A DNA stretch of 63,956 nucleotides, filler included, from Raillietiella orientalis (taxonomy: Eukaryota), in the NCBI GenBank assembly GCA_036172245.1. It is 3 parts of 3 records of this genome, joined end to end, with 100 filler letters (N's around TTAATTAATTAA, not from the genome) between each part and the next. Parts side by side here need not be neighbours in the genome. Positions count along the whole stretch, not along the records: positions 27,858 to 54,998 come from JAYWIR010000213.1; 2 more parts are not named here. One strand, 5' to 3'. The notes beneath the pieces were generated by a model, which worked only from the letters and a program-made list of their open reading frames with translations, was not told where the DNA came from and ran no database searches. This document shows positions 1 to 63,956 of this stretch, one piece after another; the stretch's first letter is position 1; every line of letters starts with the position of its first letter. A program made the translations under genes and the position numbers.

Positions 1-3000
1 AGAAATGTCGAACTCTTCTTAATGAACCTCTGAAACCAGGAAATTGGGAGGCTTTGCGGCTCTCCATGACGTGAATTTCGCACTCACTGCAAATGGAAGG
101 TTCGTGAAGAGGCGCAAAAGTGCAATGTTGAAATCTTCTGATTTCGAGTTGATTACAAAACCTCAATAGTTGCAAATTTGGACCAAACAATGAATCAGAG
201 CGAATGAGAAGATTGCCTTTCTAATTCCGACACTGGTTACCATGAAAACAACACAGAATGCAAAGTGCCACGCCCTAAAGAAATGTCGAACTCTTCTTAA
301 TGAACCTCTGAAACCAGGAAATTGGGAGGCTTTGCGGCTCTCCATGAAAGGAATTTGCCACCCACTGCAAATGGATGGTTCGTGAAGAGGCGCAAAAGTG
401 CAATGGTGAAATCTTCTGATTTCGAGTTGATTACAAAACCTCAATAGTTGCAAATTTCGACCAAATAATAAATCAGAGCGAATGAGACGATTCCCTTTCT
501 AATTCCGTCACTGGTTACCATCAAAACAACACAGAATGCAAAGTGCCACGCCCAAATGAAATGTCGAACTCTTCTTAATGATCCTCTGAAACCAGGAAAT
601 TGGGAGGCTCTGCGGCTCTCAATGAAGGGAGTTTGCCACTCACCGTAAATGGATGGTTCGTGAAGAGGCGCAAAAGTGCAATGGTGAAATCTTCTGATTC
701 CGAGTTGATTACAAAACCTCAAGAGTTGCAAATTTGGACCAAATAATGAATCAGAGCGAATGAGAAGATTGCCTTTCTAATTCCGACACTGGTTACCATG
801 AAAACAACACAGAATGCAAAGTGCCACGCCCTAAAGAAATGTCGAACTCTTCTTAATGAACCTCTGAAACCAGGAAATTGGGAGGCTTTGCGGCTCTCCA
901 TGAAGGGAATTTGCCACTCACTGCAAATGAAAGGTTCGTGAAGAGGCGCAAAAGTGCAATGGTGAAATCTTCTGATTCCGAGTTGATTACAAAACCTCAA
1001 TAGTTGCAAATTTCGACCAAATAATAAATCAGAGCGAATGAGACGATTGCCTTTCTAATTCCGACACTGGTTACCATGAAAACAACACAGAATCCAAAGT
1101 GCCACGCCCTAATGAAATGTCGAACTCTTCTTAATGATCCTCTGAAACCAGGAAATTGGGAGGCTTTGCGGCTCTCCATGAAGGGAATTTGCCACTCACT
1201 GCAAATGAAAGGTTCGTGAAGAGGCGCAAAAGTGCAATGGTGAAATCTTCTGATTTCGAGTTGATTACAAAACCTCAATAGTTGCAAATTTGGACCAAAT
1301 AATGAATCAGAGCGAATGAAAAGATTGCCTTTCTAATTCCGACACTGGTTACCATGAAAACAACACAGAATCCAAAGTGCCACGCCCTAATGAAATGTCG
1401 AACTCTTCTTAATGATTCTCTGAAACCAGGAAATTGGGAGGCTTTGCGGCTCTCCATGAAGGGAATTTGCCACTCACTGCAAATTAAAGGTTCGTGAAGA
1501 GGCGCAAAAGTGCATTGGTGAAATCTTCTGATTTCGAGTTGATTACAAAACCTCAATTGTTGCAAATTTGGACCAAATAATGAATCAGAGCGAATGAAAA
1601 GATTGCCTTTCTAATTCCGACACTGGTTACCATGAAAACAACACAGAATCCAAAGTGCCACGCCCTAATGAAATGTCGAACTCTTCTTAATGATTCTCTG
1701 AAACCAGGAAATTGGGAGGCTTTGCGGCTCTCCATGAAGGGAATTTGCCACTCACTGCAAATTAAAGGTTCGTGAAGAGGCGCAAAAGTGCATTGGTGAA
1801 ATCTTCTGATTTCGAGTTGATTACAAAACCTCAATTGTTGCAAATTTCGACCAAATAATAAATCAGAGCGAATGAGACGATTGCCTTTCTAATTCCGTCA
1901 CTGGTTACCATCAAAACAACACAGAATGCAAAGTGCCACGCCCAAATGAAATGTCGAACTCTTCTTAATGATCCTCTGAAAGTAGGAAATTGGGAGGCTT
2001 TGCGGCTCTCCATGAAGGGAATTTGCCACTCACTGCAAATGGATGGTTCGTGAAGAGGCGCAAAAGTGCAATGGTGAAATCTTCTGATTTCGAGTTGATT
2101 ACAAAACCTCAATAGTTGCAAATTTGGACCAAATAATGTATCAGAGCGAAGGAGAAGATTGCTCTTTAAATTCCGACCCTGGTTACTTTGAAAACAACAC
2201 AGAATGCAAAGTGTTTCGCCCTAATGAAAAGTCGGACTCTTAACGATCCTCTGAAACCAGGACATTGGAAGGCTCTGGTGCTCTCCATGACGTGAATTTC
2301 GCACTCACTGCAAATGGAAGGGTCGTGAAGAGGCGCAAAAGTGCAATTGTGAAATCTTCTGATTTCGAGTTGATTACAAAACCTCAATAGTTGCAAATTT
2401 GGACCAAATAATGAATCAGAGCGAAGGAGAAAATTGCTCTTTAAATTCCGACCCTGGTTACTTTGAAAACAACAGAGAATGCAAAGTGCCACGCCCTAAT
2501 GAAAAGTCGGACTCTTCTTAACGATCCTCTGAAACCAGGATATTGGAAGGCTCTGCTGCTCTCCATGACGTGAATTTCGCACTCACTGCAAATGGAAGGT
2601 TCGTGAAGAGGCGCAAAAGTGCAATGGTGAAATCTTCTGATTTCGAGTTGATTACAAAACCTCAATAGTTGCAAATTTGGACCAAATAATGAATCAGAGC
2701 GAATGAGAAGATTGCCTTTCTAATTCCGACACTGGTTACCATCAAAACAACACAGAATGCAAAGTGCCACGCCCTAATGAAATGTCGAACTCTTCTTAAT
2801 GATCCTCTGAAACCAGGAAATTGGGAGGCTCAGCGGCTCTCCATGAAGGGAGTTTGCCACTCACTGTAAATGGATGGTTCGTGAAGAAGCGCAAAAGGGC
2901 AATGGTGAAATCTTCTGATTTCGAGTTGATTACAAAACCTCAATAGTTGCAAATTTGGACCAAATAATCAATCAGAGCGAATGAGACGATTGCCTTTCTA

Positions 3001-6000
3001 ATTCCGACACTGGATACCATCAAAACAACACAGAATGCAAAGTGCCACGCCCTAATGAAATGTCGAACTCTTCTCAATGATCCTCTGAAACCAGCAAATT
3101 GGGAGGCTTTGCGGCTCTCCATGAAAGGAGTTTGCCACTCACTGCAAATGAAAGGTTCGTGAAGAGGCGCAAAAGTGCAATGGTGAAATCTTCTGATTTC
3201 GAGTTGATTACAAAACCTCAATAGTTGCAAATTACAAGTAAATAATGAATCAGAGCGAAGGAGCAGATTGCCTTTCTAAATCCGACACTGGTTACCATGA
3301 AAACAACACACAATACAAAGTGCCACGCCCTAATGAAATGTCGAACTCTTCTTAATGATCCTCTGAAACCAGGAAATTGAGAGGCTCTGCGGCTCTCCAT
3401 GAAGGGAGTTTGCCACTCACCGTAAATGGATGGTTCGTGAAGAGGCGCAAAAGTGCAATGGTGAAATCTTCTGATTCCGAGTTGATTACAAAACCTCAAT
3501 AGTTGCAAATTTGGACCAAATAATGAATCAGAGCGAATGAGAAGATTGCCTTTCTAATTCCGACACTGGTTACCATGAAAACAACACAGAATGCAAAGTG
3601 CCACGCCCTAAAGAAATGTCGAACTCTTCTTAATGAACCTCTGAAACCAGGAAATTGGGAGGCTTTGCGGCTCTCCATGACGTGAATTTCGCACTCACTG
3701 CAAATGGAAGGTTCGTGAAGAGGCGCAAAAGTGCAATGGTGAAATCTTCTGATTTCGAGTTGATTACAAAACCTCAATAGTTGCAAATTTGGACCAAACA
3801 ATGAATCAGAGCGAATGAGAAGATTGCCTTTCTAATTCCGACACTGGTTACCATGAAAACAACACAGAAAGCAAAGTGCCACGCCCTAAAGAAATGTCGA
3901 ACTCTTCTTAATGAACCTCTGAAACCAGGAAATTGGGAGGCTTTGCGGCTCTCCATGAAAGGAATTTGCCACCCACTGCAAATGGATGGTTCGTGAAGAG
4001 GCGCAAAAGTGCAATGGTGAAATCTTCTGATTTCGAGTTGATTACAAAACCTCAATAGTTGCAAATTTCGACCAAATAATAAATCAGAGCGAATGAGACG
4101 ATTCCCTTTCTAATTCCGTCACTGGTTACCATCAAAACAACACAGAATGCAAAGTGCCACGCCCAAATGAAATGTCGAACTCATCTTAATGATCCTCTGA
4201 AACTAGGAAATTGGGAGGCTTTGCGGCTCTCCATGAAGGGAGTTTGCCACTCACTGCAAATGAAAGGTTCGTGAAGAGGCGCAAAAGTGCAATGGTGAAA
4301 TCTTCTGATTTCGAGTTGATTACAAAACCTCAATAGTTGCAAATTTGGACCAAATAATGAATCAGAGCGAATGAGAAGATTGCCTTTTTAATTCCGACAC
4401 TGGTTACCATGAAAACAACACAGAATGCAAAGTGCCACCCCCTAAAGAAATGTCGAACTCTTCTTAATGATCCTCTGAAACCAGGAAATTGGGAGGCTTT
4501 GCGGCTCTCCTTGAAATAATTTTGCCACTCACTGCAATTGAAAGGTTCGTGAAGAGGCGCAAAAGTGCAATGGTGAAATCTTCTGATTTCGAGTTGATTA
4601 CAAAACCTCAATAGTTGCCAATTTGGACCAAATAATGAATCAGAGCGAATGAGAAGATTGCCTTTCTAATTCCGACACTGGTTACCATGAAAACAACACA
4701 GAATGCAAAGTGCCACGCCCTAAAGAAATGTCGAACTCTTCTTAATGAACCTCTGTAACCAGGAAATTGGGAGGCTTTGCGGCTCTCCATGAAAGGAATT
4801 TGCCACTCACTGCAAATGGATGGTTCGTGAAGAGGCGCAAAACTGTAATGGGGAAATCTTCTGATTTGGAGTTGATTACAAAACCTCAATAGTTGCAAAT
4901 TACAAGTAAATAATGAATCAGAGCGAAGGAGCAGATTGCCTTTCTAATTCCGACACTGGTTACCATGAAAACAACACAGAATGCAAAGTGCCACGCCCTA
5001 AAGAAATGTCGAACTCTTCTTAATGAACCTCTGAAACCAGGAAATTGGGAGGCTTTGCGGCTCTCCATGACGTGAATTTCGCACTCACTGCAAATGGAAG
5101 GTTCGTGAAGAGGCGCAAAAGTGCAATGTTGAAATCTTCTGATTTCGAGTTGATTACAAAACCTCAATAGTTGCAAATTTGGACTAAACAATGAATCAGA
5201 GCGAATGAGAAGATTGCCTTTCTAATTCCGACACTGGTTACCATGAAAACAACACAGAATGCAAAGTGCCACGCCCTAAAGAAATGTCGAACTCTTCTTA
5301 ATGAACCTCTGAAACCAGGAAATTGGGAGGCTTTGCGGCTCTCCATGAAAGGAATTTGCCACCCACTGCAAATGGATGGTTCGTGAAGAGGCGCAAAAGT
5401 GCAATGGTGAAATCTTCTGATTTCGAGTTGATTACAAAACCTCAATAGTTGCAAATTTCGACCAAATAATAAATCAGAGCGAATGAGACGATTCCCTTTC
5501 TAATTCCGTCACTGGTTACCATCAAAACAACACAGAATGCAAAGTGCCACGCCCAAATGAAATGTCGAACTCTTCTTAATGATCCTCTGAAACCAGGAAA
5601 TTGGGAGGCTCTGCGGCTCTCAATGAAGGGAGTTTGCCACTCACCGTAAATGGATGGTTCGTGAAGAGGCGCAAAAGTGCAATGGTGAAATCTTCTGATT
5701 CCGAGTTGATTACAAAACCTCAAGAGTTGCAAATTTGGACCAAATAATGAATCAGAGCGAATGAGAAGATTGCCTTTCTAATTCCGACACTGGTTACCAT
5801 GAAAACAACACAGAATGCAAAGTGCCACGCCCTAAAGAAATGTCGAACTCTTCTTAATGAACCTCTGAAACCAGGAAATTGGGAGGCTTTGCGGCTCTCC
5901 ATGAAGGGAATTTGCCACTCACTGCAAATGAAAGGTTCGTGAAGAGGCGCAAAAGTGCAATGGTGAAATCTTCTGATTCCGAGTTGATTACAAAACCTCA

Positions 6001-9000
6001 ATAGTTGCAAATTTCGACCAAATAATAAATCAGAGCGAATGAGACGATTGCCTTTCTAATTGCGACACTGGTTACCATGAAAACAACACAGATTCAAAAG
6101 TGCCACGCCCTAATGAAATGTCGAACTCTTCTCAATGATCCTCTGAAACCAGGAAATTGGGAGGCTTTGCGGCTCTCCATGAAGGGAGTTTGCCACTCAC
6201 TAAGAAACGAAAGATTGGGCGGAGATAGTCCAATGGTGAAATCTTCTGATTTCGAGTTGATTACAAAACCTCAATAGTTGCAAATTTGGACCAAATAATG
6301 AATCAGAGCGAATGAAAAGATTGCCTTTCTAATTCCGACACTGGTTACCATGAAACAACACAGAATCCAAAGTGCCACGCCCTAATGAAATGTCGAACTC
6401 TTCTTAATGATTCTCTGAAACCAGGAAATTGGGAGGCTTTGCGGCTCTCCATGAAGGGAATTTGCCACTCACTGCAAATTAAAGGTTCGTGAAGAGGCGC
6501 AAAAGTGCATTGGTGAAATCTTCTGATTTCGAGTTGATTACAAAACCTCAATTGTTGCAAATTTGGACCAAATAATGAATCAGAGCGAATGAAAAGATTG
6601 CCTTTCTAATTCCGACACTGGTTACCATGAAAACAACACAGAATCCAAAGTGCCACGCCCTAATGAAATGTCGAACTCTTCTTAATGATTCTCTGAAACC
6701 AGGAAATTGGGAGGCTTTGCGGCTCTCCATGAAGGGAATTTGCCACTCACTGCAAATTAAAGGTTCGTGAAGAGGCGCAAAAGTGCATTGGTGAAATCTT
6801 CTGATTTCGAGTTGATTACAAAACCTCAATTGTTGCAAATTTCGACCAAATAATAAATCAGAGCGAATGAGACGATTGCCTTTCTAATTCCGTCACTGGT
6901 TACCATCAAAACAACACAGAATGCAAAGTGCCACGCCCAAATGAAATGTCGAACTCTTCTTAATGATCCTCTGAAAGTAGGAAATTGGGAGGCTTTGCGG
7001 CTCTCCATGAAGGGAATTTGCCACTCACTGCAAATGGATGGTTCGTGAAGAGGCGCAAAAGTGCAATGGTGAAATCTTCTGATTTCGAGTTGATTACAAA
7101 ACCTCAATAGTTGCAAATTTGGACCAAATAATGTATCAGAGCGAAGGAGAAGATTGCTCTTTAAATTCCGACCCTGGTTACTTTGAAAACAACACAGAAT
7201 GCAAAGTGTTTCGCCCTAATGAAAAGTCGGACTCTTAACGATCCTCTGAAACCAGGACATTGGAAGGCTCTGGTGCTCTCCATGACGTGAATTTCGCACT
7301 CACTGCAAATGGAAGGGTCGTGAAGAGGCGCAAAAGTGCAATTGTGAAATCTTCTGATTTCGAGTTGATTACAAAACCTCAATAGTTGCAAATTTGGACC
7401 AAATAATGAATCAGAGCGAAGGAGAAAATTGCTCTTTAAATTCCGACCCTGGTTACTTTGAAAACAACAGAGAATGCAAAGTGCCACGCCCTAATGAAAA
7501 GTCGGACTCTTCTTAACGATCCTCTGAAACCAGGATATTGGAAGGCTCTGCTGCTCTCCATGACGTGAATTTCGCACTCACTGCAAATGGAAGGTTCGTG
7601 AAGAGGCGCAAAAGTGCAATGGTGAAATCTTCTGATTTCGAGTTGATTACAAAACCTCAATAGTTGCAAATTTGGACCAAATAATGAATCAGAGCGAATG
7701 AGAAGATTGCCTTTCTAATTCCGACACTGGTTACCATCAAAACAACACAGAATGCAAAGTGCCACGCCCTAATGAAATGTCGAACTCTTCTTAATGATCC
7801 TCTGAAACCAGGAAATTGGGAGGCTCAGCGGCTCTCCATGAAGGGAGTTTGCCACTCACTGTAAATGGATGGTTCGTGAAGAAGCGCAAAAGGGCAATGG
7901 TGAAATCTTCTGATTTCGAGTTGATTACAAAACCTCAATAGTTGCAAATTTGGACCAAATAATCAATCAGAGCGAATGAGACGATTGCCTTTCTAATTCC
8001 GACACTGGATACCATCAAAACAACACAGAATGCAAAGTGCCACGCCCTAATGAAATGTCGAACTCTTCTCAATGATCCTCTGAAACCAGCAAATTGGGAG
8101 GCTTTGCGGCTCTCCATGAAGGGAGTTTGCCACTCACTGCAAATGAAAGGTTCGTGAAGAGGCGCAAAAGTGCAATGGTGAAATCTTCTGATTTCGAGTT
8201 GATTACAAAACCTCAATAGTTGCAAATTACAAGTAAATAATGAATCAGAGCGAAGGAGCAGATTGCCTTTCTAAATCCGACACTGGTTACCATGAAAACA
8301 ACACACAATACAAAGTGCCACGCCCTAATGAAATGTCGAACTCTTCTTAATGATCCTCTGAAACCAGGAAATTGAGAGGCTCTGCGGCTCTCCATGAAGG
8401 GAGTTTGCCACTCACCGTAAATGGATGGTTCGTGAAGAGGCGCAAAAGTGCAATGGTGAAATCTTCTGATTCCGAGTTGATTACAAAACCTCAATAGTTG
8501 CAAATTTGGACCAAATAATGAATCAGAGCGAATGAGAAGATTGCCTTTCTAATTCCGACACTGGTTACCATGAAAACAACACAGAATGCAAAGTGCCACG
8601 CCCTAAAGAAATGTCGAACTCTTCTTAATGAACCTCTGAAACCAGGAAATTGGGAGGCTTTGCGGCTCTCCATGAAGGGAATTTGCCACTCACTGCAAAT
8701 GAAAGGTTCGTGAAGAGGCGCAAAAGTGCAATGGTGAAATCTTCTGATTCCGAGTTGATTACAAAACCTCAATAGTTGCAAATTTCGACCAAATAATAAA
8801 TCAGAGCGAATGAGACGATTGCCTTTCTAATTGCGACACTGGTTACCATGAAAACAACACAGAATCAAAAGTGCCACGCCCTAATGAAATGTCGAACGAT
8901 TCTCAATGATCCTCTGAAACCAGGAAATTGGGAGGCTTTGCGGCTCTCCATGAAGGGAGTTTGCCACTCACTGCAAATGAAGAGTTCTGAAGAGGCGCAA

Positions 9001-12000
9001 AAGTGCAATGGTGAAATCTTCTGATTTCGAGTTGATTACAAAACCTCAATAGTTGCAAATTTGGACCAAATAATGAATCAGAGCGAATGAAAAGATTGCC
9101 TTTCTAATTCCGACACTGGTTACCATGAAAACAACACAGAATCCAAAGTGCCACGCCCTAATGAAATGTCGAACTCTTCTTAATGATTCTCTGAAACCAG
9201 GAAATTGGGAGGCTTTGCGGCTCTCCATGAAGGGAATTTGCCACTCACTGCAAATTAAAGGTTCGTGAAGAGGCGCAAAAGTGCATTGGTGAAATCTTCT
9301 GATTTCGAGTTGATTACAAAACCTCAATTGTTGCAAATTTGGACCAAATAATGAATCAGAGCGAATGAAAAGATTGCCTTTCTAATTCCGACACTGGTTA
9401 CCATGAAAACAACACAGAATCCAAAGTGCCACGCCCTAATGAAATGTCGAACTCTTCTTAATGATTCTCTGAAACCAGGAAATTGGGAGGCTTTGCGGCT
9501 CTCCATGAAGGGAGTTTGCCACTCACTGCAAATGAAAGGTTCGTGAAGAGGCGCAAAAGTGCAATGGTGAAATCTTCTGATTTCGAGTTGATTACAAAAC
9601 CTCAATTGTTGCAAATTTGGACCAAATAATGAATCAGAGCGAATGAAAAGATTGCCTTTCTAATTCCGACACTGGTTACCATGAAAACAACACAGAATCC
9701 AAAGTGCCACGCCCTAATGAAATGTCGAACTCTTCTTAATGATTCTCTGAAACCAGGAAATTGGGAGGCTTTGCGGCTCTCCATGAAGGGAATTTGCCAC
9801 TCACTGCAAATTAAAGGTTCGTGAAGAGGCGCAAAAGTGCATTGGTGAAATCTTCTGATTTCGAGTTGATTACAAAACCTCAATTGTTGCAAATTTCGAC
9901 CAAATAATAAATCAGAGCGAATGAGACGATTGCCTTTCTAATTCCGTCACTGGTTACCATCAAAACAACACAGAATGCAAAGTGCCACGCCCAAATGAAA
10001 TGTCGAACTCTTCTTAATGATCCTCTGAAAGTAGGAAATTGGGAGGCTTTGCGGCTCTCCATGAAGGGAATTTGCCACTCACTGCAAATGGATGGTTCGT
10101 GAAGAGGCGCAAAAGTGCAATGGTGAAATCTTCGGATTTCGAGTTGATTACAAAACCTCAATAGTTGCAAATTTGGACCAAATAATGTATCAGAGCGAAG
10201 GAGAAGATTGCTCTTTAAATTCCGACCCTGGTTACTTTGAAAACAACACAGAATGCAAAGTGTTTCGCCCTAATGAAAAGTCGGACTCTTAACGATCCTC
10301 TGAAACCAGGACATTGGAAGGCTCTGGTGCTCTCCATGACGTGAATTTCGCACTCACTGCAAATGGAAGGGTCGTGAAGAGGCGCAAAAGTGCAATTGTG
10401 AAATCTTCTGATTTCGAGTTGATTACAAAACCTCAATAGTTGCAAATTTGGACCAAATAATGAATCAGAGCGAAGGAGAAAATTGCTCTTTAAATTCCGA
10501 CCCTGGTTACTTTGAAAACAACAGAGAATGCAAAGTGCCACGCCCTAATGAAAAGTCGGACTCTTCTTAACGATCCTCTGAAACCAGGATATTGGAAGGC
10601 TCTGCTGCTCTCCATGACGTGAATTTCGCACTCACTGCAAATGGAAGGTTCGTGAAGAGGCGCAAAAGTGCAATGGTGAAATCTTCTGATTTCGAGTTGA
10701 TTACAAAACCTCAATAGTTGCAAATTTGGACCAAATAATGAATCAGAGCGAATGAGAAGATTGCCTTTCTAATTCCGACACTGGTTACCATCAAAACAAC
10801 ACAGAATGCAAAGTGCCACGCCCTAATGAAATGTCGAACTCTTCTTAATGATCCTCTGAAACCAGGAAATTGGGAGGCTCTGCGGCTCTCCATGAAGGGA
10901 GTTTGCCACTCACTGTAAATGGATGGTTCGTGAAGAAGCGCAAAAGGGCAATGGTGAAATCTTCTGATTTCGAGTTGATTACAAAACCTCAATAGTTGCA
11001 AATTTGGACCAAATAATCAATCAGAGCGAATGAGACGATTGCCTTTCTAATTCCGACACTGGATACCATCAAAACAACACAGAATGCAAAGTGCCACGCC
11101 CTAATGAAATGTCGAACTCTTCTCAATGATCCTCTGAAACCAGCAAATTGGGAGGCTTTGCGGCTCTCCATGAAGGGAGTTTGCCACTCACTGCAAATGA
11201 AAGGTTCGTGAAGAGGCGCAAAAGTGCAATAGTGAAATCTTCTGATTTCGAGTTGATTACAAACCTCAATAGTTGCAAATTTGGACCAAATAATGAATCA
11301 GAGCGAATGAGAAGATTGCCTTTCTAATTCCGACACTGGTTACCATGAAAACAACACAGAATGCAAAGTGCCACGCCCTAATGAAATGTCGAACTCTTCT
11401 TAATGAACCTCTGAAACCAGGAAATTGGGAGGCTTTGCGGCTCTCCATGAAGGGAATTTGCCACTCACTGCAAATGAAAGGTTCGTGAAGAGGCGCAAAA
11501 GTGCAATGGTGAAATCTTCTGATTTCGAGTTGATTACAAAACCTCAATAGTTGCAAATTTGGACCAAATAATGAATCAGAGCGAATGAGAAGATTGCCTT
11601 TCTAATTCCGACACTGCTTACCATGAAAACAACACAGAATGCAAAGTGCCACGCCCTAATGAAAAGTCGGACTCTTCTTAACGATCCTCTGAAACCAGGA
11701 TATTGGAAGGCTCTGCTGCTCTCCATGACGTGAATTTCGCACTCACTGCAAATGGAAGGTTCGTGAAGAGGCGCAAAAGTGCAATTGTGAAATCTTCTGA
11801 TTTCGAGTTGATTACAAAACCTCAATAGTTGCAAATTTGGACCAAATAATGAATCAGAGCGAATGAGAAGATTGCCTTTCTAATTCCGACACTGGTTACC
11901 ATCAAAACAACACAGAATGCAAAGTGCCACGCCCTAATGAAATGTCGAACTCTTCTTAATGATCCTCTGAAACCAGGAAATTGGGAGGCTCAGCGGCTCT

Positions 12001-15000
12001 CCATGAAGGGAGTTTGCCACTCACTGTAAATGGATGGTTCGTGAAGAAGCGCAAAAGTGCAATGGTGAAATCTTCTGATTTCGAGTTGATTACAAAACCT
12101 CAATAGTTGCAAATTTGGACCAAATAATGAATCAGAGCGAATGAGAAGATTGTCTTTCTAATTCCGACACTGGTTACCATCAAAACAACACAGAATGCAA
12201 AGTGCCACGCCCTAATGAAATGCCGAACTCTTCTTAATGATTCTCTGTAACTAGGAAATTGGGAGGCTTTGCGGCTCTCCATGAAGGGAATTTGCCACTC
12301 ACTGCAAATGGATGGTTCGTGAAGAGGCGCAAAAGTGCAATGGTGAAATCTTCTCATTAAGAATTGATTACAAAACCTCGATAGTTGCAAATTACAAGTA
12401 AATAATGAATCAGAGCGAAGGAGCAGATTGCCTTTCTAATTCCGACACTGGTTACCATGAAAACAACACAGAATCAAAAGTGCCACGCCCTAATGAAATG
12501 TCGAACTCTTCTTAATGATCCTCGGAAACCAGGAAATTGGGAGGCTCTGCGGCTCTCCATGAAGGGAGTTTGCCACTCACTGTAAATGGATGGTTCGTGA
12601 AGAAGCGCACAAGGGCAATGGTGAAATCTTCTGATTTCGAGTTGATTACAAAACCTCAATAGTTGCAAATTTGGACCAAATAATCAATCAGAGCGAATGA
12701 GACGATTGCCTTTCTAATTCCGACACTGGTTACCATCAAAACAACACAGAATGCAAAGTGCCACGCCCTAATGAAATGTCGAACTCTTCTCAATGATCCT
12801 CTGAAACCAGGAAATTGGGAGGCTTTGCGGCTCTCCATGAAGGGAGTTTGCCACTCACTGCAAATGAAAGGTTCGTGAAGAGGCGCAAAAGTGCAATAGT
12901 GAAATCTTCTGATTTCGAGTTGATTACAAAACCTCAATAGTTGCAAATTTGGACCAAATAATGAATCAGAGCGAAGGAGAAAATTGCTCTTTAAATTCCG
13001 ACCCTGGTTACTTTGAAAACAACAGAGAATGCAAAGTGCCACGCCCTAATGAAAAGTCGGACTCTTCTTAACGATCCTCTGAAACCAGGATATTGGAAGG
13101 CTCTGCTGCTCTCCATGACGTGAATTTCGCACTCACTGCAAATGGAAGGTTCGTGAAGAGGCGCAAAAGTGCAATGGTGAAATCTTCTGATTTCGAGTTG
13201 ATTACAAAACCTCAATAGTTGCAAATTTGGACCAAATAATGAATCAGAGCGAATGAAGATTGCCTCTCATTCCGACACTGGTTACCATCAAAACAACACA
13301 GAATGCAAAGTGCCACGCCCTAATGAAATGTCGAACTCTTCTTAATGATCCTCTGAAACCAGGAAATTGGGAGGCTCAGCGGCTCTCCATGAAGGGAGTT
13401 TGCCACTCACTGTAAATGGATGGTTCGTGAAGAAGCGCAAAAGTGCAATGGTGAAATCTTCTGATTTCGAGTTGATTACAAAACCTCAATAGTTGCAAAT
13501 TTGGACCAAATAATCAATCAGAGCGAATGAGACGATTGCCTTTCTAATTCCGACACTGGATACCATCAAAACAACACAGAATGCAAAGTGCCACGCCCTA
13601 ATGAAATGTCGAACTCTTCTTAATGATTCTCTGAAACCAGGAAATTGGTAGGCTTTGCGGCTCTCCATGAAGGGAATTTGCCACTCACTGGAAATTAAGG
13701 GTTCGTGAAGAGGCGCAAAAGTGCATTGGTGAAATCTTCTGATTTCGAGTTGATTACAAAACCTCAATAGTTGCAAATTTGGACCAAATAATGAATCAGA
13801 GCGAAGGAGAAGATTGCTCTTTAAATTCCGACCCTGGTTACTTTGAAAACAACAGAGAATGCAAAGTGCCACGCCCTAATGAAAAGTCGGACTCTTCTTA
13901 ACGATCCTCTGAAACCAGGATATTGGAAGGCTCTGCTGCTCTCCATGACGTGAATTTCGCACTCACTGCAAATGGAAGGTTCGTGAAGAGGCGCAAAAGT
14001 GCAATGGTGAAATCTTCTGATTTCGAGTTGATTACAAAACCTCAATAGTTGCAAATTTGGACCAAATAATGAATCGAAGCGAATGAGAAGATTGCCTTTC
14101 TAATTCCGACACTGGTTACCATCAAAACAACACAGAATGCAAAGTGCCACGCCCTAATGAAATGTCGAACTCTTCTTAATGATCCTCTGAAACCAGGAAA
14201 TTGGGAGGCTCAGCGGCTCTCCATGAAGGGAGTTTGCCACTCACTGTAAATGGATGGTTCGTGAAGAAGCGCAAAAGGGCAATGGTGAAATCTTCTGATT
14301 TCGAGTTGATTACAAAACCTCAATAGTTGCAAATTTGGACCAAATAATCAATCAGAGCGAATGAGACGATTGCCTTTCTAATTCCGACACTGGATACCAT
14401 CAAAACAACACAGAATGCAAAGTGCCACGCCCTAATGAAATGTCGAACTCTTCTCAATGATCCTCTGAAACCAGCAAATTGGGAGGCTTTGCGGCTCTCC
14501 ATGAAGGGAGTTTGCCACTCACTGCAAATGAAAGGTTCGTGAAGAGGCGCAAAAGTGCAATAGTGAAATCTTCTGATTTCGAGTTGATTACAAAGCCTCA
14601 ATAGTTGCAAATTTGGACCAAATAATGAATCAGAGCGAATGAGAAGATTGCCTTTCTAATTCCGACAATGGTTACCATGAAAACAACACAGAATGCAAAG
14701 TGCCACGCCCTAATGAAATGTCGAACTCTTCTTAATGAACCTCTGAAACCAGGAAATTGGGAGGCTTTGCGGCTCTCCATGAAGGGAATTTGCCACTCAC
14801 TGCAAATGAAAGGTTCGTGAAGAGGCGCAAAAGTGCAATGGTGAAATCTTCTGATTTCGAGTTGATTACAAAACCTCAATAGTTGCAAATTTGGACCAAA
14901 TAATGAATCAGAGCGAATGAGAAGATTGCCTTTCTAATTCCGACACTGGTTACCATGAAAACAACACAGAATGCAAAGTGCCACGCCCTAAAGAAATGTC

Positions 15001-15760
15001 GAACTGTTCTTAATGATCCTCTGAAACCAGGAAATTGGGAGGCTTTGTGGCTCTCCATGAAAGAATTTTGCCACTCACTGCAAATGAAAGGTTCGTGAAG
15101 AGGCGCAAAAGTGCAATGGTGAAATCTTCTGATTTCGAGTTGATTACAAAACCTCAATAGTTGCGAATTTGGACCAAATAATGAATCAGCGCGAATGAGA
15201 AGATTGCCTTTCTAATTCCGACACTGGTTACCATGAAAACAACACAGAATCCAAAGTGCCACGCCCTAATGAAATGTCGAACTCTTCTTAATGATTCTCT
15301 GAAACCAGGAAATTGGTAGGCTTTGCGGCTCTCCATGAAGGGAATTTGCCACTCACTGGAAATTAAAGGTTCGTGAAGAGGCGCAAAAGTGCATTGGTGA
15401 AATCTTCTGATTTCGAGTTGATTACAAAACCTCAATAGTTGCAAATTTGGACCAAATAATGAATCAGAGCGAAGGAGAAGATTGCTCTTTAAATTCCGAC
15501 CCTGGTTACTTTGAAAACAACAGAGAATGCAAAGTGCCACGCCCTAATGAAAAGTCGGACTCTTCTTAACGATCCTCTGAAACCAGGATATTGGAAGGCT
15601 CTGCTGCTCTCCATGACGTGAATTTCGCACTCACTGCAAATGGAAGGTTCGTGAAGAGGCGCAAAAGTGCAATGGTGAAATCTTCTGATTTCGAGTTGAT
15701 TACAAAACCTCAATAGTTGCAAATTTGGACCAAATAATGAATCAGAGCGAATGAGAAGAT
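1..15760. repeat. Satellite A subfamily A1 with higher-order repeats (18-mer of about 5001 bp, then about 11-mer and 3-mer blocks)
   Basis: Rare variants recur at +5001 (ATGTTGAAATC at about 125/5126; CAAGAGTTGC at about 720/5721). A 275-bp monomer (GTCGGACTCTTAACG) occurs at about 2231, 7226 and 10280. Confidence 0.9.
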
Positions 15761-18700
15761 TGCCATTCTCATTCCGACGCTGGTTACCATGAAAACAACA
15801 CAGAATGCAAAGTGCCACGCCTCCCTAATGAAATGTCGATCTCTTCTTAATGATCCTCTGAAACCAGGAAATTAAGAGGCTTTTTGGCTCTCCATGAAGG
15901 GAATTTGCCACTCACTGCAAATGATAGGTGCGTGAAGAGCCGCAAAAGTGCAATGGTGAAATCTTCTGATTTCGAGTTGATTACAAAACCTCAATAGTTG
16001 CAAATTTGGACCAAATAATAAATCAGAGCGAAGGAGAACATTGCCATTCTCATACCGACGCTGGTTACCATGAAAACAACACAGAATGCAAAGTGCCACG
16101 CCCTAATGAAATGTCGAACTCTTCTTAATGATCCTCTGAAACCAGGAAATTGGGAGGCTTTGCGGCTCTCCATGAAGGGAGTTTGCCACTCACTGCAAAT
16201 GAAAGGTTCGTGAAGAGGCGCAAAAGTGCAATGGTGAAATCTTGTGATTTCGAATTGATTACAAAACCTGAATAGTTGCAAATTACAAGTTAATAATGAA
16301 TCAGAGCGAAGGAGCAGACTGCCTTTCTAATTCCGACACTGGTTACCATGAAAACAACACAGAATCCAAAGTGCCACGTCTCAATGAAATGTCGAACTCT
16401 TCTTAATGATCCTATGAAACCAGGAAATTGGGAGGCTTTGCGGCTCTCCATGAAGGGAGTTTGCCACTCACTGCAAATGAAAGGTTCGTGAAGAGGCGCA
16501 AAAGTGCAATCGTGAAATCTTCTGATTTCGAGTTGATTACAAAACCTCAATAGTTGCAAATTTAAACCAAATAATGAATCAGAGCGAAGGAGAAGATTGC
16601 CATTCTCATACCGACGCTGGTTACCATTAAAAACAACACAGAATGCAAAGTGCCACGCCCTAATGAAATGTCGAACTCTTCTTAATGATCCTCTGAAACC
16701 AGGAAATTGGGAGGCTTTGTGGCTCTCCATGAAGGGAATTTGCCACTCACTGCAAATGAAAGGTTCGTGAAGAGGCGCAAAAGTGCAATCGTGAAATCTT
16801 CTGATTTCGAGTTGATTACAAAACCTCAATAGTTGCAAATTTGGACCAAATAATGAATCAGAGCGAAGGAGAAGATTGCCATTCTCATTCCGACGCTGGT
16901 TACCATGAAAACAACACAGAATGCAAAGTGCCACGCCCCCCTAATGAAATGTCGAACTCTTCTTAATGATCCTCTGAAACCAGGAAATTGGGAGGCTTTG
17001 TGGCTCTCCATGAAGGGAATTTGCCACTCACTGCAAATGGATGGTTCCTGAAGAGGCGCAAAAGTGCAATGGTGAAATCTTCTGATTTCGAATTGATTAC
17101 AAAACCACAATAGTTGCAAATTTGGACCACATAATGAATCAGAGCGAAGGAGAAGATTGCCATTCTCATTCCGACACTTTTACCATGAAAAGAACACAGA
17201 ATCAAAGTGCCACGCCCTGGAAATGTCGAACTCTTCTTAATGATCCTCTGAAACAGAAATTGGAGGCTTTGGCAATCTCCAACAGAGAATATGCATAACA
17301 AAATGAAGATTCCGTGAAGAAACGCAATGCAATGAGCGAAATCTTCTGATTTCAGATTGAATACAAACCTAATAGTTACAATTCTGACCAAATAATGAAT
17401 CAGAGCGAATGGAAGATGCCTTTCTAATTCCAAAACTAGTTCTGAAAACAACACAGAATGCAAAGTGCCACGCCCTAATGAAATGTCGAACTCTTCTTAA
17501 TGATCCTCTGAGACCAGGAAATTAAGAGGCTTTGCGGCAATCCATGAAGGGAATTTGCCACTCACTGCAAATGAAAGGTTCGTGAAGAGGCGCAAAAGTG
17601 CAATGGAGAAATCTTCTGATTTCGAGTTGATTACAAAACCTCAATAGTTGCAAATTTGGACCAAATAATGAATCAGAGCGAAGGAGAATTCCCATTCTCA
17701 TACCAACTCTGATTACCATAAAAACAACAAAGATACAAAATGCACCCTAATAATCATTCTTATGATCCTCTGAAACCAGGAAATTGGGAGGCTTTGTGGC
17801 TCTTTATGAAGGGAATTTGCCACTCACTGCAAATGGATGGTTCCTGAAGAGGCGCAAAAGTGCAATGGTGAAATCTTCTGATTTCGAGTTGATTACAAAA
17901 CCTCAATAGTTGCAAATTTGGACCAAATAATGAATCAGAGCGAAGGAGAAGATTGCCATTCTCATTCCGACGCTGGTTACCATGAAAACAACACAGAATG
18001 CAAAGTGCCACGCCCCCCTAATGAAATGTCGAACTCTTCTTAATGATCCTCTGAAACCAGGAAATTGGGAGGCTTTGTGGCTCTCCATGAAGGGAATATG
18101 CCACTCACTGCAAATGAAAGGTTCGTGAAGAAGCGCAAAAGTGCAATGGTGAAATCTTCTGATTTCGAGTTGATTACAAAACCTCAATAGTTGCAAATTC
18201 TGACCAAATAATGAATCTAGGCGAATAAGAAGATTGCCTTTCTAATTCGACACTGTAGTTATCATGAAAACAACGAATACAAAGTGCCACGCCCTAATGA
18301 AATGTCGAACTCTTCTTAATGATCCTCTTGAAGCCGCAGAAATTAAGAACTTTGCTTCAATCTATGAAGAATTGCCACTCACTGCAAATGAAAGGTTTCG
18401 TGAAGGCTGAGTACAGCTAGTGAAATCTTCTGATTCGAACTAGATTCAAAACCTCAATAGTTGCAAATTTGGACCAAATAATGAAACAGAGCGAAGGAGA
18501 AGATTGCCATTCTCATTCCGACGCTGTTTACCATGAAAACAACACAGAATGCAAAGTGCCACGCCCTAATGAAATGTCGAACTCTTCTTAATGATCCTCT
18601 GAAACCAGGAAATTAAGAGGCTTTTTGGCTCTCCATGAAGGGAATTTGCCACTCACTGCAAATGAAAGGTTCGTGAAGAAGCGCAAAAGTGCAATGGTGA

Positions 18701-21700
18701 AATCTTCTGATTTCGAGTTGATTACAAAACCTCAATAGTTGCAAATTTGGACCAAATAATGAATCAGAGCGCAGAAGAAGATTGCCATTCTCATACCGAC
18801 GCTGGTTACCATGAAAACAACACAGAATGCAAAGTGCCACGCCCTAATGAAATGTCGAACTCTTCTTAATGATCCTCTGAAACCAGGAAATTGGGAGGCT
18901 TTGCGGCAATCCATGAAGGGAATTTGCCACTCACTGCAAATGGATGGTTCCTGAAGAGGCGCAAAAGTGCAATGGTGAAATCTTCTGATTTCGAATTGAT
19001 TACAAAACCACAATAGTTGCAAATTTGGACCACATAATGAATCAGAGCGAAGGAGAAGATTGCCATTCTCATTCCGACACTGGTTACCATGAAAAGAACA
19101 CAGAATCCAAAGTGCCACGTCTCAATGAAATGTCGAACTCTTCTTAATGATCCTATGAAACCAGGAAATTGGGAGGCTTTGCGGCTCTCCATGAAGGGAG
19201 TTTGCCACTCACTGCAAATGAAAGGTTCGTGAAGAGGCGCAAAAGTGCAATCGTGAAATCTTCTGATTTCGAGTTGATTACAAAACCTCAATAGTTGCAA
19301 ATTTAAACCAAATAATGAATCAGAGCGAAGGAGAAGATTGCCATTCTCATACCGACGCTGGTTACCATTGAAAACAACACAGAATACAAAGTGCCACGCC
19401 CTAATGAAATGTCGAACTCTTCTTAATGATCCTCTGAAACCAGGAAATTGGGAGGCTTTGCGGCAATCCATGAAGGGAATTTGCCACTCACTGCAAATGA
19501 AAGGTTCGTGAAGAGGCGCAAAAGTGCAATCGTGAAATCTTCTGATTTCGAGTTGATTACAAAACCTCAATAGTTGCAAATTTGGACCAAATAATGAATC
19601 AGAGCGAAGGAGAAGATTGCCATTCTCATTCCGACGCTGGTTACCATGCAAACAACACAGAATGAAAAGTGCCACGCCCCCCTAATGAAATGTCGAACTC
19701 TTCTTAATGATCCTTTGAAACCAGGAAATTGGGAGGCTTTCTGGCTCTCCATGAAGGGAATTTGCCACTCACTGCAAATGGATGGTTCCTGAAGAGGCGC
19801 AAAAGTGCAATGGTGAAATCTTCTGATTTCGAATTGATTACAAAACCACAATAGTTGCAAATTTGGACCACATAATGAATCAGAGCGAAGGAGAAGATTG
19901 CCATTCTCATTCCGACACTGGTTACTATGGAAAGAACACAGAATCCAAAGTGCCACGCCCCCCTAATGAAATGTCGAACTCTTCTTAATGATCCTCTGAA
20001 ACCAGGAAATTGGGAGGCTTTGTGGCTCTCCATGAAGGGAATATGCCACTCACTGCAAATGAAAGGTTCGTGAAGAAGCGCAAAAGTGCAATGGTGAAAT
20101 CTTCTGATTTCGAGTTGATTACAAAACCTCAATAGTTGCAAATTCTGACCAAATAATGAATCAGAGCGAATGAGAAGATTGCCTTTTAAATTACGACACT
20201 GGTTACCATGAAAACAACACAGAATGCAAAGTGCCACGCCCCCCTAATGAAATGTCGAACTCTTCTTAATGATCCTCTGAAACCAGGAAATTAAGAGGCT
20301 TTTTGGCTCTCCATGAAGGGAATTTGCCACTCACTGCAAATGATAGGTTCGTGAAGAGCCGCAAAAGTGCAATGGTGAAATCTTCTGATTTCGAGTTGAT
20401 TACAAAACCTCAATAGTTGCAAATTTGGACGAAATAATGAATCAGAGCGAAGGAGAAGATTGCCATTCTCATACCGACGCTGGTTACCATGAAAACAACA
20501 CAGAATGCAAAGTGCCACACCCTAATGAAATGTCGAACTCTTCTTAATGATCCTCTGAAACCAGGAAATTGGGAGGCTTTGCGGCAATCCATGAAGGGAA
20601 TTTGCCACTCACTGCAAATGGATGGTTCCTGAAGAGGCGCAAAAGTGCAATCGTGAAATCTTCTGATTTCGAGTTGATTACAAAACCTCAATAGTTGCAA
20701 ATTTGGACCAAATAATGAATCAGAGCGAAGGAGAAGATTGCCATTCTCATTCCGACGCTGGTTACCATGAAAACAACACAGAATGCAAAGTGCCACGCCC
20801 CCCTAATGAAATGTCGAACTCTCCTTAATGATCCTCTGAAACCAGGAAATTGGGAGGCTTTCTTGCTCTCCATGAAGGGAATTTGCCACTCACTGCAAAT
20901 GGATGGTTCCTGAAGAGGCGCAAAAGTGCAATGGTGAAATCTTCTGATTTCGAATTGATTACAAAACCACAATAGTTGCAAATTTGGACCACATAATGAA
21001 TCAGAGCGAAGGAGAAGATTGCCATTCTCATTCCGACACTGGTTACTATGGAAAGAACACAGAATCCAAAGTGCCACGCCCCCCTAATGAAATGTCGAAC
21101 TCTTCTTAATGATCCTCTGAAACCAGGAAATTGGGAGGCTTTGTGGCTCTCCATGAAGGGAATATGCCACTCACTGCAAATGAAAGGTTCGTGAAGAAGC
21201 GCAAAAGTGCAATGGCGAAATCTTCTGATTTCGAGTTGATTACAAAACCTCAATAGTTGCAAATTCTGACCAAATAATGAATCAGAGCGAATGAGAAGAT
21301 TGCCTTTCTAATTCCGACACTGGTTACCATGAAAACAACACAGAATGCAAAGTGCCACGCCCCCCTAATGAAATGTCGAACTCTTCTTAATGATCCTCTG
21401 AAACCAGGAAATTAAGAGGCTTTTTGGCTCTCCATGAAGGGAATTTGCCACTCACTGCAAATGATAGGTTCGTGAAGAGCCGCAAAAGTGCAATGGTGAA
21501 ATCTTCTGATTTCGAGTTGATTAAAAAACCTCAATAGTTGCAAATTTGGACGAAATAATGAATCAGAGCGAAGGAGAAGATTGCCATTCTCATACCGACG
21601 CTGGTTACCATGAAAACAACACAGAATGCAAAGTGCCACGCCCTAATGAAATGTCGAACTCTTCTTAATGATCCTCTGAAACCAGGAAATTGGGAGGCTT

Positions 21701-24700
21701 TGCGGCAATCCATGAAGGGAATTTGCCACTCACTGCAAATGGATGGTTCCTGAAGAGGCGCAAAAGTGCAATGGTGAAATCTTCTGATTTCGAATTGATT
21801 ACAAAACCACAATAGTTGCAAATTTGGACCACATAATGAATCAGAGCGAAGGAGAAGATTGCCATTCTCATTCAGACTTTGGTTACCATGAAAAGAACAC
21901 AGAATGCAAAGTGCCACGCCCCCTAATGAAATGTCGAACTCTTCTTAATGATCCTCTGAAACCAGGAAATTAAGAGGCTTTTTGGCTCTCCATGAAGGGA
22001 ATTTGCCACTCACTGCAAATGGATGGTTCCTGAAGAGGCGCAAAAGTGCAATGGTGAAATCTTCTGATTTCGAGTTGATTACAAAACCTCAATAGTTGCA
22101 AATTTGGACCAAATAATGAAACAGAGCGAAGGAGAAGATTGCCATTCTCATTCCGACGCTGGTTACCATGAAAACAACACAGAATGCAAAGTGCCACGCC
22201 CCCCTAATGAAATGTCGAACTCTTCTTAATGATCCTATGAAACCAGGAAATTGGGAGGCTTTGTGGCTCTCCATGAAGGGAATTTGCCACTCACTGCAAA
22301 TGGATGGTTCCTGAAGAGGCGCAAAAGTGCAATGGTGAAATCTCCTGATTTCGAATTGATTACAAAACCACAATAGTTGCAAATTTGGACCACATAATGA
22401 ATCAGAGCGAAGGAGAAGATTGCCATTCTCATTCCGACACTGGTTACCATGAAAAGAACACAGAATGCAAAGTGCCACGCCCCCCTAATGAAATGTCGAA
22501 CTCTTCTTAATGATCCTCTGAAACCAGGAAATTAAGAGGCTTTTTGGCTCTCCATGAAGGGAATTTGCCACTCACTGCAAATGATAGGTTCGTGAAGAGC
22601 CGCAAAAGTGCAATGGTGAAATCTTCTGATTTCGAGTTGATTACAAAACCTCAATAGTTGCAAATTTGGACCAAATAATGAATCAGAGCGAAGGAAAAGA
22701 TTGCCATTCTCATACCGACGCTGGTTACCATGAAAACAACACAGAATGCAAAGTGCCGCACACAATGAAATGTCGAACTCTTCTTAATGATCCTCTGAAA
22801 CCAGGAAATTGGGAGGCTTTGCGGCTCTCCATGAAGGGTACACTCACTGCAAATGAAAGGTTCGTGAAGAGGCGCAAAAGTGCAATGGTGAAATCTTGTG
22901 ATTTCGAATTGATTACAAAACCTGAATACCAACAAGAAATTACAAGTTAATAATGAATCAGAGCGAAGGAGCAGACTGCCTTTCTAATTCCGACACTGGT
23001 TACCATGAAAACAACACAGAATCCAAAGTGCCACGTCTCAATGAAATGTCGAACTCTTCTTAATGATCCTATGAAACCAGGAAATTGAAAGGCTTTGCGG
23101 CTCTCCATGAAGGGAGTTTGCCACTCACTGCAAATGAAAGGTTCGTGAAGAGGCGCAAAAGTGCAATGGTGAAATCTTCTGATTTCGAGTTGATTACAAA
23201 ACCTCAGTAGTTGCAAATTTGGACCAAATAATGAATCAGAGCGAATGAGAAGATTGCCTTTCTAATTCCGACACTGGTTACCATGAAAACAACACAGAAT
23301 CCAAAGTGCCACGTCTCAATGAAATGTCGAACTCTTCTTAATGATCCTCTGAAACCAGGAAATTGGGAGGCTTTGCGGCTCTCCATGAAAGGAATTTGCC
23401 ACTCACTGCAAATGAAAGGTTCGTGAAGAGGCGCAAAAGTGCAATGGTGAAATCTTCTGATTTCGAGTTGATTACAAAGCCTCAATAGTTGCAAATTTGG
23501 ACCAAATAATGAATCAGAGCGAAGGAGAAGATTGCCATTCTCATTCCGACGCTGGTTACCATGAAAACAACACAGAATGCAAAGTGCCACGCCCCCCTAA
23601 TGAAATGTCGAACTCTTCTTAATGATCCTCTGAAACCAGGAAATTGGGAGGCTTTGTGGCTCTCCATGAAGGGAATTTGCCACTCACTGCAAATGGATGG
23701 TTCCTGAAGAGGCGCAAAAGTGCAATGGTGAAATCTTCTGATTTCGAATTGATTACAAAACCACAATAGTTGCAAATTTGGACCACATAATGAATCAGAG
23801 CGAAGGAGAAGATTGCCATTCTCATTCCGACACTGGTTACCATGAAAAGAACACAGAATCCAAAGTGCCACGCCCCCCTAATGAAATGTCGAACTCTTCT
23901 TAATGATCCTCTGAAACCAGGAAATTGGGAGGCTTTGTGGCTCTCCATGAAGGGAATATGCCACTCACTGCAAATGAAAGGTTCGTGAAGAAGCGCAAAA
24001 GTGCAATGGTGAAATCTTCTGATTTCGAGTTGATTACAAAACCTCAATAGTTGCAAATTCTGACCAAATAATGAATCAGAGCGAATGAGAAGATTGCCTT
24101 TCTAATTCCGACACTGGTTACCATGAAAACAACACAGAATGCAAAGTGCCACGCCCTAATGAAATGTAGAACTCTTCTTAATGATCCTCTGAAACCAGGA
24201 AATTAAGAGGCTTTGCGGCAATCCATGAAGGGAATTTGCCACTCACTGCAAATGAAAGGTTCGTGAAGAGGCGCAAAAGTGCAATGGTGAAATCTTCTGA
24301 TTTCGAGTTGATTACAAAACCTCAATAGTTGCAAATTTGGACCAAATAATGAATCAGAGGGAAGGAGAAGATTGCCATTCTCATTCCGACGCTGGTTACC
24401 ATGAAAACAACACAGAATGCAAAGTGCCACGCCTCCCTAATGAAATGTCGAACTCTTCTTAATGATCCTCTGAAACCAGGAAATTAAGAGGCTTTTTGGC
24501 TCTCCATGAAGGGAATTTGCCACTCACTGCAAATGGATGGTTCCTGAAGAGGCGCAAAAGTGCAATGGTGAAATCTTCTGATTTCGAGTTGATTACAAAA
24601 CCTCAATAGTTGCAAATTTGGACCACATAATGAATCAGAGCGAAGAAGATTGCCATTCTCATTCCGACACTGGTTACCATGAAAACAACACAGAATCCAA

Positions 24701-27700
24701 AGTGCCACCCCCCTAATAAAATGAACTCTTCTTAATGATCCTCTGAAACCAGGAAATTGGGAGGCTTTGTGGCTCTCCATGAAGGGAATATACCCTCACT
24801 GCAAATGAAAGGTTCGTGAAGAAGCGCAAAAGTGCAATGGTGAAATCTTCTGATTTCGAGTTGATTACAAAACCTCAATAGTTGCAAATTCTGACCAAAT
24901 AATGAATCAGAGCGAATGAGAAGATTGCCTTTCTAATTCCGACACTGGTTACCATGAAAACAACACAGAATGCAAAGTGCCACGCCCTAATGAAATGTAG
25001 AACTCTTCTTAATGATCCTCTGAAACCAGGAAATTAAGAGGCTTTGCGGCAATCCATGAAGGGAATTTGCCACTCACTGCAAATGAAAGGTTCGTGAAGA
25101 GGCGCAAAAGTGCAATGGTGAAATCTTCTGATTTCGAGTTGATTACAAAACCTCAATAGTTGCAAATTTGGACCAAATAATGAATCAGAGGGAAGGAGAA
25201 GATTGCCATTCTCATTCCGACGCTGGTTACCATGAAAACAACACAGAATGCAAAGTGCCACGCCTCCCTAATGAAATGTCGAACTCTTCTTAATGATCCT
25301 CTGAAACCAGGAAATTAAGAGGCTTTTTGGCTCTCCATGAAGGCAATTTGCCACTCACTGCAAATGGATGGTTCCTGAAGAGGCGCAAAAGTGCAATGGT
25401 GAAATCTTCTGATTTCGAGTTGATTACAAAACCTCAATAGTTGCAAATTCTGACCAAATAATGAATCAGAGCGAATGAGAAGATTGCCTTTCTAATTCCG
25501 ACACTGGTTACCATGAAAACAACACAGAATCCAAAGTGCCACGCCCCCATAATGAAATGTCGAACTGTTCTTAATGATCCTCTGAAACCAGGAAATTGGG
25601 AGGCTTTGCGGATCTCCATGAAGAGTACTTGCCACTCACTGCAAATGGATGGTTCCTGAAGAGGCGCAAAAGTGCAATGGTGAAATCTTCTCATTTCTAG
25701 TTGATTACAAAACCTCAATAGTTGCAAATTTGGACCAAATAATGAATCAGAGCGAAGGAGAAGATTGCCATTCTCATACCGACGCTGGTTACCATGAAAA
25801 CAACACAGAATGCAAAGTGCCACGCCCTAATGAAATGTCGAACTCTTCTTAATGATCCTCTGAAACCAGGAAATTGGGAGGCTTTGCGGCTCTCCATGAA
25901 GGGAGATTGCCACTCACTGCAAATGAAAGGTTCGTGAAGAGGCGCAAAAGTGCAATCGTGAAATCTTCTGATTTCGAGTTGATTACAAAACCTCAATAGT
26001 TGCAAATTCTGACCAAATAATGAATCAGAGCGAATGAGAAGATTGCCTTTCTAATTCCGACACTGGTTACCATGAAAACAACACAGAATGCAAAGTGCCA
26101 CGCCCTAATGAAATGTCGAACTCTTCTTAATGATCCTCTGAAACCAGGAAATTAAGAGGCTTTGCGGCAATCCATGAAGGGAATTTGCCACTCACTGCAA
26201 ATGAAAGGTTCGTGAAGAGGAGGAAAAGTGCAATGGTGAAATCTTCTGATTTCGAGTTGATTACAAAACCACAATAGTTGCAAATTTGGACCACATAATG
26301 AATCAGAGCGAAGGAGAAGATTGCCATTCTCATTCCGACACTGGTTACAGAAAGAACACAGAATCCAAAGTGCCACGCCCCCCTAATGAAATGTCGAACT
26401 CTTCTTAATGATCCTCTGAAACCAGGAAATTGGGAGGCTTTGAGAAAAACACACACAAAAAGTGGATATTGAAGGGAATATGCCACTCACTGCAAATGAA
26501 AGGTTCGTGAAGAAGCGCAAAAGTGCAATGGTGAAATCTTCTGATTTCGAGTTGATTACAAAACCTCAATAGTTGCAAATTCTGACCAAATAATGAATCA
26601 GAGCGAATGAGAAGATTGCCTTTCTAATTCCGACGCTGGTTACCATGAAAACAACACAGAATCCAAAGTGCCACGCCCCCATAATGAAATGTCGAACTGT
26701 TCTTAATGATCCTCTGAAACCAGGAAATTGGGAGGCTTTGCGGATCTCCATGAAGAGTACTTGCCACTCACTGCAAATGAAAGGTTCGTGAAGAGGCGCA
26801 AAAGTGCAATGGTGAAATCTTCTGATTTCGAGTTGATTACAAAACCTCAATAGTTGCAAATTTGGACCAAATAATGAATCAGAGCGAAGGAGAAGATTGC
26901 CATTCTCATTCCGACACTGGTTACCATGAAAAGAACACAGAATGCAAAGTGCCACGCCCCGCTAATGAAATGTCGAACTCTTCTTAATGATCATCTGAAA
27001 CCAGGAAATTGGGAGGCTTTGTGGCTCTTTATGAAGGGAATATGCCACTCACTGCAAATGAAAGGTTCGTGAAGAAGCGCAAAAGTGCAATGGTGAAATC
27101 TTCTGATTTCGAGTTGATTACAAAACCTAAATAGTTGCAAATTCTGACCAAATAATGAATCAGAGCGAATGAGAAGATTGCCATTCTCATACCGACGCTG
27201 GTTACCATGAAAACAACACAGAATCCAAAGTGCCACGCCCCCATAATGAAATGTCGAACTCTTCTTAATGATCATCTGAAACCAGGAAATTGGGAGGCTT
27301 TGTGGCTCTTTATGAAGGGAATATGCCACTCACTGCAAATGAAAGGTTCGTGAAGAAGCGCAAAAGTGCAATGGTGAAATCTTCTCATTTCTAGTTGATT
27401 ACAAAACCTCAATAGTTGCAAATTTGGACCAAATAATGAATCAGAGCGAAGGAGAAGATTGCCATTCTCATACCGACGCTGGTTACCATGAAAACAACAC
27501 AGAATCCAAAGTGCCACGCCCCCATAATGAAATGTCGAGCTGTTCTTAATGATCCTCTGAAACCAGGAAATTAAGAGGCTTTGCGGCAATCCATGAAGGG
27601 AATTTGCCACTCACTGCAAATGGATGGTTCCTGAAGAGGCGCAAAAGTGCAATGGTGAAATCTTCTCATTTCTAGTTGATTACAAAACCTCAATAGTTGC

Positions 27701-27757
27701 AAATTTGGACCAAATAATGAATCAGAGCGAAGGAGAAGATTGCCATTCTCATACCGA
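15760..27757. repeat. Satellite A subfamily A2 (278/281-bp monomers)
   Basis: Diagnostic variants absent upstream: GCCATTCTCA(T/A), a +3 insertion in CCACGCCCCCCTAATG, GCGGCAATCC and GGTTCCTGAAG. There is a local 1121-bp 4-mer period (19704/20825; 20291/21412). Confidence 0.9.
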
Positions 27758-27857
27758 NNNNNNNNNNNNNNNNNNNNNNNNNNNNNNNNNNNNNNNNNNN
27801 NTTAATTAATTAANNNNNNNNNNNNNNNNNNNNNNNNNNNNNNNNNNNNNNNNNNNN
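27758..27857. other. Artificial contig-joining spacer N44-TTAATTAATTAA-N44
   Basis: Exactly 100 bp; the palindromic 12-mer puts stops in all six frames; an identical spacer lies at 54999-55098. Confidence 0.98.
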
Positions 27858-30809
27858 TCGCGTCCTGCACAGCACCGAACTTGCAAATCGCATATAGGGT
27901 TTTCGAGACATTATGACCACGGTGTCCGATCACCCCCTGGTGCGGTTTTACCTAAGAACGGAGAAGCCTCGGCGAAGGCAAGGCATCATGGCGGCGCTCA
28001 TCAGCATGCCCGCCTGGTTCGAAACCCATCCCGGACATCAGGCTGTCCTGAAGACGATTCTGAGGGCAACAACAATCCGAAGAGTCGCCGACTGGGACAG
28101 CCTGAAACACAGGATACACCTGTTTGCAAACATGCAGTTCGGAGATAGGCGCTTGTGGCAGGAGGCGTACCGGGAGCTGAACACCCAAGATCGCTCACTC
28201 TCAAAGTACTTCGATCAGTACGAGAGTCGGTACGTCTTCAAGAACATAAAAGGGGAAGTCGGCGTGCTGGAGAAGAGAAATCTGGCAACAGATATCTTCT
28301 GCATCCAGTACGACGGTCAAAAGCGACAGTCGTCTGAGGACATCGTGGATGCGTTTCAAAGGCATTACACAAAACACTTTAGGCGACAACATCTCTGTCG
28401 CTCTAGTCAACAGACCTTTCTGAGCTACCTCGAGAAGAGGACCGACGATCTGCAGCGGAACAGACTGGAGGAGGAATTCTCCGAAGACGAGGTGAAGACT
28501 GCGTTTGGTCAACTACGCAAGGACGTGGCAGCGGGCTCTGACAGCGTACCCATCACTCACTATCAGCAGTAGTTGCATGTTTACCTGCGTTTGTTCCACC
28601 AGTTGACCCTCTGCATCCGCGAAGAAGGAAGACTTCCACAGTCCTTCTACGAGAGTCGGATGAAATTGTTGCCAAAAGGAGGCGACCTCACTCAGGTCGC
28701 TCAATGGAGGCCATTCTCGATCCTGAACACGGATGCCAAGTGTTTGGCGAAGAACTGGTCCAACCGCTTCGGCAAGGTCATGTCGAGGCTCATCTCTTCG
28801 GTCCAAACGTGTGCAGTCCCTGGACGTCACATGTCGGACAATGTCAAGTGTGCCCAGGCCACCGTCGGACTTAGCCGATACGTCGGCGAGAATCTGGCGC
28901 TGGTGTCCACTGACATGCAGAAGGCTTTCGACTCCATCGACCATGGGATCCTGCTGAAGGTTCTGGAGAAGCTAGGCCTTCCGGAACACTTCAGCAACTT
29001 CGTGAGGGTGGTACTCCATAACCAGTACTGCCGAATCAAAATCAACGGCCAGTAGACGGCAGCAATCCGGATGGAACGGGGAGTCAGCAGGGCGATTCGC
29101 TAAGTCCGATGCTGTTCGTCATCTACATGGAGGTGTTGTCGTCCTTTATCGAGAAGAGCGGACGACTGCAAGGCATAAGAATCGATGGCCAGCGTCTTAC
29201 TCAACTGGCATACGCTGATGATCTACTCTTCTTTATCAAGGGAGAGAGAAATCAACGAGCGTTTCTGGATGTGGTAGACCTGATGGATCAAGGCCTGTGA
29301 TTAAAGTACAACGCCCAGAAAAGCCAGCTCTTGCCCGTTGGAATCTTCGATCTCTTCAGTCTAGCGGGGAGAGGATTTCGAACGGTGGACAAGGCCAAGT
29401 ACCTGGGTGTCTACATTGGCGACGTCTCCGCGTCGAAGCTATTGTGGACCGAGATCCTAGGGAAAACGGCCAAGGAAGCAGCCAAGTACACCCGATCGGA
29501 CCTTGGAATGAAGCGAAAGGCCAACATATGGAATGGAGTACTCCTTCCAAAAGTGCTCTTCGGGGCGGCCTTCGCGAGGATGAACAAGGAAACCACAAGG
29601 GAGTTCGACAAGCTGCAGAGAAAAACACTGTGGGGCCACTATCGCCCAAGAGTCCGACTAAAAGCCCTTTGTCGTCCCAGGGAAGAAGGCGGTTCCGGGA
29701 TGAAGTCGCTTGCACACTTTATAGAAATTATGGATACGCGACACATCCTGGACATTGCCACTCACTGGGATAACTGGCCGTATGCGGCGCACAGGACCTA
29801 CGCGTTGTTGCTGAACAACTCGAAAGGCCTGATGACTGCGCTGCTAGGCCGAGCAGGCGAATGGAAAAAAATCTACCCAACCTGGACGAGGAAGCAACGG
29901 CTGGTGCGAAAGCACAAAATGAAGATCGTGTCGAGAAGAAGGGAACTCTGGTAGGACGAGTCCATGCTGGTGATCCTTTGGATGTTTCCTGTCCCGCCGG
30001 ACACGAGAAGCTATATCCACCAGCGGTCCAGAGTTACCCTTCATCGAATCCAGGAGTGGAAACGAGGAGGGTACCTACATCATACTCGTATACTTAGGTA
30101 TATAGAGATGATGTTAGGAAGGTTAACCCACATGACTCGCGAAGTGTGGTTCAATCACAACGACTTTGCGTGGTCCAGGGTAACCAAAACAAACCTCCGA
30201 AGACTAATTCAAGAAGAACACAGTGATATTAGTGCCTCCCAGGAAGCCGCCGATCGCTACGGGAGTGACCGGATCAATTTGTTAGCGATTGGCCCGACGC
30301 TCTGGAGAAGTGACCTTCCGCCGGGCTCCCTGGATGACCTCCTGATGTTTTATCATGGAGGAATCCAGAGTGGGTCCCGATTGCAGCACTACACCGGAAG
30401 AAGGGAAGATCGAGACTGCACAGCATGTGGAGACATCGACACGAGACTTCACGTATTGACGTGTCCCACATTGCTGCATGACTGGCTGATCCTGAAAAGG
30501 ATCATCGCACTCACCACCAGGTCCGTAATGGAGATCCTCGCCGGGATGTTTCAGGGGGATATTAATGTTCCCTGTTACAATCCCATGGTGAGGACGACCA
30601 TCGCCCTCTTCATCACCGCCACACTTGTGCGGTGGTGGAAGATGAGGAAAGCCAGAAGAGCCGCACCACCGATGGAGATCCTACAAGGGCTCCTGAAGAG
30701 GGAGATCGGCATTGGAAACTGTGGGAAAATCCAAGCCTGGACGTACCGATTCATCCTGAAGAGGATAGAAGACGACGCCCGGGACCAAACAGCAGGAAAC
30801 TCACCATGA
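27858..30809 (+). pseudogene. ORF2 of family X: APE C-terminus, reverse transcriptase, Zn finger (disrupted)
   Basis: SDH (27925), WRPFSILNTD, DMQKAFD, QGDSLSP (frameshifted), YADD (about 29211), YLG, GGSG and CTACG..H..C; in-frame stops at 28572, 29055 and 29954. Confidence 0.93.
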
Positions 30810-30952
30810 GTGCAGAACTTGTGAGAACCCAAGGACTTGATAGTGGGGAAAAAAAAGTGCTAATGGTATGCATGAGATTGTAGTGTGAATGTTTTTATAG
30901 AAAAATTTTAGAAAAATAAATTTACCCCACCCCTCGTGGGACTTGGGGAAAA
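27858..30952 (+). mobile_element. L1/Tx1-like non-LTR retrotransposon, family X copy 1 (cut at contig edge; inserted in ORF1 of Y copy 1)
   Basis: ORF2 remnant and 3' UTR, AATAAA at 30915-30920, terminal hairpin CCCCA...TGGGG then AAAA; the 3' part is collinear with 42832-43930 on the other strand. Confidence 0.9.
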
Positions 30953-32296
30953 CTACTGAGTCGGCGATGGGGCGACTGCATGCAGCGTGCTTTTGCTCGT
31001 CGCGACGCTGCTTTTTACGGCTTTCGTAGCCTTTGTAGAGGGACCTGCGCTGCAGTGGGGCTGTCCGGAACTCGGAAGGGACAACGGAACAGGGCAAGAA
31101 GTCTTCGCACTGTTGCGATCTTCCTGTTTTCCTACCTTTCCCTCCAGGGTGTTACGGAGATTTCCTGGTTCCTGGCTCCGTGGGCAGCGAGGGAGGGCAC
31201 GGCACGCGTCAAACCCTCGCGCTCCTTTTTAATTGGCTTTCCCGCCGTAAATTTTTACTTTTCGGGGCGTTGTGGGCGGGGATGCTTTATTTTCATCCGC
31301 GGATCGCTTGTTGTTTTTTCAGAGTTTTTGCGGACGACGCTTCTTAGTTGTCGCTGCGGCTTTTCGTGCAGTGGTCTCTTGAAACCGACGAATTTCCGCT
31401 GCGGTTCTTTTTCTTGCAAGTACCGGGCACTGTTTGCTTTCGTGCCCGGAATCTTTGCAATAGCGGCATCTTGGAGAGGGACACTCTTTAATTCGGTGCC
31501 CATCCTTGCCGCACTGCTCGCACGCGCGAGTCTGGCCTATGAACCACAGGTGAACGACCGTGCCGTTCAAATGCTGCTGCTTAGGCACAACACGCCTGTT
31601 CGCCACGGTGATCCGCGCGGAGGCTTGTCCAATGTGGACAGAGGGGAAATCCTTCAGAGGATTAGGCCTTCTCCACAAAGCGTGCACGGTGGCGAACTTC
31701 GCCAGCACGCATACGAAATCGCGGTCGGAGATTTCCGGTTCGATGTCGCACAATTGAACGACAAAAGAGTCGTCCATCGCGGTAGGTAGGACTTCCTTGC
31801 CATTGATGGTCAACGGCGCACGGAGAAGGCGCTGCACAAGTGCTGCGTTCTTGCACCGAATCTTCGTATATTCCATCCTGCTAGCAGGCATTATGGAAAG
31901 GAGTTCCTCCTCGCAAACGCCGATCAGGACGAGCTCATCGTTCAGCTCACGACCGATTCTCCCTTTGAGGGGCCCACTGACCTTATAACGGAGTGCAGGC
32001 ATGTATCCTGATGACACATATGCCTGGAACTCCGCATCGCAGAGTCTATGTCTTTGGGATTTAACGGCGGGGTAACTACTCACCGGAGGCGAGGAAACCA
32101 TTACGGAGGATGCGGCCAATTCAAGTGCAGCTGGAGTGCATCCAGTGGCATGCTCCTCCACACTAACCTCTGCACTGGCCATGTTCCACTATGCTACTTG
32201 GCAGATTGCACGGGAACACACAAGTGCAAGCGAAAACGCAGGCACAAAGTTGCCCAATCGTTGGCGCCGATAGACGCGGAAACACGTCTGCACTGC
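30953..32296 (-). mobile_element. Family Y copy 1: 5' end, 5' UTR and 5' part of ORF1 (inserted in the APE of Z1a)
   Basis: Starts GCAGTGCAGACGTGTTTCC, like the 5' end at 41475; collinear with 41475-42831. Confidence 0.85.
31319..32182 (-). pseudogene. ORF1 (gag-like nucleic-acid-binding protein) with two CCHC zinc knuckles; premature stop
   Basis: ATG-initiated 287-aa open frame with CEQCGKDGHRIKEC and CRYCKDSGHESKQC, preceded by an RRM-like region as in Tx1/L1 ORF1s; homology continues past the stop to 30953. Confidence 0.88.
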
Positions 32297-33606
32297 ACGA
32301 GCGTAAGAAATTAAACGGTTCTCCGGAGGGCGGCTATTGTACAGGTGTGGGAGTTCGAAAAGTTGCGGTGTCGCCTGCCTGCTTCGGCCAGCCGTCGAGG
32401 CCGCGGCTCGGGGCGTGCGGTTCGACGATCACGGTCGTGTGGGCCAGCTGACTCTTAGGTGGTCCGACTCGATCGATCTGATCGTCACGAACGTGTACGA
32501 ACAGAGCTGCGCGGACCTGATGACCAAGAGGGCAAGGTAAGAGTTTTTCCTTGCCCTCCGCCGAGACTGGCTGACCAAAGCAGGAGTGTGGAATGCCCAT
32601 CTGGTTGCAGGCGATTTCAACGTTTGCCTGAAACCAGATGCGCAGAATCCCGAGCGTGACCTGGTCAACGAGGTGTGCATGTCGGTGCACACCTGTAATT
32701 TGTTGGCCAGTGCACCGGGGATGGAAGACAGCATTGACCACGTGTTTCTTGACGAGCACCTGTGCCCTCGCGTGGGCAGGCGCGGCAAGTTACCGTGCGA
32801 GCTGTCCGACCATCGCCCGCTAGAACTCGAGATCGATCCGCGCGACAGGAGCCCCCCCTCGTCAGCGTGGCGTCCCCCAGGAAACTGACTGAAGCTCTTG
32901 GACGCGGCGGAACATCTCCGTACGTTCATACGAAGCTTCAGGCTGCGGACACTCCAGGATTGGGACCGCTTCAAGCGGTAGGAAATGGAGTTCTGCAACC
33001 AGTTCCCTCTCCACCGCCTACCTACGGGTTTTAACACCGGGGTCCGTAAAGAACGAGCCTACATACAGGCCCGTCATTACGCCAGAACCCTTGACATCCG
33101 CAGGCTGTCGGAATGCAAAGCGGGAGCAGAGAGGCAAGCCTGGCAGTCCGGATCGGCCAGCTTGCTGGACGATCAGGGCCAGGAGCACTCGGCACCTGCC
33201 CAAATCCGCGGCCTGCTACGGAGTTACTTCTCCTCCCTGTATGCCAGGGCACCTCCGGAAAGGAACGTCTCACGACTCCTGCTTCAGGAAGGCGCTCCAG
33301 CGATCGGATAGGAGGAGAGAAAGATTCTCGATGAGCCTTTCACGATGGACGAGATCCTCTCGGCCATCGGAAAGCTCAAGAGGCGAAAGGCTCCAGGGGA
33401 AGACGGCCTGCCCGCGGGGTTTTACCAAACTTTCGCGGCTGAGCTTACCATCCTGGTACAGCAATTCTCCTTGCTGATACGCGCGACTGGTGACGTTTCC
33501 TCCTCGTTTAGTTCGGCAAAGGTGGGGCTCCTCCCTAAGAGAGATCTGAGAAGCATGAATAACTGGCGTCCCATCACAATAGTGAATGCTGACTCCAAGT
33601 CGCTAG
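32297..33606 (+). mobile_element. Family Z1 copy a, part 1: ORF2 APE, linker and start of RT (disrupted)
   Basis: VTNVY, AGDFN, SIDHVF, LSDHRP, YFSSLYA, KAPGEDG, NWRPITIVNAD; collinear with about 53670-54970 (-). Confidence 0.9.
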
Positions 33607-33956
33607 TTGCCACCCGGTCAAGCCAGGGCGTTTATTTCAAATTCTCTATGATTCGTGGTACGAGGCCCCACTACGGCCTGCTCAGCTGGACCTGCTAGGT
33701 CGCCGGTACATAGACCGGCGCGACTCTCCTCGGCAGCGAAAGGGGATGGGGAAAAAAGAAAAAGAAAAATAAACCATAAAAAACAAAAAGATTTGTTAGG
33801 GTTGGGGAGGGTTTACTGACCACTGGGAAGAGGGTCCGTCCTTTGAAGGTTGCCCTCGAGGTCCGTCCGTATGGTTTCTAGGTGGGGCCATCTGGTCGCA
33901 GTCCGCAGGTAGCGGACTGGCAGTACGACGGCATCCCTGTCGTGGCTCGGTCTTCT
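33607..33956 (-). mobile_element. Family Z2-like short 5'-truncated copy (ORF2 tail and 3' UTR) inserted in Z1a
   Basis: Collinear with 37834-38183; stop at 33813, AATAAA at 33636-33631, conserved terminal hairpin; about 65-70 bp of host missing at the junction. Confidence 0.85.
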
Positions 33957-36218
33957 AACGTTGCTCCTGGGCGAAGCATGGAGGCGAACCTCTTCCACCC
34001 TTCCACGTGGCAAGAGCTCAGACAAGAAAGAAGCTTGCTGCACAGCCGGAATTGCGATGCGTGCGCCGGCAAGGGGTCGGATGGTCGGGTGGGGGAGGGA
34101 GCCCTTGCGGTCGCAATCGACTTGCGGAAACCATTCGATTGCGTCTACCAGAATCTTCATCTGGAGCTTCTGGAACGCTTGGGCTTCCCGGTTTCATTAG
34201 TGGCCTATCTGCGCTCCTGCTGGCGCGACGCGCTTTTCAGCGTTTCTTTCAGCGCCCAGACCGTGCACGGCGTGCCGGTGCGGCGTACGATCCGGCAGGG
34301 AGACAGCCTGAGCCCCTTGCTCTTCAGTAACTACTTTGAATTGGTACTGAGAGAGTACAGGGGAACTCTGGCGCACCTGCCGCACGACTGTGCCGGTACG
34401 CCGGCCGTTTCAGCGTACGCGGACGACCTTCTGCTGCTGCTTCCTATGTCCACCTTGGCCTCGGCGGTCGAGGAGTTCTTCGACCTGCTGCATCGGGGAA
34501 CCGAACTTACGGTGAACGGAGCGAAGTCGTCCGTGATGCCAGTTGGTGCGGCGTGGGCAGGGCAGCAGGACTGGGTCCGTTTGAGAATCCTCACGGTGAG
34601 GTACTTCAAGTACCTTAATGTGCCGTTGGGGGACTACTCACCTGCGGAAGCGTGGTCCTGCTGCCTCCAAAAAGTAGAGACGGCGATCGGTCCGCTCCGA
34701 AGCGGCAGGTTTTTCCTGCCTGAACGGGCCGCTGTTTGGAACACGTTCGCGGCTCCAATCTTTCTCCCCCTGCTATTTGTTTGCCCTTCCACAGAGAGGA
34801 TTAAAATGGGGACAAACGACCTCCTCCGTATCGCTCTTCGGGGCAACGGGAGGGCCCGAGTTCGCTTAAAGGACTTGTGCGCTCCTCGTAGGGATGGTGG
34901 TCTGGGCCTCTCGACGCTGGAGCGGTTGAAGCGTGAGCTCCAGTTCCGAATGTCAGGAATTTTTCCAGAGTTGTTGTGCACCTGTTGGTGCGTCCCTGCA
35001 CGTCTCCTTCTCCAGCAAGCCACCGGCAAGATGGGACTGACGTCGTTTCTTGCACTGCGTCGCCGCGTCAACCGATGCGGGCTTCAGCTACGGAGGGTGG
35101 CTGGCGCTGTACCGGAAAAACCCAGGATTGGTCTCCTGTCGCCCTTTGAACGGTAGTGCCTGGTTACAGGAAACCGTTCGAACGTGGGGACAGTTCGGCA
35201 TGCAACGCTCCTAACAGGAACGAAGGTTCATGTTTGGGGGTTACAGAAGTTGCACGCTCCACGAGATCCTGGAGGATCCAAAGAATAGAGCGTGGGCAGG
35301 AAGAACCCCTCTCGCTGCTGCGCTGCCCTCCCTGATGAAAGGTCTGGAAAGCGATGTTGCGGCGAAGTGGGAGGTTACAGTAAAAATCTCCGGAAAGGAT
35401 AAGAAGATCGGAGAGTGAAAGACGGGCCAGTTAACAGACACTGCGTCCCCGAGTACGCCTCCCAATGGACTTCTGCGCTGGAGCGTGCTGCTCGATGTTC
35501 CTATTGAACATCTGAAGTGGCCCCCTGTGCTCATCAACACTTCCTCCTTCCCCTTGAAATGGCAGTTGTCTGCTCTCCTGTTGCAGCACTTGGGACTCTC
35601 CTGCAACTCCCGCCGACACCACTGGACCTGGGGAGCAGTGGACCCCAATTGCGTCAGGTGTGGGGAACGGGAGTCCCTCCCCCTCCTGCTAGTGGATTGT
35701 GTTGCCCATCTGCCCCTTTGTTTTCGCTTTGCCGCGGCCATCGGAATCCCCTGCGGCACTGAAAGCCCTCTTCGTTGCCGACGCCCTTCGGCCAGCATCC
35801 TCGTTAGCAGCTTTGTGCTGCCTACGCGGGATCGTCACCGCTTGGAGCAAGGCTACGGGAGGACAACGCGACCAGGGTGCCATACAGCCAGCCTCCCAGT
35901 TCCTGAGGAGAGCGTCGTGATGTCCCCACCTGGATCCAAGCATGCAGCAAGAGCTTTGCGGCTTCCTGCAAAGGATGCAACGGCCTTACCAGCTACAGTG
36001 ATCAGTTCCTGTACCCTCCCAGTTTTTTGTTTCGTTTTGGTTTTGTTTTTTGTTTTTCCCCCTCTCCCCTGCTGCCGTGTTGGACCGTGCCGGTCGGCGT
36101 ACTGGTGACCTGGGACGCTCTGTGTTTCTTCGTGCGTGGCTGGAGCAATGGTCCAGCCACCGCACGTCTTTGTAAATGTTTATTTTAGAATAAACTCATC
36201 GGCGAAATCCGGGTGAAA
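33957..36218 (+). mobile_element. Family Z1 copy a, part 2: RT, Zn finger and 3' UTR (3' end inserted in W)
   Basis: DLRKPFD, RQGDSLSP, YADD (34416), GGLGL, CVRCG; stop at about 36001, U-rich UTR, AATAAA at 36189-36194. Confidence 0.92.
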
Positions 36219-36920
36219 ATCGGACACCTTGCGAAGATCGCCCGGGACCTCCAAGGAACCCGGGGCTTCCTCAGGCGGAATGCAGCGACGCAGTTTTTGC
36301 AGCCGCAGATGCGGTTGCTTGGCTGTCGTGCGCCACGCGACGTTGCAGCTCGAGCCACGTGCGCAGGAAGAACAGGTTCGCCTCCATGGACCGCCCGGGA
36401 ACAGCGTAAGACTGCTCCGGACTTACCACGGATCCAGCGATCCTGCGTAGGCACGCTAGGCAGAGCCTGGGGAACAACTTGACGTCCGCATTCACCAAGG
36501 TGATGGGACGCCAGTTGCTTAAATGGCGCATGTCTTCGCCTTTCGGCAAGAGACGCACCCTTGCTGAGCGAAACGAGGCCGGTAGATTGCCCGTCTCTCG
36601 CATCAGCGCAGAAAGCCTCAGCACCAGGGGGATGAGTTTCGCCGCGATGCACAGTAAGAACTCCTCAGGCAGACCATCCTCACCTGGCGCCTTGCGCTTC
36701 TTGAGGCCCGCTATGGCGGAAGACACTTCTTCCGCCGTGATGGCGAGTCAAAAGTGACGCTTTCGTCCTCGTCGACCGCCGGGGAATCCGCCGGCAGGAG
36801 CAGCTCCGAGAGACTGCGTTCCTTCGGCTCCCTAGCATACAACTAGAAATAGTAGCGCTTTAAGAGGCGGCGAACTTCGGCCGCGCCCGAGCACTCCAGG
36901 CCCTGGTCGTCGAGCAGAAT
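36219..36920 (-). mobile_element. Element W: 5'-truncated Y-like ORF2 fragment (linker to RT motif A)
   Basis: LLDDQG, KAPGEDG, NWRPITLVN, ends at DLRKVSD; shares ERSLSELLLP.D.P.VDE with Y (about 45645) rather than with Z1/Z2. Confidence 0.85.
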
Positions 36921-37833
36921 TGGGGGGTCGGCTGTACTGGTAACGCGGCTGCCGCAACTCCTGTGGGGTCGTGTTCCTCGTCAAGTCAGCAATGGACGCT
37001 GCCGTAAAGTGCGTACGCTTTATGACGACGTTCGGGTCGGCCAGGTGATTCTCAGGTGGTTCGACTCGATCGATCTCATTGGCACAAACGTGTATGCTTC
37101 CAGCAGCAGACAGGGCTACAGCGAACGTAACGGGTTGCTGGAAACCCTGATGCGCGATTGGTTGGCGGAAACGAATGTGCGATAGGTTAACCTGATAGCG
37201 AGAGATTTCAATCTTCGCCTGTTAACAGGTGAGCCGGGAACACAATGGGAACTCGATGAACGAGTTGTGCGCCGCCATGCGTGCGCACAACTTGTTCGCA
37301 GATGGAAGGGGAATGGTCCGCAGTATCGATCGCGTCTTCCTCGACGCTGACCTGTGTACGCGTGTCGCCAAACAGGATAAGCTTGCGACGACGCTGTCGG
37401 TCCATTCCCGGTGAACTTTGGGGATGCGTCCGAGCGACAAAGGACCGCCTTCCAGGGTGCGGCATCTGCCGGGAGACTGTACGCGACTCTCAGCTGCGAA
37501 GGAACACCTTCGCGTATTCCTGAGAGACGTTACGCTTCAGAGCTTTAAGGACTGGGACCTCTTTATCGCCTCGTTTCGGGAATTCTGCGAGCAGTTCCCC
37601 CTGGACCGCCTGCCCTTCGGATTTGGCGAGGGCCTTCGCAACCTTCGGCCCTATTTACAGGCTCATCGGTACGAGAGATCCCCTAATGTCCGTCGCCAGG
37701 CCGAGTACTGCGCCAGGGCCGAACGCCAAGCCTGGCAAACCGGGTCGGCCAGCTTACTGGACGACCAGGGACGGGAATTTTCTACCGGCGGCGGTACGCC
37801 ATCTCGTGCGGAATTATTATTCCACCCTTTACG
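36921..37833 (+). mobile_element. Element V part 1 (Z2-like; outermost visible host): APE and linker
   Basis: GGRL, TNVYA, DFN, SIDRVF, WD.F; ends at RNYYSTLY. Confidence 0.85.
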
Positions 37834-40800
37834 TTGCCACTCGGTCACGACGAAGCGTTTATTGTAAACTCTTTTTACAATTTGTGCTACTAGGCCCCAC
37901 TACGGCCAACTCAACAGTACCTGCTGGGTCGCCGGTATGCATACCGGCGCGATTCTCCTCGGCAACGGAAGGGGGTGAGGAAAAACGAAAAGAAAAATGA
38001 AACAGAAAAACAAAAAGAAGTTGAAGGGCGGCGAAGGGATTACGGTCCACTGGGAGGGGTGTCCATCCTTTCTAGGATGCCCTCGAGTTCCGTCCTAATG
38101 ATACCAAGGTGGGGCCATCTAGTTGCAAGCAGCAGGTAGAGGACTGCGAGTTCGACGGCACCCCTCTCGTGGCTCGGTCTTCTGTAATCGCTCCAGCTCA
38201 TCACAATACCTCGGATGCAGCAGAGTGCTGCCAGGGCGGCAGCTGCTCGCAGGGCATCTCGCACGAAAAGAAGCCGAAAAACGTCTCTGGGCTGGCTGCC
38301 CTCCTGCAGCCGTAGGGAGGTGCCAAAAAGCTCCCACAGGGATCGGAGCGCAGCACAATTAACAAGGAGGTGGGCGAGGGTTTCCCGCTCTTCACACCTG
38401 AAGCAGGCGGGATTCACTCGACCCCTAGTCCAGTGGTTGCCGCTTGCGTTGCAGGGTAGACCCCAATGCAACAGCAGAAGTGCCGACTTCTGCCACTTCA
38501 GAGGGAGGTTCGTCGATCCAAAGAAATCCGGGAGCCACATCAGGTCATCCATCGGGATGCCGAGCAGCTCGCGTCTTCTCTTTAGACCACGCAGGAGGAC
38601 ACTTCGGGTAGTGGCATCGGCCAGCTGCGCCGTGGTCCAGCCGCTTAACTTCTTCTCTCTGCCTGCGATTCGGCAGTAGACTTGCCACCTAGGCGTGCGG
38701 CTGCTAAAGAGCGCCCTCCTCAGGAAGGGCATCGCCGTAGCTAGGGGCGTGGTCTCGGCCCACGTGCTCCGGGCAGAACATTGAAAAAAGGTCCGCAGGC
38801 TGCAGCAGGCACGGTTGTAGAATCGCAGGCAGTTGTAGTTTTATTCTCCTTGGGCATTTAACCTCGCCCACGTTCCAACAGATTCCTCCAGCCATGCGCA
38901 GGACTTGGCGGGGCTGCATGCAATCCAGACGTTCTTTTTGACTAATGTTGCCATGCGCCCGAGCAGTGGGCCGCATCTTCTTATCTTCTGGCCTGGGTGC
39001 AGAAGAAAAGACGCGAGTCCATCGCAGCGGGACACACGGCTGGCTAAAAGGCAGGCCGGAATGCACCAAAGGGTGCTGCACATCTTCGCTGCGATGGACA
39101 GGGTACGCCATCGCAGCTGAGACTCCACTCGCTCCAGCGTCAAAAGGCCGAGACCGCCATCCCGACGCGAAGCACACAAGTCCATCAATGGGAGTCGAGG
39201 CCTCCCTGTTCCCCAAAGGGCGATCCTTAGTAGGTCCTTCGTCCGATTCTTCAACTGGGACGGGACGGGGAAACAAAAAGCAGGGGGCGGAGGATGAGAG
39301 CGGCGAACGCATTCCACACCGCGGCCCTTCCCTTTAGGAGAAACCTGTCTTTCAAGAATGGGCCCATCGCCAACTCTACTTTCCGGAGACGACCAGACCA
39401 CATTGCCGAAGGGGAATAGTCGCCCAACGGCACACCAAGGTACTTTAAGCACCTCGCCGAGGGGATCCCCAAACGTATCCAGTCAGGCCGTCCGACATAC
39501 ATCGCAACAAGGGCTAGCACCGAGGACCTCGCCTTATTTACCCGTAGTCCAGTCCCGCGGTTTAGCAGATCGAAAAAATCCTCGACTGCGGCTGCCGGGG
39601 CGGACATGGGCAAAAGGAGCAGAAGTTCATCGGCGTAAGCCGTTAGGGCGGGCGTACCAAGGCACGAGCACGGCAAGGTAGGCAAACTCACCCTGTATGC
39701 TCTCAGCATCAACTCGAAGTAGGAGCTAAAGTGCAGGGGACTCCTGCTGTCGCCCTGCATGATGCTTCGTCGCACCGGCACGCCGTACACGTGTTGACTA
39801 CTTTAAGCGACGTTGATTATAGCATTGCGCCAGCAGGAGCGCAGGTAGGTTAGTAGGGAGGGTGGGAAGCCCATGCGACTCAGGAGCTCAACAAAAGCTC
39901 CTGTTCCACGCAGTCGAACCCTTTATGCAGATAGACCTCGATCTCTAGGGCCCCTTTCTCCACCCCGGGGTCCCTTTCCTGCCCGGCCAGCGCCTTAAAA
40001 GCGGGGTAGCAATTCACACGCTCTAGATCATGTTTACTGCTCTGCCAGCAAAACCATGTGCTCGCGAAGAACACGTTGGCGTCCATACCTCGCCCGCGAA
40101 CAGCGTTAGCCTGTACCGGGCTAATAACGGATTCTACCACCTGTCCTAGACGCGACGCCCACAGTCCGGCGATCAGCTGGGCGTCCGTATTTACAATGGT
40201 GATTGGACGCCAGTTGCTGAGTTCTCTGAGGTCTCCTCCCTTGGAAAGGAGCCTCACTCAGGCTGACCGAAACGAGGCGGGAACATCGCCTTCGTCTCGG
40301 ATAAGCCTTGTCAACTGAAGCACCAGGGGTGCCGACTCTGCCGCGAAGCATAGAAAAAATTCCGCGGGCAGGCCGTCCTCCCCTGGTGCTTTTCGCCTCT
40401 TGAGCCTTTTAATCACGGCGTGAATTTCGACGGTGGTAACAGGCTCCTCGAGGCTTTCCTTCTCCTCCTCCCCTTTTACCGGGGCACCATCCAGAAGCAA
40501 GCGTCAAGTAGCATCTTGTTCCAAAGGCGCCCTGGCGTAGAGGGAGGAATAATAACGCCGCACGAGGTGCCGTATTCTAGCCGGAGCCGAATGCTCCCGG
40601 CCCTGGTCGTCCAGCAAGCTGGCCGACCCCGATTGCCAGGCTTGACGTTCGGCCCGGCTCCGTACTCCGCCAGGCGACGGATGTTAAAAGTCCTTGCGTA
40701 ATGGCGAGCATACAAATACGCTTGTTCGTTACGGACCCCATCCTTAAATCCGGGGGCAGGTGGTGCAAGGGAAACTCCTTGCAGAACCAGCGGACGAAGG

Positions 40801-41474
40801 CCTTAAAAAGGTCCCAGTCACCGAGATTCCGGAGGGTGACGCCTCTCAGGAATTAGCGAAGGTGTTCGTTCGCACCTGAGAGTCGCGTCCATTCCCCAAG
40901 CAGCCGCCACGCCTTGGAAAGGGGTCCCTTGTCGCGCAGGATACCTCGATAATTAGCCGGGAATGGTCCGACAGCGTCGACGCAAGTCTCCCCCGAGTGC
41001 CGAACCCGTGGACACAGGTCAGCATGCAGCAAAAAATGATCGATGCTGATAGCCATTCCCGGGAGCTTCATCAACAAGTTGCGCGTGCGCATGACAGCGC
41101 ACAACTTGTTGGCCGTCCGTTCCTGTGCGTGGGCATCAACTGAGAGCAGGCGCAGTTTCAAATCGCCAGCAATTAGGTGCGTCCTGTGGAAGTTCGCTTC
41201 CAATTGCCAGTCGCGCCTCAGAGTTTCCAGGAACGGCTTTCGTTCCTGGTACCTGAAAGGACCGCTCGCAGCGTACACATTTGTTACGACGAGGTCGATT
41301 GCGTCGTACAATCTGAGAATCAGCTGGCGGACACGACCGGCTTTGTCGAAGCGCACGCCCTTCACGGCTGCGTCGACCGCCGGCTTCACGAAGAACGCGA
41401 CATCACAGGTTTTGCGGGAGCCCTATTGCCACACTAGCCGCCCTCCTGCGATCCTTTCGATCTCCTGCGTTCGC
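37834..41474 (-). mobile_element. Family Z2 full-length copy, 3' part: most of ORF2 and 3' UTR (disrupted; YADD mutated to YADE)
   Basis: TNVYA, AGDL, SIDH, KAPGEDG, NWRPITIVN, QGDSRSP, YADE (about 39630), YLGVPL, CFRCE..H...C; stop at 38040, AATAAA at 37863-37858. Confidence 0.92.
41460..41474. repeat. Target-site duplication of Y copy 2 (partner at 48453-48469)
   Basis: ATCTCCTG--CGTTCGC vs ATCTCCTGGGCGTTCTC; the host APE sequence rejoins across it. Confidence 0.8.
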
Positions 41475-42831
41475 ACAGTGCAGACGTCTTTTCGCGTCTC
41501 TCCGCGTCCTCGATCGAGCATCTTTGTGCTTGCATTTTCGCTCGCACTTGTGCGTTCCTTGGAAGTAAACGACGAAGCGTTTTGCAGCATGGCCCTTCTG
41601 GGAATGGTGTGAAGGAGAAAATCGTTGAATCCAATTCAATAGGAATAAAAGCGCCGCATCCACCGTGACAATTTCCTCGCCTTCGGTGAGGAGCTACACC
41701 GCCGACACCTCCCAGGAAGCAGGACCCTGCGATGCGGAGTTGCAGGCTTATGTGACATCCGGCTACATGTCCGCACTCCGTTATAAGGTCAGTGGGTTCC
41801 TTAACGGGAGGACCGGGCTTGAGCTCAACGACGAGCTCGTCCGGATCGGCGTTCGGGAGGAGGAGCTTCTTGCCATCATGCCTACGGGCAGGATGGAATA
41901 AACCAAGATACGGTTTAAGGACGCGGCACTTGTGCAGCGTCTTTTCCGTACTCCGTTGTCCATCGGTGGCAGGGAAGTCCTGCCTTTCGTGATGGACGAC
42001 TCGTTTGTCGTCCAATTGTGCGACATCGAGCCGGAAATCTCCGACCGCGATGTCGTAAGTGTGCTGGCAGAGTTCGCCACCGTGCACGCTCTGTGGAGGA
42101 GGCCAAATCCTCTGAAGGATTTCCCCTCTGTCCACATTGGACAAGCCTCCGCGCGGATCACCGTCGCGAACAGGCGTGTTGTGCACGAGCAGCTGCAGGT
42201 GAACGCACGGTCGTTCACCTGTGATTTCTAGGACAGACTCGCGCGTGCGAGCAGTGCGGCAAGGAGGGACACCGAATAAAGGAATGTCCCACCCGGAAAT
42301 GCCGCTATTGCAAAGAAACCGGGCACGAAATAAAAAAGTGCCCGGTCCTTGCAAAGAAAAAGGCAGCAGCGGAAGTTCGTCGCGTTCAAGACACGAACCC
42401 ACGAAAGGCCGCTGCCCGCAAGAAAAAGCAGTGTCTGCGGAGTCTCGGCATAAGAGCCAGGCAATACGCGACAATACAAAAGGCGTCCTCACACGCAACG
42501 CCCCAAAAGGGAGAAATCGCGGCGGGGAAGCCAATTAAAAATTGGCGCGAGGGTTCGACGCGTGCCGTGCTTGCCCTCGCTGCCGCACTGGGAAACACCT
42601 CTCCAAGCCAGGAACCGGGAAATATCCGAAGAACCTCGGTAGGAAAGGTAGGTGAGCAAGAAGATCGCCATAAGGCGAAGACTTCCAGCTCCAACCCGCT
42701 ATCCCTGCCCAAACCGGCAAACCCTCAATCCAACGTAGGGATCTCTGCGGCGCCTACGAAACCCGTAGCGAGCCGCGGCGCGCCGCGCAAAAACACGCTG
42801 CACGCAGCCGCCCCTTCACCGATTCTGCAAG
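41475..42831 (+). mobile_element. Family Y copy 2 (full length), 5' part: 5' UTR and ORF1 (disrupted)
   Basis: Starts ACAGTGCAGACGTCTTTTC, ATG at 41589; encodes near-identical peptides to 31319-32182 (MDDSFVVQLCDIEPEISDRD, RRPNPLKDFPSVHIGQASARITV). Confidence 0.9.
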
Positions 42832-43930
42832 TTTCCCGAAGTCCCACAAGGGGTGAAATAAATTTAGTTTTCAAAAATTTTTCTTGAAAAACATTCACAC
42901 TACAGTCTCATTCATACCATTTGAACTGTTTTTATCAATCCGAAGTCCATGGGTTCACAAGTTCCGCACTCATGGTGGGTTTCCTGCTGTTTGGTCCCGA
43001 ACGTCGTCTTCTGCCCTCTTCCGGATGAATCGGTACGTCGAAGCTTAGATTTTCTCACAGTTTCCAGTGCCAATTTTCCTCTTCAGGAGCCCTTGTAGGA
43101 TCTCCATCGGTGGTGCGGCTCTCCTGGCTTTCCTCATTTTCCACCACCGCACAAGTATGGCGGTTATGAAGAGGGCAATGGTCGTCCTCACCATGAGATT
43201 GTAACAGAAAACATTACCATCCCCCTCAAACATCCCCGCGAGGACTTCCATTACGGATCCGTTCGTAAGTCCGATGATCCTTTTCAGGATCAGCCAGTCA
43301 TGCAGCAATGTGGGAAACGTCAAGACGTGGAGTCTCGTGTCGTTGTCTTCACATGCCGTGCAGTCTCAATCTTCCCGTCTTCCGGTATAGTACTGCAATC
43401 GAGACCCACTCAGGATTCCTTCATGATGAAACATCAGGAGATCATCCTGGGTGCCCGGTGGAAGGTCACTTCTCCAGAGCATCGTGCCAATAGCTAGCAA
43501 GTTGATCCAAATACTTCCATAGCGATCGGCGGATTCCTTGAGGGCACTGATGTCACGGTCTTCTTCCCGAACTAATCTTCGGAGGTTTGTTTTGAATACC
43601 CTGGATCACGCGAATTCGTTGTGGTAATGCCACACCTCGCGGGTCATGTGGATAAACCTTGCTAACATCATCTCTATATACCTAAGAATACGAGTGTGAT
43701 GTAGGTACCCTCCTCGTCTCCACTCCTGGATTCGTTGTAGAGTAACACTGGACCGCTGGTGAATCCAGCTTCTCGTGTCCGGCGAGACAGGAAGCATTCA
43801 AGGGATCACCAAGATGGACTTGTCCTGCCAGAGTTCAATACTTCTCTGCACGATCTTGATTCTGTGCTTTCGCACCAGCCGATGCTTTCTGGAACAGCTT
43901 GGGTCGATTTTTATCCATTCGCCTGCTCGG
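42832..43930 (-). mobile_element. Family X copy 2, 5'-truncated (1.1 kb), flanked by a ~20-bp target-site duplication
   Basis: Collinear with about 29849-30952; flanks are CCCTTCACCGATTCTGCAAG (42812-42831) and CCCTTCACCGACTAGGCAAG (43931-43950), 17/20 identical. Confidence 0.92.
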
Positions 43931-46900
43931 CCCTTCACCGACTAGGCAAGAGAGGAGCAATCTCGCGACAGCCAAGAAGGTGACTCCGCTTCCTCCCTTT
44001 AAAGGCGTGGCGAAAGCGACGCCCCTAGCAGCAAAAACTCCGGAAGCTTCCGAGACGAAAGTCGCGAAAGCGTCCAAAAATCGTGACGGAGAATGGAAGG
44101 TTGTGGAGAGGAAAAAAGAAAAATCTCCCAAGAATGCTTCGCAACCTCCATCTGCGAACTCCTTGGAAGCAAAGAACAGCCGCGTGAACAAGAAAACACG
44201 CGCGGAGGGTTCTTCTGCCTAGGAGAAAAAGACAGCGCCGTCAACGCTCGCAAGTCCGCCTCTGTCAACGCCGAGAAGACGATTCCTGTGCGATCGGACG
44301 GATGCAAACGCACGTCGTTTGCGCAAGCATCAGACTCCGTAAAGGAGCCCGATAACGCCCCTCAACGACCAGTTACTCGCGCAGGAGCGAGCGCCCGCAG
44401 GTCTGAACCCTTAGGCGTGACACGCTCGCCGAAGAACGGCGAGTGCTCACCCCGGAACCCACAGCTTCTGCACCTTGGGAGGAGCACTCGATTACGCGCA
44501 GGACGGTGGAGGCCGGTGGCGACCGCGCACTCCAGCCCCTCGTGCTGCTAAAAGCCCGCTCGCCGGATGAGGCGAGCACCACCGCCTCGCTTTCCCAGCC
44601 GTGATGAGGGCAATCGCGTCTACTCGTCGTGTTGTTGTGCCGTGCTGGAACGTCAAAGGTCTCCAACACGACGAGAAGTGGCGATTGTAGCTAACGCTCT
44701 GCGCGCCTTCGACTTTACGCCCCTGCAGGAGATTCACAGCATCTCCGGAGACCAGGCTGCCGAAATCGAACGGCGTGCGGGCGGAATGCTACATTATAGG
44801 TGCGGCGTCGCACTTACGTGTAGCTTCGCTTTCCTCGTACGAGGAACTTTGGCGGGAGCGGTGCGCGGCGTTCGCTTCGACACGGAAGGCCGAGTGGGAC
44901 AGCTTGTACTCAAGTTGTTCGACTCGATCGACCTTGTCGTAACGAACGTGTACGCGCCGAACGGTGCTGGACGAGGGCCGAAAGGATTGAGTTCTTTGGT
45001 ACCGTTCAGAGCCAGTGGCTCACTCGTTCTCACCCTAGTGTGGCGTATGTCATTGCGGGGGACTTTAACGTCCACCTGCTGACCGAGAATAGCGCACACA
45101 AAAGGGAAAAGTTGCTAGTGGAAGAGATGTACGCGTGCGTACACGTGTGTAACTTGTTCGCTAACGACCCTGTTATGGCGACATCACCAGGACATGTATT
45201 ACTTGATGAACACTTGCTCTCTCGAGTGGTTCGGAGAGGTCCCATTCCGTCCGTGCTTTCAGACCACAACAGGCTCGAGTTCGAGTTGCTCCCGCCAGGC
45301 AAGGGGCCTCCAAACTACGTTTGGAGGATACCGGCAGACTGACTAGGGCACCCGGAGGCGGGGTAGCATCTTCTCCAGTACCTTCGCGGCTTCGCCATAA
45401 GTGAGCTCGCTGACTGGGACGATCTGAAAAGATGTGTCCGCGAGTTTTGCTGCCAATTTTCCTTGCACCAGCTTCCGCGCGTCTTTGGAGAGGGTGTAGC
45501 CAACAGAAGAGCTTTTCTGCAGGCCCGCTTCTACTCCAGGCGCGCAAACGTTGGTCGATTATCCAAATACAAGGCCAAGGCTGAGTGCCAGGTCTGGCAG
45601 TCTGGAGCGACAGTTCTGCTCGACGACCAGGACCGAGATCAACGGAACGCAGTCTCTCCGAGCTGCTTCTGCCGATTGATGCACCTTTTGTAGACGAAAA
45701 GAAACGCGCGCGTTTCAATGAGCCCTTCACGGCAGAAGAAATTTCTTCGGCCATCTCGCGGCTCAAGAGACGAAAAGCGCCAGGCGAGGATGGTCTCCCC
45801 GCAGAATTATTGCAGTGCTTTGCGGCGGAGCTCATCCCCCTGGTTCTTCAACTCTCGTCGCTGATGCGAGACGCGGGCGATGTCCCCGCCTTGTTTCGCT
45901 AGGCGAAGGTGCGTCTCCTGCCGAAAGGCGGAGATTTGCGCCAACTGAACAATTGGCGTCCGATCACCTTAGTGAATTCGGACGTCGTGTTGTTCTCGAA
46001 ACTTTGGGTGGCGCGGATGGGGAGTATCGCGGAGTCTTTGGTAAGTCCGGAGCAGACCTACGCTGTTCCTGGGTGGTACATGGACTCGAACCGCTTATTC
46101 ATCCGCACATGGCTGCAATTGCAGCATCGCATAGCGATGGATCGTCGTGCGGAAGCGACGCCTTCGATCTCTCACCCACTGAGGCGCGGGTCGCAAAGGG
46201 AAACCTCGGAAGCCTTGGCGGTTGCAATAGATTTGCACGAAACTTTCGATTGCGTGAACCAAAAGCTTCTTCTTGAGCTCTTGTAACGTCTGGGCCTCTC
46301 GGCATCCCTGTTGGCTTACTTGCGCACCTGCTGGCGACACGCGATTACATCCATTGTTTTCAGTGGCTGTCACGTGTACGGCGTGCCGGTTAGGCGAGGA
46401 ATTAGGCAGGGCGATAGCTTAAGCCCGCTGCTCTTTAGCATCTATTTTGAAATGATGCTGGAGGCTTACAGGGTGACGCTAGCCAACCTGCCGAGCTCCT
46501 GTCCAGGTACGCCGGCCGTGGCAGCCTATGCCGGTGACCTGCTTCTCCTGTTGCCCGTGTCCACCAAGGCGGCGTTGCTTGAAGATTTCTTGAAGTTGAT
46601 CCGTCGAGTTGCGGGCGTGAGCGTCAACAGGAGGGAGAGCATGGTTGTTTCGGTTGGAGCGACGTGGGAGGGACAGTCCGACTGGATGCGCCAGGAGATC
46701 CCAACGGACAGGTACCTAAGGTACCTTGGCGTGCCGTTGGGCGATTTCTGCATCTCAGAAGCGTATTCGGACTGCCTTCGGAAGGCAGAGCATGCACTTG
46801 GCTTGTTCAGAGGAGGCGAGTTCGTCTTGGCGGAACGGGCCAGCATCTGGAACACCTTCGTTGCCCCCCTCCTCCGCTCCCTGTGTTTTGTTTGTCCACA

Positions 46901-48452
46901 CCCCCCAGGAAGTCTAAGTCTTGGCGCAGAGCCTTCTACGCAAAACGTTGTGGGGCGCTGCAAGGTCCCGCGTAACACTTAAAGACTTGGTGGCTCCACG
47001 TCAGGATGTAGGCTTGGGCATCCTAGAATTAAAAATCATCGAGCTGCAAGTGCAGTTTAGAATGCTGCTGCTTTCTGCCAAGCTGTGATGTACGCCGTGG
47101 TGCTTACCCGCACGACTTATACTAAGGAGCTGCACGGGAAGCGAGGGACTGCTATCGTTGCTGTCGCACTTTCGGCACACCAGAATAGGTTTGTCTTCCC
47201 GCTGAGGCAGCTGTCCTCATTGCTGGAAGCCCAATGTTGATCTCCTGCCTCCCCATGAACATTAATTCATGACGGCAGGAATCTTTTTCCATCGTGGGCA
47301 GCTTCCGAAGGAACGTGCCCGGAAGGTCTTCGGCGCATGCGACTTCTCCTTAGTCATCCAATGGACGAAGTCATGCAGGACAAGAAGATGTCGGATCGTC
47401 TGGCCGCCACACCGCTCGCCGCAGCGCTGTCTGCCCTAAGGGCAATCAACGACAGTTGCCTGTTGGCGAAATGGGAGTTATCCAGCACAATAGCGGGAGT
47501 CTGTAAGCTCCTCGGCTGCTAGACGACAAAGTAGCTGGTGGAAACTGCCACTCCTCGTAATCGAGAGAAGGGCTTGCTTCGGTGGAGTGAACATTTAAGT
47601 GTACCCCCCGAAGAGATAGTTGTCCCCCCGTTTGTTTGCACAGCTCCGTGTTCCCCTTAAAGTGGAAACAAGATGTGCTGCTCTTTTTACACTGGGGCTC
47701 TCACTGTAATCGGCAGCGAAGCATCGTTTCCGGGGGAGCTGCTTTGCCAAACTGTTTAAGGTGCGGTGATATCGAGTCTTTTTCGCACCTCTTGATGGAC
47801 TGCGGTGACCTCCGTGAACTGTGGCGAAGGCTAATTTCAGCCATTCTGCCGCAGGGAGGCACTGCCATTGATGTGCTGCGGCGCTTCTTCAGGAGGAATG
47901 GATTTTCGGTAGGCGCGATTGTCGCAACCATGTGTTGCATTCGCGGACTCGTGAAGGCTCGCTACGCCCTGGAGTTGTCAGCGCAGCGAAGGAAGGCTCA
48001 CCGGTTTGCAGCAGAATCCATGAAAAACGCTGCTAGGTGGTCTCATCTTCGTGACGAGGTCAAAAAGACATCGCGGGCATCCACCACCGGTTTACAGGCT
48101 TTTAGGAACTGCTAAATCCCGTTACCACTTCGTCCTGAAGCCCACATATACCCCTTCCCTGCTCGCTTTGCTAAAATACCGGTGCCATTACTATTATAAC
48201 GGTGAGAACCAGAGCGATCCCAAAGACTTTTGTCTCCGCGTCCCCCATTGATTTCATTTTATTTTGTTTTTGTTTGTTTGTTTTCCCAGTTCCCACAAAC
48301 TGATCTGTGTAATTCTGGCCTGCTTGCCAGCAATATTCTTTTAATAGTTGTGCCGTTGTCGGTTGGGGGCATGGTCCCCAACTGGTTTATTTCATATATT
48401 TATTTCTATTGTATTTGTATGAAATAAACGCCCCGGCGTGACCGGGTGAGAA
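43931..48452 (+). mobile_element. Family Y copy 2, 3' part: ORF1 C-terminus, complete but disrupted ORF2, 3' UTR
   Basis: CWNVKGL (about 44644), LQEIH, TNVYAP, AGDFN, SDHN, KAPGEDG, DLHETFD, RQGDSLSP, YAGD (46527), YLGVPL, CLRCG..H...C; stop at 48115, AATAAA at 48423-48428. Confidence 0.92.
48423..48452 (+). terminator. 3'-terminal signal: AATAAA followed by 24 nt containing a CCCGG-loop-CCGGG hairpin (also at 36189-36218 +, 33607-33636 -, 37834-37863 -, 51320-51349 -)
   Basis: Five copies from three families share the motif and spacing; none is followed by a poly(A) tail. Confidence 0.8.
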
Positions 48453-50684
48453 ATCTCCTGGGCGTTCTCTGCGGTGATCACGTCGATATCCTGCAGGAGA
48501 GCCAGGTCGAAGTCACGCGAGGTGGTGGCCGTGTCTCGTCTGTTGCCTTCGTCACGCAGCCCGTTCACGTTCCAACAGGACACGCTTAATTGACCGCGAC
48601 AGGTGAGCAAGGGTGTTACTCCTGGGAAAGTGGCAATGGGGCTCCCGCCACCCGGTCGGGCGGGACGGATGGAGGAATGGGATCACCGCGCACCGGTTCT
48701 CCCTCCTCCATGGGGGCCGATTCTTTTGCGAACCGCAATCGTTGAAGGGGGCGGGTTTCACGCACCTGCTCCCCCTCTTCCATGGGGGCCAATTTGTCGG
48801 CTGCGCTGGACGGCAAGGGGGAAGCGGTTGTCAAATGTCTGCTCCTTCTCTTCCATGGTGATCTCCTCAGGAGGTCCCACCGTTGGAAGAGGGCGGCAAT
48901 TACTTACCTTCTTCCCCTCCTCCTTGGGGGTGCTCAGCTGCTCTGTAGCAAAGGGTGGAAAAATCGCTCTCTACGTTCCCACTCTGCCGGCTTTCCCCTC
49001 GGCTGCCGGTGCTTCCCCCTCCTTCTTCGTCGGGATGCGCCTCTTCGGATTCTTTGACTTCCGTCCAGTCTTTTTCGAAGGCGCCTCCGCGGAGGAGGAC
49101 GCACTCCCGGCATCCAAGTCGTGGTCGCCTGTCGAAAGTGCCCTGGTCGCTGCCGGCCTTCGCAAGAACTTTCGTGCGCCGTTCTCACGCTCCGCGAGTT
49201 CGGCTGGAGCTCTTCTGCCGCCTGTTAGATGGCGGCGTCCTCGATTGCGGCGAGCTCCTCGCTCGGCTCTCCCTCTTTTTGCACTGAGGGTTCACCCTGC
49301 GCGGTCGTGACTTCGTCGTCAACGAGGTGGGGATATCTCTCCGGTGGCGTCTCGGGGACCAACACACGCTCCAAAGCGACCGAACATTCGCGGAGCAACG
49401 CGCGGCGTTGTCTCCTATTTAAGGGAGATGTCGCAGATTCCGGTGTGGTGCCTTCTGTGTTCTTTATTTTTTTCGTTTTAGTCTCCGCCTTATGCCAGCC
49501 CTTGCTCTCTCTATCGTCGTCGCGAGTATCCTTGACCGGCGCTTGCTGCACGGGTTCGGGCACTGGCTGTGGGTTCCGCCTCTCGGGTGTCTCCTTAGGC
49601 TTTTCCGTTCGCATCACGCGTTTCCCTTTGGCTTCATTCAAGGCAGGGGTTGCCCGGGTTTCGGGTTTAGAACACAGCTTCCGCAGGTGTCCCTTTTCGC
49701 CGCAGTAGAAGCACTGGATGTGGGGGCATCTTTTTTTAAGGTGCCCTGTGGCATTCCAGTGTCCACAGTACTTGGGCTTACCCACGTACCAGACGTCGAC
49801 GACCTGGTTGCCGAATTCTAGTTTGTGGGGAAGCCCATCGTTTTCGTTGACGGTCAAACGCGCTGCAGCCATGCGACTGAACAGTCTTCAGTAACTTATG
49901 AAGAAGTTTGGCTTGGTCCATACCGCGTGCAACGTACCGAATTTACTTAATTTCTCCTTCACGCCGGTTTTTGACATGCGGAGGGATACTCCCGTAAGAT
50001 GCGCTCCCACAGAGCGATCCTCGCTTACAGGGAAAACCTTTCTGGCTTCCAGCATGAGAGGGGTATTCAGCAGGCGTTCAGCCAGGCTTGCATCTCTGCA
50101 AGTGAGCTATACCCGCTTGCCCCCACTGAGCACTGAAAGGCGTTCCAGGTCCTCTTCTTTCACGTCTATCCGCTGCAATTCCCTCTCGAAATCGCGGCCG
50201 TTATTTTCAACGAACAGATCTCCTACCTTGTAAATCAAGGAGGGCTTGTATCCTTGTTCCAGGTAGGCGCGCTGTTCTGCTAAGGCTGCAGGAGATGGCG
50301 TTGCAGCCACGGAGCTCTAGGTTTTCGTGGATGAAGCAGACGGATCCAAATACGCGGTTGCCCCCTTTTTCAAGGGGGCACTTGCGGCGTTTTGCACCAA
50401 GGCGGTTGCCCCTTTTTTTCAAGGAATCGGTACCTCTTGTTTCCGGAGGGGTGGTTGCCTCCTTTTTCAAGAAGGTGGTTGCCCTCTCCTCCGTGGGGGC
50501 GGTTGCCCCCACCTATGTGGGTTGGGGAGAGGAATCATCCTCTTCCCCGCCAACTTACATCGCGGTGTCCTCAAGTATTCCTGCCATTTGACACCGGCGA
50601 TGAACCACTCACTAACACACTAAAAAAAAAGAATGAAACTTCGAAAACTCGCTCGGAAGAAGAGCAGAAAAAACACGTGCGCAC
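48453..50684 (-). mobile_element. Family Z2 full-length copy, 5' part: 5' UTR, ORF1 (50587 to 48616, disrupted) and APE N-terminus
   Basis: 5' end GTGCGCACGTGTTTTT; knuckles CGHWNATGHLKKRC (degenerate) and CFYCGEKGHLRKLC; SCWNVNGL..LLQD..ENAQEI, continuing at 41474. Confidence 0.88.
50353..50510 (-). repeat. Degenerate 24-bp (8-codon) tandem repeat in the N-terminus of Z2 ORF1
   Basis: GGCAACC recurs in 24-bp register over about 6.5 units; alternate units end in TTGAAAAA (LKK). Confidence 0.75.
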
Positions 50685-51319
50685 GCTCCCTTTATGCCAG
50701 GGCGCTCCCAGACCACGGTGCCTCTTGGCGCTTGCTTCCGGACGGTGCCCCGGCAATAGGGGAAAAGGAGTCGTTAAGCCTTGACGAGCCTTTTACCACC
50801 CGCGAAATTCTCGCCGCTATCAAAAGGCTCAAAAAACGTAAAGATCCAGGGGAGGACGGCTTGCCCGCGAAGTTCTTTCAGAGCTTCGCGAAAGAGCTGG
50901 CACTCCTGCTGCTTCAGTTGACAAGGTTGAGCCGTGACGAAGGCGATGTTCCCGAGTCGTTTCGGTCAGCCAGAGTGAGAATCCTTCCGAAACGAGGAGG
51001 CATCAGAGACTTCAAGAACAATCGTCCGATCACGATTGTGAACACGGACGCCAAGTTGGTTCCCGGGCTGTGGGCTTCGTGTCTGGGGCAGGTGGCAGAA
51101 TGCATAATTAGCCCGGAGCAGACTTATGCTGTTCCCGGACAAAGCATGGATGCCATCCTCTTCTTTGCAAGCACATGGCTTCACACGCGGAGGAGGTAGA
51201 AAGTAAGGAACGGTGATATTTGCAAAATAACTTAAAGGCGGTCTGTAAGACAGGAAAAGCAATCTAAGGGTTAAAATGGGGCCCTGGCGCTCGCAAACGA
51301 TCTACATAAGGCGTTCGAT
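50685..51319 (+). mobile_element. Element V part 2: linker to RT motif A
   Basis: Resumes at SLYARAL where part 1 stopped (STLY); KDPGEDG, RPITIVNTD; ends at DLHKAFD. The putative TSD is weak (9/12 match). Confidence 0.82.
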
Positions 51320-54300
51320 TTTCACCCGGATTTCGCCGGGACGTTTATTATGAAATAAACATTTACAAAGACATGCAGTGGCTGGACCATTGCTCCAGCC
51401 ACGCACGAAGAAACACAGAGCCTGCCGGATCACCGGTTTGCAGACCAGTACGGTCCACCATGGCAGCAGGGAGAAGGGGGAAAAACAAAAAAACAAAACA
51501 AAAAAAAGAAAAGAGATGTTGGGAGGGTAAGGGAAGGGATCACATTTGCTGGTGGGGCCGTTGCATCCATTGCAGGATGCCGGCAAGCTCCATCGGTATT
51601 CCTGGATCCAGGTGGGGCCATCGGGACGCCCTCCTCAAAAACTGGGAGGCTGGCTCGATGGCATTCAGGTCGTGTGGTCCTCCCGTAGCCTTGCTCCAGG
51701 CGGCTACGATCCCGCGAAGGCAGCACAGGGCTGCTAACAAGGCCGCTGGCCGAAGGGCGTCGGCAACGAAGAGGGCTTTAAGAACGTCCCTGGAATTGCC
51801 GAAGGGGAATCCGATAGCAGAAGCAAAGCGGAACCAAAGGGGCCGAAGGGCAACACAATCCACTAGCAGGTGGGGGAGGGACTCCCGTTCCCACACCTGA
51901 CGCAATTGGGGACCACTGCTCCCCAGGTCCAGTGGTGTCGGCGGGCGTTGCAAGGGAGTCCCCAGTGCTGCAACAGGAATGCCGAATCCTGCCATTTTAA
52001 GGAAAGGGTGGAGGTGTTCATTAGAACCGGGGCCCACTTCAAACGTTCAATGGGAACGTCGAGCAGCGCGCCCCAGCGTAGAAGTCCATTGGGAGGCGTA
52101 CTCGCGGTCGCAGCGTATGTTAACTGGCCCGTCTTCCACTCTCCTATCTTGTTCTCCTTTCCGGAGATTGTTACTTTAAACTCCCACTTCGCCGCAACAT
52201 CGCTGTCCAGATCTTCCATCAGGGAGGGCAGCGTAGCAGCGAGGAAGGTTCTTCCTGCCCACGCTCTCTTCTTTGGATCCTCCAGGTTCTCGCGGCGCGT
52301 GCAACTTCTGTAACCCCCAAACAGGAACCGTCGTTCCTGTTGAAAGCGTTGCATGCCGAACTGTCCCCACGTTCGATCCGTTTCCAGCAACCAGGCACTA
52401 CCGTTCCAAGGGACACAGGTGACCAATCCTGGGTATTATAGTGACAGCTCAGCCTCCCAACGCAGCTGAAGTCCGCATCGGTTAACGCGGCGACGGAGTG
52501 CAAGAAACGACGACAGTCCCGTCTTGCCGGTGGCTTGCTGGAGAAGGAGACGTGCAGGGACGCACAAACAGGTGAACCACAACTCTGGAACGAGTGCCGA
52601 CAAGCGTAACTGAAGCTGAAGCTCCAGCCGCTCCAGCGTCAGGAGGCCCAGACCACCATCCCGACGAGGAGCGCACAAGTCCTTTAAGCGGACTCGGGCC
52701 CTCCCGTTGCCCAAAAGGGCGATACGGAGGAAGTCCTTTGTCCGCTTTTTAATTCTCTCTGTGAGGGGCAAACAAAATGCAAGGAACGGAAAAGAGGAGC
52801 AGCGAACGTGTTCAAAACCGCGGCCCGTTCAGGCAGGAAAAACCTGCCGCCTCGGAACGGGAAAATCGCCGTCTCTACTTTTTGGAGGCAGCCAGACCAC
52901 GCTTCCGCAGGGGAGTGGTCCCCCAACGGCACACCAAGGGACTTGAAGTGCCTCACCGTGGGGATCCCCAAACGGACCCAGTACTGCTGCCCTGCCCACG
53001 CCGCACCAACTGACATCACGGACGACTTCGCCCTGTTCACCGTAAGTCCGGTTCCCCGATGCAGCAAGTCGAAGAACTCCTCGACCGCCGCAGCCGGAGT
53101 GGACATAGAGAACAGCAGCAGAAGGTCGTCCGCGTATGCTGAAACGGCCGGCGTCCCGGCACAGTCGTGCGGCAGGTGCGCCAGAGTTCCCCTGTACGCT
53201 CTCAGTACCAGCTCAAAGTAGGTACTGAAGAGCAAGTGGCTCAGGCTGTATCCCTGCCGGATCCCACGCCGCACCGGCATGCCGTGCACGGTGTGCCCGC
53301 AGAAGGTAACATTGATGAGCGCGTCGCGCTAGCAGGAGCGCAAATAGACCACTAATGAGGCTGGGAAGCCCATGCGTTCCAGAAGCTCCAGAAGGAGATT
53401 CTGGTCGACGCAATCGAATGCTTTCCGCAAGTCGATTGCGACCGCAAAGGCTCCCTCCCCCACCCGACCATTTAACCCCCTGCCGGCGCACGCACCGGAA
53501 TTCCGGATGCGCACCAAGCTCCTTTCATGTTAGAGCTCTAGCCAGGTGGAAGCGTGGAGCAGGTTCGCCTCCATGCTTCCCCCGGGAACAGCATATATCT
53601 GTACCGGGCAGATGAAGATGTTGGAAACCCGTCACAGACGCTCTGCCCAAACCTTAGCCAGCAGCCTGGCGTCCGCATTCACTATTGTGATAAGACGCCA
53701 GTTGTTCATGCTCCTCAGATCTCCTCTTTTAGGGAGGAGCCGCACCTTTGCCGAAGGAAACGAGGAGGGAACGTCACCTGTTTCGCGTATCAGCAAGGTG
53801 AGTTGCTGTACCAGGGGGGTAAGCTACGCCGCAAAAGTTCGATAAAACTTCGCGGGCACGCCGTCCTCCCCTGGAGCCTTTTGCCTCTTGAGCTTTCCGA
53901 TGGACGAGAGGATGTCGTCCATCATAAAAGTCTCGTCGAGGGTCATTCTCTGCTTCTCCCCGATCGTTGGAGCGCCTTCCGGAAGCAAGAGTCGTGAGAC
54001 GTTCCTCTCCGGAGGTGCCCTGGCATACAGGGAGGAGTAGTAACTTCGCAGCAAACCGCGGATTTGGGCAGGTGCCGAGTGCTCCTGGCCCCGATCGTCC
54101 AGTAAGCTGGCCGATCCGGACTACCAGGCTTGCCTTTCGGCTCCCGCTTCGTATTCTGCCAGCCTGCGGATGTCGGGCGTCCTGGCGTGACGACGGGCCT
54201 GCAGGAAGGCTCGTTCGTTACGGACCCCGTTCCCAAAACCCGTAGGTAAGCAGAGCAGAGGGAATTGGTCGCAGAACTCCTGGACTGACCGCTTGAAGCG

Positions 54301-54998
54301 GTCCCAATCCTGGAGTGTCCGCAGCCTGAAGCTCCGTATTAACGTGCGGAGATGTTCCGCCGCGTCCGGCAGCTTCAGCCAGTCCCCTGGGAGACGCCAC
54401 GCTGACAAGGGTATGCCCCTGTCGAGCGGATAGATCTCGAGGACTATCGGGCGTTGTTCGGATAGCTCGCAAGGTAACTTGCCACGCCTGCCCACGCAAG
54501 GGCACAGGTGCTCGTCAAGAAACACGTGGTCAATGCTGTCTTTCATCCCCGGTGCACTGGCCAACAAATTACAGGTGTGCACCGCCATGCGCACCTCGTT
54601 GACCAGGTCACGCTCGCGATTCTGCCCATCTGGTTTCAGGCTAACGTTGAAATCGCCTGCAAGCAGATGCGCATTCCGCACGCCTGCTTCGGTCAGCCAG
54701 TCTCGCCGGAGGGCAAGGAAAAACTCTTTCCTCGCCCTTCTGTTCATCAGGTCCGCGCCGCTCGGTGCGTACACGTTCGTGACGATCAGATCGATCGAGT
54801 CGGTCCACCTGAGAGTCAGCTGGACGACACGACCGTGATCGTCGAACCGCACGCCCTGAGCCGCGGCCTCGACGTCTTGCCGAAGCAGGTAGGCGTCACC
54901 GCAACTTTTCACTCTCCCACACCTGTACCATAGCCGCCCTACGGAGATCCGTTCGAACTCATGCGCTTGTTCTGCAGAGATTACGTGGATCTCCTGTA
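51320..54998 (-). mobile_element. Family Z1 copy b: nearly complete disrupted ORF2 and 3' UTR (cut at contig edge; inserted in V)
   Basis: QEIH, TNVYAP, AGDFN, SIDHVF, DLRKAFD, RQGYSLS, YADD (53136-53125), CVRC; stop at 51540, AATAAA at 51349-51344. Confidence 0.93.
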
Positions 54999-55098
54999 NN
55001 NNNNNNNNNNNNNNNNNNNNNNNNNNNNNNNNNNNNNNNNNNTTAATTAATTAANNNNNNNNNNNNNNNNNNNNNNNNNNNNNNNNNNNNNNNNNNNN
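54999..55098. other. Artificial contig-joining spacer N44-TTAATTAATTAA-N44
   Basis: Identical to the spacer at 27758-27857. Confidence 0.98.
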
Positions 55099-58000
55099 CT
55101 TTCTAATTGCGACACTGGTGACCATGAAAACGAAACAGAGTCCAAACTGCCCCACCCTAAGGAAAGGACGCACTCATCTCAATGTTCTTCTGAACCCAGT
55201 CAACTGGACGTATGTGCGGCTATCCATGACGCTAATTTGCAACTCACTGCAAATGGACGCTTCGGGGAGAGGCGCAAAGGTGCAAGGGTGTCATCTGCTG
55301 ATTTCGAATTCATTACAAACCCTTAAATGTCCAAATTCGGTCCATATAATAAATCAAATGGAAAGAATACCTTCCCTTTCTAATTGCGACACTGGTGACC
55401 ATGAAAACGAAACAGAGTCCAAACTGCCCCACCCTAAGGAAAGGACGCACTCATCTCAATGTTCTTCTGAACCCAGTCAACTGGACGTATGTGCGGCTAT
55501 CCATGACGCTAATTTGCAACTCACTGCAAATGGACGCTTCGATTAGAGGCTCAAAAGTGCAAAGGGGTCATCTGCTGATTTCGAATTGATTACAAACCCT
55601 TAAACGTCCAAATTCGGTCCATATAATGAATCAAAGTGAAGGAAAACCTTCCCTTTCTGATTCCGACACTGGTGACCATGAAAACGAAACAGACACCAAA
55701 GTGCCCCACCCTAAGGAAAGCACGCACTCATCTCAATGTTCTTCTGAACCCAGTCAACTGGACGTATGTGCGGCTATCCATGACGCTAATTTGCAACTCA
55801 CTGCAAATGGACGCTTCGGTTAGAGGCTCAAAAGTGCAAAGGGGTCATCTGCTGATTTCGAATTGATTACAAACCCTTAAACGTCCAAATTCGGTCCATA
55901 TAATGAATCAAAGTGAAGGAAAACCTTCCCTTTCTGATTCCGACACTGGTAACCATGAAAACGAAACAGAGACCAAAGTGCCCCACCCTAAGGAAAGCAC
56001 GCACTCATCTCAATGTTCTTCTGAACCCAGTCAACTGGACGTATGTGCGGGTATCCATGACGGTAATTTTCAACTCACTGCAAATGGACGCTTCAAGGGG
56101 AGGCGCAAAAGTGCAAAGGTGTCATCTGCTGATATCGAATTGATAAAAACCCTTAAACGTCCAAATTCGGTCCACATAATGAATCAAAGTGAAGAAAAAC
56201 CTTCCCTTTCTAATTCCGACACTGGTACCCATGAAAACGAAACAGAGACCAAAGTGCCCCACCCTAAGGAAAGGACGCGCTCATCTCAATGTTCTTCTGA
56301 AGCCAGTCAAATGTACGTATGTGCAGCTATCCATGCCACGAGTTTGCCACTCGCTGCACATGGACGCTTCGGGGAGAGGAGCAAAAGTTCAAAGGTGTCA
56401 TCTACTGATTTCGAGTTGATTACAAACCCTTAAACGTCCAACTTCGGTCCACATTATGAATCAAAGTGAAGAAAAACCTTCTCTTTCTAATTCCGACACT
56501 GGTAACCATGAAAACGAAACAGAGACCAAAGTGCCCTACCCTAAGGAAAGGACGCACTCATCTCAATATTCTTCTGAACCCAGTCAAATGGACGTATGTG
56601 CAGCTATCCATGCCACGAATTTCCCGCTCGCTGCAAATCGACGCTTCGAGGGGAGGCCCAAAAGTGCAAAGATGTCATGTGCTGATTTCGAATTGATTAC
56701 AAACCCTTAAATGTCCAAATTCGGTCCATATGATGAATCAAAGTGAAGGAAAACCTTCCCTTTCTGATTCCGACACTGGTGACCATGAAAACGAAACAGA
56801 GTCCAAAGTGCCCCACCCTAAGGAAAGGACGCACTCATCTCAATGTTCTTCTGAACCCAGTCAAATGGACGTATGTGCAGCTATCCATGCCACGAATTTC
56901 CCGCTCGCTGCAAATGGACGCTTCGGGGAGAGGCGCAAAAGTGCAAAGGTGTCATCTGCTGATTTCGAATTGATTACAAACCTTCAAACGTCCAAATTCG
57001 GTCCACATAATGAATCAAATTTACGGAAAACATTCCCTTTCTAATTCCGACACTGGTAGCCATGAAAACGAAACAGAGTCCAAAGTGCCCCACCCTAAGG
57101 AAAGGACGCACTCATCTCAATGTTCTTCTGAACCCAGTCAAATGGACGTATGTGCAGCTATCCATGCCACGAATTTCCCGCTCGCTGCAAATGGACGCTT
57201 CGGGGAGAGGCGCAAAAGTGCAAAGGTGTCATCTGCTGATTTCGAATTGATTACAAACCTTCAAACGTCCAAATTCGGTCCACATAATGAATCAAATTTA
57301 CGGAAAACATTCCCTTTCTAATTCCGACACTGGTAGCCATGAAAACGAAACAGAGACCAAAGTGCCCCACCCTAAGGAAAGGACGCGCTCATCTCAATGT
57401 TCTTCTGAAGCCAGTCAAATGTACGTATGTGCAGCTATCCATGCCACGAATTTCCCGCTCGCTGCAAATGGACGCTTCGGGGAGAGGCGCAAAAGTGCAA
57501 AGGTGTCATCTGCTGATTTCGAATTGATTACAAACCTTCAAACGTCCAAATTCGGTCCACATAATGAATCAAATTTACGGAAAACCTTCTCTTTCTAATT
57601 CCGACACTGGTAACCATGAAAACGAAACAGAGTCCAAAGTGCCCTACCCTAAGGAAAGGACGCACTCATCTCAATATTCTTCTGAACCCAGTCAAATGGA
57701 CGTATGTGCAGCTATCCATGCCACGAATTTCCCGCTCGCTGCAAATCGACGCTTCGAGGGGAGGCCCAAAAGTGCAAAGATGTCATGTGCTGATTTCGAA
57801 TTGTTTACAAACCCTTAAATGTCCAAATTCGGTCCATATGATGAATCAAAGTGAAGGAAAACCTTCCCTTTCTGATTCCGACACTGGTGACCATGAAAAC
57901 GAAACAGAGTCCAAAGTCCCCACCCTAAGGAAAGGACGCACTCATCTCAATGTTCTTCTGAATCCAGTCAAATGGACGTTTGTGCGGGTATCTATGACGG

Positions 58001-61000
58001 TAATTTTCAACTCACTGCAAATGGACGCTTCGTTGAGAGGCACAAAAGTGCAACGGTGTCATCTGCTGATTTCGAATTAATTACAAACCCTTGAACCTCC
58101 AAATTCGGTAAACATAATGAATCAAATTTACGGAAAACATTCCCTTTCTAATTCCGACACTGGTAGCCATGAAAACGAAACAGAGACCAAAGTGCCCCAC
58201 CCTAAGCAAAGGACGCACTCATCTCAATGTTCTTCTGAATCCAGTCAAATGGAAGTTTGTGCGGGTATCCATGACGGTAATTTTCAACTCACTGCAAATG
58301 GACGCTTCAGGGGGAGGCGCAAAAGTGCAAAGGTGTCATCTGCTGATATCGAATTGATAAAAACCCTTAAACGTCCAAATTCGGTCCACATAATGAATCA
58401 AAGTGAAGAAAAACCTTCCCTTTCTAATTCCGACACTGGTACCCATGAAAACGAAACAGAGACCAAAGTGCCCCACCCTAAGGAAAGGACGCGCTCATCT
58501 CAATGTTCTTCTGAAGCCAGTCAAATGTACGTATGTGCAGCTATCCATGCCACGAGTTTGCCACTCGCTGCACATGGACGCTTCGGGGAGAGGAGCAAAA
58601 GTTCAAAGGTGTCATCTACTGATTTCGAGTTGATTACAAACCCTTAAACGTCCAACTTCGGTCCACATTATGAATCAAAGTGAAGAAAAACCTTCTCTTT
58701 CTAATTCCGACACTGGTAACCATGAAAACGAAACAGAGACCAAAGTGCCCTACCCTAAGGAAAGGACGCACTCATCTCAATATTCTTCTGAACCCAGTCA
58801 AATGGACGTATGTGCAGCTATCCATGCCACGAATTTCCCGCTCGCTGCAAATGGACGCTTCGAGGGGAGGCCCAAAAGTGCAAAGATGTCATGTGCTGAT
58901 TTCGAATTGATTACAAACCCTTAAATGTCCAAATTCGGTCCATATGATGAATCAAAGTGAAGGAAAACCTTCCCTTTCTGATTCCGACACTGGTGACCAT
59001 GAAAACGAAACAGAGTCCAAAGTGCCCCACCCTAAGGAAAGGACGCACTCATCTCAATGTTCTTCTGAACCCAGTCAAATGGACGTATGTGCAGCTATCC
59101 ATGCCACGAATTTCCCGCTCGCTGCAAACGGACGCTTCGGGGAGAGGCGCAAAAGTGCAAAGGTGTCATCTGCTGATTTCGAATTGATTACAAACCCTTA
59201 AATGTCCAAATTCGGTCCATATGATGAATCAAATTTACGGAAAACATTCCCTTTCTAATTCCGACACTGGTAGCCATGAAAACGAAACAGAGACCAAAGT
59301 GTCCCACCCTAAGCAAAGGACGCACTCATCTCAATGTTCTTCTGAACCCAGTCAAATGGACGTATGTGCAGCTATCCATGCCACGAATTTCCCGTTCGCT
59401 GCAAATGCACGCTTCGGGGAGAGGCGCAAAAGTGCAAAGGTGTCATCTGCTGATTTCGAATTGATTACAAACCTTCAAAAGTCCAAATTCGGTCCACATA
59501 ATGAATCAAATTTACGGAAAACATTCCCTTTCTAATTCCGACACTGGTAGCCATGAAAACGAAACAGAGACCAAAGTGCCCCACCCTAAGCAAAGGACGC
59601 ACTCATCTCAATGTTCTTCTGAATCCAGTCAAATGGAAGTTTGTGCGGGTATCCATGACGCTAATTTGCAACTCACTGCAAATGGACGCTTCGGGGAGAG
59701 GCGCAAAGGTGCAAGGGTGTCATCTGCTGATTTCGAATTCATTACAAACCCTTAAAAGTCCAAATTCGGTCCATATAATGAATCAAATTTACGGAAAACA
59801 TTCCCTTTCTAATTCCGACACTGGTGACCATGAAAACGAAACAGAGTCGAAAGTGCCCCACCCTAAGGAAATCACGCACTCATCTCAATGTTCTTCTGAA
59901 CCCAGTCAACTGGACGTATGTGCGGCTATCCATGACGCTAATTTGCAACTCACTGCAAATGGACGCTTCGGTTAGAGGCTCAAAAGTGCAAAGGGGTCAT
60001 CTGCTGATTTCGAATTGATTACAAACCCTTAAACGTCCAAATTCGGTCCATATAATGAATCAAAGTGAAGGAAAACCTTCCCTTTCTGATTCCGACACTG
60101 GTGACCATGAAAACGAAACAGAGACCAAAGTGCCCCACCCTAAGGAAAGGACGCACTCATCTCAATGTTCTTCTGAACCCAGTCAAATGGACGTATGTGC
60201 AGCTATCCATGCCACGAGTTTGCCGCTCGCTGCACATGGACGCTTCGGAGAGAGGCGCAAAAGTGCAAAGGTGTCATCTGCTGATTTCGAATTGATTACA
60301 AACCTTTAAACGTCCAAATTCGGTCCACATAATGAATCAAATTTACGGAAAACATTCCCTTTCTAATTCCGACACTGGTAGCCATGAAAACGAAACAGAG
60401 ACCAAAGTGCCCCACCCTAAGGAAAGGACGCACTCATCTCAATGTTCTTCTGAATCCAGTCAAATGGACGTTTGTGCGGGTATCCATGACGCTAATTTGC
60501 AACTCACTGCAAATGGACGCTTCGGGGAGAGGCGCAAAGGTGCAAGGGTGTCATCTGCTGATTTCGAATTCATTACAAACCCTTAAATGTCCAAATTCGG
60601 TCCATATAATGAATCAAATTGAAAGAATACCTTCCCTTTCTAATTGCGACACTGGTGACCATGAAAACGAAACAGAGTCCAAACTGCCCCACCCTAAGGA
60701 AAGCACGCACTCATCTCAGTGTTCTTCTGAACGCAGTCAACTGGACGTATGTGCGGCTATCCATGACGCTAATTTGCAACTCACTGCAAATGGACGCTTC
60801 GGTTAGAGGCTCAAAAGTGCAAAGGGGTCATCTGCTGATTTCGAATTGATTACAAACCCTTAAACGTCCAAATTCGGTCCACATAATGAATCAAATTGAC
60901 GGAAAGCATTCCCTTTCTAATTCCCACACTGGTAACCATGAAAACGAAACAGAGTCCAAAGTGCCCCACCCTAAGGAAAGGACGCACTCATCTCAATGTT

Positions 61001-63956
61001 CTTCTGAATCCAGTCAAATGCACGTATGTGCAGCTATCCATGCCACGAATTTCCCGCTCGCTGCAAATGGACGCTTCGGGGAGAGGCGCAAAAGTGCAAA
61101 GGTGTCATCTGCTGATTTCGAATTGATTACAAACCTTCAAACGTCCAAATTCGGTCCACATAATGAATCAAATTTACGGAAAACATTCCCTTTCTAATTC
61201 CGACACTGGTAGCCATGAAAACGAAACAGAGACCAAAGTGCCCCACCCTAAGGAAAGGACGCGCTCATCTCAATGTTCTTCTGAAGCCAGTCAAATGTAC
61301 GTATGTGCAGCTATCCATGCCACGAATTTCCCGCTCGCTGCAAATGGACGCTTCGGGGAGAGGCGCAAAAGTGCAAAGGTGTCATCTGCTGATTTCGAAT
61401 TGATTACAAACCTTCAAACGTCCAAATTCGGTCCACATAATGAATCAAATTTACGGAAAACCTTCTCTTTCTAATTCCGACACTGGTAGCCATGAAAACG
61501 AAACAGAGACCAAAGTGCCCCACCCTAAGCAAAGGACGCACTCATCTCAATGTTCTTCTGAACCCAGTCAAATGGACGTATGTGCAGCTATCCATGCCAC
61601 GAATTTGCCGTTCCCTGCAAATGGACGCTTCGGGGAGAGGCGCAAAAGTGCAAAGATGTCATGTGCTGATTTCGAATTGATTACAAACCCTTAAACGTCC
61701 AAATTCGGTCCATGTAATGAATCAAAGTGAAGGAAAACCTTCCCTTTCTGATTCCGACACTGGTGACCATGAAAACGAAACAGAGTCCAAAGTGCCCCAC
61801 CCTAAGGAAAGGACGCACTCATCTCAATTTTCTTCTGAACCCAGTCAAATGGACGTATGTGCAGCTATCCATGCCACGAATTTCCCGTTCGCTGCAAATG
61901 CACGCTTCGGGGAGAGGCGCAAAAGTGCAAAGGTGTCATCTGCTGATTTCGAATTGATTACAAACCTTCAAACGTCCAAATTCGGTCCACATAATGAATC
62001 AAATTTACGGAAAACATTCCCTTTCTAATTCCGACACTGGTAGCCATGAAAACGAAACAGAGACCAAAGTGCCCCACCCTAAGCAAAGGACGCACTCATC
62101 TCAATGTTCTTCTGAACCCAGTCAAATGTACGTATGTGCAGCTATCCATGCCACGAATTTCCCGTTCGCTGCAAATGCACGCTTCGGGGAGAGGCGCAAA
62201 AGTGCAAAGGTGTCATCTGCTGATTTCGAATTGATTACAAACCCTCAAACGTCCAAATTCGGTCCACATAATGAATCAAAGTTAAGGAAAACATTCCCTT
62301 TCTAATTCCGACACTGGTAACCATGAAAACGAAACAGAGACCAAAGTGCCCCACCCTAAGGAAAAGACGCACTCATCTCAATGTTCTTCTGAATCCAGTC
62401 AAATGGACGTTTGTGCGGCTATCCATGACGGGAATTTGCAACTCACTGCAAATGGACGCTTCGGGGAGAGGCGCAAAAGTGCAAAGGTGTCATCTGCTGA
62501 TTTCGAATTGATTACAAACCCTTAAACGTTCAAATTCGGACAACATAATGAATCAAAGTGAAGGAAAACATTCCCTTTCTAATTCCGACACTGGTAACCA
62601 TGAAAACGAAACAGAGTCCAAAGTGCCCCACCCTAAGGAAAAGACGCACTCATCTCAATGTTCTTCTGAACCCAGTCAAATGGACGTATGTGCAGCTATC
62701 CATGCCACGAATTTGCCGCTCGCTGCAAATGGACGCTTCGGGGAGAGGCGCAAAAGTGCAAAGGTGTCATCTGCTGATTTCGAATTGATTACAAACCCTC
62801 AAACGTCCAAATTCGGTCCACATAATGAATCAAATTTCGGAAAACATTCCCTTTCTAATTCCGACACTGGTAGCCATGAAAACGAAACAGAGTCCAAAGT
62901 GCCCCACCCTAAGGAAAGGACGCACTCATCTCAATGTTCTTCTGAACCCAGTCAAATGGACGTATGTGCAGCTATCCATGCCACGAATTTGCCGTTCCCT
63001 GCAAATGGACGCTTCGGGGAGAGGCGCAAAAGTGCAAATGTGTCATGTGCTGATTTCGAATAGATTACAAACCCTTAAACGTCCCAATTCGGTCCATATA
63101 ATGAATCAAAGTGAAGGAAAACCTTCCCTTTCTGATTCCGACACTGGTGACCATGAAAACGAAACAGAGTCCAAAGTGCCCCACCCTAAGGAAAGGACGC
63201 ACTCATCTCAAGGTTTTCTGAATCCAGTCAAATGGACGTATGTGCAGCTATCCATGCCACGAATTTGCCGTTCCCTGCAAATGGACGCTTCGGGGAGAGG
63301 CGCAAAAGTGCAAATGTGTCATGTGCTGATTTCGAATAGATTACAAACCCTTAAACGTCCCAATTCGGTCCATATAATGAATCAAAGTGAAGGAAAACCT
63401 TCCCTTTCTAATTCCGACACTGGTGACCATGAAAACGAAACAGAGACCAAAGTGCCCCACCCGAAGGAAAGGACGCACTCATCTCAAGGTTTTCTGAATC
63501 CAGTCAAATGGACGTATGTGCAGCTATCCATACCACGAATTTCCCGCTCGCTGCAAATGTACGCTTCGGGGAGAGGCGCAAAAGTGCAAAGCTGTCATCT
63601 GCTGATTTCGAATTGATTACAAACCCTTGAACCTCCAAATTCGGTAAACATAATGAATCAAATTGACGGAAAAAATTCCCTTTCTAATTCTGACACTGGT
63701 AACCATGAAAACGAAACAGAGTCCAAAGTGCCCCACCCTAAGGAAAGGACGCACTCATCTCAATGTTCTTCTGAATCCAGTCAAATGGAAGTTTGTGCGG
63801 GTATCCATGACGCTAATTTGCAACTCACTGCAAATGGACGCTTCGGGGAGAGGCGCAAAGGTGCAAGGGTGTCATCTGCTGATTTCGAATTCATTACAAA
63901 CCCTTAAATGTCCAAATTCGGTCCATATAATAAATCAAATGGAAAGAATACCTTCC
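55099..63956. repeat. Tandem satellite array B, 277-bp monomer (about 32 copies), homologous to array A
   Basis: Period 277 (55626, 55903; 57010, 57287, 57564); shares CTTTCTAATTCCGACACTGGT.ACCATGAAAAC, CTCACTGCAAATGGA, GAGGCGCAAAAGTGCAA and CTGATTTCGA.TTGATTACAAA with array A. Confidence 0.98.

Follow-up and report, generated by a model that had tools for sequence, protein, structure and literature searches.

Target-specific and self-nesting LINEs

LINEs of the Tx1 group, a clade found in animals (PMC4494074), include families that insert into other transposable elements: Tx1 into Tx1D, crocodilian Tx1 families into Mariner-N4_AMi, and Tx1-8_Crp and Tx1-4_AMi into LTR retrotransposons (PMC4494074, PMC4640811). 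Clusters of Zepp and Zepp-like L1 elements occur in green algae (PMC3446292, PMC8226300, PMC9940879) and are described as arrays in tandem that consist mostly of 3' ends and in which one family targets itself (PMC8226300). The non-LTR element Cnl1 of Cryptococcus inserts into its own copies near telomeres, in tandem orientation (PMC9942834), and R1/R2-type and other site-specific LINEs reside in multicopy genes (PMC4640811, PMC5035012, PMC1919474).

As far as the consulted excerpts of these reports describe the systems, a nest of LINE copies from Raillietiella orientalis (lineages X, Y with copy W, Z1, and Z2 with copy V) resembles each of them in part. It shares with the Tx1 group LINEs that are, here putatively, APE-encoding, other transposable elements as preferred targets, a defined orientation and a multicopy, dispensable target, but in this nest coding sequences of sister LINE lineages are hit, and reciprocally so, Y entering Z1 and Z1 entering the Y-like W. 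Like Zepp clusters, it is composed of LINEs only, grew by nested insertion into existing copies, is GC-rich compared with neighbouring DNA, is prone to break assemblies and lies near satellites. By the description of Zepp, the nest differs in its several lineages, the antisense orientation of all inserts, the defined coding sites and two full-length inserts; it is a LINE-in-LINE cluster comparable to those of Zepp but without tandem self-targeting arrays, the hosts being mostly other lineages. Cnl1 likewise prefers pre-existing copies and forms nested arrays, whereas insertions here are cross-lineage and antisense. Nucleotide-precise reuse of sites, short or absent poly(A) and the logic of a multicopy 'safe harbour' are shared with R1/R2-type elements, but here a gene of another parasite takes the place of the host RNA gene or repeat as harbour. 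Full-text searches, with sources seen in part and the orientation of Zepp taken from later summaries, returned no description of LINE lineages lying antisense in each other's coding sites. We regard cross-lineage, antisense targeting of coding sites as a variation on target-specific LINEs.

A contig composed of nested LINE copies

The window analysed (63,956 nucleotides) consists of three contigs with N/TTAATTAATTAA spacers between them, and the nest is the middle contig, at positions 27858-54998. In the window, satellite contigs, with satellites of 277/278 bp, flank it on both sides. Self-BLAST, tblastn and reading of junctions assigned 27,141 of its 27,141 bases to ten LINE copies (X1, X2, Y1, Y2, Z1a, Z1b, Z2, Z2-short, V and W) joined by nine insertions; this count was made with an earlier boundary table that differs by at most about 20 nt from the final boundaries (Table 1). 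The 27-kb contig consists of LINE copies only, all of them decayed. Stops or frameshifts occur in every copy.

Our own parse agrees with a preliminary description of this DNA, which had read the whole contig as one nest lacking host DNA, and arrived again at its chains V>W>Z1a>Y1>X1, V>Z2>Y2>X2, V>Z1b and Z1a>Z2-short. The two full-length elements of about 5.9 kb that it had restored by removing inserts were likewise recovered: Z2, with its 5' end at 50685 (50684 in the earlier account), and Y2 (41475-48452) each measure 5,859 bp after subtraction of the insert and one copy of the duplication. The order of W and V, with W placed in V, is probable rather than read directly, because both ends are internal at the W/V junction. 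A homology break at 29847/43932 was considered as the X/Y boundary and rejected, since it is the 5' truncation point of X2. All support comes from one 27-kb contig.

Table 1. Segments of the nested contig in order along the window, with the matches that identify them
Segment	Position	Strand	Content	Evidence
X1	27858-30952	+	Innermost insert of the left chain, 5' side lost at contig start; ORF2 RT, C-terminal Cys/His motif, 3' UTR ending in hairpin and GAAAA	RVT_1 46.9 bits; tblastn to P0001/P0003; frame 29301-30806 76% aa identity to X2
Y1 5' part	30953-32296	-	5' UTR and ORF1 with CCHC knuckle, split by X1	zf-CCHC 25.3 bits; homology to Y2
Z1a endonuclease to early RT	32297-33605	+	Downstream of the Y1 insertion	P0003 residues 1-149; 87.9% identity to Z1b over 1,314 bp (self-BLAST)
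Z2-short	33606-~33960	-	5'-truncated Z2-like element within Z1a RT, of which ~355 bp of the 3' end are present	78.8% identity to Z2 3' end; 3' motif matches; 5' junction lacks host bases that the empty Z1b site retains
Z1a RT to 3' terminus	~33961-36219	+	3' terminus (…CCGGGTGAAAA) adjoins the antisense strand of W RT motif A	RVT_1 46.2 bits; 86.3% identity to Z1b
W	36220-~36925	-	Y-like, 5'-truncated, early RT; split at motif A by Z1a; 5' junction within V endonuclease region	74.5% identity to Y2
V part a	~36926-37833	+	Endonuclease end and linker; outermost host	70.6% identity to Z2 over 902 bp
Z2 3' part	37834-41474	-	Endonuclease to 3' terminus (…GAGTGGCAA)	zf-RVT 21.2 bits; RVT_1 19.6 bits
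Y2 5' part	41475-42831	+	5' UTR and ORF1 with CCHC knuckle	zf-CCHC 29.2 bits
X2	42832-43930	-	1,099-bp 5'-truncated X copy within Y2 ORF1	
Y2 rest	43931-48452	+	ORF1 end, endonuclease, RT, C-terminal zinc motif, 3' terminus (…CCGGGTGAGAA)	Exo_endo_phos_2 16.9 bits; RVT_1 24.4 bits; zf-RVT 18.3 bits (Pfam)
Z2 5' part	48453-50685	-	5' UTR, ORF1 with CCHC knuckle, endonuclease start (L-L-Q-D…)	zf-CCHC 25.3 bits; ORF1 31.5% aa identity to Y1 ORF1
V part b	50686-51318	+	Linker to RT motif A; stops inside the Asp codon of K-A-F-D, at the Z1b insertion	78.2% identity to Z2; P0003 residues 25-234
Z1b	51319-54998	-	Endonuclease to 3' terminus (…CCGGGTGAAAA); uninterrupted at both the Y site and the Z2-short site; 5' side lost at contig end	RVT_1 35.8 bits; Exo_endo_phos 19.1 bits

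Element type and relatives

Matches to Pfam RVT_1, zf-CCHC, zf-RVT and Exo_endo_phos were found on alternating strands in 16 of 75 stop-to-stop frames scanned. RVT_1 exceeded its 29.6-bit cut-off on X1, Z1a and Z1b and was weaker on W, Z2 and Y2; zf-CCHC was present in three ORF1s, and the two zf-RVT matches fell below the cut-off of 27.5 bits. The endonuclease matches lay under the curated cut-offs of 24.5 bits (Exo_endo_phos, Z1b) and 27.4 bits (Exo_endo_phos_2, Y2). A Q-E/Q-D motif was read in the predicted endonuclease region, the endonuclease frame had no match in PDB, and the nearest full-length database relatives carry PF03372. With a CX2CX7HX3C motif read in the X1 frame, the copies display a layout found in L1/Tx1 elements, an ORF1 with CCHC knuckle and an ORF2 of putative APE, RT and C-terminal Cys/His motif. 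These features support their assignment as putative APE/RT non-LTR retrotransposons with a CCHC ORF1. That they belong to related families, as proposed in the preliminary description, accords with the RT tree, in which all copies form one clade among the compared sequences. X1 joins the rest with an SH-aLRT of 97, the Y, Z, V and W copies group with the metagenome protein P0003 (SH-aLRT 100), and W is sister to Y2 (SH-aLRT 97).

Matches to RTs in PDB were weak (R2, 1.7e-9; L1 ORF2p, ~4e-6 to 9e-6); they slightly favour R2 over L1 but do not discriminate. A protein library yielded 1,873 matches, and among the best 150 only P0003 and P0004 exceeded 40% identity; the names of 20 neighbour proteins were uninformative on the clade. 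A search of metagenome contigs with the RT alignment recovered 11 loci, all at 23-31% identity, a word-index search for longer relatives gave two matches (28-29% identity), and a protein cluster atlas contained generic eukaryote RVT_1 clusters only. Prokaryote genome contigs held neither protein relatives nor matches to the 3'-end motif (0 each).

A poly(A) 3' tail is usual in most L1 elements. All seven visible 3' ends instead have a hairpin and then 2-4 A residues; long A runs are absent, a departure from the tail of the L1 clade. The hairpin is conserved, paired in 33 of 35 cells with one compensatory pair; covariation beyond chance was not found in it, as 198 of 500 shuffles were as good, and folds of single 3' ends had z-scores of -1.2 to +0.8, some windows being off by 4-21 nt.

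Insertion junctions and reuse of target sites

Intact 3' termini adjoin internal host sequence at seven junctions, and X2, Z2-short and W are 5'-truncated. Target-site duplications flank X2 (20 bp, 42812-42831 and 43931-43950, 17/20 identical), Y2 in its Z2 target (~15 bp, 41460-41474 and 48453-48469) and Z2 in V (9 bp, 37825-37833 and 50686-50694). This combination of duplications and 5' truncation without terminal repeats is that of non-LTR elements. Once the insert and one copy of the duplication are skipped, host frames of 292, 88 and 307 codons are open across the X2, Y2 and Z2 sites, respectively, the first being Y2 ORF1 across the X site and the last V across the Z2 site.

Three lineages (X, Y and Z1) each use one host position twice, with a chance of about 8.5e-5 per lineage for a repeat at the same nucleotide and strand. 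The 3' ends of X1 and X2 meet homologous Y sequence at one position, within 1 nt (2/2), in the C-terminal, 3' part of Y ORF1. The 5' termini of Y1 in Z1a and of Y2 in Z2 lie at the identical nucleotide (2/2, 5' junctions) of the Z endonuclease region, 8-13 codons past its Q-E/Q-D motif and among poorly conserved residues. Both Z1 copies, Z1a in the Y-like W and Z1b in the Z2-like V, have 3' ends that directly follow T(T/C)CGA at the Asp codon of RT motif A, K-A-F-D (2/2); this site is occupied in two of seven RT copies. The preliminary claim that three families reuse the same position in different host copies therefore stands, as independent events, for X, Y and Z1. Its companion, that the families have partitioned conserved coding motifs as targets, holds for Z1, whose target is the only strongly conserved motif; the X and Y targets are less conserved, and the Z2 lineage entered two different sites ~370 bp apart in its two events and is not strictly site-specific.

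No reused site has more than two clear events. With its position near the Y site, W may represent a third event there, ambiguous by 15-30 bp. Compared by eye, the two target sites of Z2 agree at 14 of 41 positions; a common consensus was rejected, the agreement being put down to chance, and no obvious consensus was seen among the five nick sites.

Proposed mechanism and competing explanations

The insertion events can be read directly in the contig; they reuse sites and they are independent of one another. The nest is probably an island of transposons alone, assembled through target-primed reverse transcription, in which LINE lineages use each other's coding sites. Its builders would come from a single LINE clade, with X, Y (including W), Z1 and Z2 (including V) as a minimum of four lineages, the endonuclease of each nicking a defined sequence in the coding region of another. 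X would nick the 3' part of Y ORF1, Y the Z endonuclease region past the Q-E/Q-D motif, and Z1 the inside of the motif A Asp codon of Y-like and Z2-like hosts. The endonuclease would supply the target specificity. The element RNA may terminate in a short GC hairpin plus 2-4 A residues, ~24-32 nt past an AATAAA-type signal, and no long poly(A) would be copied; a second nick 9-20 bp away would give rise to the duplications. As each target is asymmetric, it would fix the orientation of its inserts, with one polarity per site, antisense at all five sites seen.

All nine insertions are antisense to their host and none is in host orientation (9/9 and 0/9), as had been described. The odds of 1 in 512 attached to this pattern were overstated, since a further hit on the same asymmetric site adds no independent information on orientation. 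About five choices of site count as independent (X into Y, Y into Z, Z1 into motif A, Z2 into V, Z2-short into Z1a), for which p is 0.03 one-sided and 0.06 two-sided. Targeting could thus be site-specific and the antisense orientation a coincidence of five target choices, with no rule or selection for polarity, and these p-values leave room for that reading, as does the lack of a mechanistic reason: no homology of the element 3' ends to their targets was seen that would account for the polarity. Nevertheless, antisense insertion at five of five sites is still suggestive, and it is not the default outcome, because the known self-nesting LINEs are described, in the excerpts consulted, as tandem arrays or tandem-oriented. 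We consider coincidence rather unlikely; antisense polarity may be a rule.

Chromatin or tethering might direct insertion to the island as a region, the coincident positions being local hot spots, which would suit an island made of LINEs only and the two different places taken by the Z2 lineage. It does not predict reuse within 1 nt by three lineages in hosts that are 63-78% identical, and we judge it very improbable.

The shared junctions could also descend from one ancestral nest that was segmentally duplicated, or moved as a composite, before diverging, and a single BLAST alignment (3,795 bp at 75.5% identity) indeed runs through both the X/Y and the Y/Z junction in each arrangement. Against this, identity between the two X-Y-Z arrangements changes in steps at the junctions (837/960, 1030/1324 and 826/1306, or 0.872, 0.778 and 0.632; chi-square p = 2e-39). 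The Y site is unoccupied in Z1b, which shares 88% identity with Z1a, but occupied in both Z1a and the less closely related Z2. X1 measures at least 3.1 kb and X2 1.1 kb, the latter with its own 20-bp duplication, and for Z1 the hosts of the two events, W and V, belong to different lineages. A dN/dS of 0.24-0.57 between copies indicates that they diverged as coding lineages. The duplication of one nest, named in the preliminary description as a check on its reading, is contradicted by the identity steps, the empty Y site and the X lengths, and has hardly any probability left.

A chimeric repeat assembly with artefactual junctions, conceivable for a short, unplaced, repeat-only contig, is just as improbable, since misjoins arise via homology and in the same orientation, whereas here intact 3' termini meet antisense host sequence, duplications are present and host frames return when inserts are skipped.

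Implications

Target-specific LINEs are usually explained as sparing their host by using multicopy DNA that is dispensable. In this nest a competitor's gene would serve as the harbour, and the copies suggest elements that land in one another's genes. Each insertion would kill a rival copy and create new targets, leading to an arms race and mutual dependence among the transposons of one genome, and a target within RT motif A is a site that the victim can hardly mutate away from. More tentatively, and with the balance somewhat against it, the lineages may form a closed ecosystem of sister LINEs that are obligate parasites of one another, with endonucleases specific for each other's coding sites, including an unchangeable RT active-site motif, and with insertion always antisense; they would build and renew transposon-only islands whose convergent transcripts may seed heterochromatin or centromeres. 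The self-building heterochromatic island of the preliminary description would be of this kind. Site reuse may extend genome-wide. If the pattern does, it would explain how repeat-only islands grow without touching genes, and it would provide for study several natural endonuclease/RT systems that recognise defined GC-rich sequences specifically.

Contig composition and layout of the LINE copies

The three contigs of the 63,956-base window meet at runs of N around TTAATTAATTAA (44 N, TTAATTAATTAA and 44 N at positions 27758–27857 and 54999–55098), so that their adjacency in the window is uninformative on adjacency in the genome. The two satellites on the outer contigs share ~77% identity in the same orientation and have no relation to the middle contig. 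G+C content is 0.56 in the middle contig and 0.42 and 0.45 in the satellites, with CpG observed/expected ratios of 0.98, 0.69 and 0.89, respectively. One strand of the satellite contigs is strongly A-rich (AT skew 0.13–0.18). All LINE findings are based on the single contig at 27858–54998.

A Pfam scan over 75 stop-to-stop frames of this contig placed RVT_1, zf-CCHC, zf-RVT and Exo_endo_phos matches on alternating strands. The layout was derived from self-BLAST, tblastn with database relatives and the contig's own frames, and direct junction reading. In an earlier version, with boundaries within ~20 nt of the final ones, all 27,141 of 27,141 bases were assigned to LINE copies. X1 is nested in Y1, in Z1a, in W, in V; X2 in Y2, in Z2, in V; Z1b in V; and Z2-short in Z1a. 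Self-BLAST, tblastn and the junction parse thereby reproduced the nesting chains of the preliminary description, and 9/9 inserts lie, as it had stated, opposite to the strand of their host, i.e. the element copy receiving the insert. We infer the order W in V, as both ends at this junction are internal; V breaks within ~15–30 bp of where the Y target would lie by homology (chance of coincidence ~0.01), which fits W being Y-like.

Features of the window; approximate limits are marked with ~
Feature	Position	Strand	Description
Contig 1	1–27757		pure satellite, 278-bp unit, 99.8 copies, 92% matches
X1	27858–30952	+	LINE copy
Y1	30953–32296	-	LINE copy
Z1a	32297–33605 and ~33961–36219	+	LINE copy
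Z2-short	33606–~33960	-	LINE copy
W	36220–~36925	-	LINE copy
V	~36926–37833 and 50686–51318	+	LINE copy
Z2	37834–41474 and 48453–50685	-	LINE copy
Y2	41475–42831 and 43931–48452	+	LINE copy
X2	42832–43930	-	LINE copy
Z1b	51319–54998	-	LINE copy
Contig 3	55099–63956		pure satellite, 277-bp unit, 32 copies, 92% matches

Termini, duplications and restored frames

The LINE-in-LINE junctions are real insertion events. In seven inserts the 3′ terminus is intact and abuts internal host sequence; in Y1 and W it falls outside the contig. Target-site duplications flank all three inserts for which both ends lie within the contig and the flanks could be measured, i.e. X2 (20 bp, 17/20 identical), Y2 (~15 bp) and Z2 (9 bp). 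Comparison with the empty site in Z1b showed that host bases were replaced, not duplicated, at Z2-short. Skipping the insert and one duplication copy reopened the Y2 ORF1 frame across the X site (292 codons), the Z2 endonuclease frame across the Y site (88 codons) and the V frame across the 12.85-kb Z2 insert (307 codons). The two full-length ~5.9-kb elements proposed previously were recovered by the same skipping, Y2 and Z2 measuring 5,859 bp each. Y1 and Y2 have identical starting bases. The equal length of Y2 (41475–48452) and Z2 (37834–50685), though they are only ~66–70% identical where aligned, may be a coincidence within the boundary uncertainty of ±2 nt.

At six of the seven visible 3′ ends AATAAA lies 24–32 nt ahead of the terminus (ACTAAA in X2). 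A short GC hairpin follows this signal and precedes 2–4 terminal A residues; long poly(A) is absent at all seven. In five sequences, 33/35 hairpin cells are paired with one compensatory change, and covariation among these five was no better than in shuffled controls.

Reuse of insertion sites

Junction reading showed that the X, Y and Z1 lineages each reuse one position in different host copies, as had been claimed for three families. The 3′ ends of X1 and X2 are followed by homologous Y sequence with the same start within 1 nt, ~180 codons past the zinc knuckle of ORF1, with 89 codons left to the end of the restored frame. At the Y1/Z1a and Y2/Z2 junctions the Y 5′ termini fall at the same nucleotide, 8–13 codons past the endonuclease Q-E/Q-D motif. 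The Z1 lineage entered RT motif A within the K-A-F-D Asp codon: the Z1a 3′ end follows T(T/C)CGA in the Y-like W, and the Z1b 3′ end does so in the Z2-like V; among the seven RT copies of the contig this site is filled in two and empty in five. For a 5.9-kb element, the chance that one lineage hits the same nucleotide twice on the same strand is ~8.5e-5. The Z2 lineage is the exception, with two sites ~370 bp apart: by residue number of the metagenome protein P0003, Z2 is located in the V linker at residue ~24 and Z2-short in the Z1a RT after residue ~149. No convincing shared sequence was found between these two targets.

The preliminary description had itself raised the alternative that shared junctions stem from duplication of one ancestral nest. 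This had to be tested because a single BLAST alignment (3,795 bp at 75.5%) extends through the X/Y and Y/Z junctions in each of the two arrangements, but four results speak against it. Z1b, 88% identical to Z1a, is uninterrupted at the Y site, whereas this site is filled both in Z1a and in Z2, which is far more distant. Identity between the arrangements changes stepwise at the junctions, from 837/960 (0.872) in X to 1030/1324 (0.778) in Y and 826/1306 (0.632) in Z (chi-square p = 2e-39; segment limits within 10 nt of the final boundaries). X1 spans at least 3.1 kb, whereas X2 is truncated to 1.1 kb and flanked by a duplication of its own, and the hosts of the two Z1 events belong to different lineages. 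The insertions on this contig are precise and independent events. The copies differ from one another with dN/dS of 0.24–0.57, and third positions carry an excess of changes, so that a large share of the divergence accumulated while the lineages were coding and presumably active.

Architecture and relatives

In the elements, ORF1 with a CCHC knuckle precedes a putative endonuclease, the RT and a Cys/His motif at the C-terminus. Long open frames run antisense to ORF1 in Y2 (41437–42534, - strand, 366 codons) and Y1 (30920–31786, + strand, 289 codons) with 55–70% protein identity, probably as a by-product of GC-rich, conserved DNA. An exhaustive protein search of 1.84 billion representatives yielded 1,873 relatives, and among the best 150 of these only P0003 (64%) and P0004 (62%), from two short metagenome contigs, exceeded 40% identity. 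PDB matches were weak, and the names of database neighbours were uninformative on whether the elements belong to L1 or Tx1.

A quick maximum-likelihood RT tree was calculated from P0003, the seven copies of the window and the first 60, in BLAST order, of 120 usable database hits. In this tree the window copies group as a single clade, which X1 joins with SH-aLRT support of 97 and in which Y, Z, V, W and P0003 join with 100; X is distant and shares ~31–35% amino-acid identity with the other lineages. W pairs with Y2 (97), V with Z2 (85) and Z1a with Z1b (99). P0003 is sister to Z1 (94), inside the clade of window copies, and the split of the Y/Z lineages is thus older than the separation of the window's source from that of P0003.

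Polarity and comparison with known LINEs

An asymmetric site fixes orientation, so the nine events represent about five independent choices; for all-antisense insertion this gives p = 0.03 (one-sided) or 0.06 (two-sided), which replaces the odds of 1/512 proposed earlier. No homology that would impose polarity was seen between element 3′ ends and targets. Antisense polarity is a moderately supported, observed regularity without a mechanism, and might hold as a rule. A lineage-specific endonuclease, as putative carrier of specificity, would nick the host element in its sense strand at the site used by that lineage; reverse transcription would then be primed from the nicked strand, at the first A residues in the RNA of the inserting element, and a second nick 9–20 bp off would lead to the duplication. 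Genome-wide, the lineages may depend on one another.

A preference for other transposons is described for target-specific APE LINEs, such as Tx1 in Tx1D, crocodilian Tx1 families targeting a Mariner family and two families targeting LTR elements (PMC4494074, PMC4640811). Nested-insertion clusters are described for Zepp and Zepp-like LINEs, which target existing copies and form tandem arrays of mostly 3′ ends (PMC8226300, PMC3446292, PMC9940879), and Cnl1 inserts 'within itself in tandem orientation' (PMC9942834). Full-text searches of the literature returned no account of mutual antisense targeting at coding sites among LINE lineages; the original Zepp maps might show something similar. Overall, the preliminary observation is confirmed and its interpretation partly supported, with a single contig as basis. 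In contrast to Tx1, Zepp and Cnl1, several sister lineages target one another here; their insertions are always antisense and fall on defined nucleotides of coding sequence, RT motif A among them. The copies on this one contig are target-specific, nest-forming LINEs that differ from those known.

Follow-up and report, generated by a model that had tools for sequence, protein, structure and literature searches.

LINEs with a fixed target site are known to insert into rDNA, telomeres, small RNA genes, microsatellites and, in one case, a DNA transposon. Of the two rDNA elements R1 and R2, the latter has a restriction-like endonuclease. The endonuclease of R1, an element of the 28S rDNA, is described as APE-type (PMC1919474). 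Transposons are reported among the targets of site-specific non-LTR elements (PMC4640811). Tx1L of Xenopus laevis (Tx1 clade) is described as an APE-type LINE with a single exact insertion site within a different transposable element, and its endonuclease as sequence-specific in vitro (PMC1950540). In green algae, Zepp and ZeppL are described as L1-type LINEs whose clusters, GC-rich and made up of LINEs alone, arise as new copies enter those already present (PMC8226300, PMC3446292).

At the locus analysed here, from the genome of Raillietiella orientalis (GCA_036172245.1), copies of a LINE family that we call Z1 lie at the motif-A codon of the reverse transcriptase (RT) of two different LINEs. 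Z1 resembles Tx1L in that a LINE, probably of APE type, sits in another transposon, the full-length relatives of Z1 carrying APE, RVT_1 and zf-RVT domains (PF03372, PF00078 and PF13966); the likeness drawn here is one of behaviour. The target of Tx1L is described as the DNA transposon Tx1D, whereas that of Z1 is a catalytic RT codon of at least two LINE host families, entered in antisense orientation. With R1 and R2, Z1 would share site specificity, and it has a conserved multicopy target and a precise 3′ junction without a long poly(A) tail, but the target of R1 and R2 is the host rRNA gene and that of Z1 is another mobile element. Twin-priming inversions of L1 also leave LINE segments of opposite orientation next to each other; unlike at the Z1 junctions, these are parts of one element. 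A full-text literature search, with most subscription journals and Repbase reports outside its scope, found no LINE whose fixed target is a catalytic RT codon of other LINEs.

The window and its middle contig

The window, that is the whole stretch of 63,956 nucleotides, consists of three contigs with N linkers (N44-TTAATTAATTAA-N44) between them. Both Z1 copies lie in the middle contig (27858-54998, 27.1 kb, JAYWIR010000213.1), which contains nothing but nested L1-group LINEs and has a GC content of 57%. Its neighbours in the window are 277/278-bp satellites. In being a nested, GC-rich, LINE-only stretch it is like the Zepp clusters, the likeness lying in how the cluster is built. Zepp clusters are described as mostly 3′ ends accumulated by self-insertion, and the descriptions accessible to us give neither a fixed codon nor an antisense rule, in contrast to the several families and fixed sites of the present contig. 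Rfam, used at the gathering threshold, gave no match in the entire window, so neither a group II intron nor another known RNA lies at the junctions.

Extent and termini of the two Z1 copies

Z1a (32299..36218, + strand) is an L1-group LINE whose ORF2 is preserved from roughly residue 55 of the endonuclease domain, across the RT, to the 3′ end of the element. Upstream of this it is severed by a nested antisense Y-like element, X1, whose 5′ end forms the boundary. Z1b (51320..54998, − strand) extends from the N-terminal region of the endonuclease (QEIHVISAEQ...) to the 3′ end, and its 5′ side lies beyond the contig end, where the copy stops. Both were placed by tblastn, Z1a mapping to the proteins P0001 and P0004. 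Z1a is interrupted by a 350-bp 5′-truncated 3′ fragment of a Z2-like LINE in antisense orientation (Z2x, 33607..33956, − strand). The fragment is foreign to Z1: it is 79% identical to 37833-38183, it matches the terminal motif described below, and in the alignment Z1b is uninterrupted there. The insertion point is in RT motif 2 of Z1a (NADSKSL|), where about 65 nt of Z1 are missing. The first-pass annotation had delimited the inserts as 33957-36218 and 51320-53590. These limits have to be corrected, as Z1a starts at 32299 (with the foreign segment 33607-33956) and Z1b reaches 54998. The upstream part, which had been left unassigned to Z1, is 88.1% identical (1154/1310) between the two copies.

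The 3′ end of Z1a is set by the terminal motif AATAAAC...CCGGGTGAAA (36189..36218, + strand), and that of Z1b by the corresponding ...CCGGGTGAAA (51320..51349, − strand); quoted at other lengths, the terminus reads ...GGGTGAAA, ...GGCGAAATCCGGGTGAAA or ...GGGUGAAA. In its general form, AATAAAC-N12/13-CCGRGTG-RNAA, the motif is common to Z1 and three other LINE 3′ ends of the contig. It has five matches in the window, compared with none in 100 shuffles. We placed the Z1 end at this position because five LINE 3′ ends have the motif in common. The end of the Y element, as defined by its target-site duplication, falls on the nucleotide equivalent to the Z1 end (...GGGTGAGAA|ATCTCC). Folding of the five 3′ ends as RNA predicted two small hairpins, and relative to shuffles only Z1b stood out (z = −2.9; the others −0.14 to −1.5); we claim no structure.

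Coding domains and relatives of Z1

Z1 has an RT domain with LINE-type motifs. RVT_1 was detected in both copies (E = 5.7e-12 in Z1a and 8.6e-9 in Z1b), and the RT motif A of Z1 itself was read as DLRKPFD, the form found in Z1a, or DLRKAFD. The endonuclease region of Z1b matched Exo_endo_phos (54301-54996, − strand) with E = 8.7e-4 and 19.5 bits, under the curated Pfam cutoff of 24.5. In tblastn the endonuclease region gave a weak match to P0001 residues 62-155 (E = 0.2), and a sequence search of the PDB with the region from Z1b returned no match. The translation contains NVYAP and GDFN-like strings, which may be marks of an APE-like endonuclease domain.

The closest database relative is P0004, with tblastn identities of 63-68% to Z1a and 67% to Z1b. 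P0004, used as a stand-in for Z1, matched human L1 ORF2p with E values of 7e-40 to 5e-39 and R2 proteins with 7e-17 to 1.5e-11; by this comparison the Z1 RT appears to be more similar to L1 ORF2p than to the proteins of other LINE groups. The search of representative proteins yielded this one close relative and a fragment, P0005, both metagenomic, and the search with the Z1a ORF among longer proteins only two weak matches. An atlas cluster at rank 22 (score 0.88) bears the automatic name 'Transposon TX1', and there is one similar automatic name among the relatives. With the 3′-end pattern, other Z1 copies were not found in the metagenome or viral collections. The metagenome scan returned six loci, in none of which tblastn with P0004 and P0001 detected an RT, which makes them chance matches; the viral contigs had no match to the pattern.

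Z1 3′ ends at RT motif A of two other LINEs

Both Z1 3′ ends (2/2) abut the antisense N-terminal half of the RT of another LINE. On the + strand, the Z1a junction reads ...AATCCGGGTGAAA, ending at 36218, followed by ATCGGACACCTTGCGAAGATC. At the Z1b junction, GATCTACATAAGGCGTTCGAT reaches 51319, and next comes TTTCACCCGGATT..., which is the Z1 end again in reverse complement. As had been proposed in the first-pass annotation, the break falls directly after the GAT (Asp) codon of motif A in both hosts, in register with the RT: the remnants are the codons DLRKVSD in host W (36219..36239, − strand) and DLHKAFD in host V (51299..51319, + strand), each with GAT at the junction, as seen in the sequence and its translation. 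The joint carries a 1-base ambiguity, since the A at 36219 and the T at 51319 can be assigned to either partner. Position and orientation are identical at the two junctions, which come from one contig of repeat-rich, unplaced sequence. Thus Z1 copies have the same target at the 3′ junction at two of two ends.

Host W (36219..36946, − strand; upstream limit approximate) comes from a Y-like LINE and holds the N-terminal half of its RT, which Z1a has cut short at motif A. In tblastn it covers P0004 residues 1-199 and then runs on to motif A, and it matches positions 5-55 of the RVT_1 profile. Its translation, ...NWRPITLVNAD...AVPGRSMEANLFF...GSLEVPGDLRKVSD, requires one frameshift. Host V (50673..51319, + strand; start approximate) is the corresponding half of a Z2-like LINE, truncated by Z1b. 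It covers P0004 residues 25-234 (tblastn) and translates in a single frame as ...NNRPITIVNTD...AVPGQSMDAILFF...GALALANDLHKAFD. The downstream halves of W and V are absent from the contig, only one host side being present at each Z1 junction, and neither a 5′ junction nor a target-site duplication is visible for Z1. V probably continues fragment F (36958-37833); on the assumption that both belong to one element, only 9 of 13 positions agree in the putative target-site duplication.

The earlier assignment of the hosts to different families was borne out by a tree of the RT N-terminal region (7 rows), in which W and Y formed one pair (support 100/100) and V and Z2 another (97/99). Z1a and Z1b were adjacent to each other in the tree. 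W is 68% identical to Y and 58% to Z1.

Five of the seven motif-A sites in the contig carry no insert, among them Z1's own two, both of which read ...TTCGAT|TGCGTC. The suggestion that a host can hardly evade this target is speculative.

Same-site insertions of other LINE families

Y (41473..48452, + strand) is a full-length LINE with an ORF1 containing two CCHC knuckles, followed by an APE-RT-zf ORF2. Its antisense insertion point is in the endonuclease region of a Z2-family element, at the codons ...AQEI|, and Y is flanked by target-site duplications (13/15 nt; 41460-41472 and 48453-48467). The Y-related X1 (30961-32298, − strand) lies in Z1a at the site equivalent to that of Y in the Z2-family element. 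An antisense ORF1 intrinsic to the Z elements was considered and rejected, the arrangement being explained instead by Y-like elements at the endonuclease site. E2 (42823..43930, − strand), a 5′-truncated LINE of a third family, lies in Y in antisense orientation; the target-site duplications on either side of it (42812-42822 and 43931-43941) are 11 bp long and exact. Another member, E1 (to 30960, + strand), occupies the same site in X1, and the 5′ truncations of E1 and E2 differ. The pairwise identities are graded, 86.4% for the E pair, 77.8% for the Y-like pair and 63.3% and 59.9% for Z1a and Z2, which excludes duplication of the block.

As two further families show two same-site antisense insertions each, site-specific LINE-into-LINE insertion is a general habit in this contig. 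The Z2-like sister family, which has a 3′ end of the type seen in Z1, is represented by two insertions at two different sites; strict specificity is therefore no trait of the whole group.

Proposed mechanism and alternative explanations

The explanation that we favour, and consider probable, is that Z1 is an L1-group non-LTR retrotransposon family, with an APE-type endonuclease and an RT, that is site-specific for the RT gene of other LINEs. The predicted Z1 endonuclease would nick the target LINE on its sense strand, immediately 3′ of the motif-A GAT (...AAG GCN TTC GAT^). The freed 3′-OH would then prime reverse transcription at the 3′ end of the Z1 RNA (...CCGGGUGAAA). Priming from a nick in the sense strand would leave the new Z1 copy antisense to its host and split the host RT at the catalytic motif. 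We infer that the endonuclease, and not RNA-DNA pairing, picks the site; the order of strand nicking and the location of most genomic Z1 copies at motif A are inferred likewise.

This proposal has to be weighed against a single ancestral insertion followed by duplication or rearrangement of the composite at the DNA level, by inverted segmental duplication, gene conversion or a twin-priming/inversion artefact. The two Z1 copies are mutually inverted in one contig, and their blastn match runs about 22 nt beyond the Z1 end (33965-36240 vs 53587-51298), as a duplicated composite might show. The overlap, however, consists of nothing other than the conserved motif A, in which V retains the His codon common to Z2 and Y. 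In the comparison that the first-pass annotation had put forward as a check, the inserts were 87.0% identical (1960/2254) and the host flanks, which belong to different families, 59.1% (363/614); we rejected segmental duplication of the composite on this unequal divergence. None of the seven in-frame stops is common to Z1a and Z1b, nor is any frameshift, the frame changing near P0004 residue 557 in Z1a and near 444-473 in Z1b; therefore neither of the two arose by DNA-level copying of an element that was dead by then. Twin priming or inversion of one element was also discarded: the antisense part is from another family (W is Y-like), and the geometry does not fit, since twin priming would leave the 3′ end facing the flank and not the inverted part. 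Z1 possesses an RT N-terminal region and a motif A of its own, which excludes inversion within a single element. We regard a duplicated or rearranged composite as very improbable, and the two Z1 events look independent on sequence comparison, in agreement with the earlier proposal of independent targeting.

If the insertions were separate, the site might have been selected by nucleic-acid pairing, the LINE RNA, or a read-through 3′ tail from a previous motif-A site, annealing to the antisense strand of resident LINE DNA while the displaced sense strand was nicked and served as primer. The elements are antisense to the LINE ORF in all seven visible 3′ junctions and in 9/9 insert-host pairs of the contig, the sites lie in conserved coding sequence (motif A, RT motif 2, the N-terminal region of the endonuclease), and the Z1 and Y flanks both start with ATC, which could be microhomology. 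But in each of three families two events coincide to the nucleotide, which is more readily expected of a nuclease that reads sequence than of a loose hybrid. Moreover, no complementarity to motif A was evident by eye in the last 30 nt of Z1, and the E target is in the poorly conserved tail of ORF1, where Y-like hosts are 60-72% identical per 100-nt block. Pairing is thus an unlikely basis for the choice of site. Marginally less likely still is coincidence, in which Z1 would merely prefer LINE-rich heterochromatin and the antisense strand and have met the same codon by chance. There are just two Z1 junctions, and the Z2-like family, with its same kind of 3′ end, went to two different sites. Set against this, the chance of a repeat at the same nucleotide is roughly estimated at 1e-4 (taking the element as about 6-7 kb long and counting both orientations) and is, again as a rough estimate, well below 0.05 even over all pairs of about nine junctions, and the same-site pattern recurs in two more families of the contig. 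Endonuclease-directed insertion of Z1 into motif A remains our preferred reading.

Meaning for LINE families and LINE-only islands

The contig as a whole could represent a guild of L1-group LINE families that parasitise each other, directed by their endonucleases, always antisense and at fixed codons: Z1 would enter Y-like and Z2-like elements at RT motif A, the Y-like elements would in turn enter Z1 and Z2 at the endonuclease codons ...AQEI, and E would enter the ORF1 tail of Y-like elements. We put this wider reading forward tentatively, at slightly less than even chances. If it is true, each family would have a safe haven, rivals would be disabled and the process would of itself build LINE-only islands beside satellite arrays, possibly providing a route to transposon-based centromeres.

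If the specificity of Z1 holds genome-wide, it would mean competition between retrotransposon families at the level of DNA, and it would explain the growth of LINE-only nests beside satellites. Several new sequence-specific APE-type endonucleases, with three target sites in one contig, would then join the small set available for studying, and possibly redirecting, targeted retrotransposition.

Z1 3′ junctions in reverse transcriptase motif A

The middle contig of the window is home to both Z1a and Z1b, two copies of the LINE family Z1, whose 3′ ends abut motif A of the reverse transcriptase (RT) of two host LINEs, W and V. On the plus strand Z1a reads ...AATCCGGGTGAAA up to position 36218, where it is followed by ATCGGACACCTTGCGAAGATC; the Z1b junction (51319/51320) is the mirror image. 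On the host strand the motif A codons at the junctions encode DLRKVSD in W and DLHKAFD in V. A chance resemblance to motif A was ruled out because each of these segments terminates a long RT half: the N-terminal halves can be traced ~210-230 residues upstream in the register of the intact RTs of the contig, and in tblastn against P0004, a metagenome protein related to Z1, W corresponds to residues 1-199 and V to residues 25-234. The junction sequences and the in-register host RTs thus bear out the claim of the first-pass annotation that both Z1 ends break after the GAT codon of motif A.

The end of Z1 is delimited independently of the host flank by a terminal motif, AATAAAC-N12/13-CCGRGTG-RNAA, which is common to five LINE 3′ ends of the contig and occurred in none of 100 shuffles. 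The Z1 sample consists of 3′ junctions only, two in number, both from one contig of unplaced repeat sequence; neither copy shows a target-site duplication or host sequence resuming beyond its 5′ side. Five of the seven motif A sites in this contig are unoccupied. Two hairpins, one containing AATAAA and a CCCGG/CCGGG one directly before the terminus, are predicted at five LINE 3′ ends (36160-36218, 51320-51378, 48394-48452, 37834-37892 and 33607-33665), of which one fold stands out against shuffles (z -2.9).

Extent and classification of Z1

Z1a (32299-36218, plus strand) ends at the terminal motif, and Z1b (51320-54998, minus strand) reaches the contig end. The 5′ limits previously assigned, 33957 and 53590, did not hold, the copies staying 88.1% identical (1154/1310) further upstream. 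The break seen in Z1a is a foreign, 5′-truncated Z2-like fragment of 350 bp with its own terminal motif (33607-33956, minus strand), at whose entry ~65 nt of Z1a were lost; since identity continues upstream of it, Z1a starts at 32299. RT motifs 1 and 2 are encoded in the upstream part, as is an endonuclease-like domain. The RT domain is recognized as RVT_1 (E 5.7e-12), and the endonuclease/exonuclease/phosphatase domain scores weakly (E 8.7e-4, under the curated cutoff).

P0004 (64% identity) is the closest protein to Z1, and its sole close relative, among 1.8 billion representatives. It matches human L1 ORF2p with E 7e-40, compared with 7e-17 or weaker for R2 proteins. Full-length relatives (≤30% identity) have an APE, RVT_1 and zf-RVT architecture. 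On the combined evidence of its RT, the weak endonuclease domain, the P0004-L1 match and this architecture, Z1 is filed as a putative L1-group, APE-type LINE. Neighbours of Z1 in the atlas point, as leads only, to LINEs of stramenopiles or animals.

Evidence for independent insertion of the two copies

Comparison of insert and host identity, as proposed in the first-pass annotation, speaks against duplication: Z1a and Z1b are 87.0% identical (1960/2254), hosts W and V 59.1% (363/614). A maximum-likelihood tree built on seven N-terminal RT regions groups W with Y (100/100) and V with Z2 (97/99), in agreement with their earlier description as Y-like and Z2-like, and puts Z1a beside Z1b on short branches (85% identity). 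The blastn match between the two copies overruns the Z1 end by 22 nt (17 of 22 positions identical); this overrun is the conserved motif A itself, V retaining the His codon found in Z2 and Y. That either copy was duplicated at the DNA level from an element no longer intact was ruled out, as none of the seven in-frame stops (two in Z1a, five in Z1b) is common to both and the frame changes lie at different positions. Inversion or twin priming was excluded because Z1 has an RT N-terminal region and a motif A of its own and W belongs to another family. The identities, the tree and the distribution of stops and frame changes argue for independent insertion events.

Parallel insertions in the nest

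Linkers at 27758-27857 and 54999-55098 (each 44 N, TTAATTAATTAA and 44 N) string three contigs together, so neighbourhood across them is not real. Both outer contigs are satellite arrays (GC 40-45%). The first (1-27757) has 99.8 copies of a 278-bp period with 92% matches, and the second (55099-63956) has 32 copies of a 277-bp period; 27501-27757, where the first array ends, shares 75-78% identity with 55137-55943 at the start of the second. The middle contig (27858-54998; 27.1 kb, GC ~53-59%) contains only non-LTR retrotransposon fragments, with RVT_1, Exo_endo_phos_2 and zf-RVT domains and three ORF1-like frames, each with two CX2CX4HX4C knuckles: 31322-32188 (minus; zf-CCHC E 1.5e-5), 42225-42884 (plus; 8.5e-7) and 49228-49887 (minus; 1.4e-5). 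At first sight these frames seem head-to-head with the ORF2 of Z elements, an appearance accounted for by nesting. The contig is a LINE nest, largely separable into its layers.

The full-length element Y (41473-48452, plus) lies antisense within a Z2-family element (37834-41472 and 48453 to ~50672, both minus). One host piece ends ...DVITAENAQEI and the other starts ERIAGGR..., the host ORF being continuous when read across Y, which is flanked by a target-site duplication (13/15 nt; 41460-41472 and 48453-48467). Y-like X1 (30961-32298, minus) adjoins Z1a at the endonuclease codons also hit by Y; the target codons, ending ...AQEI, are the same in two different Z elements, antisense (41460-41488, 48423-48467, 32290-32311). 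E2, of a third family, is found within Y (42823-43930, minus) between exact 11-bp duplications (42812-42822 and 43931-43941), and E1 occupies the equivalent site of X1 (30950-30972); E1 is far longer on the 5′ side, so the truncations differ. The E-family site lies downstream of the CCHC knuckles in two Y-like elements, antisense. Together, the Z1, Y-like and E pairs make three families with two same-site insertions each.

That the nest consists of copies of one block was rejected on the graded pair identities: 86.4% for E (957/1107), 77.8% for Y-like (1039/1335), and 63.3% and 59.9% for Z1a/Z2. The insertions are successive. All seven visible 3′ junctions and all nine insert-host pairs are antisense (chance under random orientation ~0.002, if the pairs are independent).

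A universal rule is countered by the Z2-like family, which is without strict site specificity: of its two 3′ ends (...CCGRGTGGCAAC), one lies in RT motif 2 of Z1a (33607, ~65 nt of target lost) and the other after YYSTLY of fragment F (37834). F (36958-37833) and V (~50673-51319) look as though they once formed a single Z2-like element, into which the Z2/Y/E2 nest was inserted; the putative target-site duplication matches at only 9 of 13 positions.

Proposed mechanism and relation to known elements

The host strand joined to the Z1 cDNA is the sense strand, with the 3′ end ...TTCGAT-3′. In the simplest account, the Z1 endonuclease would nick sequence-specifically at GAT^ and target-primed reverse transcription would follow, cDNA synthesis beginning at the Z1 RNA end ...GGGUGAAA. 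As AATAAA lies 22-23 nt ahead of the Z1 end, the A's at the terminus may be what remains of a poly(A) tail. The Y junction, set by its target-site duplication, also falls after GAT (...CAGGAGAT^), so a local nick preference in common with Z1 is possible.

Sequence-specific APE-type LINEs are established: Tx1L has a specific endonuclease and targets another transposon (PMC1950540), and target classes of site-specific LINEs are listed in PMC4640811. Zepp and ZeppL are described as forming nested clusters through insertion into present copies (PMC8226300, PMC3446292, bioRxiv 10.1101/2025.03.28.645958). Both Tx1L and Z1 are found in another mobile element; for Z1 we infer the endonuclease specificity. 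No LINE aimed at an RT motif of other LINEs was found in the full texts searched, which did not extend to the original papers on Zepp, to Repbase reports or to subscription journals.

The two junctions, together with the two parallel families, suggest site specificity at the level of the Z1 family. Since the motif A of Z1 itself carries the same ...TTCGAT/TGCGTC as the target, self-targeting is expected.

What the first reader, a model, noticed from the sequence alone, without database searches (positions are those of the whole stretch)
41460..48469. Family Y targets the APE AQEI codons just after the catalytic QE motif (three events)
Y2 splits the Z2 APE at ENAQEI|ERI with a ~17-bp duplication. 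The 5' end of Y1 abuts the equivalent codons of a Z1 host (32297, ACGAGCGTAAGAAAT; the uninterrupted Z1b site reads ACAAGCGCATGAGTT near 54970). The truncated 5' end of Y-like W abuts V a few codons further on (GGRL, 36921), consistent with the same site plus a small deletion. The three hosts are different elements. As with Z1, the 3' junction is followed by ATC, suggesting a shared nick core (GAT on the host sense strand).
Basis: partly seen in the sequence, partly recalled or inferred. Interest (0 to 1): 0.8.

Follow-up and report, generated by a model that had tools for sequence, protein, structure and literature searches.

The report
LINE that homes into other LINEs' endonuclease gene
Copies of one jumping-gene (LINE) lineage sit backwards at the same spot in the endonuclease gene of two unrelated LINE families, with a third copy a few codons away, so this lineage seems to aim at a fixed sequence inside rival jumping genes.

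Summary
Y2 (41476-48452, + strand, about 6.98 kb) splits the endonuclease (APE) reading frame of Z2 (- strand). It is flanked by a target-site duplication, 13 nt on the left and 15 nt on the right. Without Y2 the host reads ...LLQDIDVITAENAQEI|ERIAGGRL, matching uninterrupted copies.

Y1's full-length 5' end meets a different host, Z1, at the homologous position: identical as the sequences stand, within 2 nt allowing for a gap in the duplication. A sister copy, Z1b (88.7% identical to Z1), has the site empty. The hosts are only 60% identical while Y1 and Y2 are 81.8% identical, so one duplicated event is excluded.

The third case, W in V, is only near the site: 11-12 nt on the other side of the inferred nick, with no duplication copy.

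Best reading, about 0.7: a target-specific APE-type LINE that nicks the host sense strand after ...GAGAT^CGAA and inserts antisense.

In the same island the Z1 family lands twice directly after the RT 'KAFD' codons, and 7 of 7 resolved nestings are antisense.

No genome, sequencing run or related locus could be obtained, so the genome-wide census was not done. Earlier notes of this scan report the same kind of LINE-into-LINE targeting on other pieces of this genome.

The parts
41476..48452 (+). Y2, a full-length copy of the Y lineage (about 6.98 kb). Order: 5' UTR, ORF1 with CCHC knuckles, a Y-specific stretch of about 1.6 kb, APE, RT, then a 3' tail ...AATAAACGCCCCGGCGTGACCGGGTGAGAA with no poly(A). 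ORF2 carries frameshifts, so the copy is dead.
   Evidence: Flanking duplication. zf-CCHC E 8.5e-7 at 42225-42884 and RVT_1 E 2.7e-5 at 46287-46979. APE colinear with Z1b. 3' tail. Frameshift between 44968 and 44971.
41460..41472 (.). Left copy of the target-site duplication (ATCTCCTGCGTTC, 13 nt). It is followed by 3 extra bases, GCA, at 41473-41475.
   Evidence: read directly from the sequence.
48453..48467 (.). Right copy of the target-site duplication (ATCTCCTGGGCGTTC, 15 nt). It is in frame with the host upstream part, so it has the original length.
37834..41472 (-). Z2, host of Y2, 3' part: from the APE codons ERIAGGRL through RT to the 3' end ...CCGAGTGGCAA.
   Evidence: tblastn with the Z1b APE, 41% aa identity over 263 aa. 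RVT_1 at 39254-39802. 3' end.
48453..50687 (-). Z2, host of Y2, 5' part: 5' UTR, ORF1 with a CCHC knuckle, and the APE N-terminus CWNVNGL...LLQDIDVITAENAQEI.
   Evidence: zf-CCHC E 1.4e-5 at 49228-49887. Frame-0 translation. 5' end and Z2's own duplication CCCTTTAYG.
29847..32296 (-). Y1, the 5' 2.45 kb of a second Y copy (81.8% identical to Y2), with an intact 289-aa ORF1. Its 5' terminus CAGTGCAGACG lies at 32295 and runs downward; base 32296 is an extra or ambiguous C.
   Evidence: zf-CCHC E 1.5e-5 at 31322-32188.
32297..36218 (+). Z1, host of Y1, from the duplication-equivalent ACGAGCGTAAGAAAT (32297-32311) to its 3' end ...CCGGGTGAAA. It also carries the 355-bp 3' fragment T1 (33606-33960, minus strand).
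   Evidence: 88.7% identity to Z1b over 831 nt. RVT_1 E 5.7e-12. 3' ends.
51320..54998 (-). Z1b, sister copy of Z1 with the Y site empty (ACAAGCGCATGAGTT|CGAACGG at 54970-54949). It is cut by the contig end at 54998.
36219..36920 (-). W, a 5'-truncated fragment of the Y clade (69.3% identical to Y2; groups with Y2 in the tree). It starts at about Y2 position 45608 and has a 68-bp insertion relative to Y2. Its 3' side is interrupted by Z1.
36921..37833 (+). V, host of W, first part. It starts at the APE codons GGRL, 11-12 nt after the nick-equivalent position, and is interrupted by Z2 at 37833/37834.
50688..51319 (+). V, second part (called X in my notes). It continues V after the Z2 insertion and ends directly after the GAT codon of the RT motif DLHKAFD, where Z1b is inserted.
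44752..44766 (+). The homologous site in Y2's own APE (CAGGCTGCCGAAAT|CGAACGG), uninterrupted.

Best explanation
Y is a lineage of APE-type non-LTR retrotransposons (LINEs) that integrates by target-primed reverse transcription at one short sequence in the endonuclease-coding region of other LINE families, in antisense orientation.

Inferred steps:
1. The Y endonuclease nicks the host sense strand after ...GA(G/A)(A/T)T, that is ...CAGGAGAT^CGAAAGG in Z2.
2. The freed 3' end, which ends in T, primes reverse transcription at the terminal A's of the Y RNA. That RNA ends in a small GC hairpin plus GAGAA and has no poly(A) in the integrated copy.
3. The other strand is cut about 15 nt away, which gives the 15-nt duplication.

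Shown: the anatomy of one complete insertion, the positional coincidence of a second independent 5' junction in a host of another clade, and a third junction close by.

Inferred: the nick position on the host sense strand, that the endonuclease reads the sequence, and the order of the cuts.

Because the target lies in conserved codons (A-E/Q-I/F-E-R), it persists in diverged LINE families. This gives Y a renewable landing site that is harmless to the cell and disables a competitor.
For: (1) One complete insertion. The 13/15-nt duplication brackets a 6.98-kb unit that starts and ends at element termini. The host frame is colinear with uninterrupted APEs across the gap.

(2) A second 5' junction. 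Y1 and Y2 both start CAGTGCAGACG and both meet the host 32 nt upstream of the conserved GGGCGGCTA.

(3) Independence of the two events.
- Y1-Y2 identity is 1997/2442 = 81.8%. Their hosts Z1-Z2 are 485/809 = 60.0% identical.
- Z1b-Z2 differences by codon position are 93/86/148, which indicates divergence as coding lineages.
- Z1-Z1b identity is 737/831 = 88.7% with differences 29/31/34, which looks like neutral decay, and Z1b has the site empty.
- In the tree, Z1+Z1b, Z2+V and W+Y2 form three clades with supports of 0.998-1.0.
- Y1-Y2 ORF1 differences by codon position are 48/41/76. My chi-square is 12.5 with 2 df, p about 0.002. Part of their divergence therefore happened under coding constraint.

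(4) All 3 Y-clade copies in the window abut this APE region.

(5) The same behaviour is seen in a second family of the same island. Z1 in W and Z1b in V both sit directly after the GAT codon of RT motif KAFD, so 2 of 7 KAFD sites are filled. Of the resolved nestings, 7 of 7 are antisense.

(6) The domain really is an APE. A profile of the window's copies hits human LINE-1 endonuclease best (8sp5 E 1.7e-4, 1vyb 2.1e-4). The motifs WNVNGL, LQE, NVYAP, GDFN, SIDH and SDH are visible.
Against: Only two exact junctions exist, and only one of them has both ends. Y1's 3' junction and W's 3' junction lie beyond the contig.

The third junction is 11-12 nt on the other side of the inferred nick and has no duplication copy. 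It needs an extra assumption, a small target deletion on 5'-truncated insertion.

The left duplication copy of Y2 lacks 2 nt and is followed by 3 unexplained bases. The '5' junction at the same nucleotide' is therefore good to within 2 nt only.

Two APE sites with near-consensus sequence are empty: Z1b, and Y2's own GAAAT|CGAACGG.

The 15 nt of Z1 next to Y1 match Z1b in only 10 of 15 positions, against 88.7% overall (my count).

No genome-wide census was possible. No biochemical evidence exists. The structure model of the APE was unusable (pLDDT 37). Pfam hits to the endonuclease families are below the curated cut-offs.
Confidence: 0.7

Rival explanations
1. Targeting is real, but the endonuclease does not read the DNA sequence. 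Either the Y RNA carries read-through sequence from its donor's flank and anneals to the homologous target, which is the role of co-transcribed target sequence discussed for R2-type elements. Or a local DNA or chromatin feature of LINE coding DNA makes this spot a hotspot for any nick.
For: The integrated tail has no poly(A) and ends precisely. The two copies of the Y2 duplication differ by a 2-nt gap. That could mean one copy was templated from RNA. Kojima 2015 discusses co-transcription with the target as strengthening target-specific integration (passage seen in PMC4494074).
Against: Each family of the island has its own site: Y at the APE codons, Z1 after KAFD, Z2 at YYSSLYA codons. A general hotspot does not explain that. 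Annealing alone does not make the first nick. The targets in Z1 and Z2 differ at several bases of the 15-nt duplication, so a donor flank would pair imperfectly.
Confidence: 0.2
2. One ancestral Y-in-Z insertion was copied by segmental duplication or by array homogenisation, and the two nests then drifted apart.
For: A single blastn alignment (29847-33599 against 43932-40177, 75.5%) runs straight through both junctions.
Against: The insert and host halves of that alignment differ strongly in divergence: 81.8% for Y1-Y2 against 60.0% for Z1-Z2. Z1b is much closer to Z1 than Z2 is, and its site is empty. Host divergence shows a third-codon-position excess, 148 against 93 and 86, so it arose in active lineages and not in place.
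Confidence: 0.03
3. Coincidence, or a weak sequence preference as in ordinary L1 endonucleases, among many random nestings in a crowded island.
For: The sample is small. Two near-consensus sites are empty.
Against: Under a uniform model the second junction within 2 nt in the same orientation has a probability of about 4e-4, and the third within 30 nt about 4e-3 (my arithmetic). A second family repeats the behaviour at another site. Orientation is antisense in 7 of 7 resolved nestings. The target is not the A/T-rich type expected for ordinary L1 (recalled).
Confidence: 0.04
4. Assembly artefact: the contig joins reads from different LINE copies at similar sequences.
For: The island is a 27-kb contig made only of repeats, with both ends inside elements. 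No reads could be laid on it.
Against: Mis-joins occur between similar sequences in the same orientation. Here unrelated sequences meet in opposite orientation, at element termini, with a target-site duplication.
Confidence: 0.03

Closest known systems
Tx1-group target-specific LINEs that aim at other transposons: Tx1 in the piggyBac-type Tx1D of Xenopus; Tx1-Mar in Mariner-N4_AMi; Tx1-8_Crp and Tx1-4_AMi in particular LTR retrotransposons (passages seen in PMC4494074)
   Same: An APE-type LINE whose copies recur at a fixed position and in a fixed orientation inside another mobile element. [quoted passage not shown]
   Different: Here the target is the protein-coding sequence of other LINEs of the same broad group, in conserved endonuclease codons. 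The host families in turn have their own fixed sites in LINE genes. Clade membership was not tested, because I had no reference RT sequences. The RT has only two relatives above 60% identity in 1.8 billion representatives, and all the rest are at most 37%.
Zepp (Coccomyxa subellipsoidea C-169) and Zepp-like ZeppL-1 (Chlamydomonas) L1-type LINE clusters
   Same: These are GC-rich islands of nested LINE copies. Craig et al. [quoted passage not shown] Blanc et al. 2012 describe one cluster of nested Zepp per chromosome (passages in PMC3446292). ORF1 is Gag-like and ORF2 carries RT.
   Different: In the passages I could read, Zepp nesting is described for one family, which gives arrays of 3' ends. 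No nucleotide-precise sites in coding motifs are described, no set of families with different sites, and no antisense rule. The primary paper (Higashiyama 1997) is not held, so I could not check its junctions. The elements here have no poly(A) tail. That Zepp has one is recalled, not checked.
R1-clade site-specific LINEs (R1Bm in 28S rDNA, TRAS/SART in telomeric repeats)
   Same: An APE domain that cuts a specific sequence, precise 3' junctions, and a defined duplication. Listings and abstracts only: PMC1919474, PMC2868851, PMC7265360.
   Different: Their targets are host multicopy genes or repeats, not other retrotransposons. The profile search here hit L1 endonuclease and ExoIII-type enzymes. 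No chain named for an R1 or TRAS endonuclease appeared among the 17 sequences at E up to 1.

Membership tests
APE-type non-LTR retrotransposon (LINE) | Reverse transcriptase domain of the non-LTR type | tested here: met
   RVT_1 (PF00078) above the cut-off in A (46.9 bits), Z1 (46.2 bits) and Z1b (35.8 bits); below the cut-off in Y2 (24.4) and Z2 (19.6). Z1 RT hits Bombyx R2 (1.7e-9) and human L1 ORF2p (4e-6) in the PDB.
APE-type non-LTR retrotransposon (LINE) | N-terminal apurinic/apyrimidinic-like (EEP) endonuclease in ORF2 | tested here: met
   A profile of 6 window pieces hits LINE-1 endonuclease 8sp5 at E 1.7e-4 over profile positions 12-187. Motifs WNVNGL, LQE/LQD, NVYAP, GDFN, SIDH and SDH are present. 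Weaknesses: Pfam Exo_endo_phos reaches only E 1.2e-3, below the cut-off, and 2 of 4 pieces had no hit. The single-sequence PDB search found nothing meaningful. The AF2 model was unusable.
APE-type non-LTR retrotransposon (LINE) | Target-site duplication, frequent 5' truncation, no terminal repeats | tested here: met
   Y2 duplication 13/15 nt. Z2 duplication CCCTTTAYG. W and T1 are 5'-truncated.
Target-specific LINE (functional class) | Independent copies at the same nucleotide of the same target sequence, in constant orientation | tested here: met
   2 junctions at the same position (within 2 nt) in hosts of different clades, both antisense. A third is 11-12 nt away. The sample is far smaller than the hundreds of copies used for known families.
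Target-specific LINE (functional class) | Most copies genome-wide occupy the target | not testable with these tools
   No genome held. No sequencing run listed. 0 matches to the Y 5'-end pattern in metagenome contigs. The 22 related loci found are all at most 36% identical.
Tx1 clade / L1 group | RT (and EN) phylogeny places the element inside the clade | not tested
   No named reference sequences of LINE clades were available to me. The only hints are the L1-EN best hits, a weak zf-RVT hit at E 4.7e-4, and named distant hits annotated like plant L1-type elements.
Zepp / ZeppL | Membership of the Zepp lineage of chlorophyte L1 elements by phylogeny | not tested
   No Zepp sequence was available. 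The organism of the window is unknown to me.
Zepp / ZeppL | Clusters of nested copies | tested here: met
   The 27-kb contig is entirely nested LINEs, four levels deep.

The most novel reading that the evidence does not exclude
The island is built by a guild of related LINE lineages, each with an endonuclease that has evolved to recognise a different conserved coding motif of the others. Y aims at the APE A-E/Q-I/F|E-R codons. Z1 aims at the RT KAFD codons. Z2 sits at the YYSSLYA codons. Insertion is always antisense. The elements therefore live as hyperparasites of one another, and the Russian-doll nests grow without touching host genes. The APE fold would then have been retargeted repeatedly to new 15-20-nt sites within one lineage.
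Probability: 0.5. Interest if true: 0.8.

Novelty: new variant of a known kind. Interest (0 to 1): 0.65.

Why it matters
Target-specific LINEs are known for rDNA, telomeres, small-RNA genes, microsatellites and a few DNA or LTR transposons. A LINE lineage that homes into the conserved coding sequence of rival LINEs would be a new ecological strategy for retrotransposons. Sister lineages here do the same at other motifs. Such a target is safe for the cell, renews itself, and knocks out the competitor. The behaviour would also explain how pure-LINE islands grow, of the kind proposed as centromeres in green algae. If the specificity lies in the endonuclease, the guild offers a natural series of closely related APE nucleases with different long recognition sites. 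That is useful for understanding, and perhaps for engineering, APE target choice.

Tried and rejected
Genome-wide census of Y flanks:
- No whole genome is held for the window.
- No sequencing run was listed for 41300-48650, so no reads were laid.
- An exact-pattern scan of metagenome contigs with the shared Y 5' end gave 0 matches.
- The scan with the RT alignment gave 22 loci, all at most 36% identical and not examined further.

Relatives of the RT:
- The word-index search found 1 protein, P0001, at 63% identity.
- The exhaustive search found 2 above 60%; all the rest are at most 37%.
- Cluster names were uninformative.
- The atlas gave only 'Eukaryota'.

Structure: the AlphaFold2 model of the Z1b APE with the 6-row alignment had mean pLDDT 37.2 and pTM 0.23. 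It was not used, and no fold search was run.

3' tail:
- A common 5-bp GC hairpin is predicted for the five 3' ends, with only 1 compensatory pair and a covariation term of 0.04, so it is not established.
- Y2's tail folds well (z -4.3, 0 of 200 shuffles as good), but Z1's and Z2's do not (z 0.40 and 0.71).

Other checks:
- Rfam gave 0 matches in the island.
- Pfam at E up to 1e-3 found no endonuclease family in any of the 238 ORF translations of 70 aa or more.
- The first 3'-end motif pattern was too narrow and gave 0 matches. It was replaced by a regex that found 5 ends.

Earlier-notes look-ups by Y sequence, by place (near) and by relatives returned nothing.

Literature:
- Searches found no description of LINEs targeting LINE coding sequence.
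- The nearest were Zepp/ZeppL nesting, Tx1-group targets, and a study of regional preferences of nested plant LTR elements (PMC6911290, listing and abstract start only).
- Higashiyama 1997 and Yamamoto 2003 are not held.

Considered and rejected: that the Y 5' 2.4 kb is instead the 3' part of a minus-strand element, because of long antisense ORFs. The CCHC hits, the termini and the duplication fit the plus-strand reading.


Full report
What the window is

The 63,956 bases are three pieces joined by N44-TTAATTAATTAA-N44 spacers. The N runs are at 27758-27857 and 54999-55098.
- Piece 1 (2-27757) is a 278-bp satellite.
- Piece 3 (55099-63956) is a 277-bp satellite.
- Piece 2 (27858-54998, GC about 55-58%) is a 27-kb contig made only of nested non-LTR retrotransposons.
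Linkage of the satellites to the island is therefore not shown.

Pfam scans of 238 stop-to-stop translations of at least 70 aa gave these hits:
- RVT_1 at 28573-29297 (+), 33882-35153 (+), 39254-39802 (-), 46287-46979 (+) and 52687-53328 (-).
- CCHC knuckles at 31322-32188 (-), 42225-42884 (+) and 49228-49887 (-).

Is the domain an APE?

No endonuclease family reached E 1e-3. With a relaxed threshold, the intact Z1b frame hits Exo_endo_phos at E 1.2e-3, below the cut-off. A Y2 piece hits Exo_endo_phos_2 at 6e-3. Two of the four pieces had no hit.

A profile of six in-frame pieces from the window (alignment A1) finds the human LINE-1 endonuclease as best solved relative: 8sp5 at E 1.7e-4 and 1vyb at 2.1e-4, covering profile positions 12-187. 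The usual motifs are visible:
- WNVNGL and LLQD/LQE in Z2 and Y2.
- VTNVYAP, AGDFN, SIDH and LSDH.

The target codons align to about residue 52 of L1-EN, roughly ten codons after the catalytic QE. An AlphaFold2 model was unusable (pLDDT 37).

The complete event, Y2 in Z2

On the plus strand the layout is as follows:
- ATCTCCTGCGTTC at 41460-41472, the left duplication copy.
- GCA at 41473-41475.
- The Y2 body, CAGTGCAGACG...CCGGGTGAGAA, at 41476-48452.
- ATCTCCTGGGCGTTC at 48453-48467, the right duplication copy.

On the minus strand the right flank reads ...CWNVNGLRDEGNRRDTATTSRDFDLALLQDIDVITAENAQE(I). The left flank continues in the same frame as ERIAGGRLVW... It then runs through the rest of the APE (tblastn with the Z1b APE, 263 aa, 41%), the RT and the Z2 3' end at 37834.

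The joined reading is colinear with Z1b (QEIHVISAEQAHEF|ERISVGRL) and with Y2's own APE (QEIHSISGDQAAEI|ERRAGGML). The right duplication copy is the in-frame one, so the left copy has lost 2 nt.

The second event, Y1 in Z1

Y1 (29847-32296, minus strand) is 81.8% identical to the first 2.45 kb of Y2 (1997/2442) and begins with the same CAGTGCAGACG. In host sense the two junctions read as follows:
- ...GTCTGCACTG|CACGAGCGTAAGAAAT TAAACGG... in Z1.
- ...GTCTGCACTG|TGCGAACGCAGGAGAT CGAAAGG... in Z2.

In both, the junction lies 32 nt before the conserved GGGCGGCTA. With the 2-nt gap in Y2's left duplication copy, the coincidence is good to within 2 nt. Y1's 3' half is missing. At about 29802-29847 it meets a distant LINE, called A here, at a point that is not an element end.

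Independence of the two events

A single duplicated nest would give equal divergence for insert and host. Instead Y1-Y2 is 81.8% and Z1-Z2 is 60.0% (485/809).

Z1b-Z2 differences pile up at third codon positions (93/86/148), so these lineages diverged while coding. Z1-Z1b is 88.7% with even differences (29/31/34), as expected for two decayed copies of one master. Z1b has the site empty: ACAAGCGCATGAGTT|CGAACGG at 54970-54949.

A tree of a 600-nt ORF2 interval gives three clades, (W,Y2), (Z1,Z1b) and (Z2,V), with supports of 0.998-1.0. Y1-Y2 ORF1 differences are 48/41/76 by codon position. My chi-square is 12.5, p about 0.002. This frame test cannot separate the sense frame from one antisense frame.

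The third case, W in V

W is a 5'-truncated fragment of the Y clade. It is 69.3% identical to Y2 and 56-59% identical to the others. It starts at about Y2 position 45608 and has a 68-bp insertion.

W meets V at 36919-36921, where V starts at GGRL. That point is 11-12 nt downstream (host sense) of the inferred nick, and the 15-nt duplication copy is absent.

A 5'-truncated insertion with a small target deletion would produce this. That such deletions occur with L1 is recalled, not checked. W's 3' junction lies beyond the contig, so the case is compatible with the same site but does not prove it.

Chance

Under a uniform model (host about 6.9 kb, two orientations) my arithmetic gives:
- about 4e-4 for the second junction within 2 nt;
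- about 4e-3 for the third within 30 nt.

All 3 Y-clade copies in the window are at this region. Of the 5 APE sites present, 2 are filled exactly, 1 is truncated nearby and 2 are empty.

The rest of the nest

V (36921-37833) continues at 50688 after Z2, whose own duplication is CCCTTTAYG.

Z1 (3' end 36218/9) sits in W, and Z1b (3' end 51320) sits in V. Both lie directly after the GAT codon of the RT motif KAFD: the hosts read ...GDLRKVSD| and ...NDLHKAFD|. Five other copies read on into CV.

A second family therefore shows the same behaviour at its own site. T1 (33606-33960) is a 3' fragment of a Z2-like element inside Z1.

All 7 resolved nestings are antisense: Y1 in Z1, T1 in Z1, Z1 in W, W in V, Z2 in V, Y2 in Z2 and Z1b in V.

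The five 3' ends share AATAAAC, a short GC stem and GTG(A/G), with no poly(A). The hairpin is not established by covariation. ATC follows the junction in Y2, Z1 and Z1b, whereas AAC follows it in Z2 and T1.

Mechanism

The anatomy fits target-primed reverse transcription:
1. A nick on the host sense strand after ...GAGAT.
2. Priming on the terminal A's of the element RNA.
3. A second cut about 15 nt away.

Recognition by the endonuclease is an inference. Annealing of read-through RNA to the target is the main alternative (passage in PMC4494074).

What is known

LINEs that aim at other transposons are known in the Tx1 group (PMC4494074, passages). Zepp and ZeppL form nested clusters said to target existing copies (PMC8226300 and PMC3446292, passages).

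Six full-text searches found no description of LINE lineages with fixed sites in the coding motifs of other LINEs. The primary Zepp paper could not be read.

Earlier notes of this scan describe the same kind of mutual targeting on other pieces of this genome. I used them as leads only. The family is isolated in sequence space.

Limits

There are two exact junctions, one nearby junction and no census. The clade was not placed, and there is no biochemistry.

Noticed in passing
window 27758-27857 and 54999-55098: Two spacers of N44-TTAATTAATTAA-N44 show that the window is three separate contigs glued together. The satellites (278-bp unit at 2-27757; 277-bp unit at 55099-63956) are not shown to flank the LINE island.
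   Followed up: yes
window 36190-36240 and 51297-51348: The Z1 family is itself site-specific. Z1 (in the Y-like W) and Z1b (in V) both sit antisense directly after the GAT codon of the RT motif KAFD, with homologous flanks ATCGGACACCTT / ATCGAACGCCTT. 2 of 7 KAFD sites in the window are filled.
   Followed up: yes
window 37825-37833 and 50688-50696: Z2 (37834-~50687, with Y2 nested in it) is inserted antisense into V at the codons YYSSLYA, between the APE and the RT, with a duplication CCCTTTAYG of about 9 nt. V therefore continues at 50688.
   Followed up: partly
window 33606-33960: T1 is a 355-bp 5'-truncated 3' fragment of a Z2-like element (78.8% identical to the Z2 tail). It is inserted antisense in the RT codons ...NADSKSLV of Z1, a different site from Z2's own.
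   Followed up: partly
window 29802-29847: Y1 breaks off about 2.45 kb from its 5' end against the RT C-terminal region of a distant plus-strand LINE (A, 27858-~29800, 30-50% aa identity to the others). Neither side is an element terminus, so this looks like a deletion or rearrangement rather than an insertion junction.
   Followed up: partly
window 42900-44550 (Y2) and 29802-30850 (Y1): The Y lineage carries about 1.6 kb between the ORF1 knuckles and the APE that has no counterpart in the Z families. It has no Pfam hit and shows no frame-specific conservation between Y1 and Y2 (all six tblastx frames are about 64-78% identical).
   Followed up: partly
window 48385-48452: The Y2 3' tail folds into a long AU hairpin that includes the AAUAAAC motif, plus a short GC hairpin (z -4.3, 0 of 200 shuffles as good). 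The tails of Z1 and Z2 have only small versions and are not significant.
   Followed up: partly
window 36823-36890: W carries a 68-bp insertion relative to Y2 just inside its truncated 5' end. Its origin is unknown.
   Followed up: no

Follow-up and report, generated by a model that had tools for sequence, protein, structure and literature searches.

Probable targeting of a fixed ORF1 site in one LINE by another LINE in a nested contig of Raillietiella orientalis

Two copies of a LINE family, here called X, lie at the same position in ORF1 of a second LINE family, Y, in a nest of retrotransposons from Raillietiella orientalis. With a probability of roughly 0.78, these are the products of two independent integrations of X by target-primed reverse transcription, both at a single fixed site of Y ORF1 and antisense to Y. 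X most likely aims at this spot, the sample being small, with two copies examined and both of them (2/2) at the one target sequence within the window. The window, i.e. the whole stretch of DNA analysed, comprises 63,956 bases in three pieces with N44-TTAATTAATTAA-N44 linkers between them, and the satellites need not adjoin the nest. The nest-bearing contig is 27,141 bp long, its ends being set by the two linkers, one at 27758..27857, abutting the left end of the first X copy at 27858, and an identical one at 54999-55098.

The first X copy (X1, 27858..30951, plus strand) contains the reverse transcriptase (RT), the rest of ORF2 and the 3' UTR, and is cut off on the left where the contig ends. 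It is followed by the 5' part only of Y1 (30952..32300, minus strand), namely its 5' UTR and the stretch of ORF1 that precedes the X site, and by A1 (32301..36240, plus strand), the outer host of Y1, whose ORF2 is present from the N-terminal part of the endonuclease domain on. The outer host of Y2 is element B, whose ORF2 part (38040..41469, minus strand, boundaries approximate) carries the endonuclease remainder, RT and zf-RVT. Y2 begins with its 5' UTR and the section of ORF1 ahead of the duplicated target (41470..42809, plus strand; zf-CCHC E 8.5e-7). Then come the left copy of the target-site duplication (42810..42831, plus strand; ORF1 tail codons ..A-P-S-P-I-L-Q), the second X copy, X2 (42832..43929, minus strand), the right copy of the duplication (43930..43950, plus strand) and the rest of Y2 (43951..48429, plus strand) with the ORF1 tail, ORF2 and 3' UTR. 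On the far side of Y2 the upstream part of B is found (48430..50600, minus strand, right boundary approximate), with the endonuclease N-terminus and an ORF1 with CCHC, and further on A2 (54953-51298, minus strand), which is 88.6% identical to A1. The X1-bearing and X2-bearing blocks form an inverted pair within the contig, with Y1 and Y2 as inverted repeats at a spacing of 10 kb.

When 29600-31600 was aligned with 42150-44150 in reverse complement, one colinear block resulted, with 1446/1771 identical positions (82%) and 24 gap columns. The X/Y junction contains no gap columns and the Y1 and Y2 junctions fall in one column; the first base of the Y2 duplication aligns with the fourth A of X1, so that the two positions agree to within 1 nt. 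The first-pass annotation had placed both X 3' ends at the homologous Y ORF1 position, which this ungapped alignment confirms. Both X1 and X2 are antisense to their Y host, and the site is located within the DNA for the low-complexity C-terminal tail of Y ORF1.

X2, previously described as a 1.1-kb copy with its own duplication, is indeed 1098 bp long (42832-43929) and flanked by a 21/22-bp repeat. The two copies of the repeat, GCCCCTTCACCGATTCTGCAAG (42810-42831) and GCCCTTCACCGACTAGGCAAG (43930-43950), agree at 18/22 bases, with 3 substitutions and 1 indel; the region had been recognised correctly, its left coordinate (42811) being off by one (42810). A repeat search of the window returned the same pair at 19/23 without gaps and with a spacing of 1119. 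At an edit distance <=4 the right copy matches the left copy alone, and no third copy of the 21-mer was detected on either strand of the 63,956-base window, which speaks against an internal repeat native to Y ORF1. No X-unoccupied copy of Y ORF1 is present in the window, B ORF1 (48430..50600) has no counterpart of the 21-mer, and the present-day target 22-mers of the two Y copies agree at 15/22 positions only. Homology to X reaches 43932, 3 nt into the duplication, as a GGC/GCC microhomology with the target. Where X2 stops, the frame of X1 continues open and colinear (..LLGRAGEWKK.., 29847), and therefore X1 truly carries about 2 kb more X, including RVT_1. The earlier description of X1 as at least 3.1 kb long stands as regards its extension past the X2 truncation, while its left limit at 27858 is the contig end at the linker. 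The far side of X1, the far side of Y1 and the duplication of X1 itself lie beyond the contig end, and X1 is only a candidate simple insertion.

In a profile search X1 matched RVT_1 (E 3.6e-12, 28573-29052), i.e. it encodes a LINE-type RT, and by tblastn it is colinear with residues 321-831 of P0008, a 1112-aa endonuclease and RT protein. The contig cuts X1 off some 95 codons before its first RT match, and the predicted endonuclease region would lie beyond that end. ORF2 of X1 ends with a C-terminal Cys/His motif, followed by a 140-bp 3' UTR with the end ..GGGAAA(A). Both X copies end in this way, with 3-4 A only and no poly(A) or simple-repeat tail; such a tail is not universal among LINE clades. 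Searching the protein collection with X, in the 'longer' length class only, yielded 9 distant matches at 22-29% identity, the best of which are unnamed or generic entries. PF03372 or PF13966 occurs together with PF00078 in 8/9 of these relatives, P0010 being listed with PF00078 only; for X itself this is an indirect pointer to an AP-type endonuclease. The C-terminus of X ORF2 as a query against metagenome contigs gave pattern matches only and none by tblastn, and no significant conserved 3' hairpin was found in X RNA (z -1.5 and +0.2). The hallmarks of target-primed reverse transcription are present in the 21/22-bp duplication of X2, its microhomology join and the coincident 3' ends of X1 and X2. 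At the amino-acid level the RT of X is 24-32% identical to those of the six other pieces that carry one, compared with 46-67% among those six, which bears out the earlier view of X as the most divergent family. X is a putative LINE lineage of the AP-endonuclease type, only distantly related to the other LINEs here. Its proposed status as always innermost and never a host holds for 2/2 copies, in one 27-kb contig only; neither of the 2 X copies in the window is interrupted by X. On the strength of these two copies X may be a specialist hyperparasite of Y, as proposed earlier.

ORF1 of Y1 consists of a core and two CCHC knuckles (zf-CCHC E 1.5e-5) and is accompanied by a short 5' UTR, the 5' boundary being accurate to about 15 bp from a three-way alignment with A2. 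In Y2 the ORF1 tail resumes in the same frame after X2 and reaches its stop at 44220; ORF2 comprises the endonuclease (about 44555-45339), RT (45576-46907) and zf-RVT (47591-48112), and the 3' UTR ends with ..GAAATAAAC. Y1 ORF1 had no match in the protein collection (lengths 158-506 aa only), and in metagenome contigs its relatives were sought with pattern matches as the only result and none by tblastn. The divergence between Y1 and Y2 shows purifying selection, with an omega of 0.53 in frame versus 1.08 and 0.95 off frame, a value reached in 2/1000 neutral simulations. Per 100 bp, identity lies anywhere between 62% and 94%, an unevenness with p 5e-11 (chi-square 74.4, df 12). This selection signal, together with the uneven divergence, indicates that Y1 and Y2 are separate products of diverged active Y lines.

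Y is found at the same colinear site in A1 and B, and A2 is unoccupied there. Beyond Y2, B carries N-terminal endonuclease codons (..WNVNGL..LLQDIDV..) and an ORF1 with CCHC. Both B flanks align to the same stretch of about 54 bp of the unoccupied A2, which does not fix the exact 5' boundary of Y or the length of the duplication that Y2 itself has in B; in the first 25 nt or so next to Y, A1 and B are more alike than A1 and A2. A1 and A2 are themselves both positioned just past the DLxKAFD codons of two RT fragments, and represent another colinear same-site pair. Since A1 contains Y and A2 does not, the combinations differ, which argues against one copied block.

Divergence rises layer by layer in the nest. 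The K2P distance is 0.146 [0.121-0.173] for X, 0.268 [0.235-0.302] for Y and 0.509 [0.460-0.567] for the outer hosts A1 and B, the intervals being non-overlapping and the rise about 1.8-fold at each step (Fisher tests, X vs Y 4e-9, Y vs host 9e-16); for the X 3' UTR alone it is 0.176 [0.107-0.263], overlapping the Y interval. CpG decay as the source of these steps was rejected, as the same steps are seen in non-CpG distances (X 0.134, Y 0.271, hosts 0.471). The dS of X is 0.241 (0.17-0.33) and that of Y 0.415 (0.33-0.53), X reaching Y in 6/2000 bootstraps; X is thereby shown to be younger than the Y1/Y2 split. Identity also drops precisely at the junction, being 85% on the X side (124/146) and 67% on the Y side (101/150; Fisher 4e-4). 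Between X1 and X2 the selection signal is modest and weaker than that between Y1 and Y2: omega is 0.45 in frame versus 0.86 and 1.16 off frame, with codon-position differences of 36/34/53, and was reached in 45/2000 neutral simulations, the simulated neutral mean being 0.69 and not 1.

The distance steps, the drop of identity at the junction, the lower dS of X and the selection on Y together make two independent insertions the best reading. On these grounds the proposal that X inserted separately on two occasions at a shared site of Y ORF1, which implies targeting, is upheld, and the earlier argument that one event followed by duplication poorly explains both lengths has become stronger than from length alone. 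It is very unlikely that a single X insertion into an ancestral Y was followed by copying of the Y-X or host-Y-X block, by segmental duplication or by mobilisation of Y with X as a passenger, and by later deletion of the 5' 2 kb of X from the second copy. The colinearity of the X/Y and Y/host junctions in both copies, and the inverted pairing of the two blocks in one contig, would suit such a history; however, a copied block should show one neutral distance, and the layers instead differ about 1.8-fold per step with non-overlapping intervals. At synonymous sites X would not come out as younger than the split of Y1 and Y2, Y1 and Y2 would not have diverged under selection and unevenly along ORF1, the deletion would have had to stop within 0-3 nt of the far duplication copy, and A2, the closest relative of A1 (88.6%), would not lack Y at the site. 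Even less probable is the transfer of a single X insertion between Y copies by ectopic gene conversion or recombination. Y1 and Y2, as inverted repeats 10 kb apart, are suitably placed for it and X is the most similar layer, but a conversion tract should include flanking Y, and here the identity of 85% gives way to 67% right at the junction. Nor does conversion produce 5' truncation along with a separate 21-bp duplication and a microhomology join, and X has no unusually high-identity tracts (heterogeneity of X1 vs X2 identity, chi-square 13.1, df 8, p 0.11). A 3' transduction of Y by X as the origin of the shared junction was rejected, as the duplication hugs X2 itself and Y2 is a full element, in frame, on the far side.

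Two independent insertions could also have been guided by RNA-DNA pairing and not by a sequence-specific endonuclease, a variant that we regard as unlikely. Transcripts of Y-resident X would read into Y, and their tail would anneal at a chance nick or break in another Y copy. The lack of a poly(A) tail, with the end ..GGGAAA(A) directly adjoining Y, is in line with this, as is the strengthening of site-specific integration of R2-type and other elements by co-transcription with the target, stated in the Discussion of PMC4494074. Against it, a first, untargeted entry into Y is required, the fixed stagger of 21-22 nt is not explained by pairing alone, and neither a significant 3' structure nor extended complementarity between X and the target was seen. 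With two copies the pairing variant is inseparable from nicking by an X endonuclease, and both may act together.

In the preferred reading of two targeted insertions, the sense strand of Y would be nicked first, just past ..CTGCAAG, with 42831 on one side of the nick and the nucleotide of present-day position 43951 on the other, and the freed 3' end would prime on the X RNA end ..GGGAAA. A second nick on the other strand, 21-22 nt upstream, would create the duplication. The X2 cDNA presumably was joined early at the GGC microhomology, leaving a dead 1.1-kb copy, and X1 would have been copied for at least 3.1 kb. We infer that the site is chosen through sequence-specific nicking by the predicted endonuclease of X itself, which would be encoded outside the contig; read-through Y sequence at the 3' end of X RNA may help by pairing.

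LINEs aimed at other transposons and self-nesting LINE clusters are already known. According to PMC4494074, Tx1-clade LINEs have as targets the piggyBac-type Tx1D of Xenopus (Tx1), Mariner-N4_AMi (crocodilian Tx1-Mar), LTR retrotransposons (Tx1-8_Crp and Tx1-4_AMi) and Harbinger elements (Tx1-9_AMi). X would resemble them as a putative endonuclease-type LINE with a probable preference for a fixed place and fixed orientation inside another transposable element, and in the use of independent 5'-truncated copies as proof of independent insertion; X may belong to their clade, and two X copies were counted compared with hundreds in that paper. The target of X is the coding sequence (ORF1 tail) of another LINE, which sets it apart from DNA transposons, LTR elements and RNA genes as targets. 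Zepp of Chlorella/Coccomyxa and ZeppL of Chlamydomonas, L1-type LINEs, also form LINE-only clusters by nested insertion into LINE copies with frequent 5' truncation, according to passages of PMC3446292 and PMC8226300; there, however, Zepp targets its own copies, whereas the element in which X resides, Y, is of another family (the RT of X is 24% identical to that of Y2). The same passages make no mention of a fixed ORF1 nucleotide as target. With R1/R2 the proposed mechanism shares site-specific nicks in both strands at a single defined sequence, made by an endonuclease that the element itself encodes, and a precise 3' junction, but their target is a host multicopy RNA gene and not a transposon; the flanks of X are not rDNA but Y ORF1 coding sequence with CCHC knuckles. 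R2 employs a restriction-like endonuclease. The endonuclease of R1Bm, an rDNA element, is treated in PMC1919474. No description of a LINE targeting the ORF1 tail of another LINE was found in searches of the open-access and bioRxiv literature.

The case is well resolved but small, with two copies. A LINE that homes in on a single defined nucleotide of an unrelated LINE's first gene would be a parasite of a parasite, disabling its host element on arrival, and as a natural sequence-specific retrotransposon X would offer an endonuclease and a target that are directly testable. The X site and the two other same-site pairs in the contig would provide a concrete mechanism for the growth of LINE-only islands. 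More tentatively, and with some doubt, X may be a node of a genome-wide web of separate LINE lineages, each with an evolved nicking specificity for a set position within some other LINE's coding sequence. If so, targets would not have to be conserved enzyme motifs, since X uses the fast-evolving tail of Y ORF1; an arms race would follow, Y escaping by change of its tail and X following, and hierarchies of LINE-on-LINE parasitism would build transposon-only islands with host genes untouched.

X1, the longer copy of the distant LINE X, occupies positions 27858-30951 on the plus strand and comprises the RT, the Cys/His-motif-bearing remainder of ORF2, a stop codon at 30807-30809 and a 140-bp 3′ UTR ending in GGGAAA(A). 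It is adjoined by its host LINE Y1, which lies on the minus strand from ~32300 down to 30952 and whose ORF1 (31322-32188) contains a conserved core and two CCHC knuckles; homologues of this ORF1 (lengths 158-506 aa) were not found at E 1e-3 or better in a collection of 5.8 billion proteins. The second copy, X2 (42832-43929, minus strand), lies inside Y2 (plus strand) between a left duplication copy at 42810-42831, GCCCCTTCACCGATTCTGCAAG, and a right copy at 43930-43950, GCCCTTCACCGACTAGGCAAG. This pair was also recovered by a repeat search of the window and is unique at an edit distance of ≤4 over the whole window on both strands. Past the right copy, ORF1 of Y2 resumes in frame for ~90 codons to a stop at 44220 and is followed by ORF2 and a 3′ end at 48429, so that Y2 is a complete Y copy interrupted by X2. 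Homology between X1 and X2 stops at 43932, the resulting 3-nt overlap with the duplication being a microhomology join, and the X1 frame stays open through 29847, the point matching the X2 truncation. Alignment of X1/Y1 with X2/Y2 gave a single block (1446 of 1771 positions identical), gap-free at the X/Y boundary. The truncated X2, its duplication and the 3′ junction shared with X1, as described in the first-pass annotation, were thus borne out, and the duplication pair was confirmed with its left coordinate corrected by one base.

A single X insertion copied along with Y as one block would have given every layer equal time, and hence equal neutral decay would be expected in all of them. The K2P distances are, however, 0.146 [0.121-0.173] for X1-X2, 0.268 [0.235-0.302] for Y1-Y2 and 0.509 [0.460-0.567] for the outer hosts, A1 of Y1 and B of Y2, which makes block copying improbable. 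These steps persist without CpG sites, and Fisher tests on the raw differences gave 4e-9 for X versus Y and 9e-16 for Y versus host; the K2P of the X 3′ UTR taken alone overlaps the Y interval. Transfer of X between Y copies by a conversion tract is even less likely, since the change in identity falls exactly at the X/Y junction, with 124/146 positions identical in the terminal 150 bp of X and 101/150 in the 150 bp of Y next to it (p 4e-4). At synonymous sites X is the younger of the two (0.241 against 0.415 for Y), the X distance reaching that of Y in 6 of 2000 bootstraps.

The omega of Y1-Y2 is 0.53 in frame versus 1.08 and 0.95 in the two alternative frames, a value as low being obtained in 2 of 1000 neutral simulations, and their identity per 100 bp spans 62%-94% (p 5e-11); judged from their sequences, Y1 and Y2 are products of diverged active lines. 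The same tendency, weaker, was seen for X1-X2 (omega 0.45 versus 0.86 and 1.16 off frame; matched in 45 of 2000 neutral simulations, with a simulated neutral mean of 0.69). Because the entry of X would postdate the separation of the Y1 and Y2 lines, X probably inserted twice, independently, and did so at the same position of Y in the same orientation (probability about 0.8).

The window itself looks like three contigs set end to end. An identical, artificial-looking spacer, 44 N-TTAATTAATTAA-44 N, flanks the LINE nest on either side (27758-27857 and 54999-55098), and six-frame-stop spacers of this type are used for joining separate contigs. Region 27858-54998 was therefore treated as its own 27,141-bp contig, with the nest ends as contig ends and the satellite-nest adjacency as possibly no more than a product of joining. 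According to Tandem Repeats Finder, positions 2-27757 are occupied by a satellite with a 278-bp unit and positions 55099-63956 by one with a 277-bp unit, self-identity being ~92% within either array; the two (27184-27757 and 55101-55666) are ~75% alike in direct orientation. G+C content is 53-59% in the LINE contig versus ~42-45% in the satellites. A Pfam scan of 54 stop-to-stop frames of this contig revealed decayed LINE retrotransposons only (RVT_1, two Exo_endo_phos families, zf-RVT and zf-CCHC), the sole other family being BTK-motif, whose weak match (E 0.0034) does not reach the cut-off of that family. Seven RT-bearing pieces were mapped by tblastn with distant database LINE proteins as queries. 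The RT of X is 24-32% identical to the other six, which share 46-67% among themselves, and its closest relatives in the databases, at 22-29% identity, are endonuclease+RT proteins. X is present in the window in two copies only, and the ORF1 of B, the one ORF1 of the contig besides those of Y, contains neither a counterpart of the X target nor X.

Further same-site pairs occur in the contig. Y1 and Y2 adjoin A1 (~32285-32305) and B (~41458-41485 and 48429/48430) at the same place, the N-terminal endonuclease codons, and are antisense in both hosts, which differ by a K2P of 0.51. A2 (54953-51298, minus strand), 88.6% like A1, is uninterrupted at the Y site over the 45 bp left before the contig stops (54953-54998). 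In the first ~25 nt beside Y, A1 and B look more alike than A1 and A2, as if the 5′ end of Y carried a copy of the target. A1 and A2 each terminate, antisense, directly after the D-L-x-K-A-F-D codons of RT fragments (36138-36839 and 50686-51340, respectively) that are only ~64-69% alike; these colinear junctions (36138-36340 and 51190-51400) form the third such pair. A and Y have a common 3′ ending, ..GAAATAAAC. Since partners differ between pairs, Y being present in A1 and absent from A2, repeated site-specific nesting fits and duplication of a block does not. A 350-bp stretch of A1 (33606-33956) is missing from A2, where only ~80 bp stand. It resembles (79%) another stretch 4 kb away (37833-38183) and could represent a further small insertion, located at the RT break point.

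In the established geometry of target-primed reverse transcription, the Y sense strand would be nicked first, after ..CTGCAAG; priming would occur on the X RNA end ..GGGAAA, and the second nick would lie 21-22 nt upstream of the first. As in the analogous R1 and Tx1-type elements (PMC4494074, PMC1919474), the target would be read by X's own endonuclease, the coding part of which falls past the contig end; site choice might also be aided, or alternatively made, by pairing of read-through Y sequence. LINEs homing to other transposons are described for the Tx1 clade in PMC4494074, and self-nesting LINE clusters for Zepp and ZeppL in PMC3446292 and PMC8226300. In the open-access and bioRxiv papers searched, no description was found of a LINE aiming at one fixed base in the ORF1 of another LINE. 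The case of X in Y is well resolved, yet it rests on two copies, both in one contig. X as a specialist hyperparasite of Y is a candidate reading.
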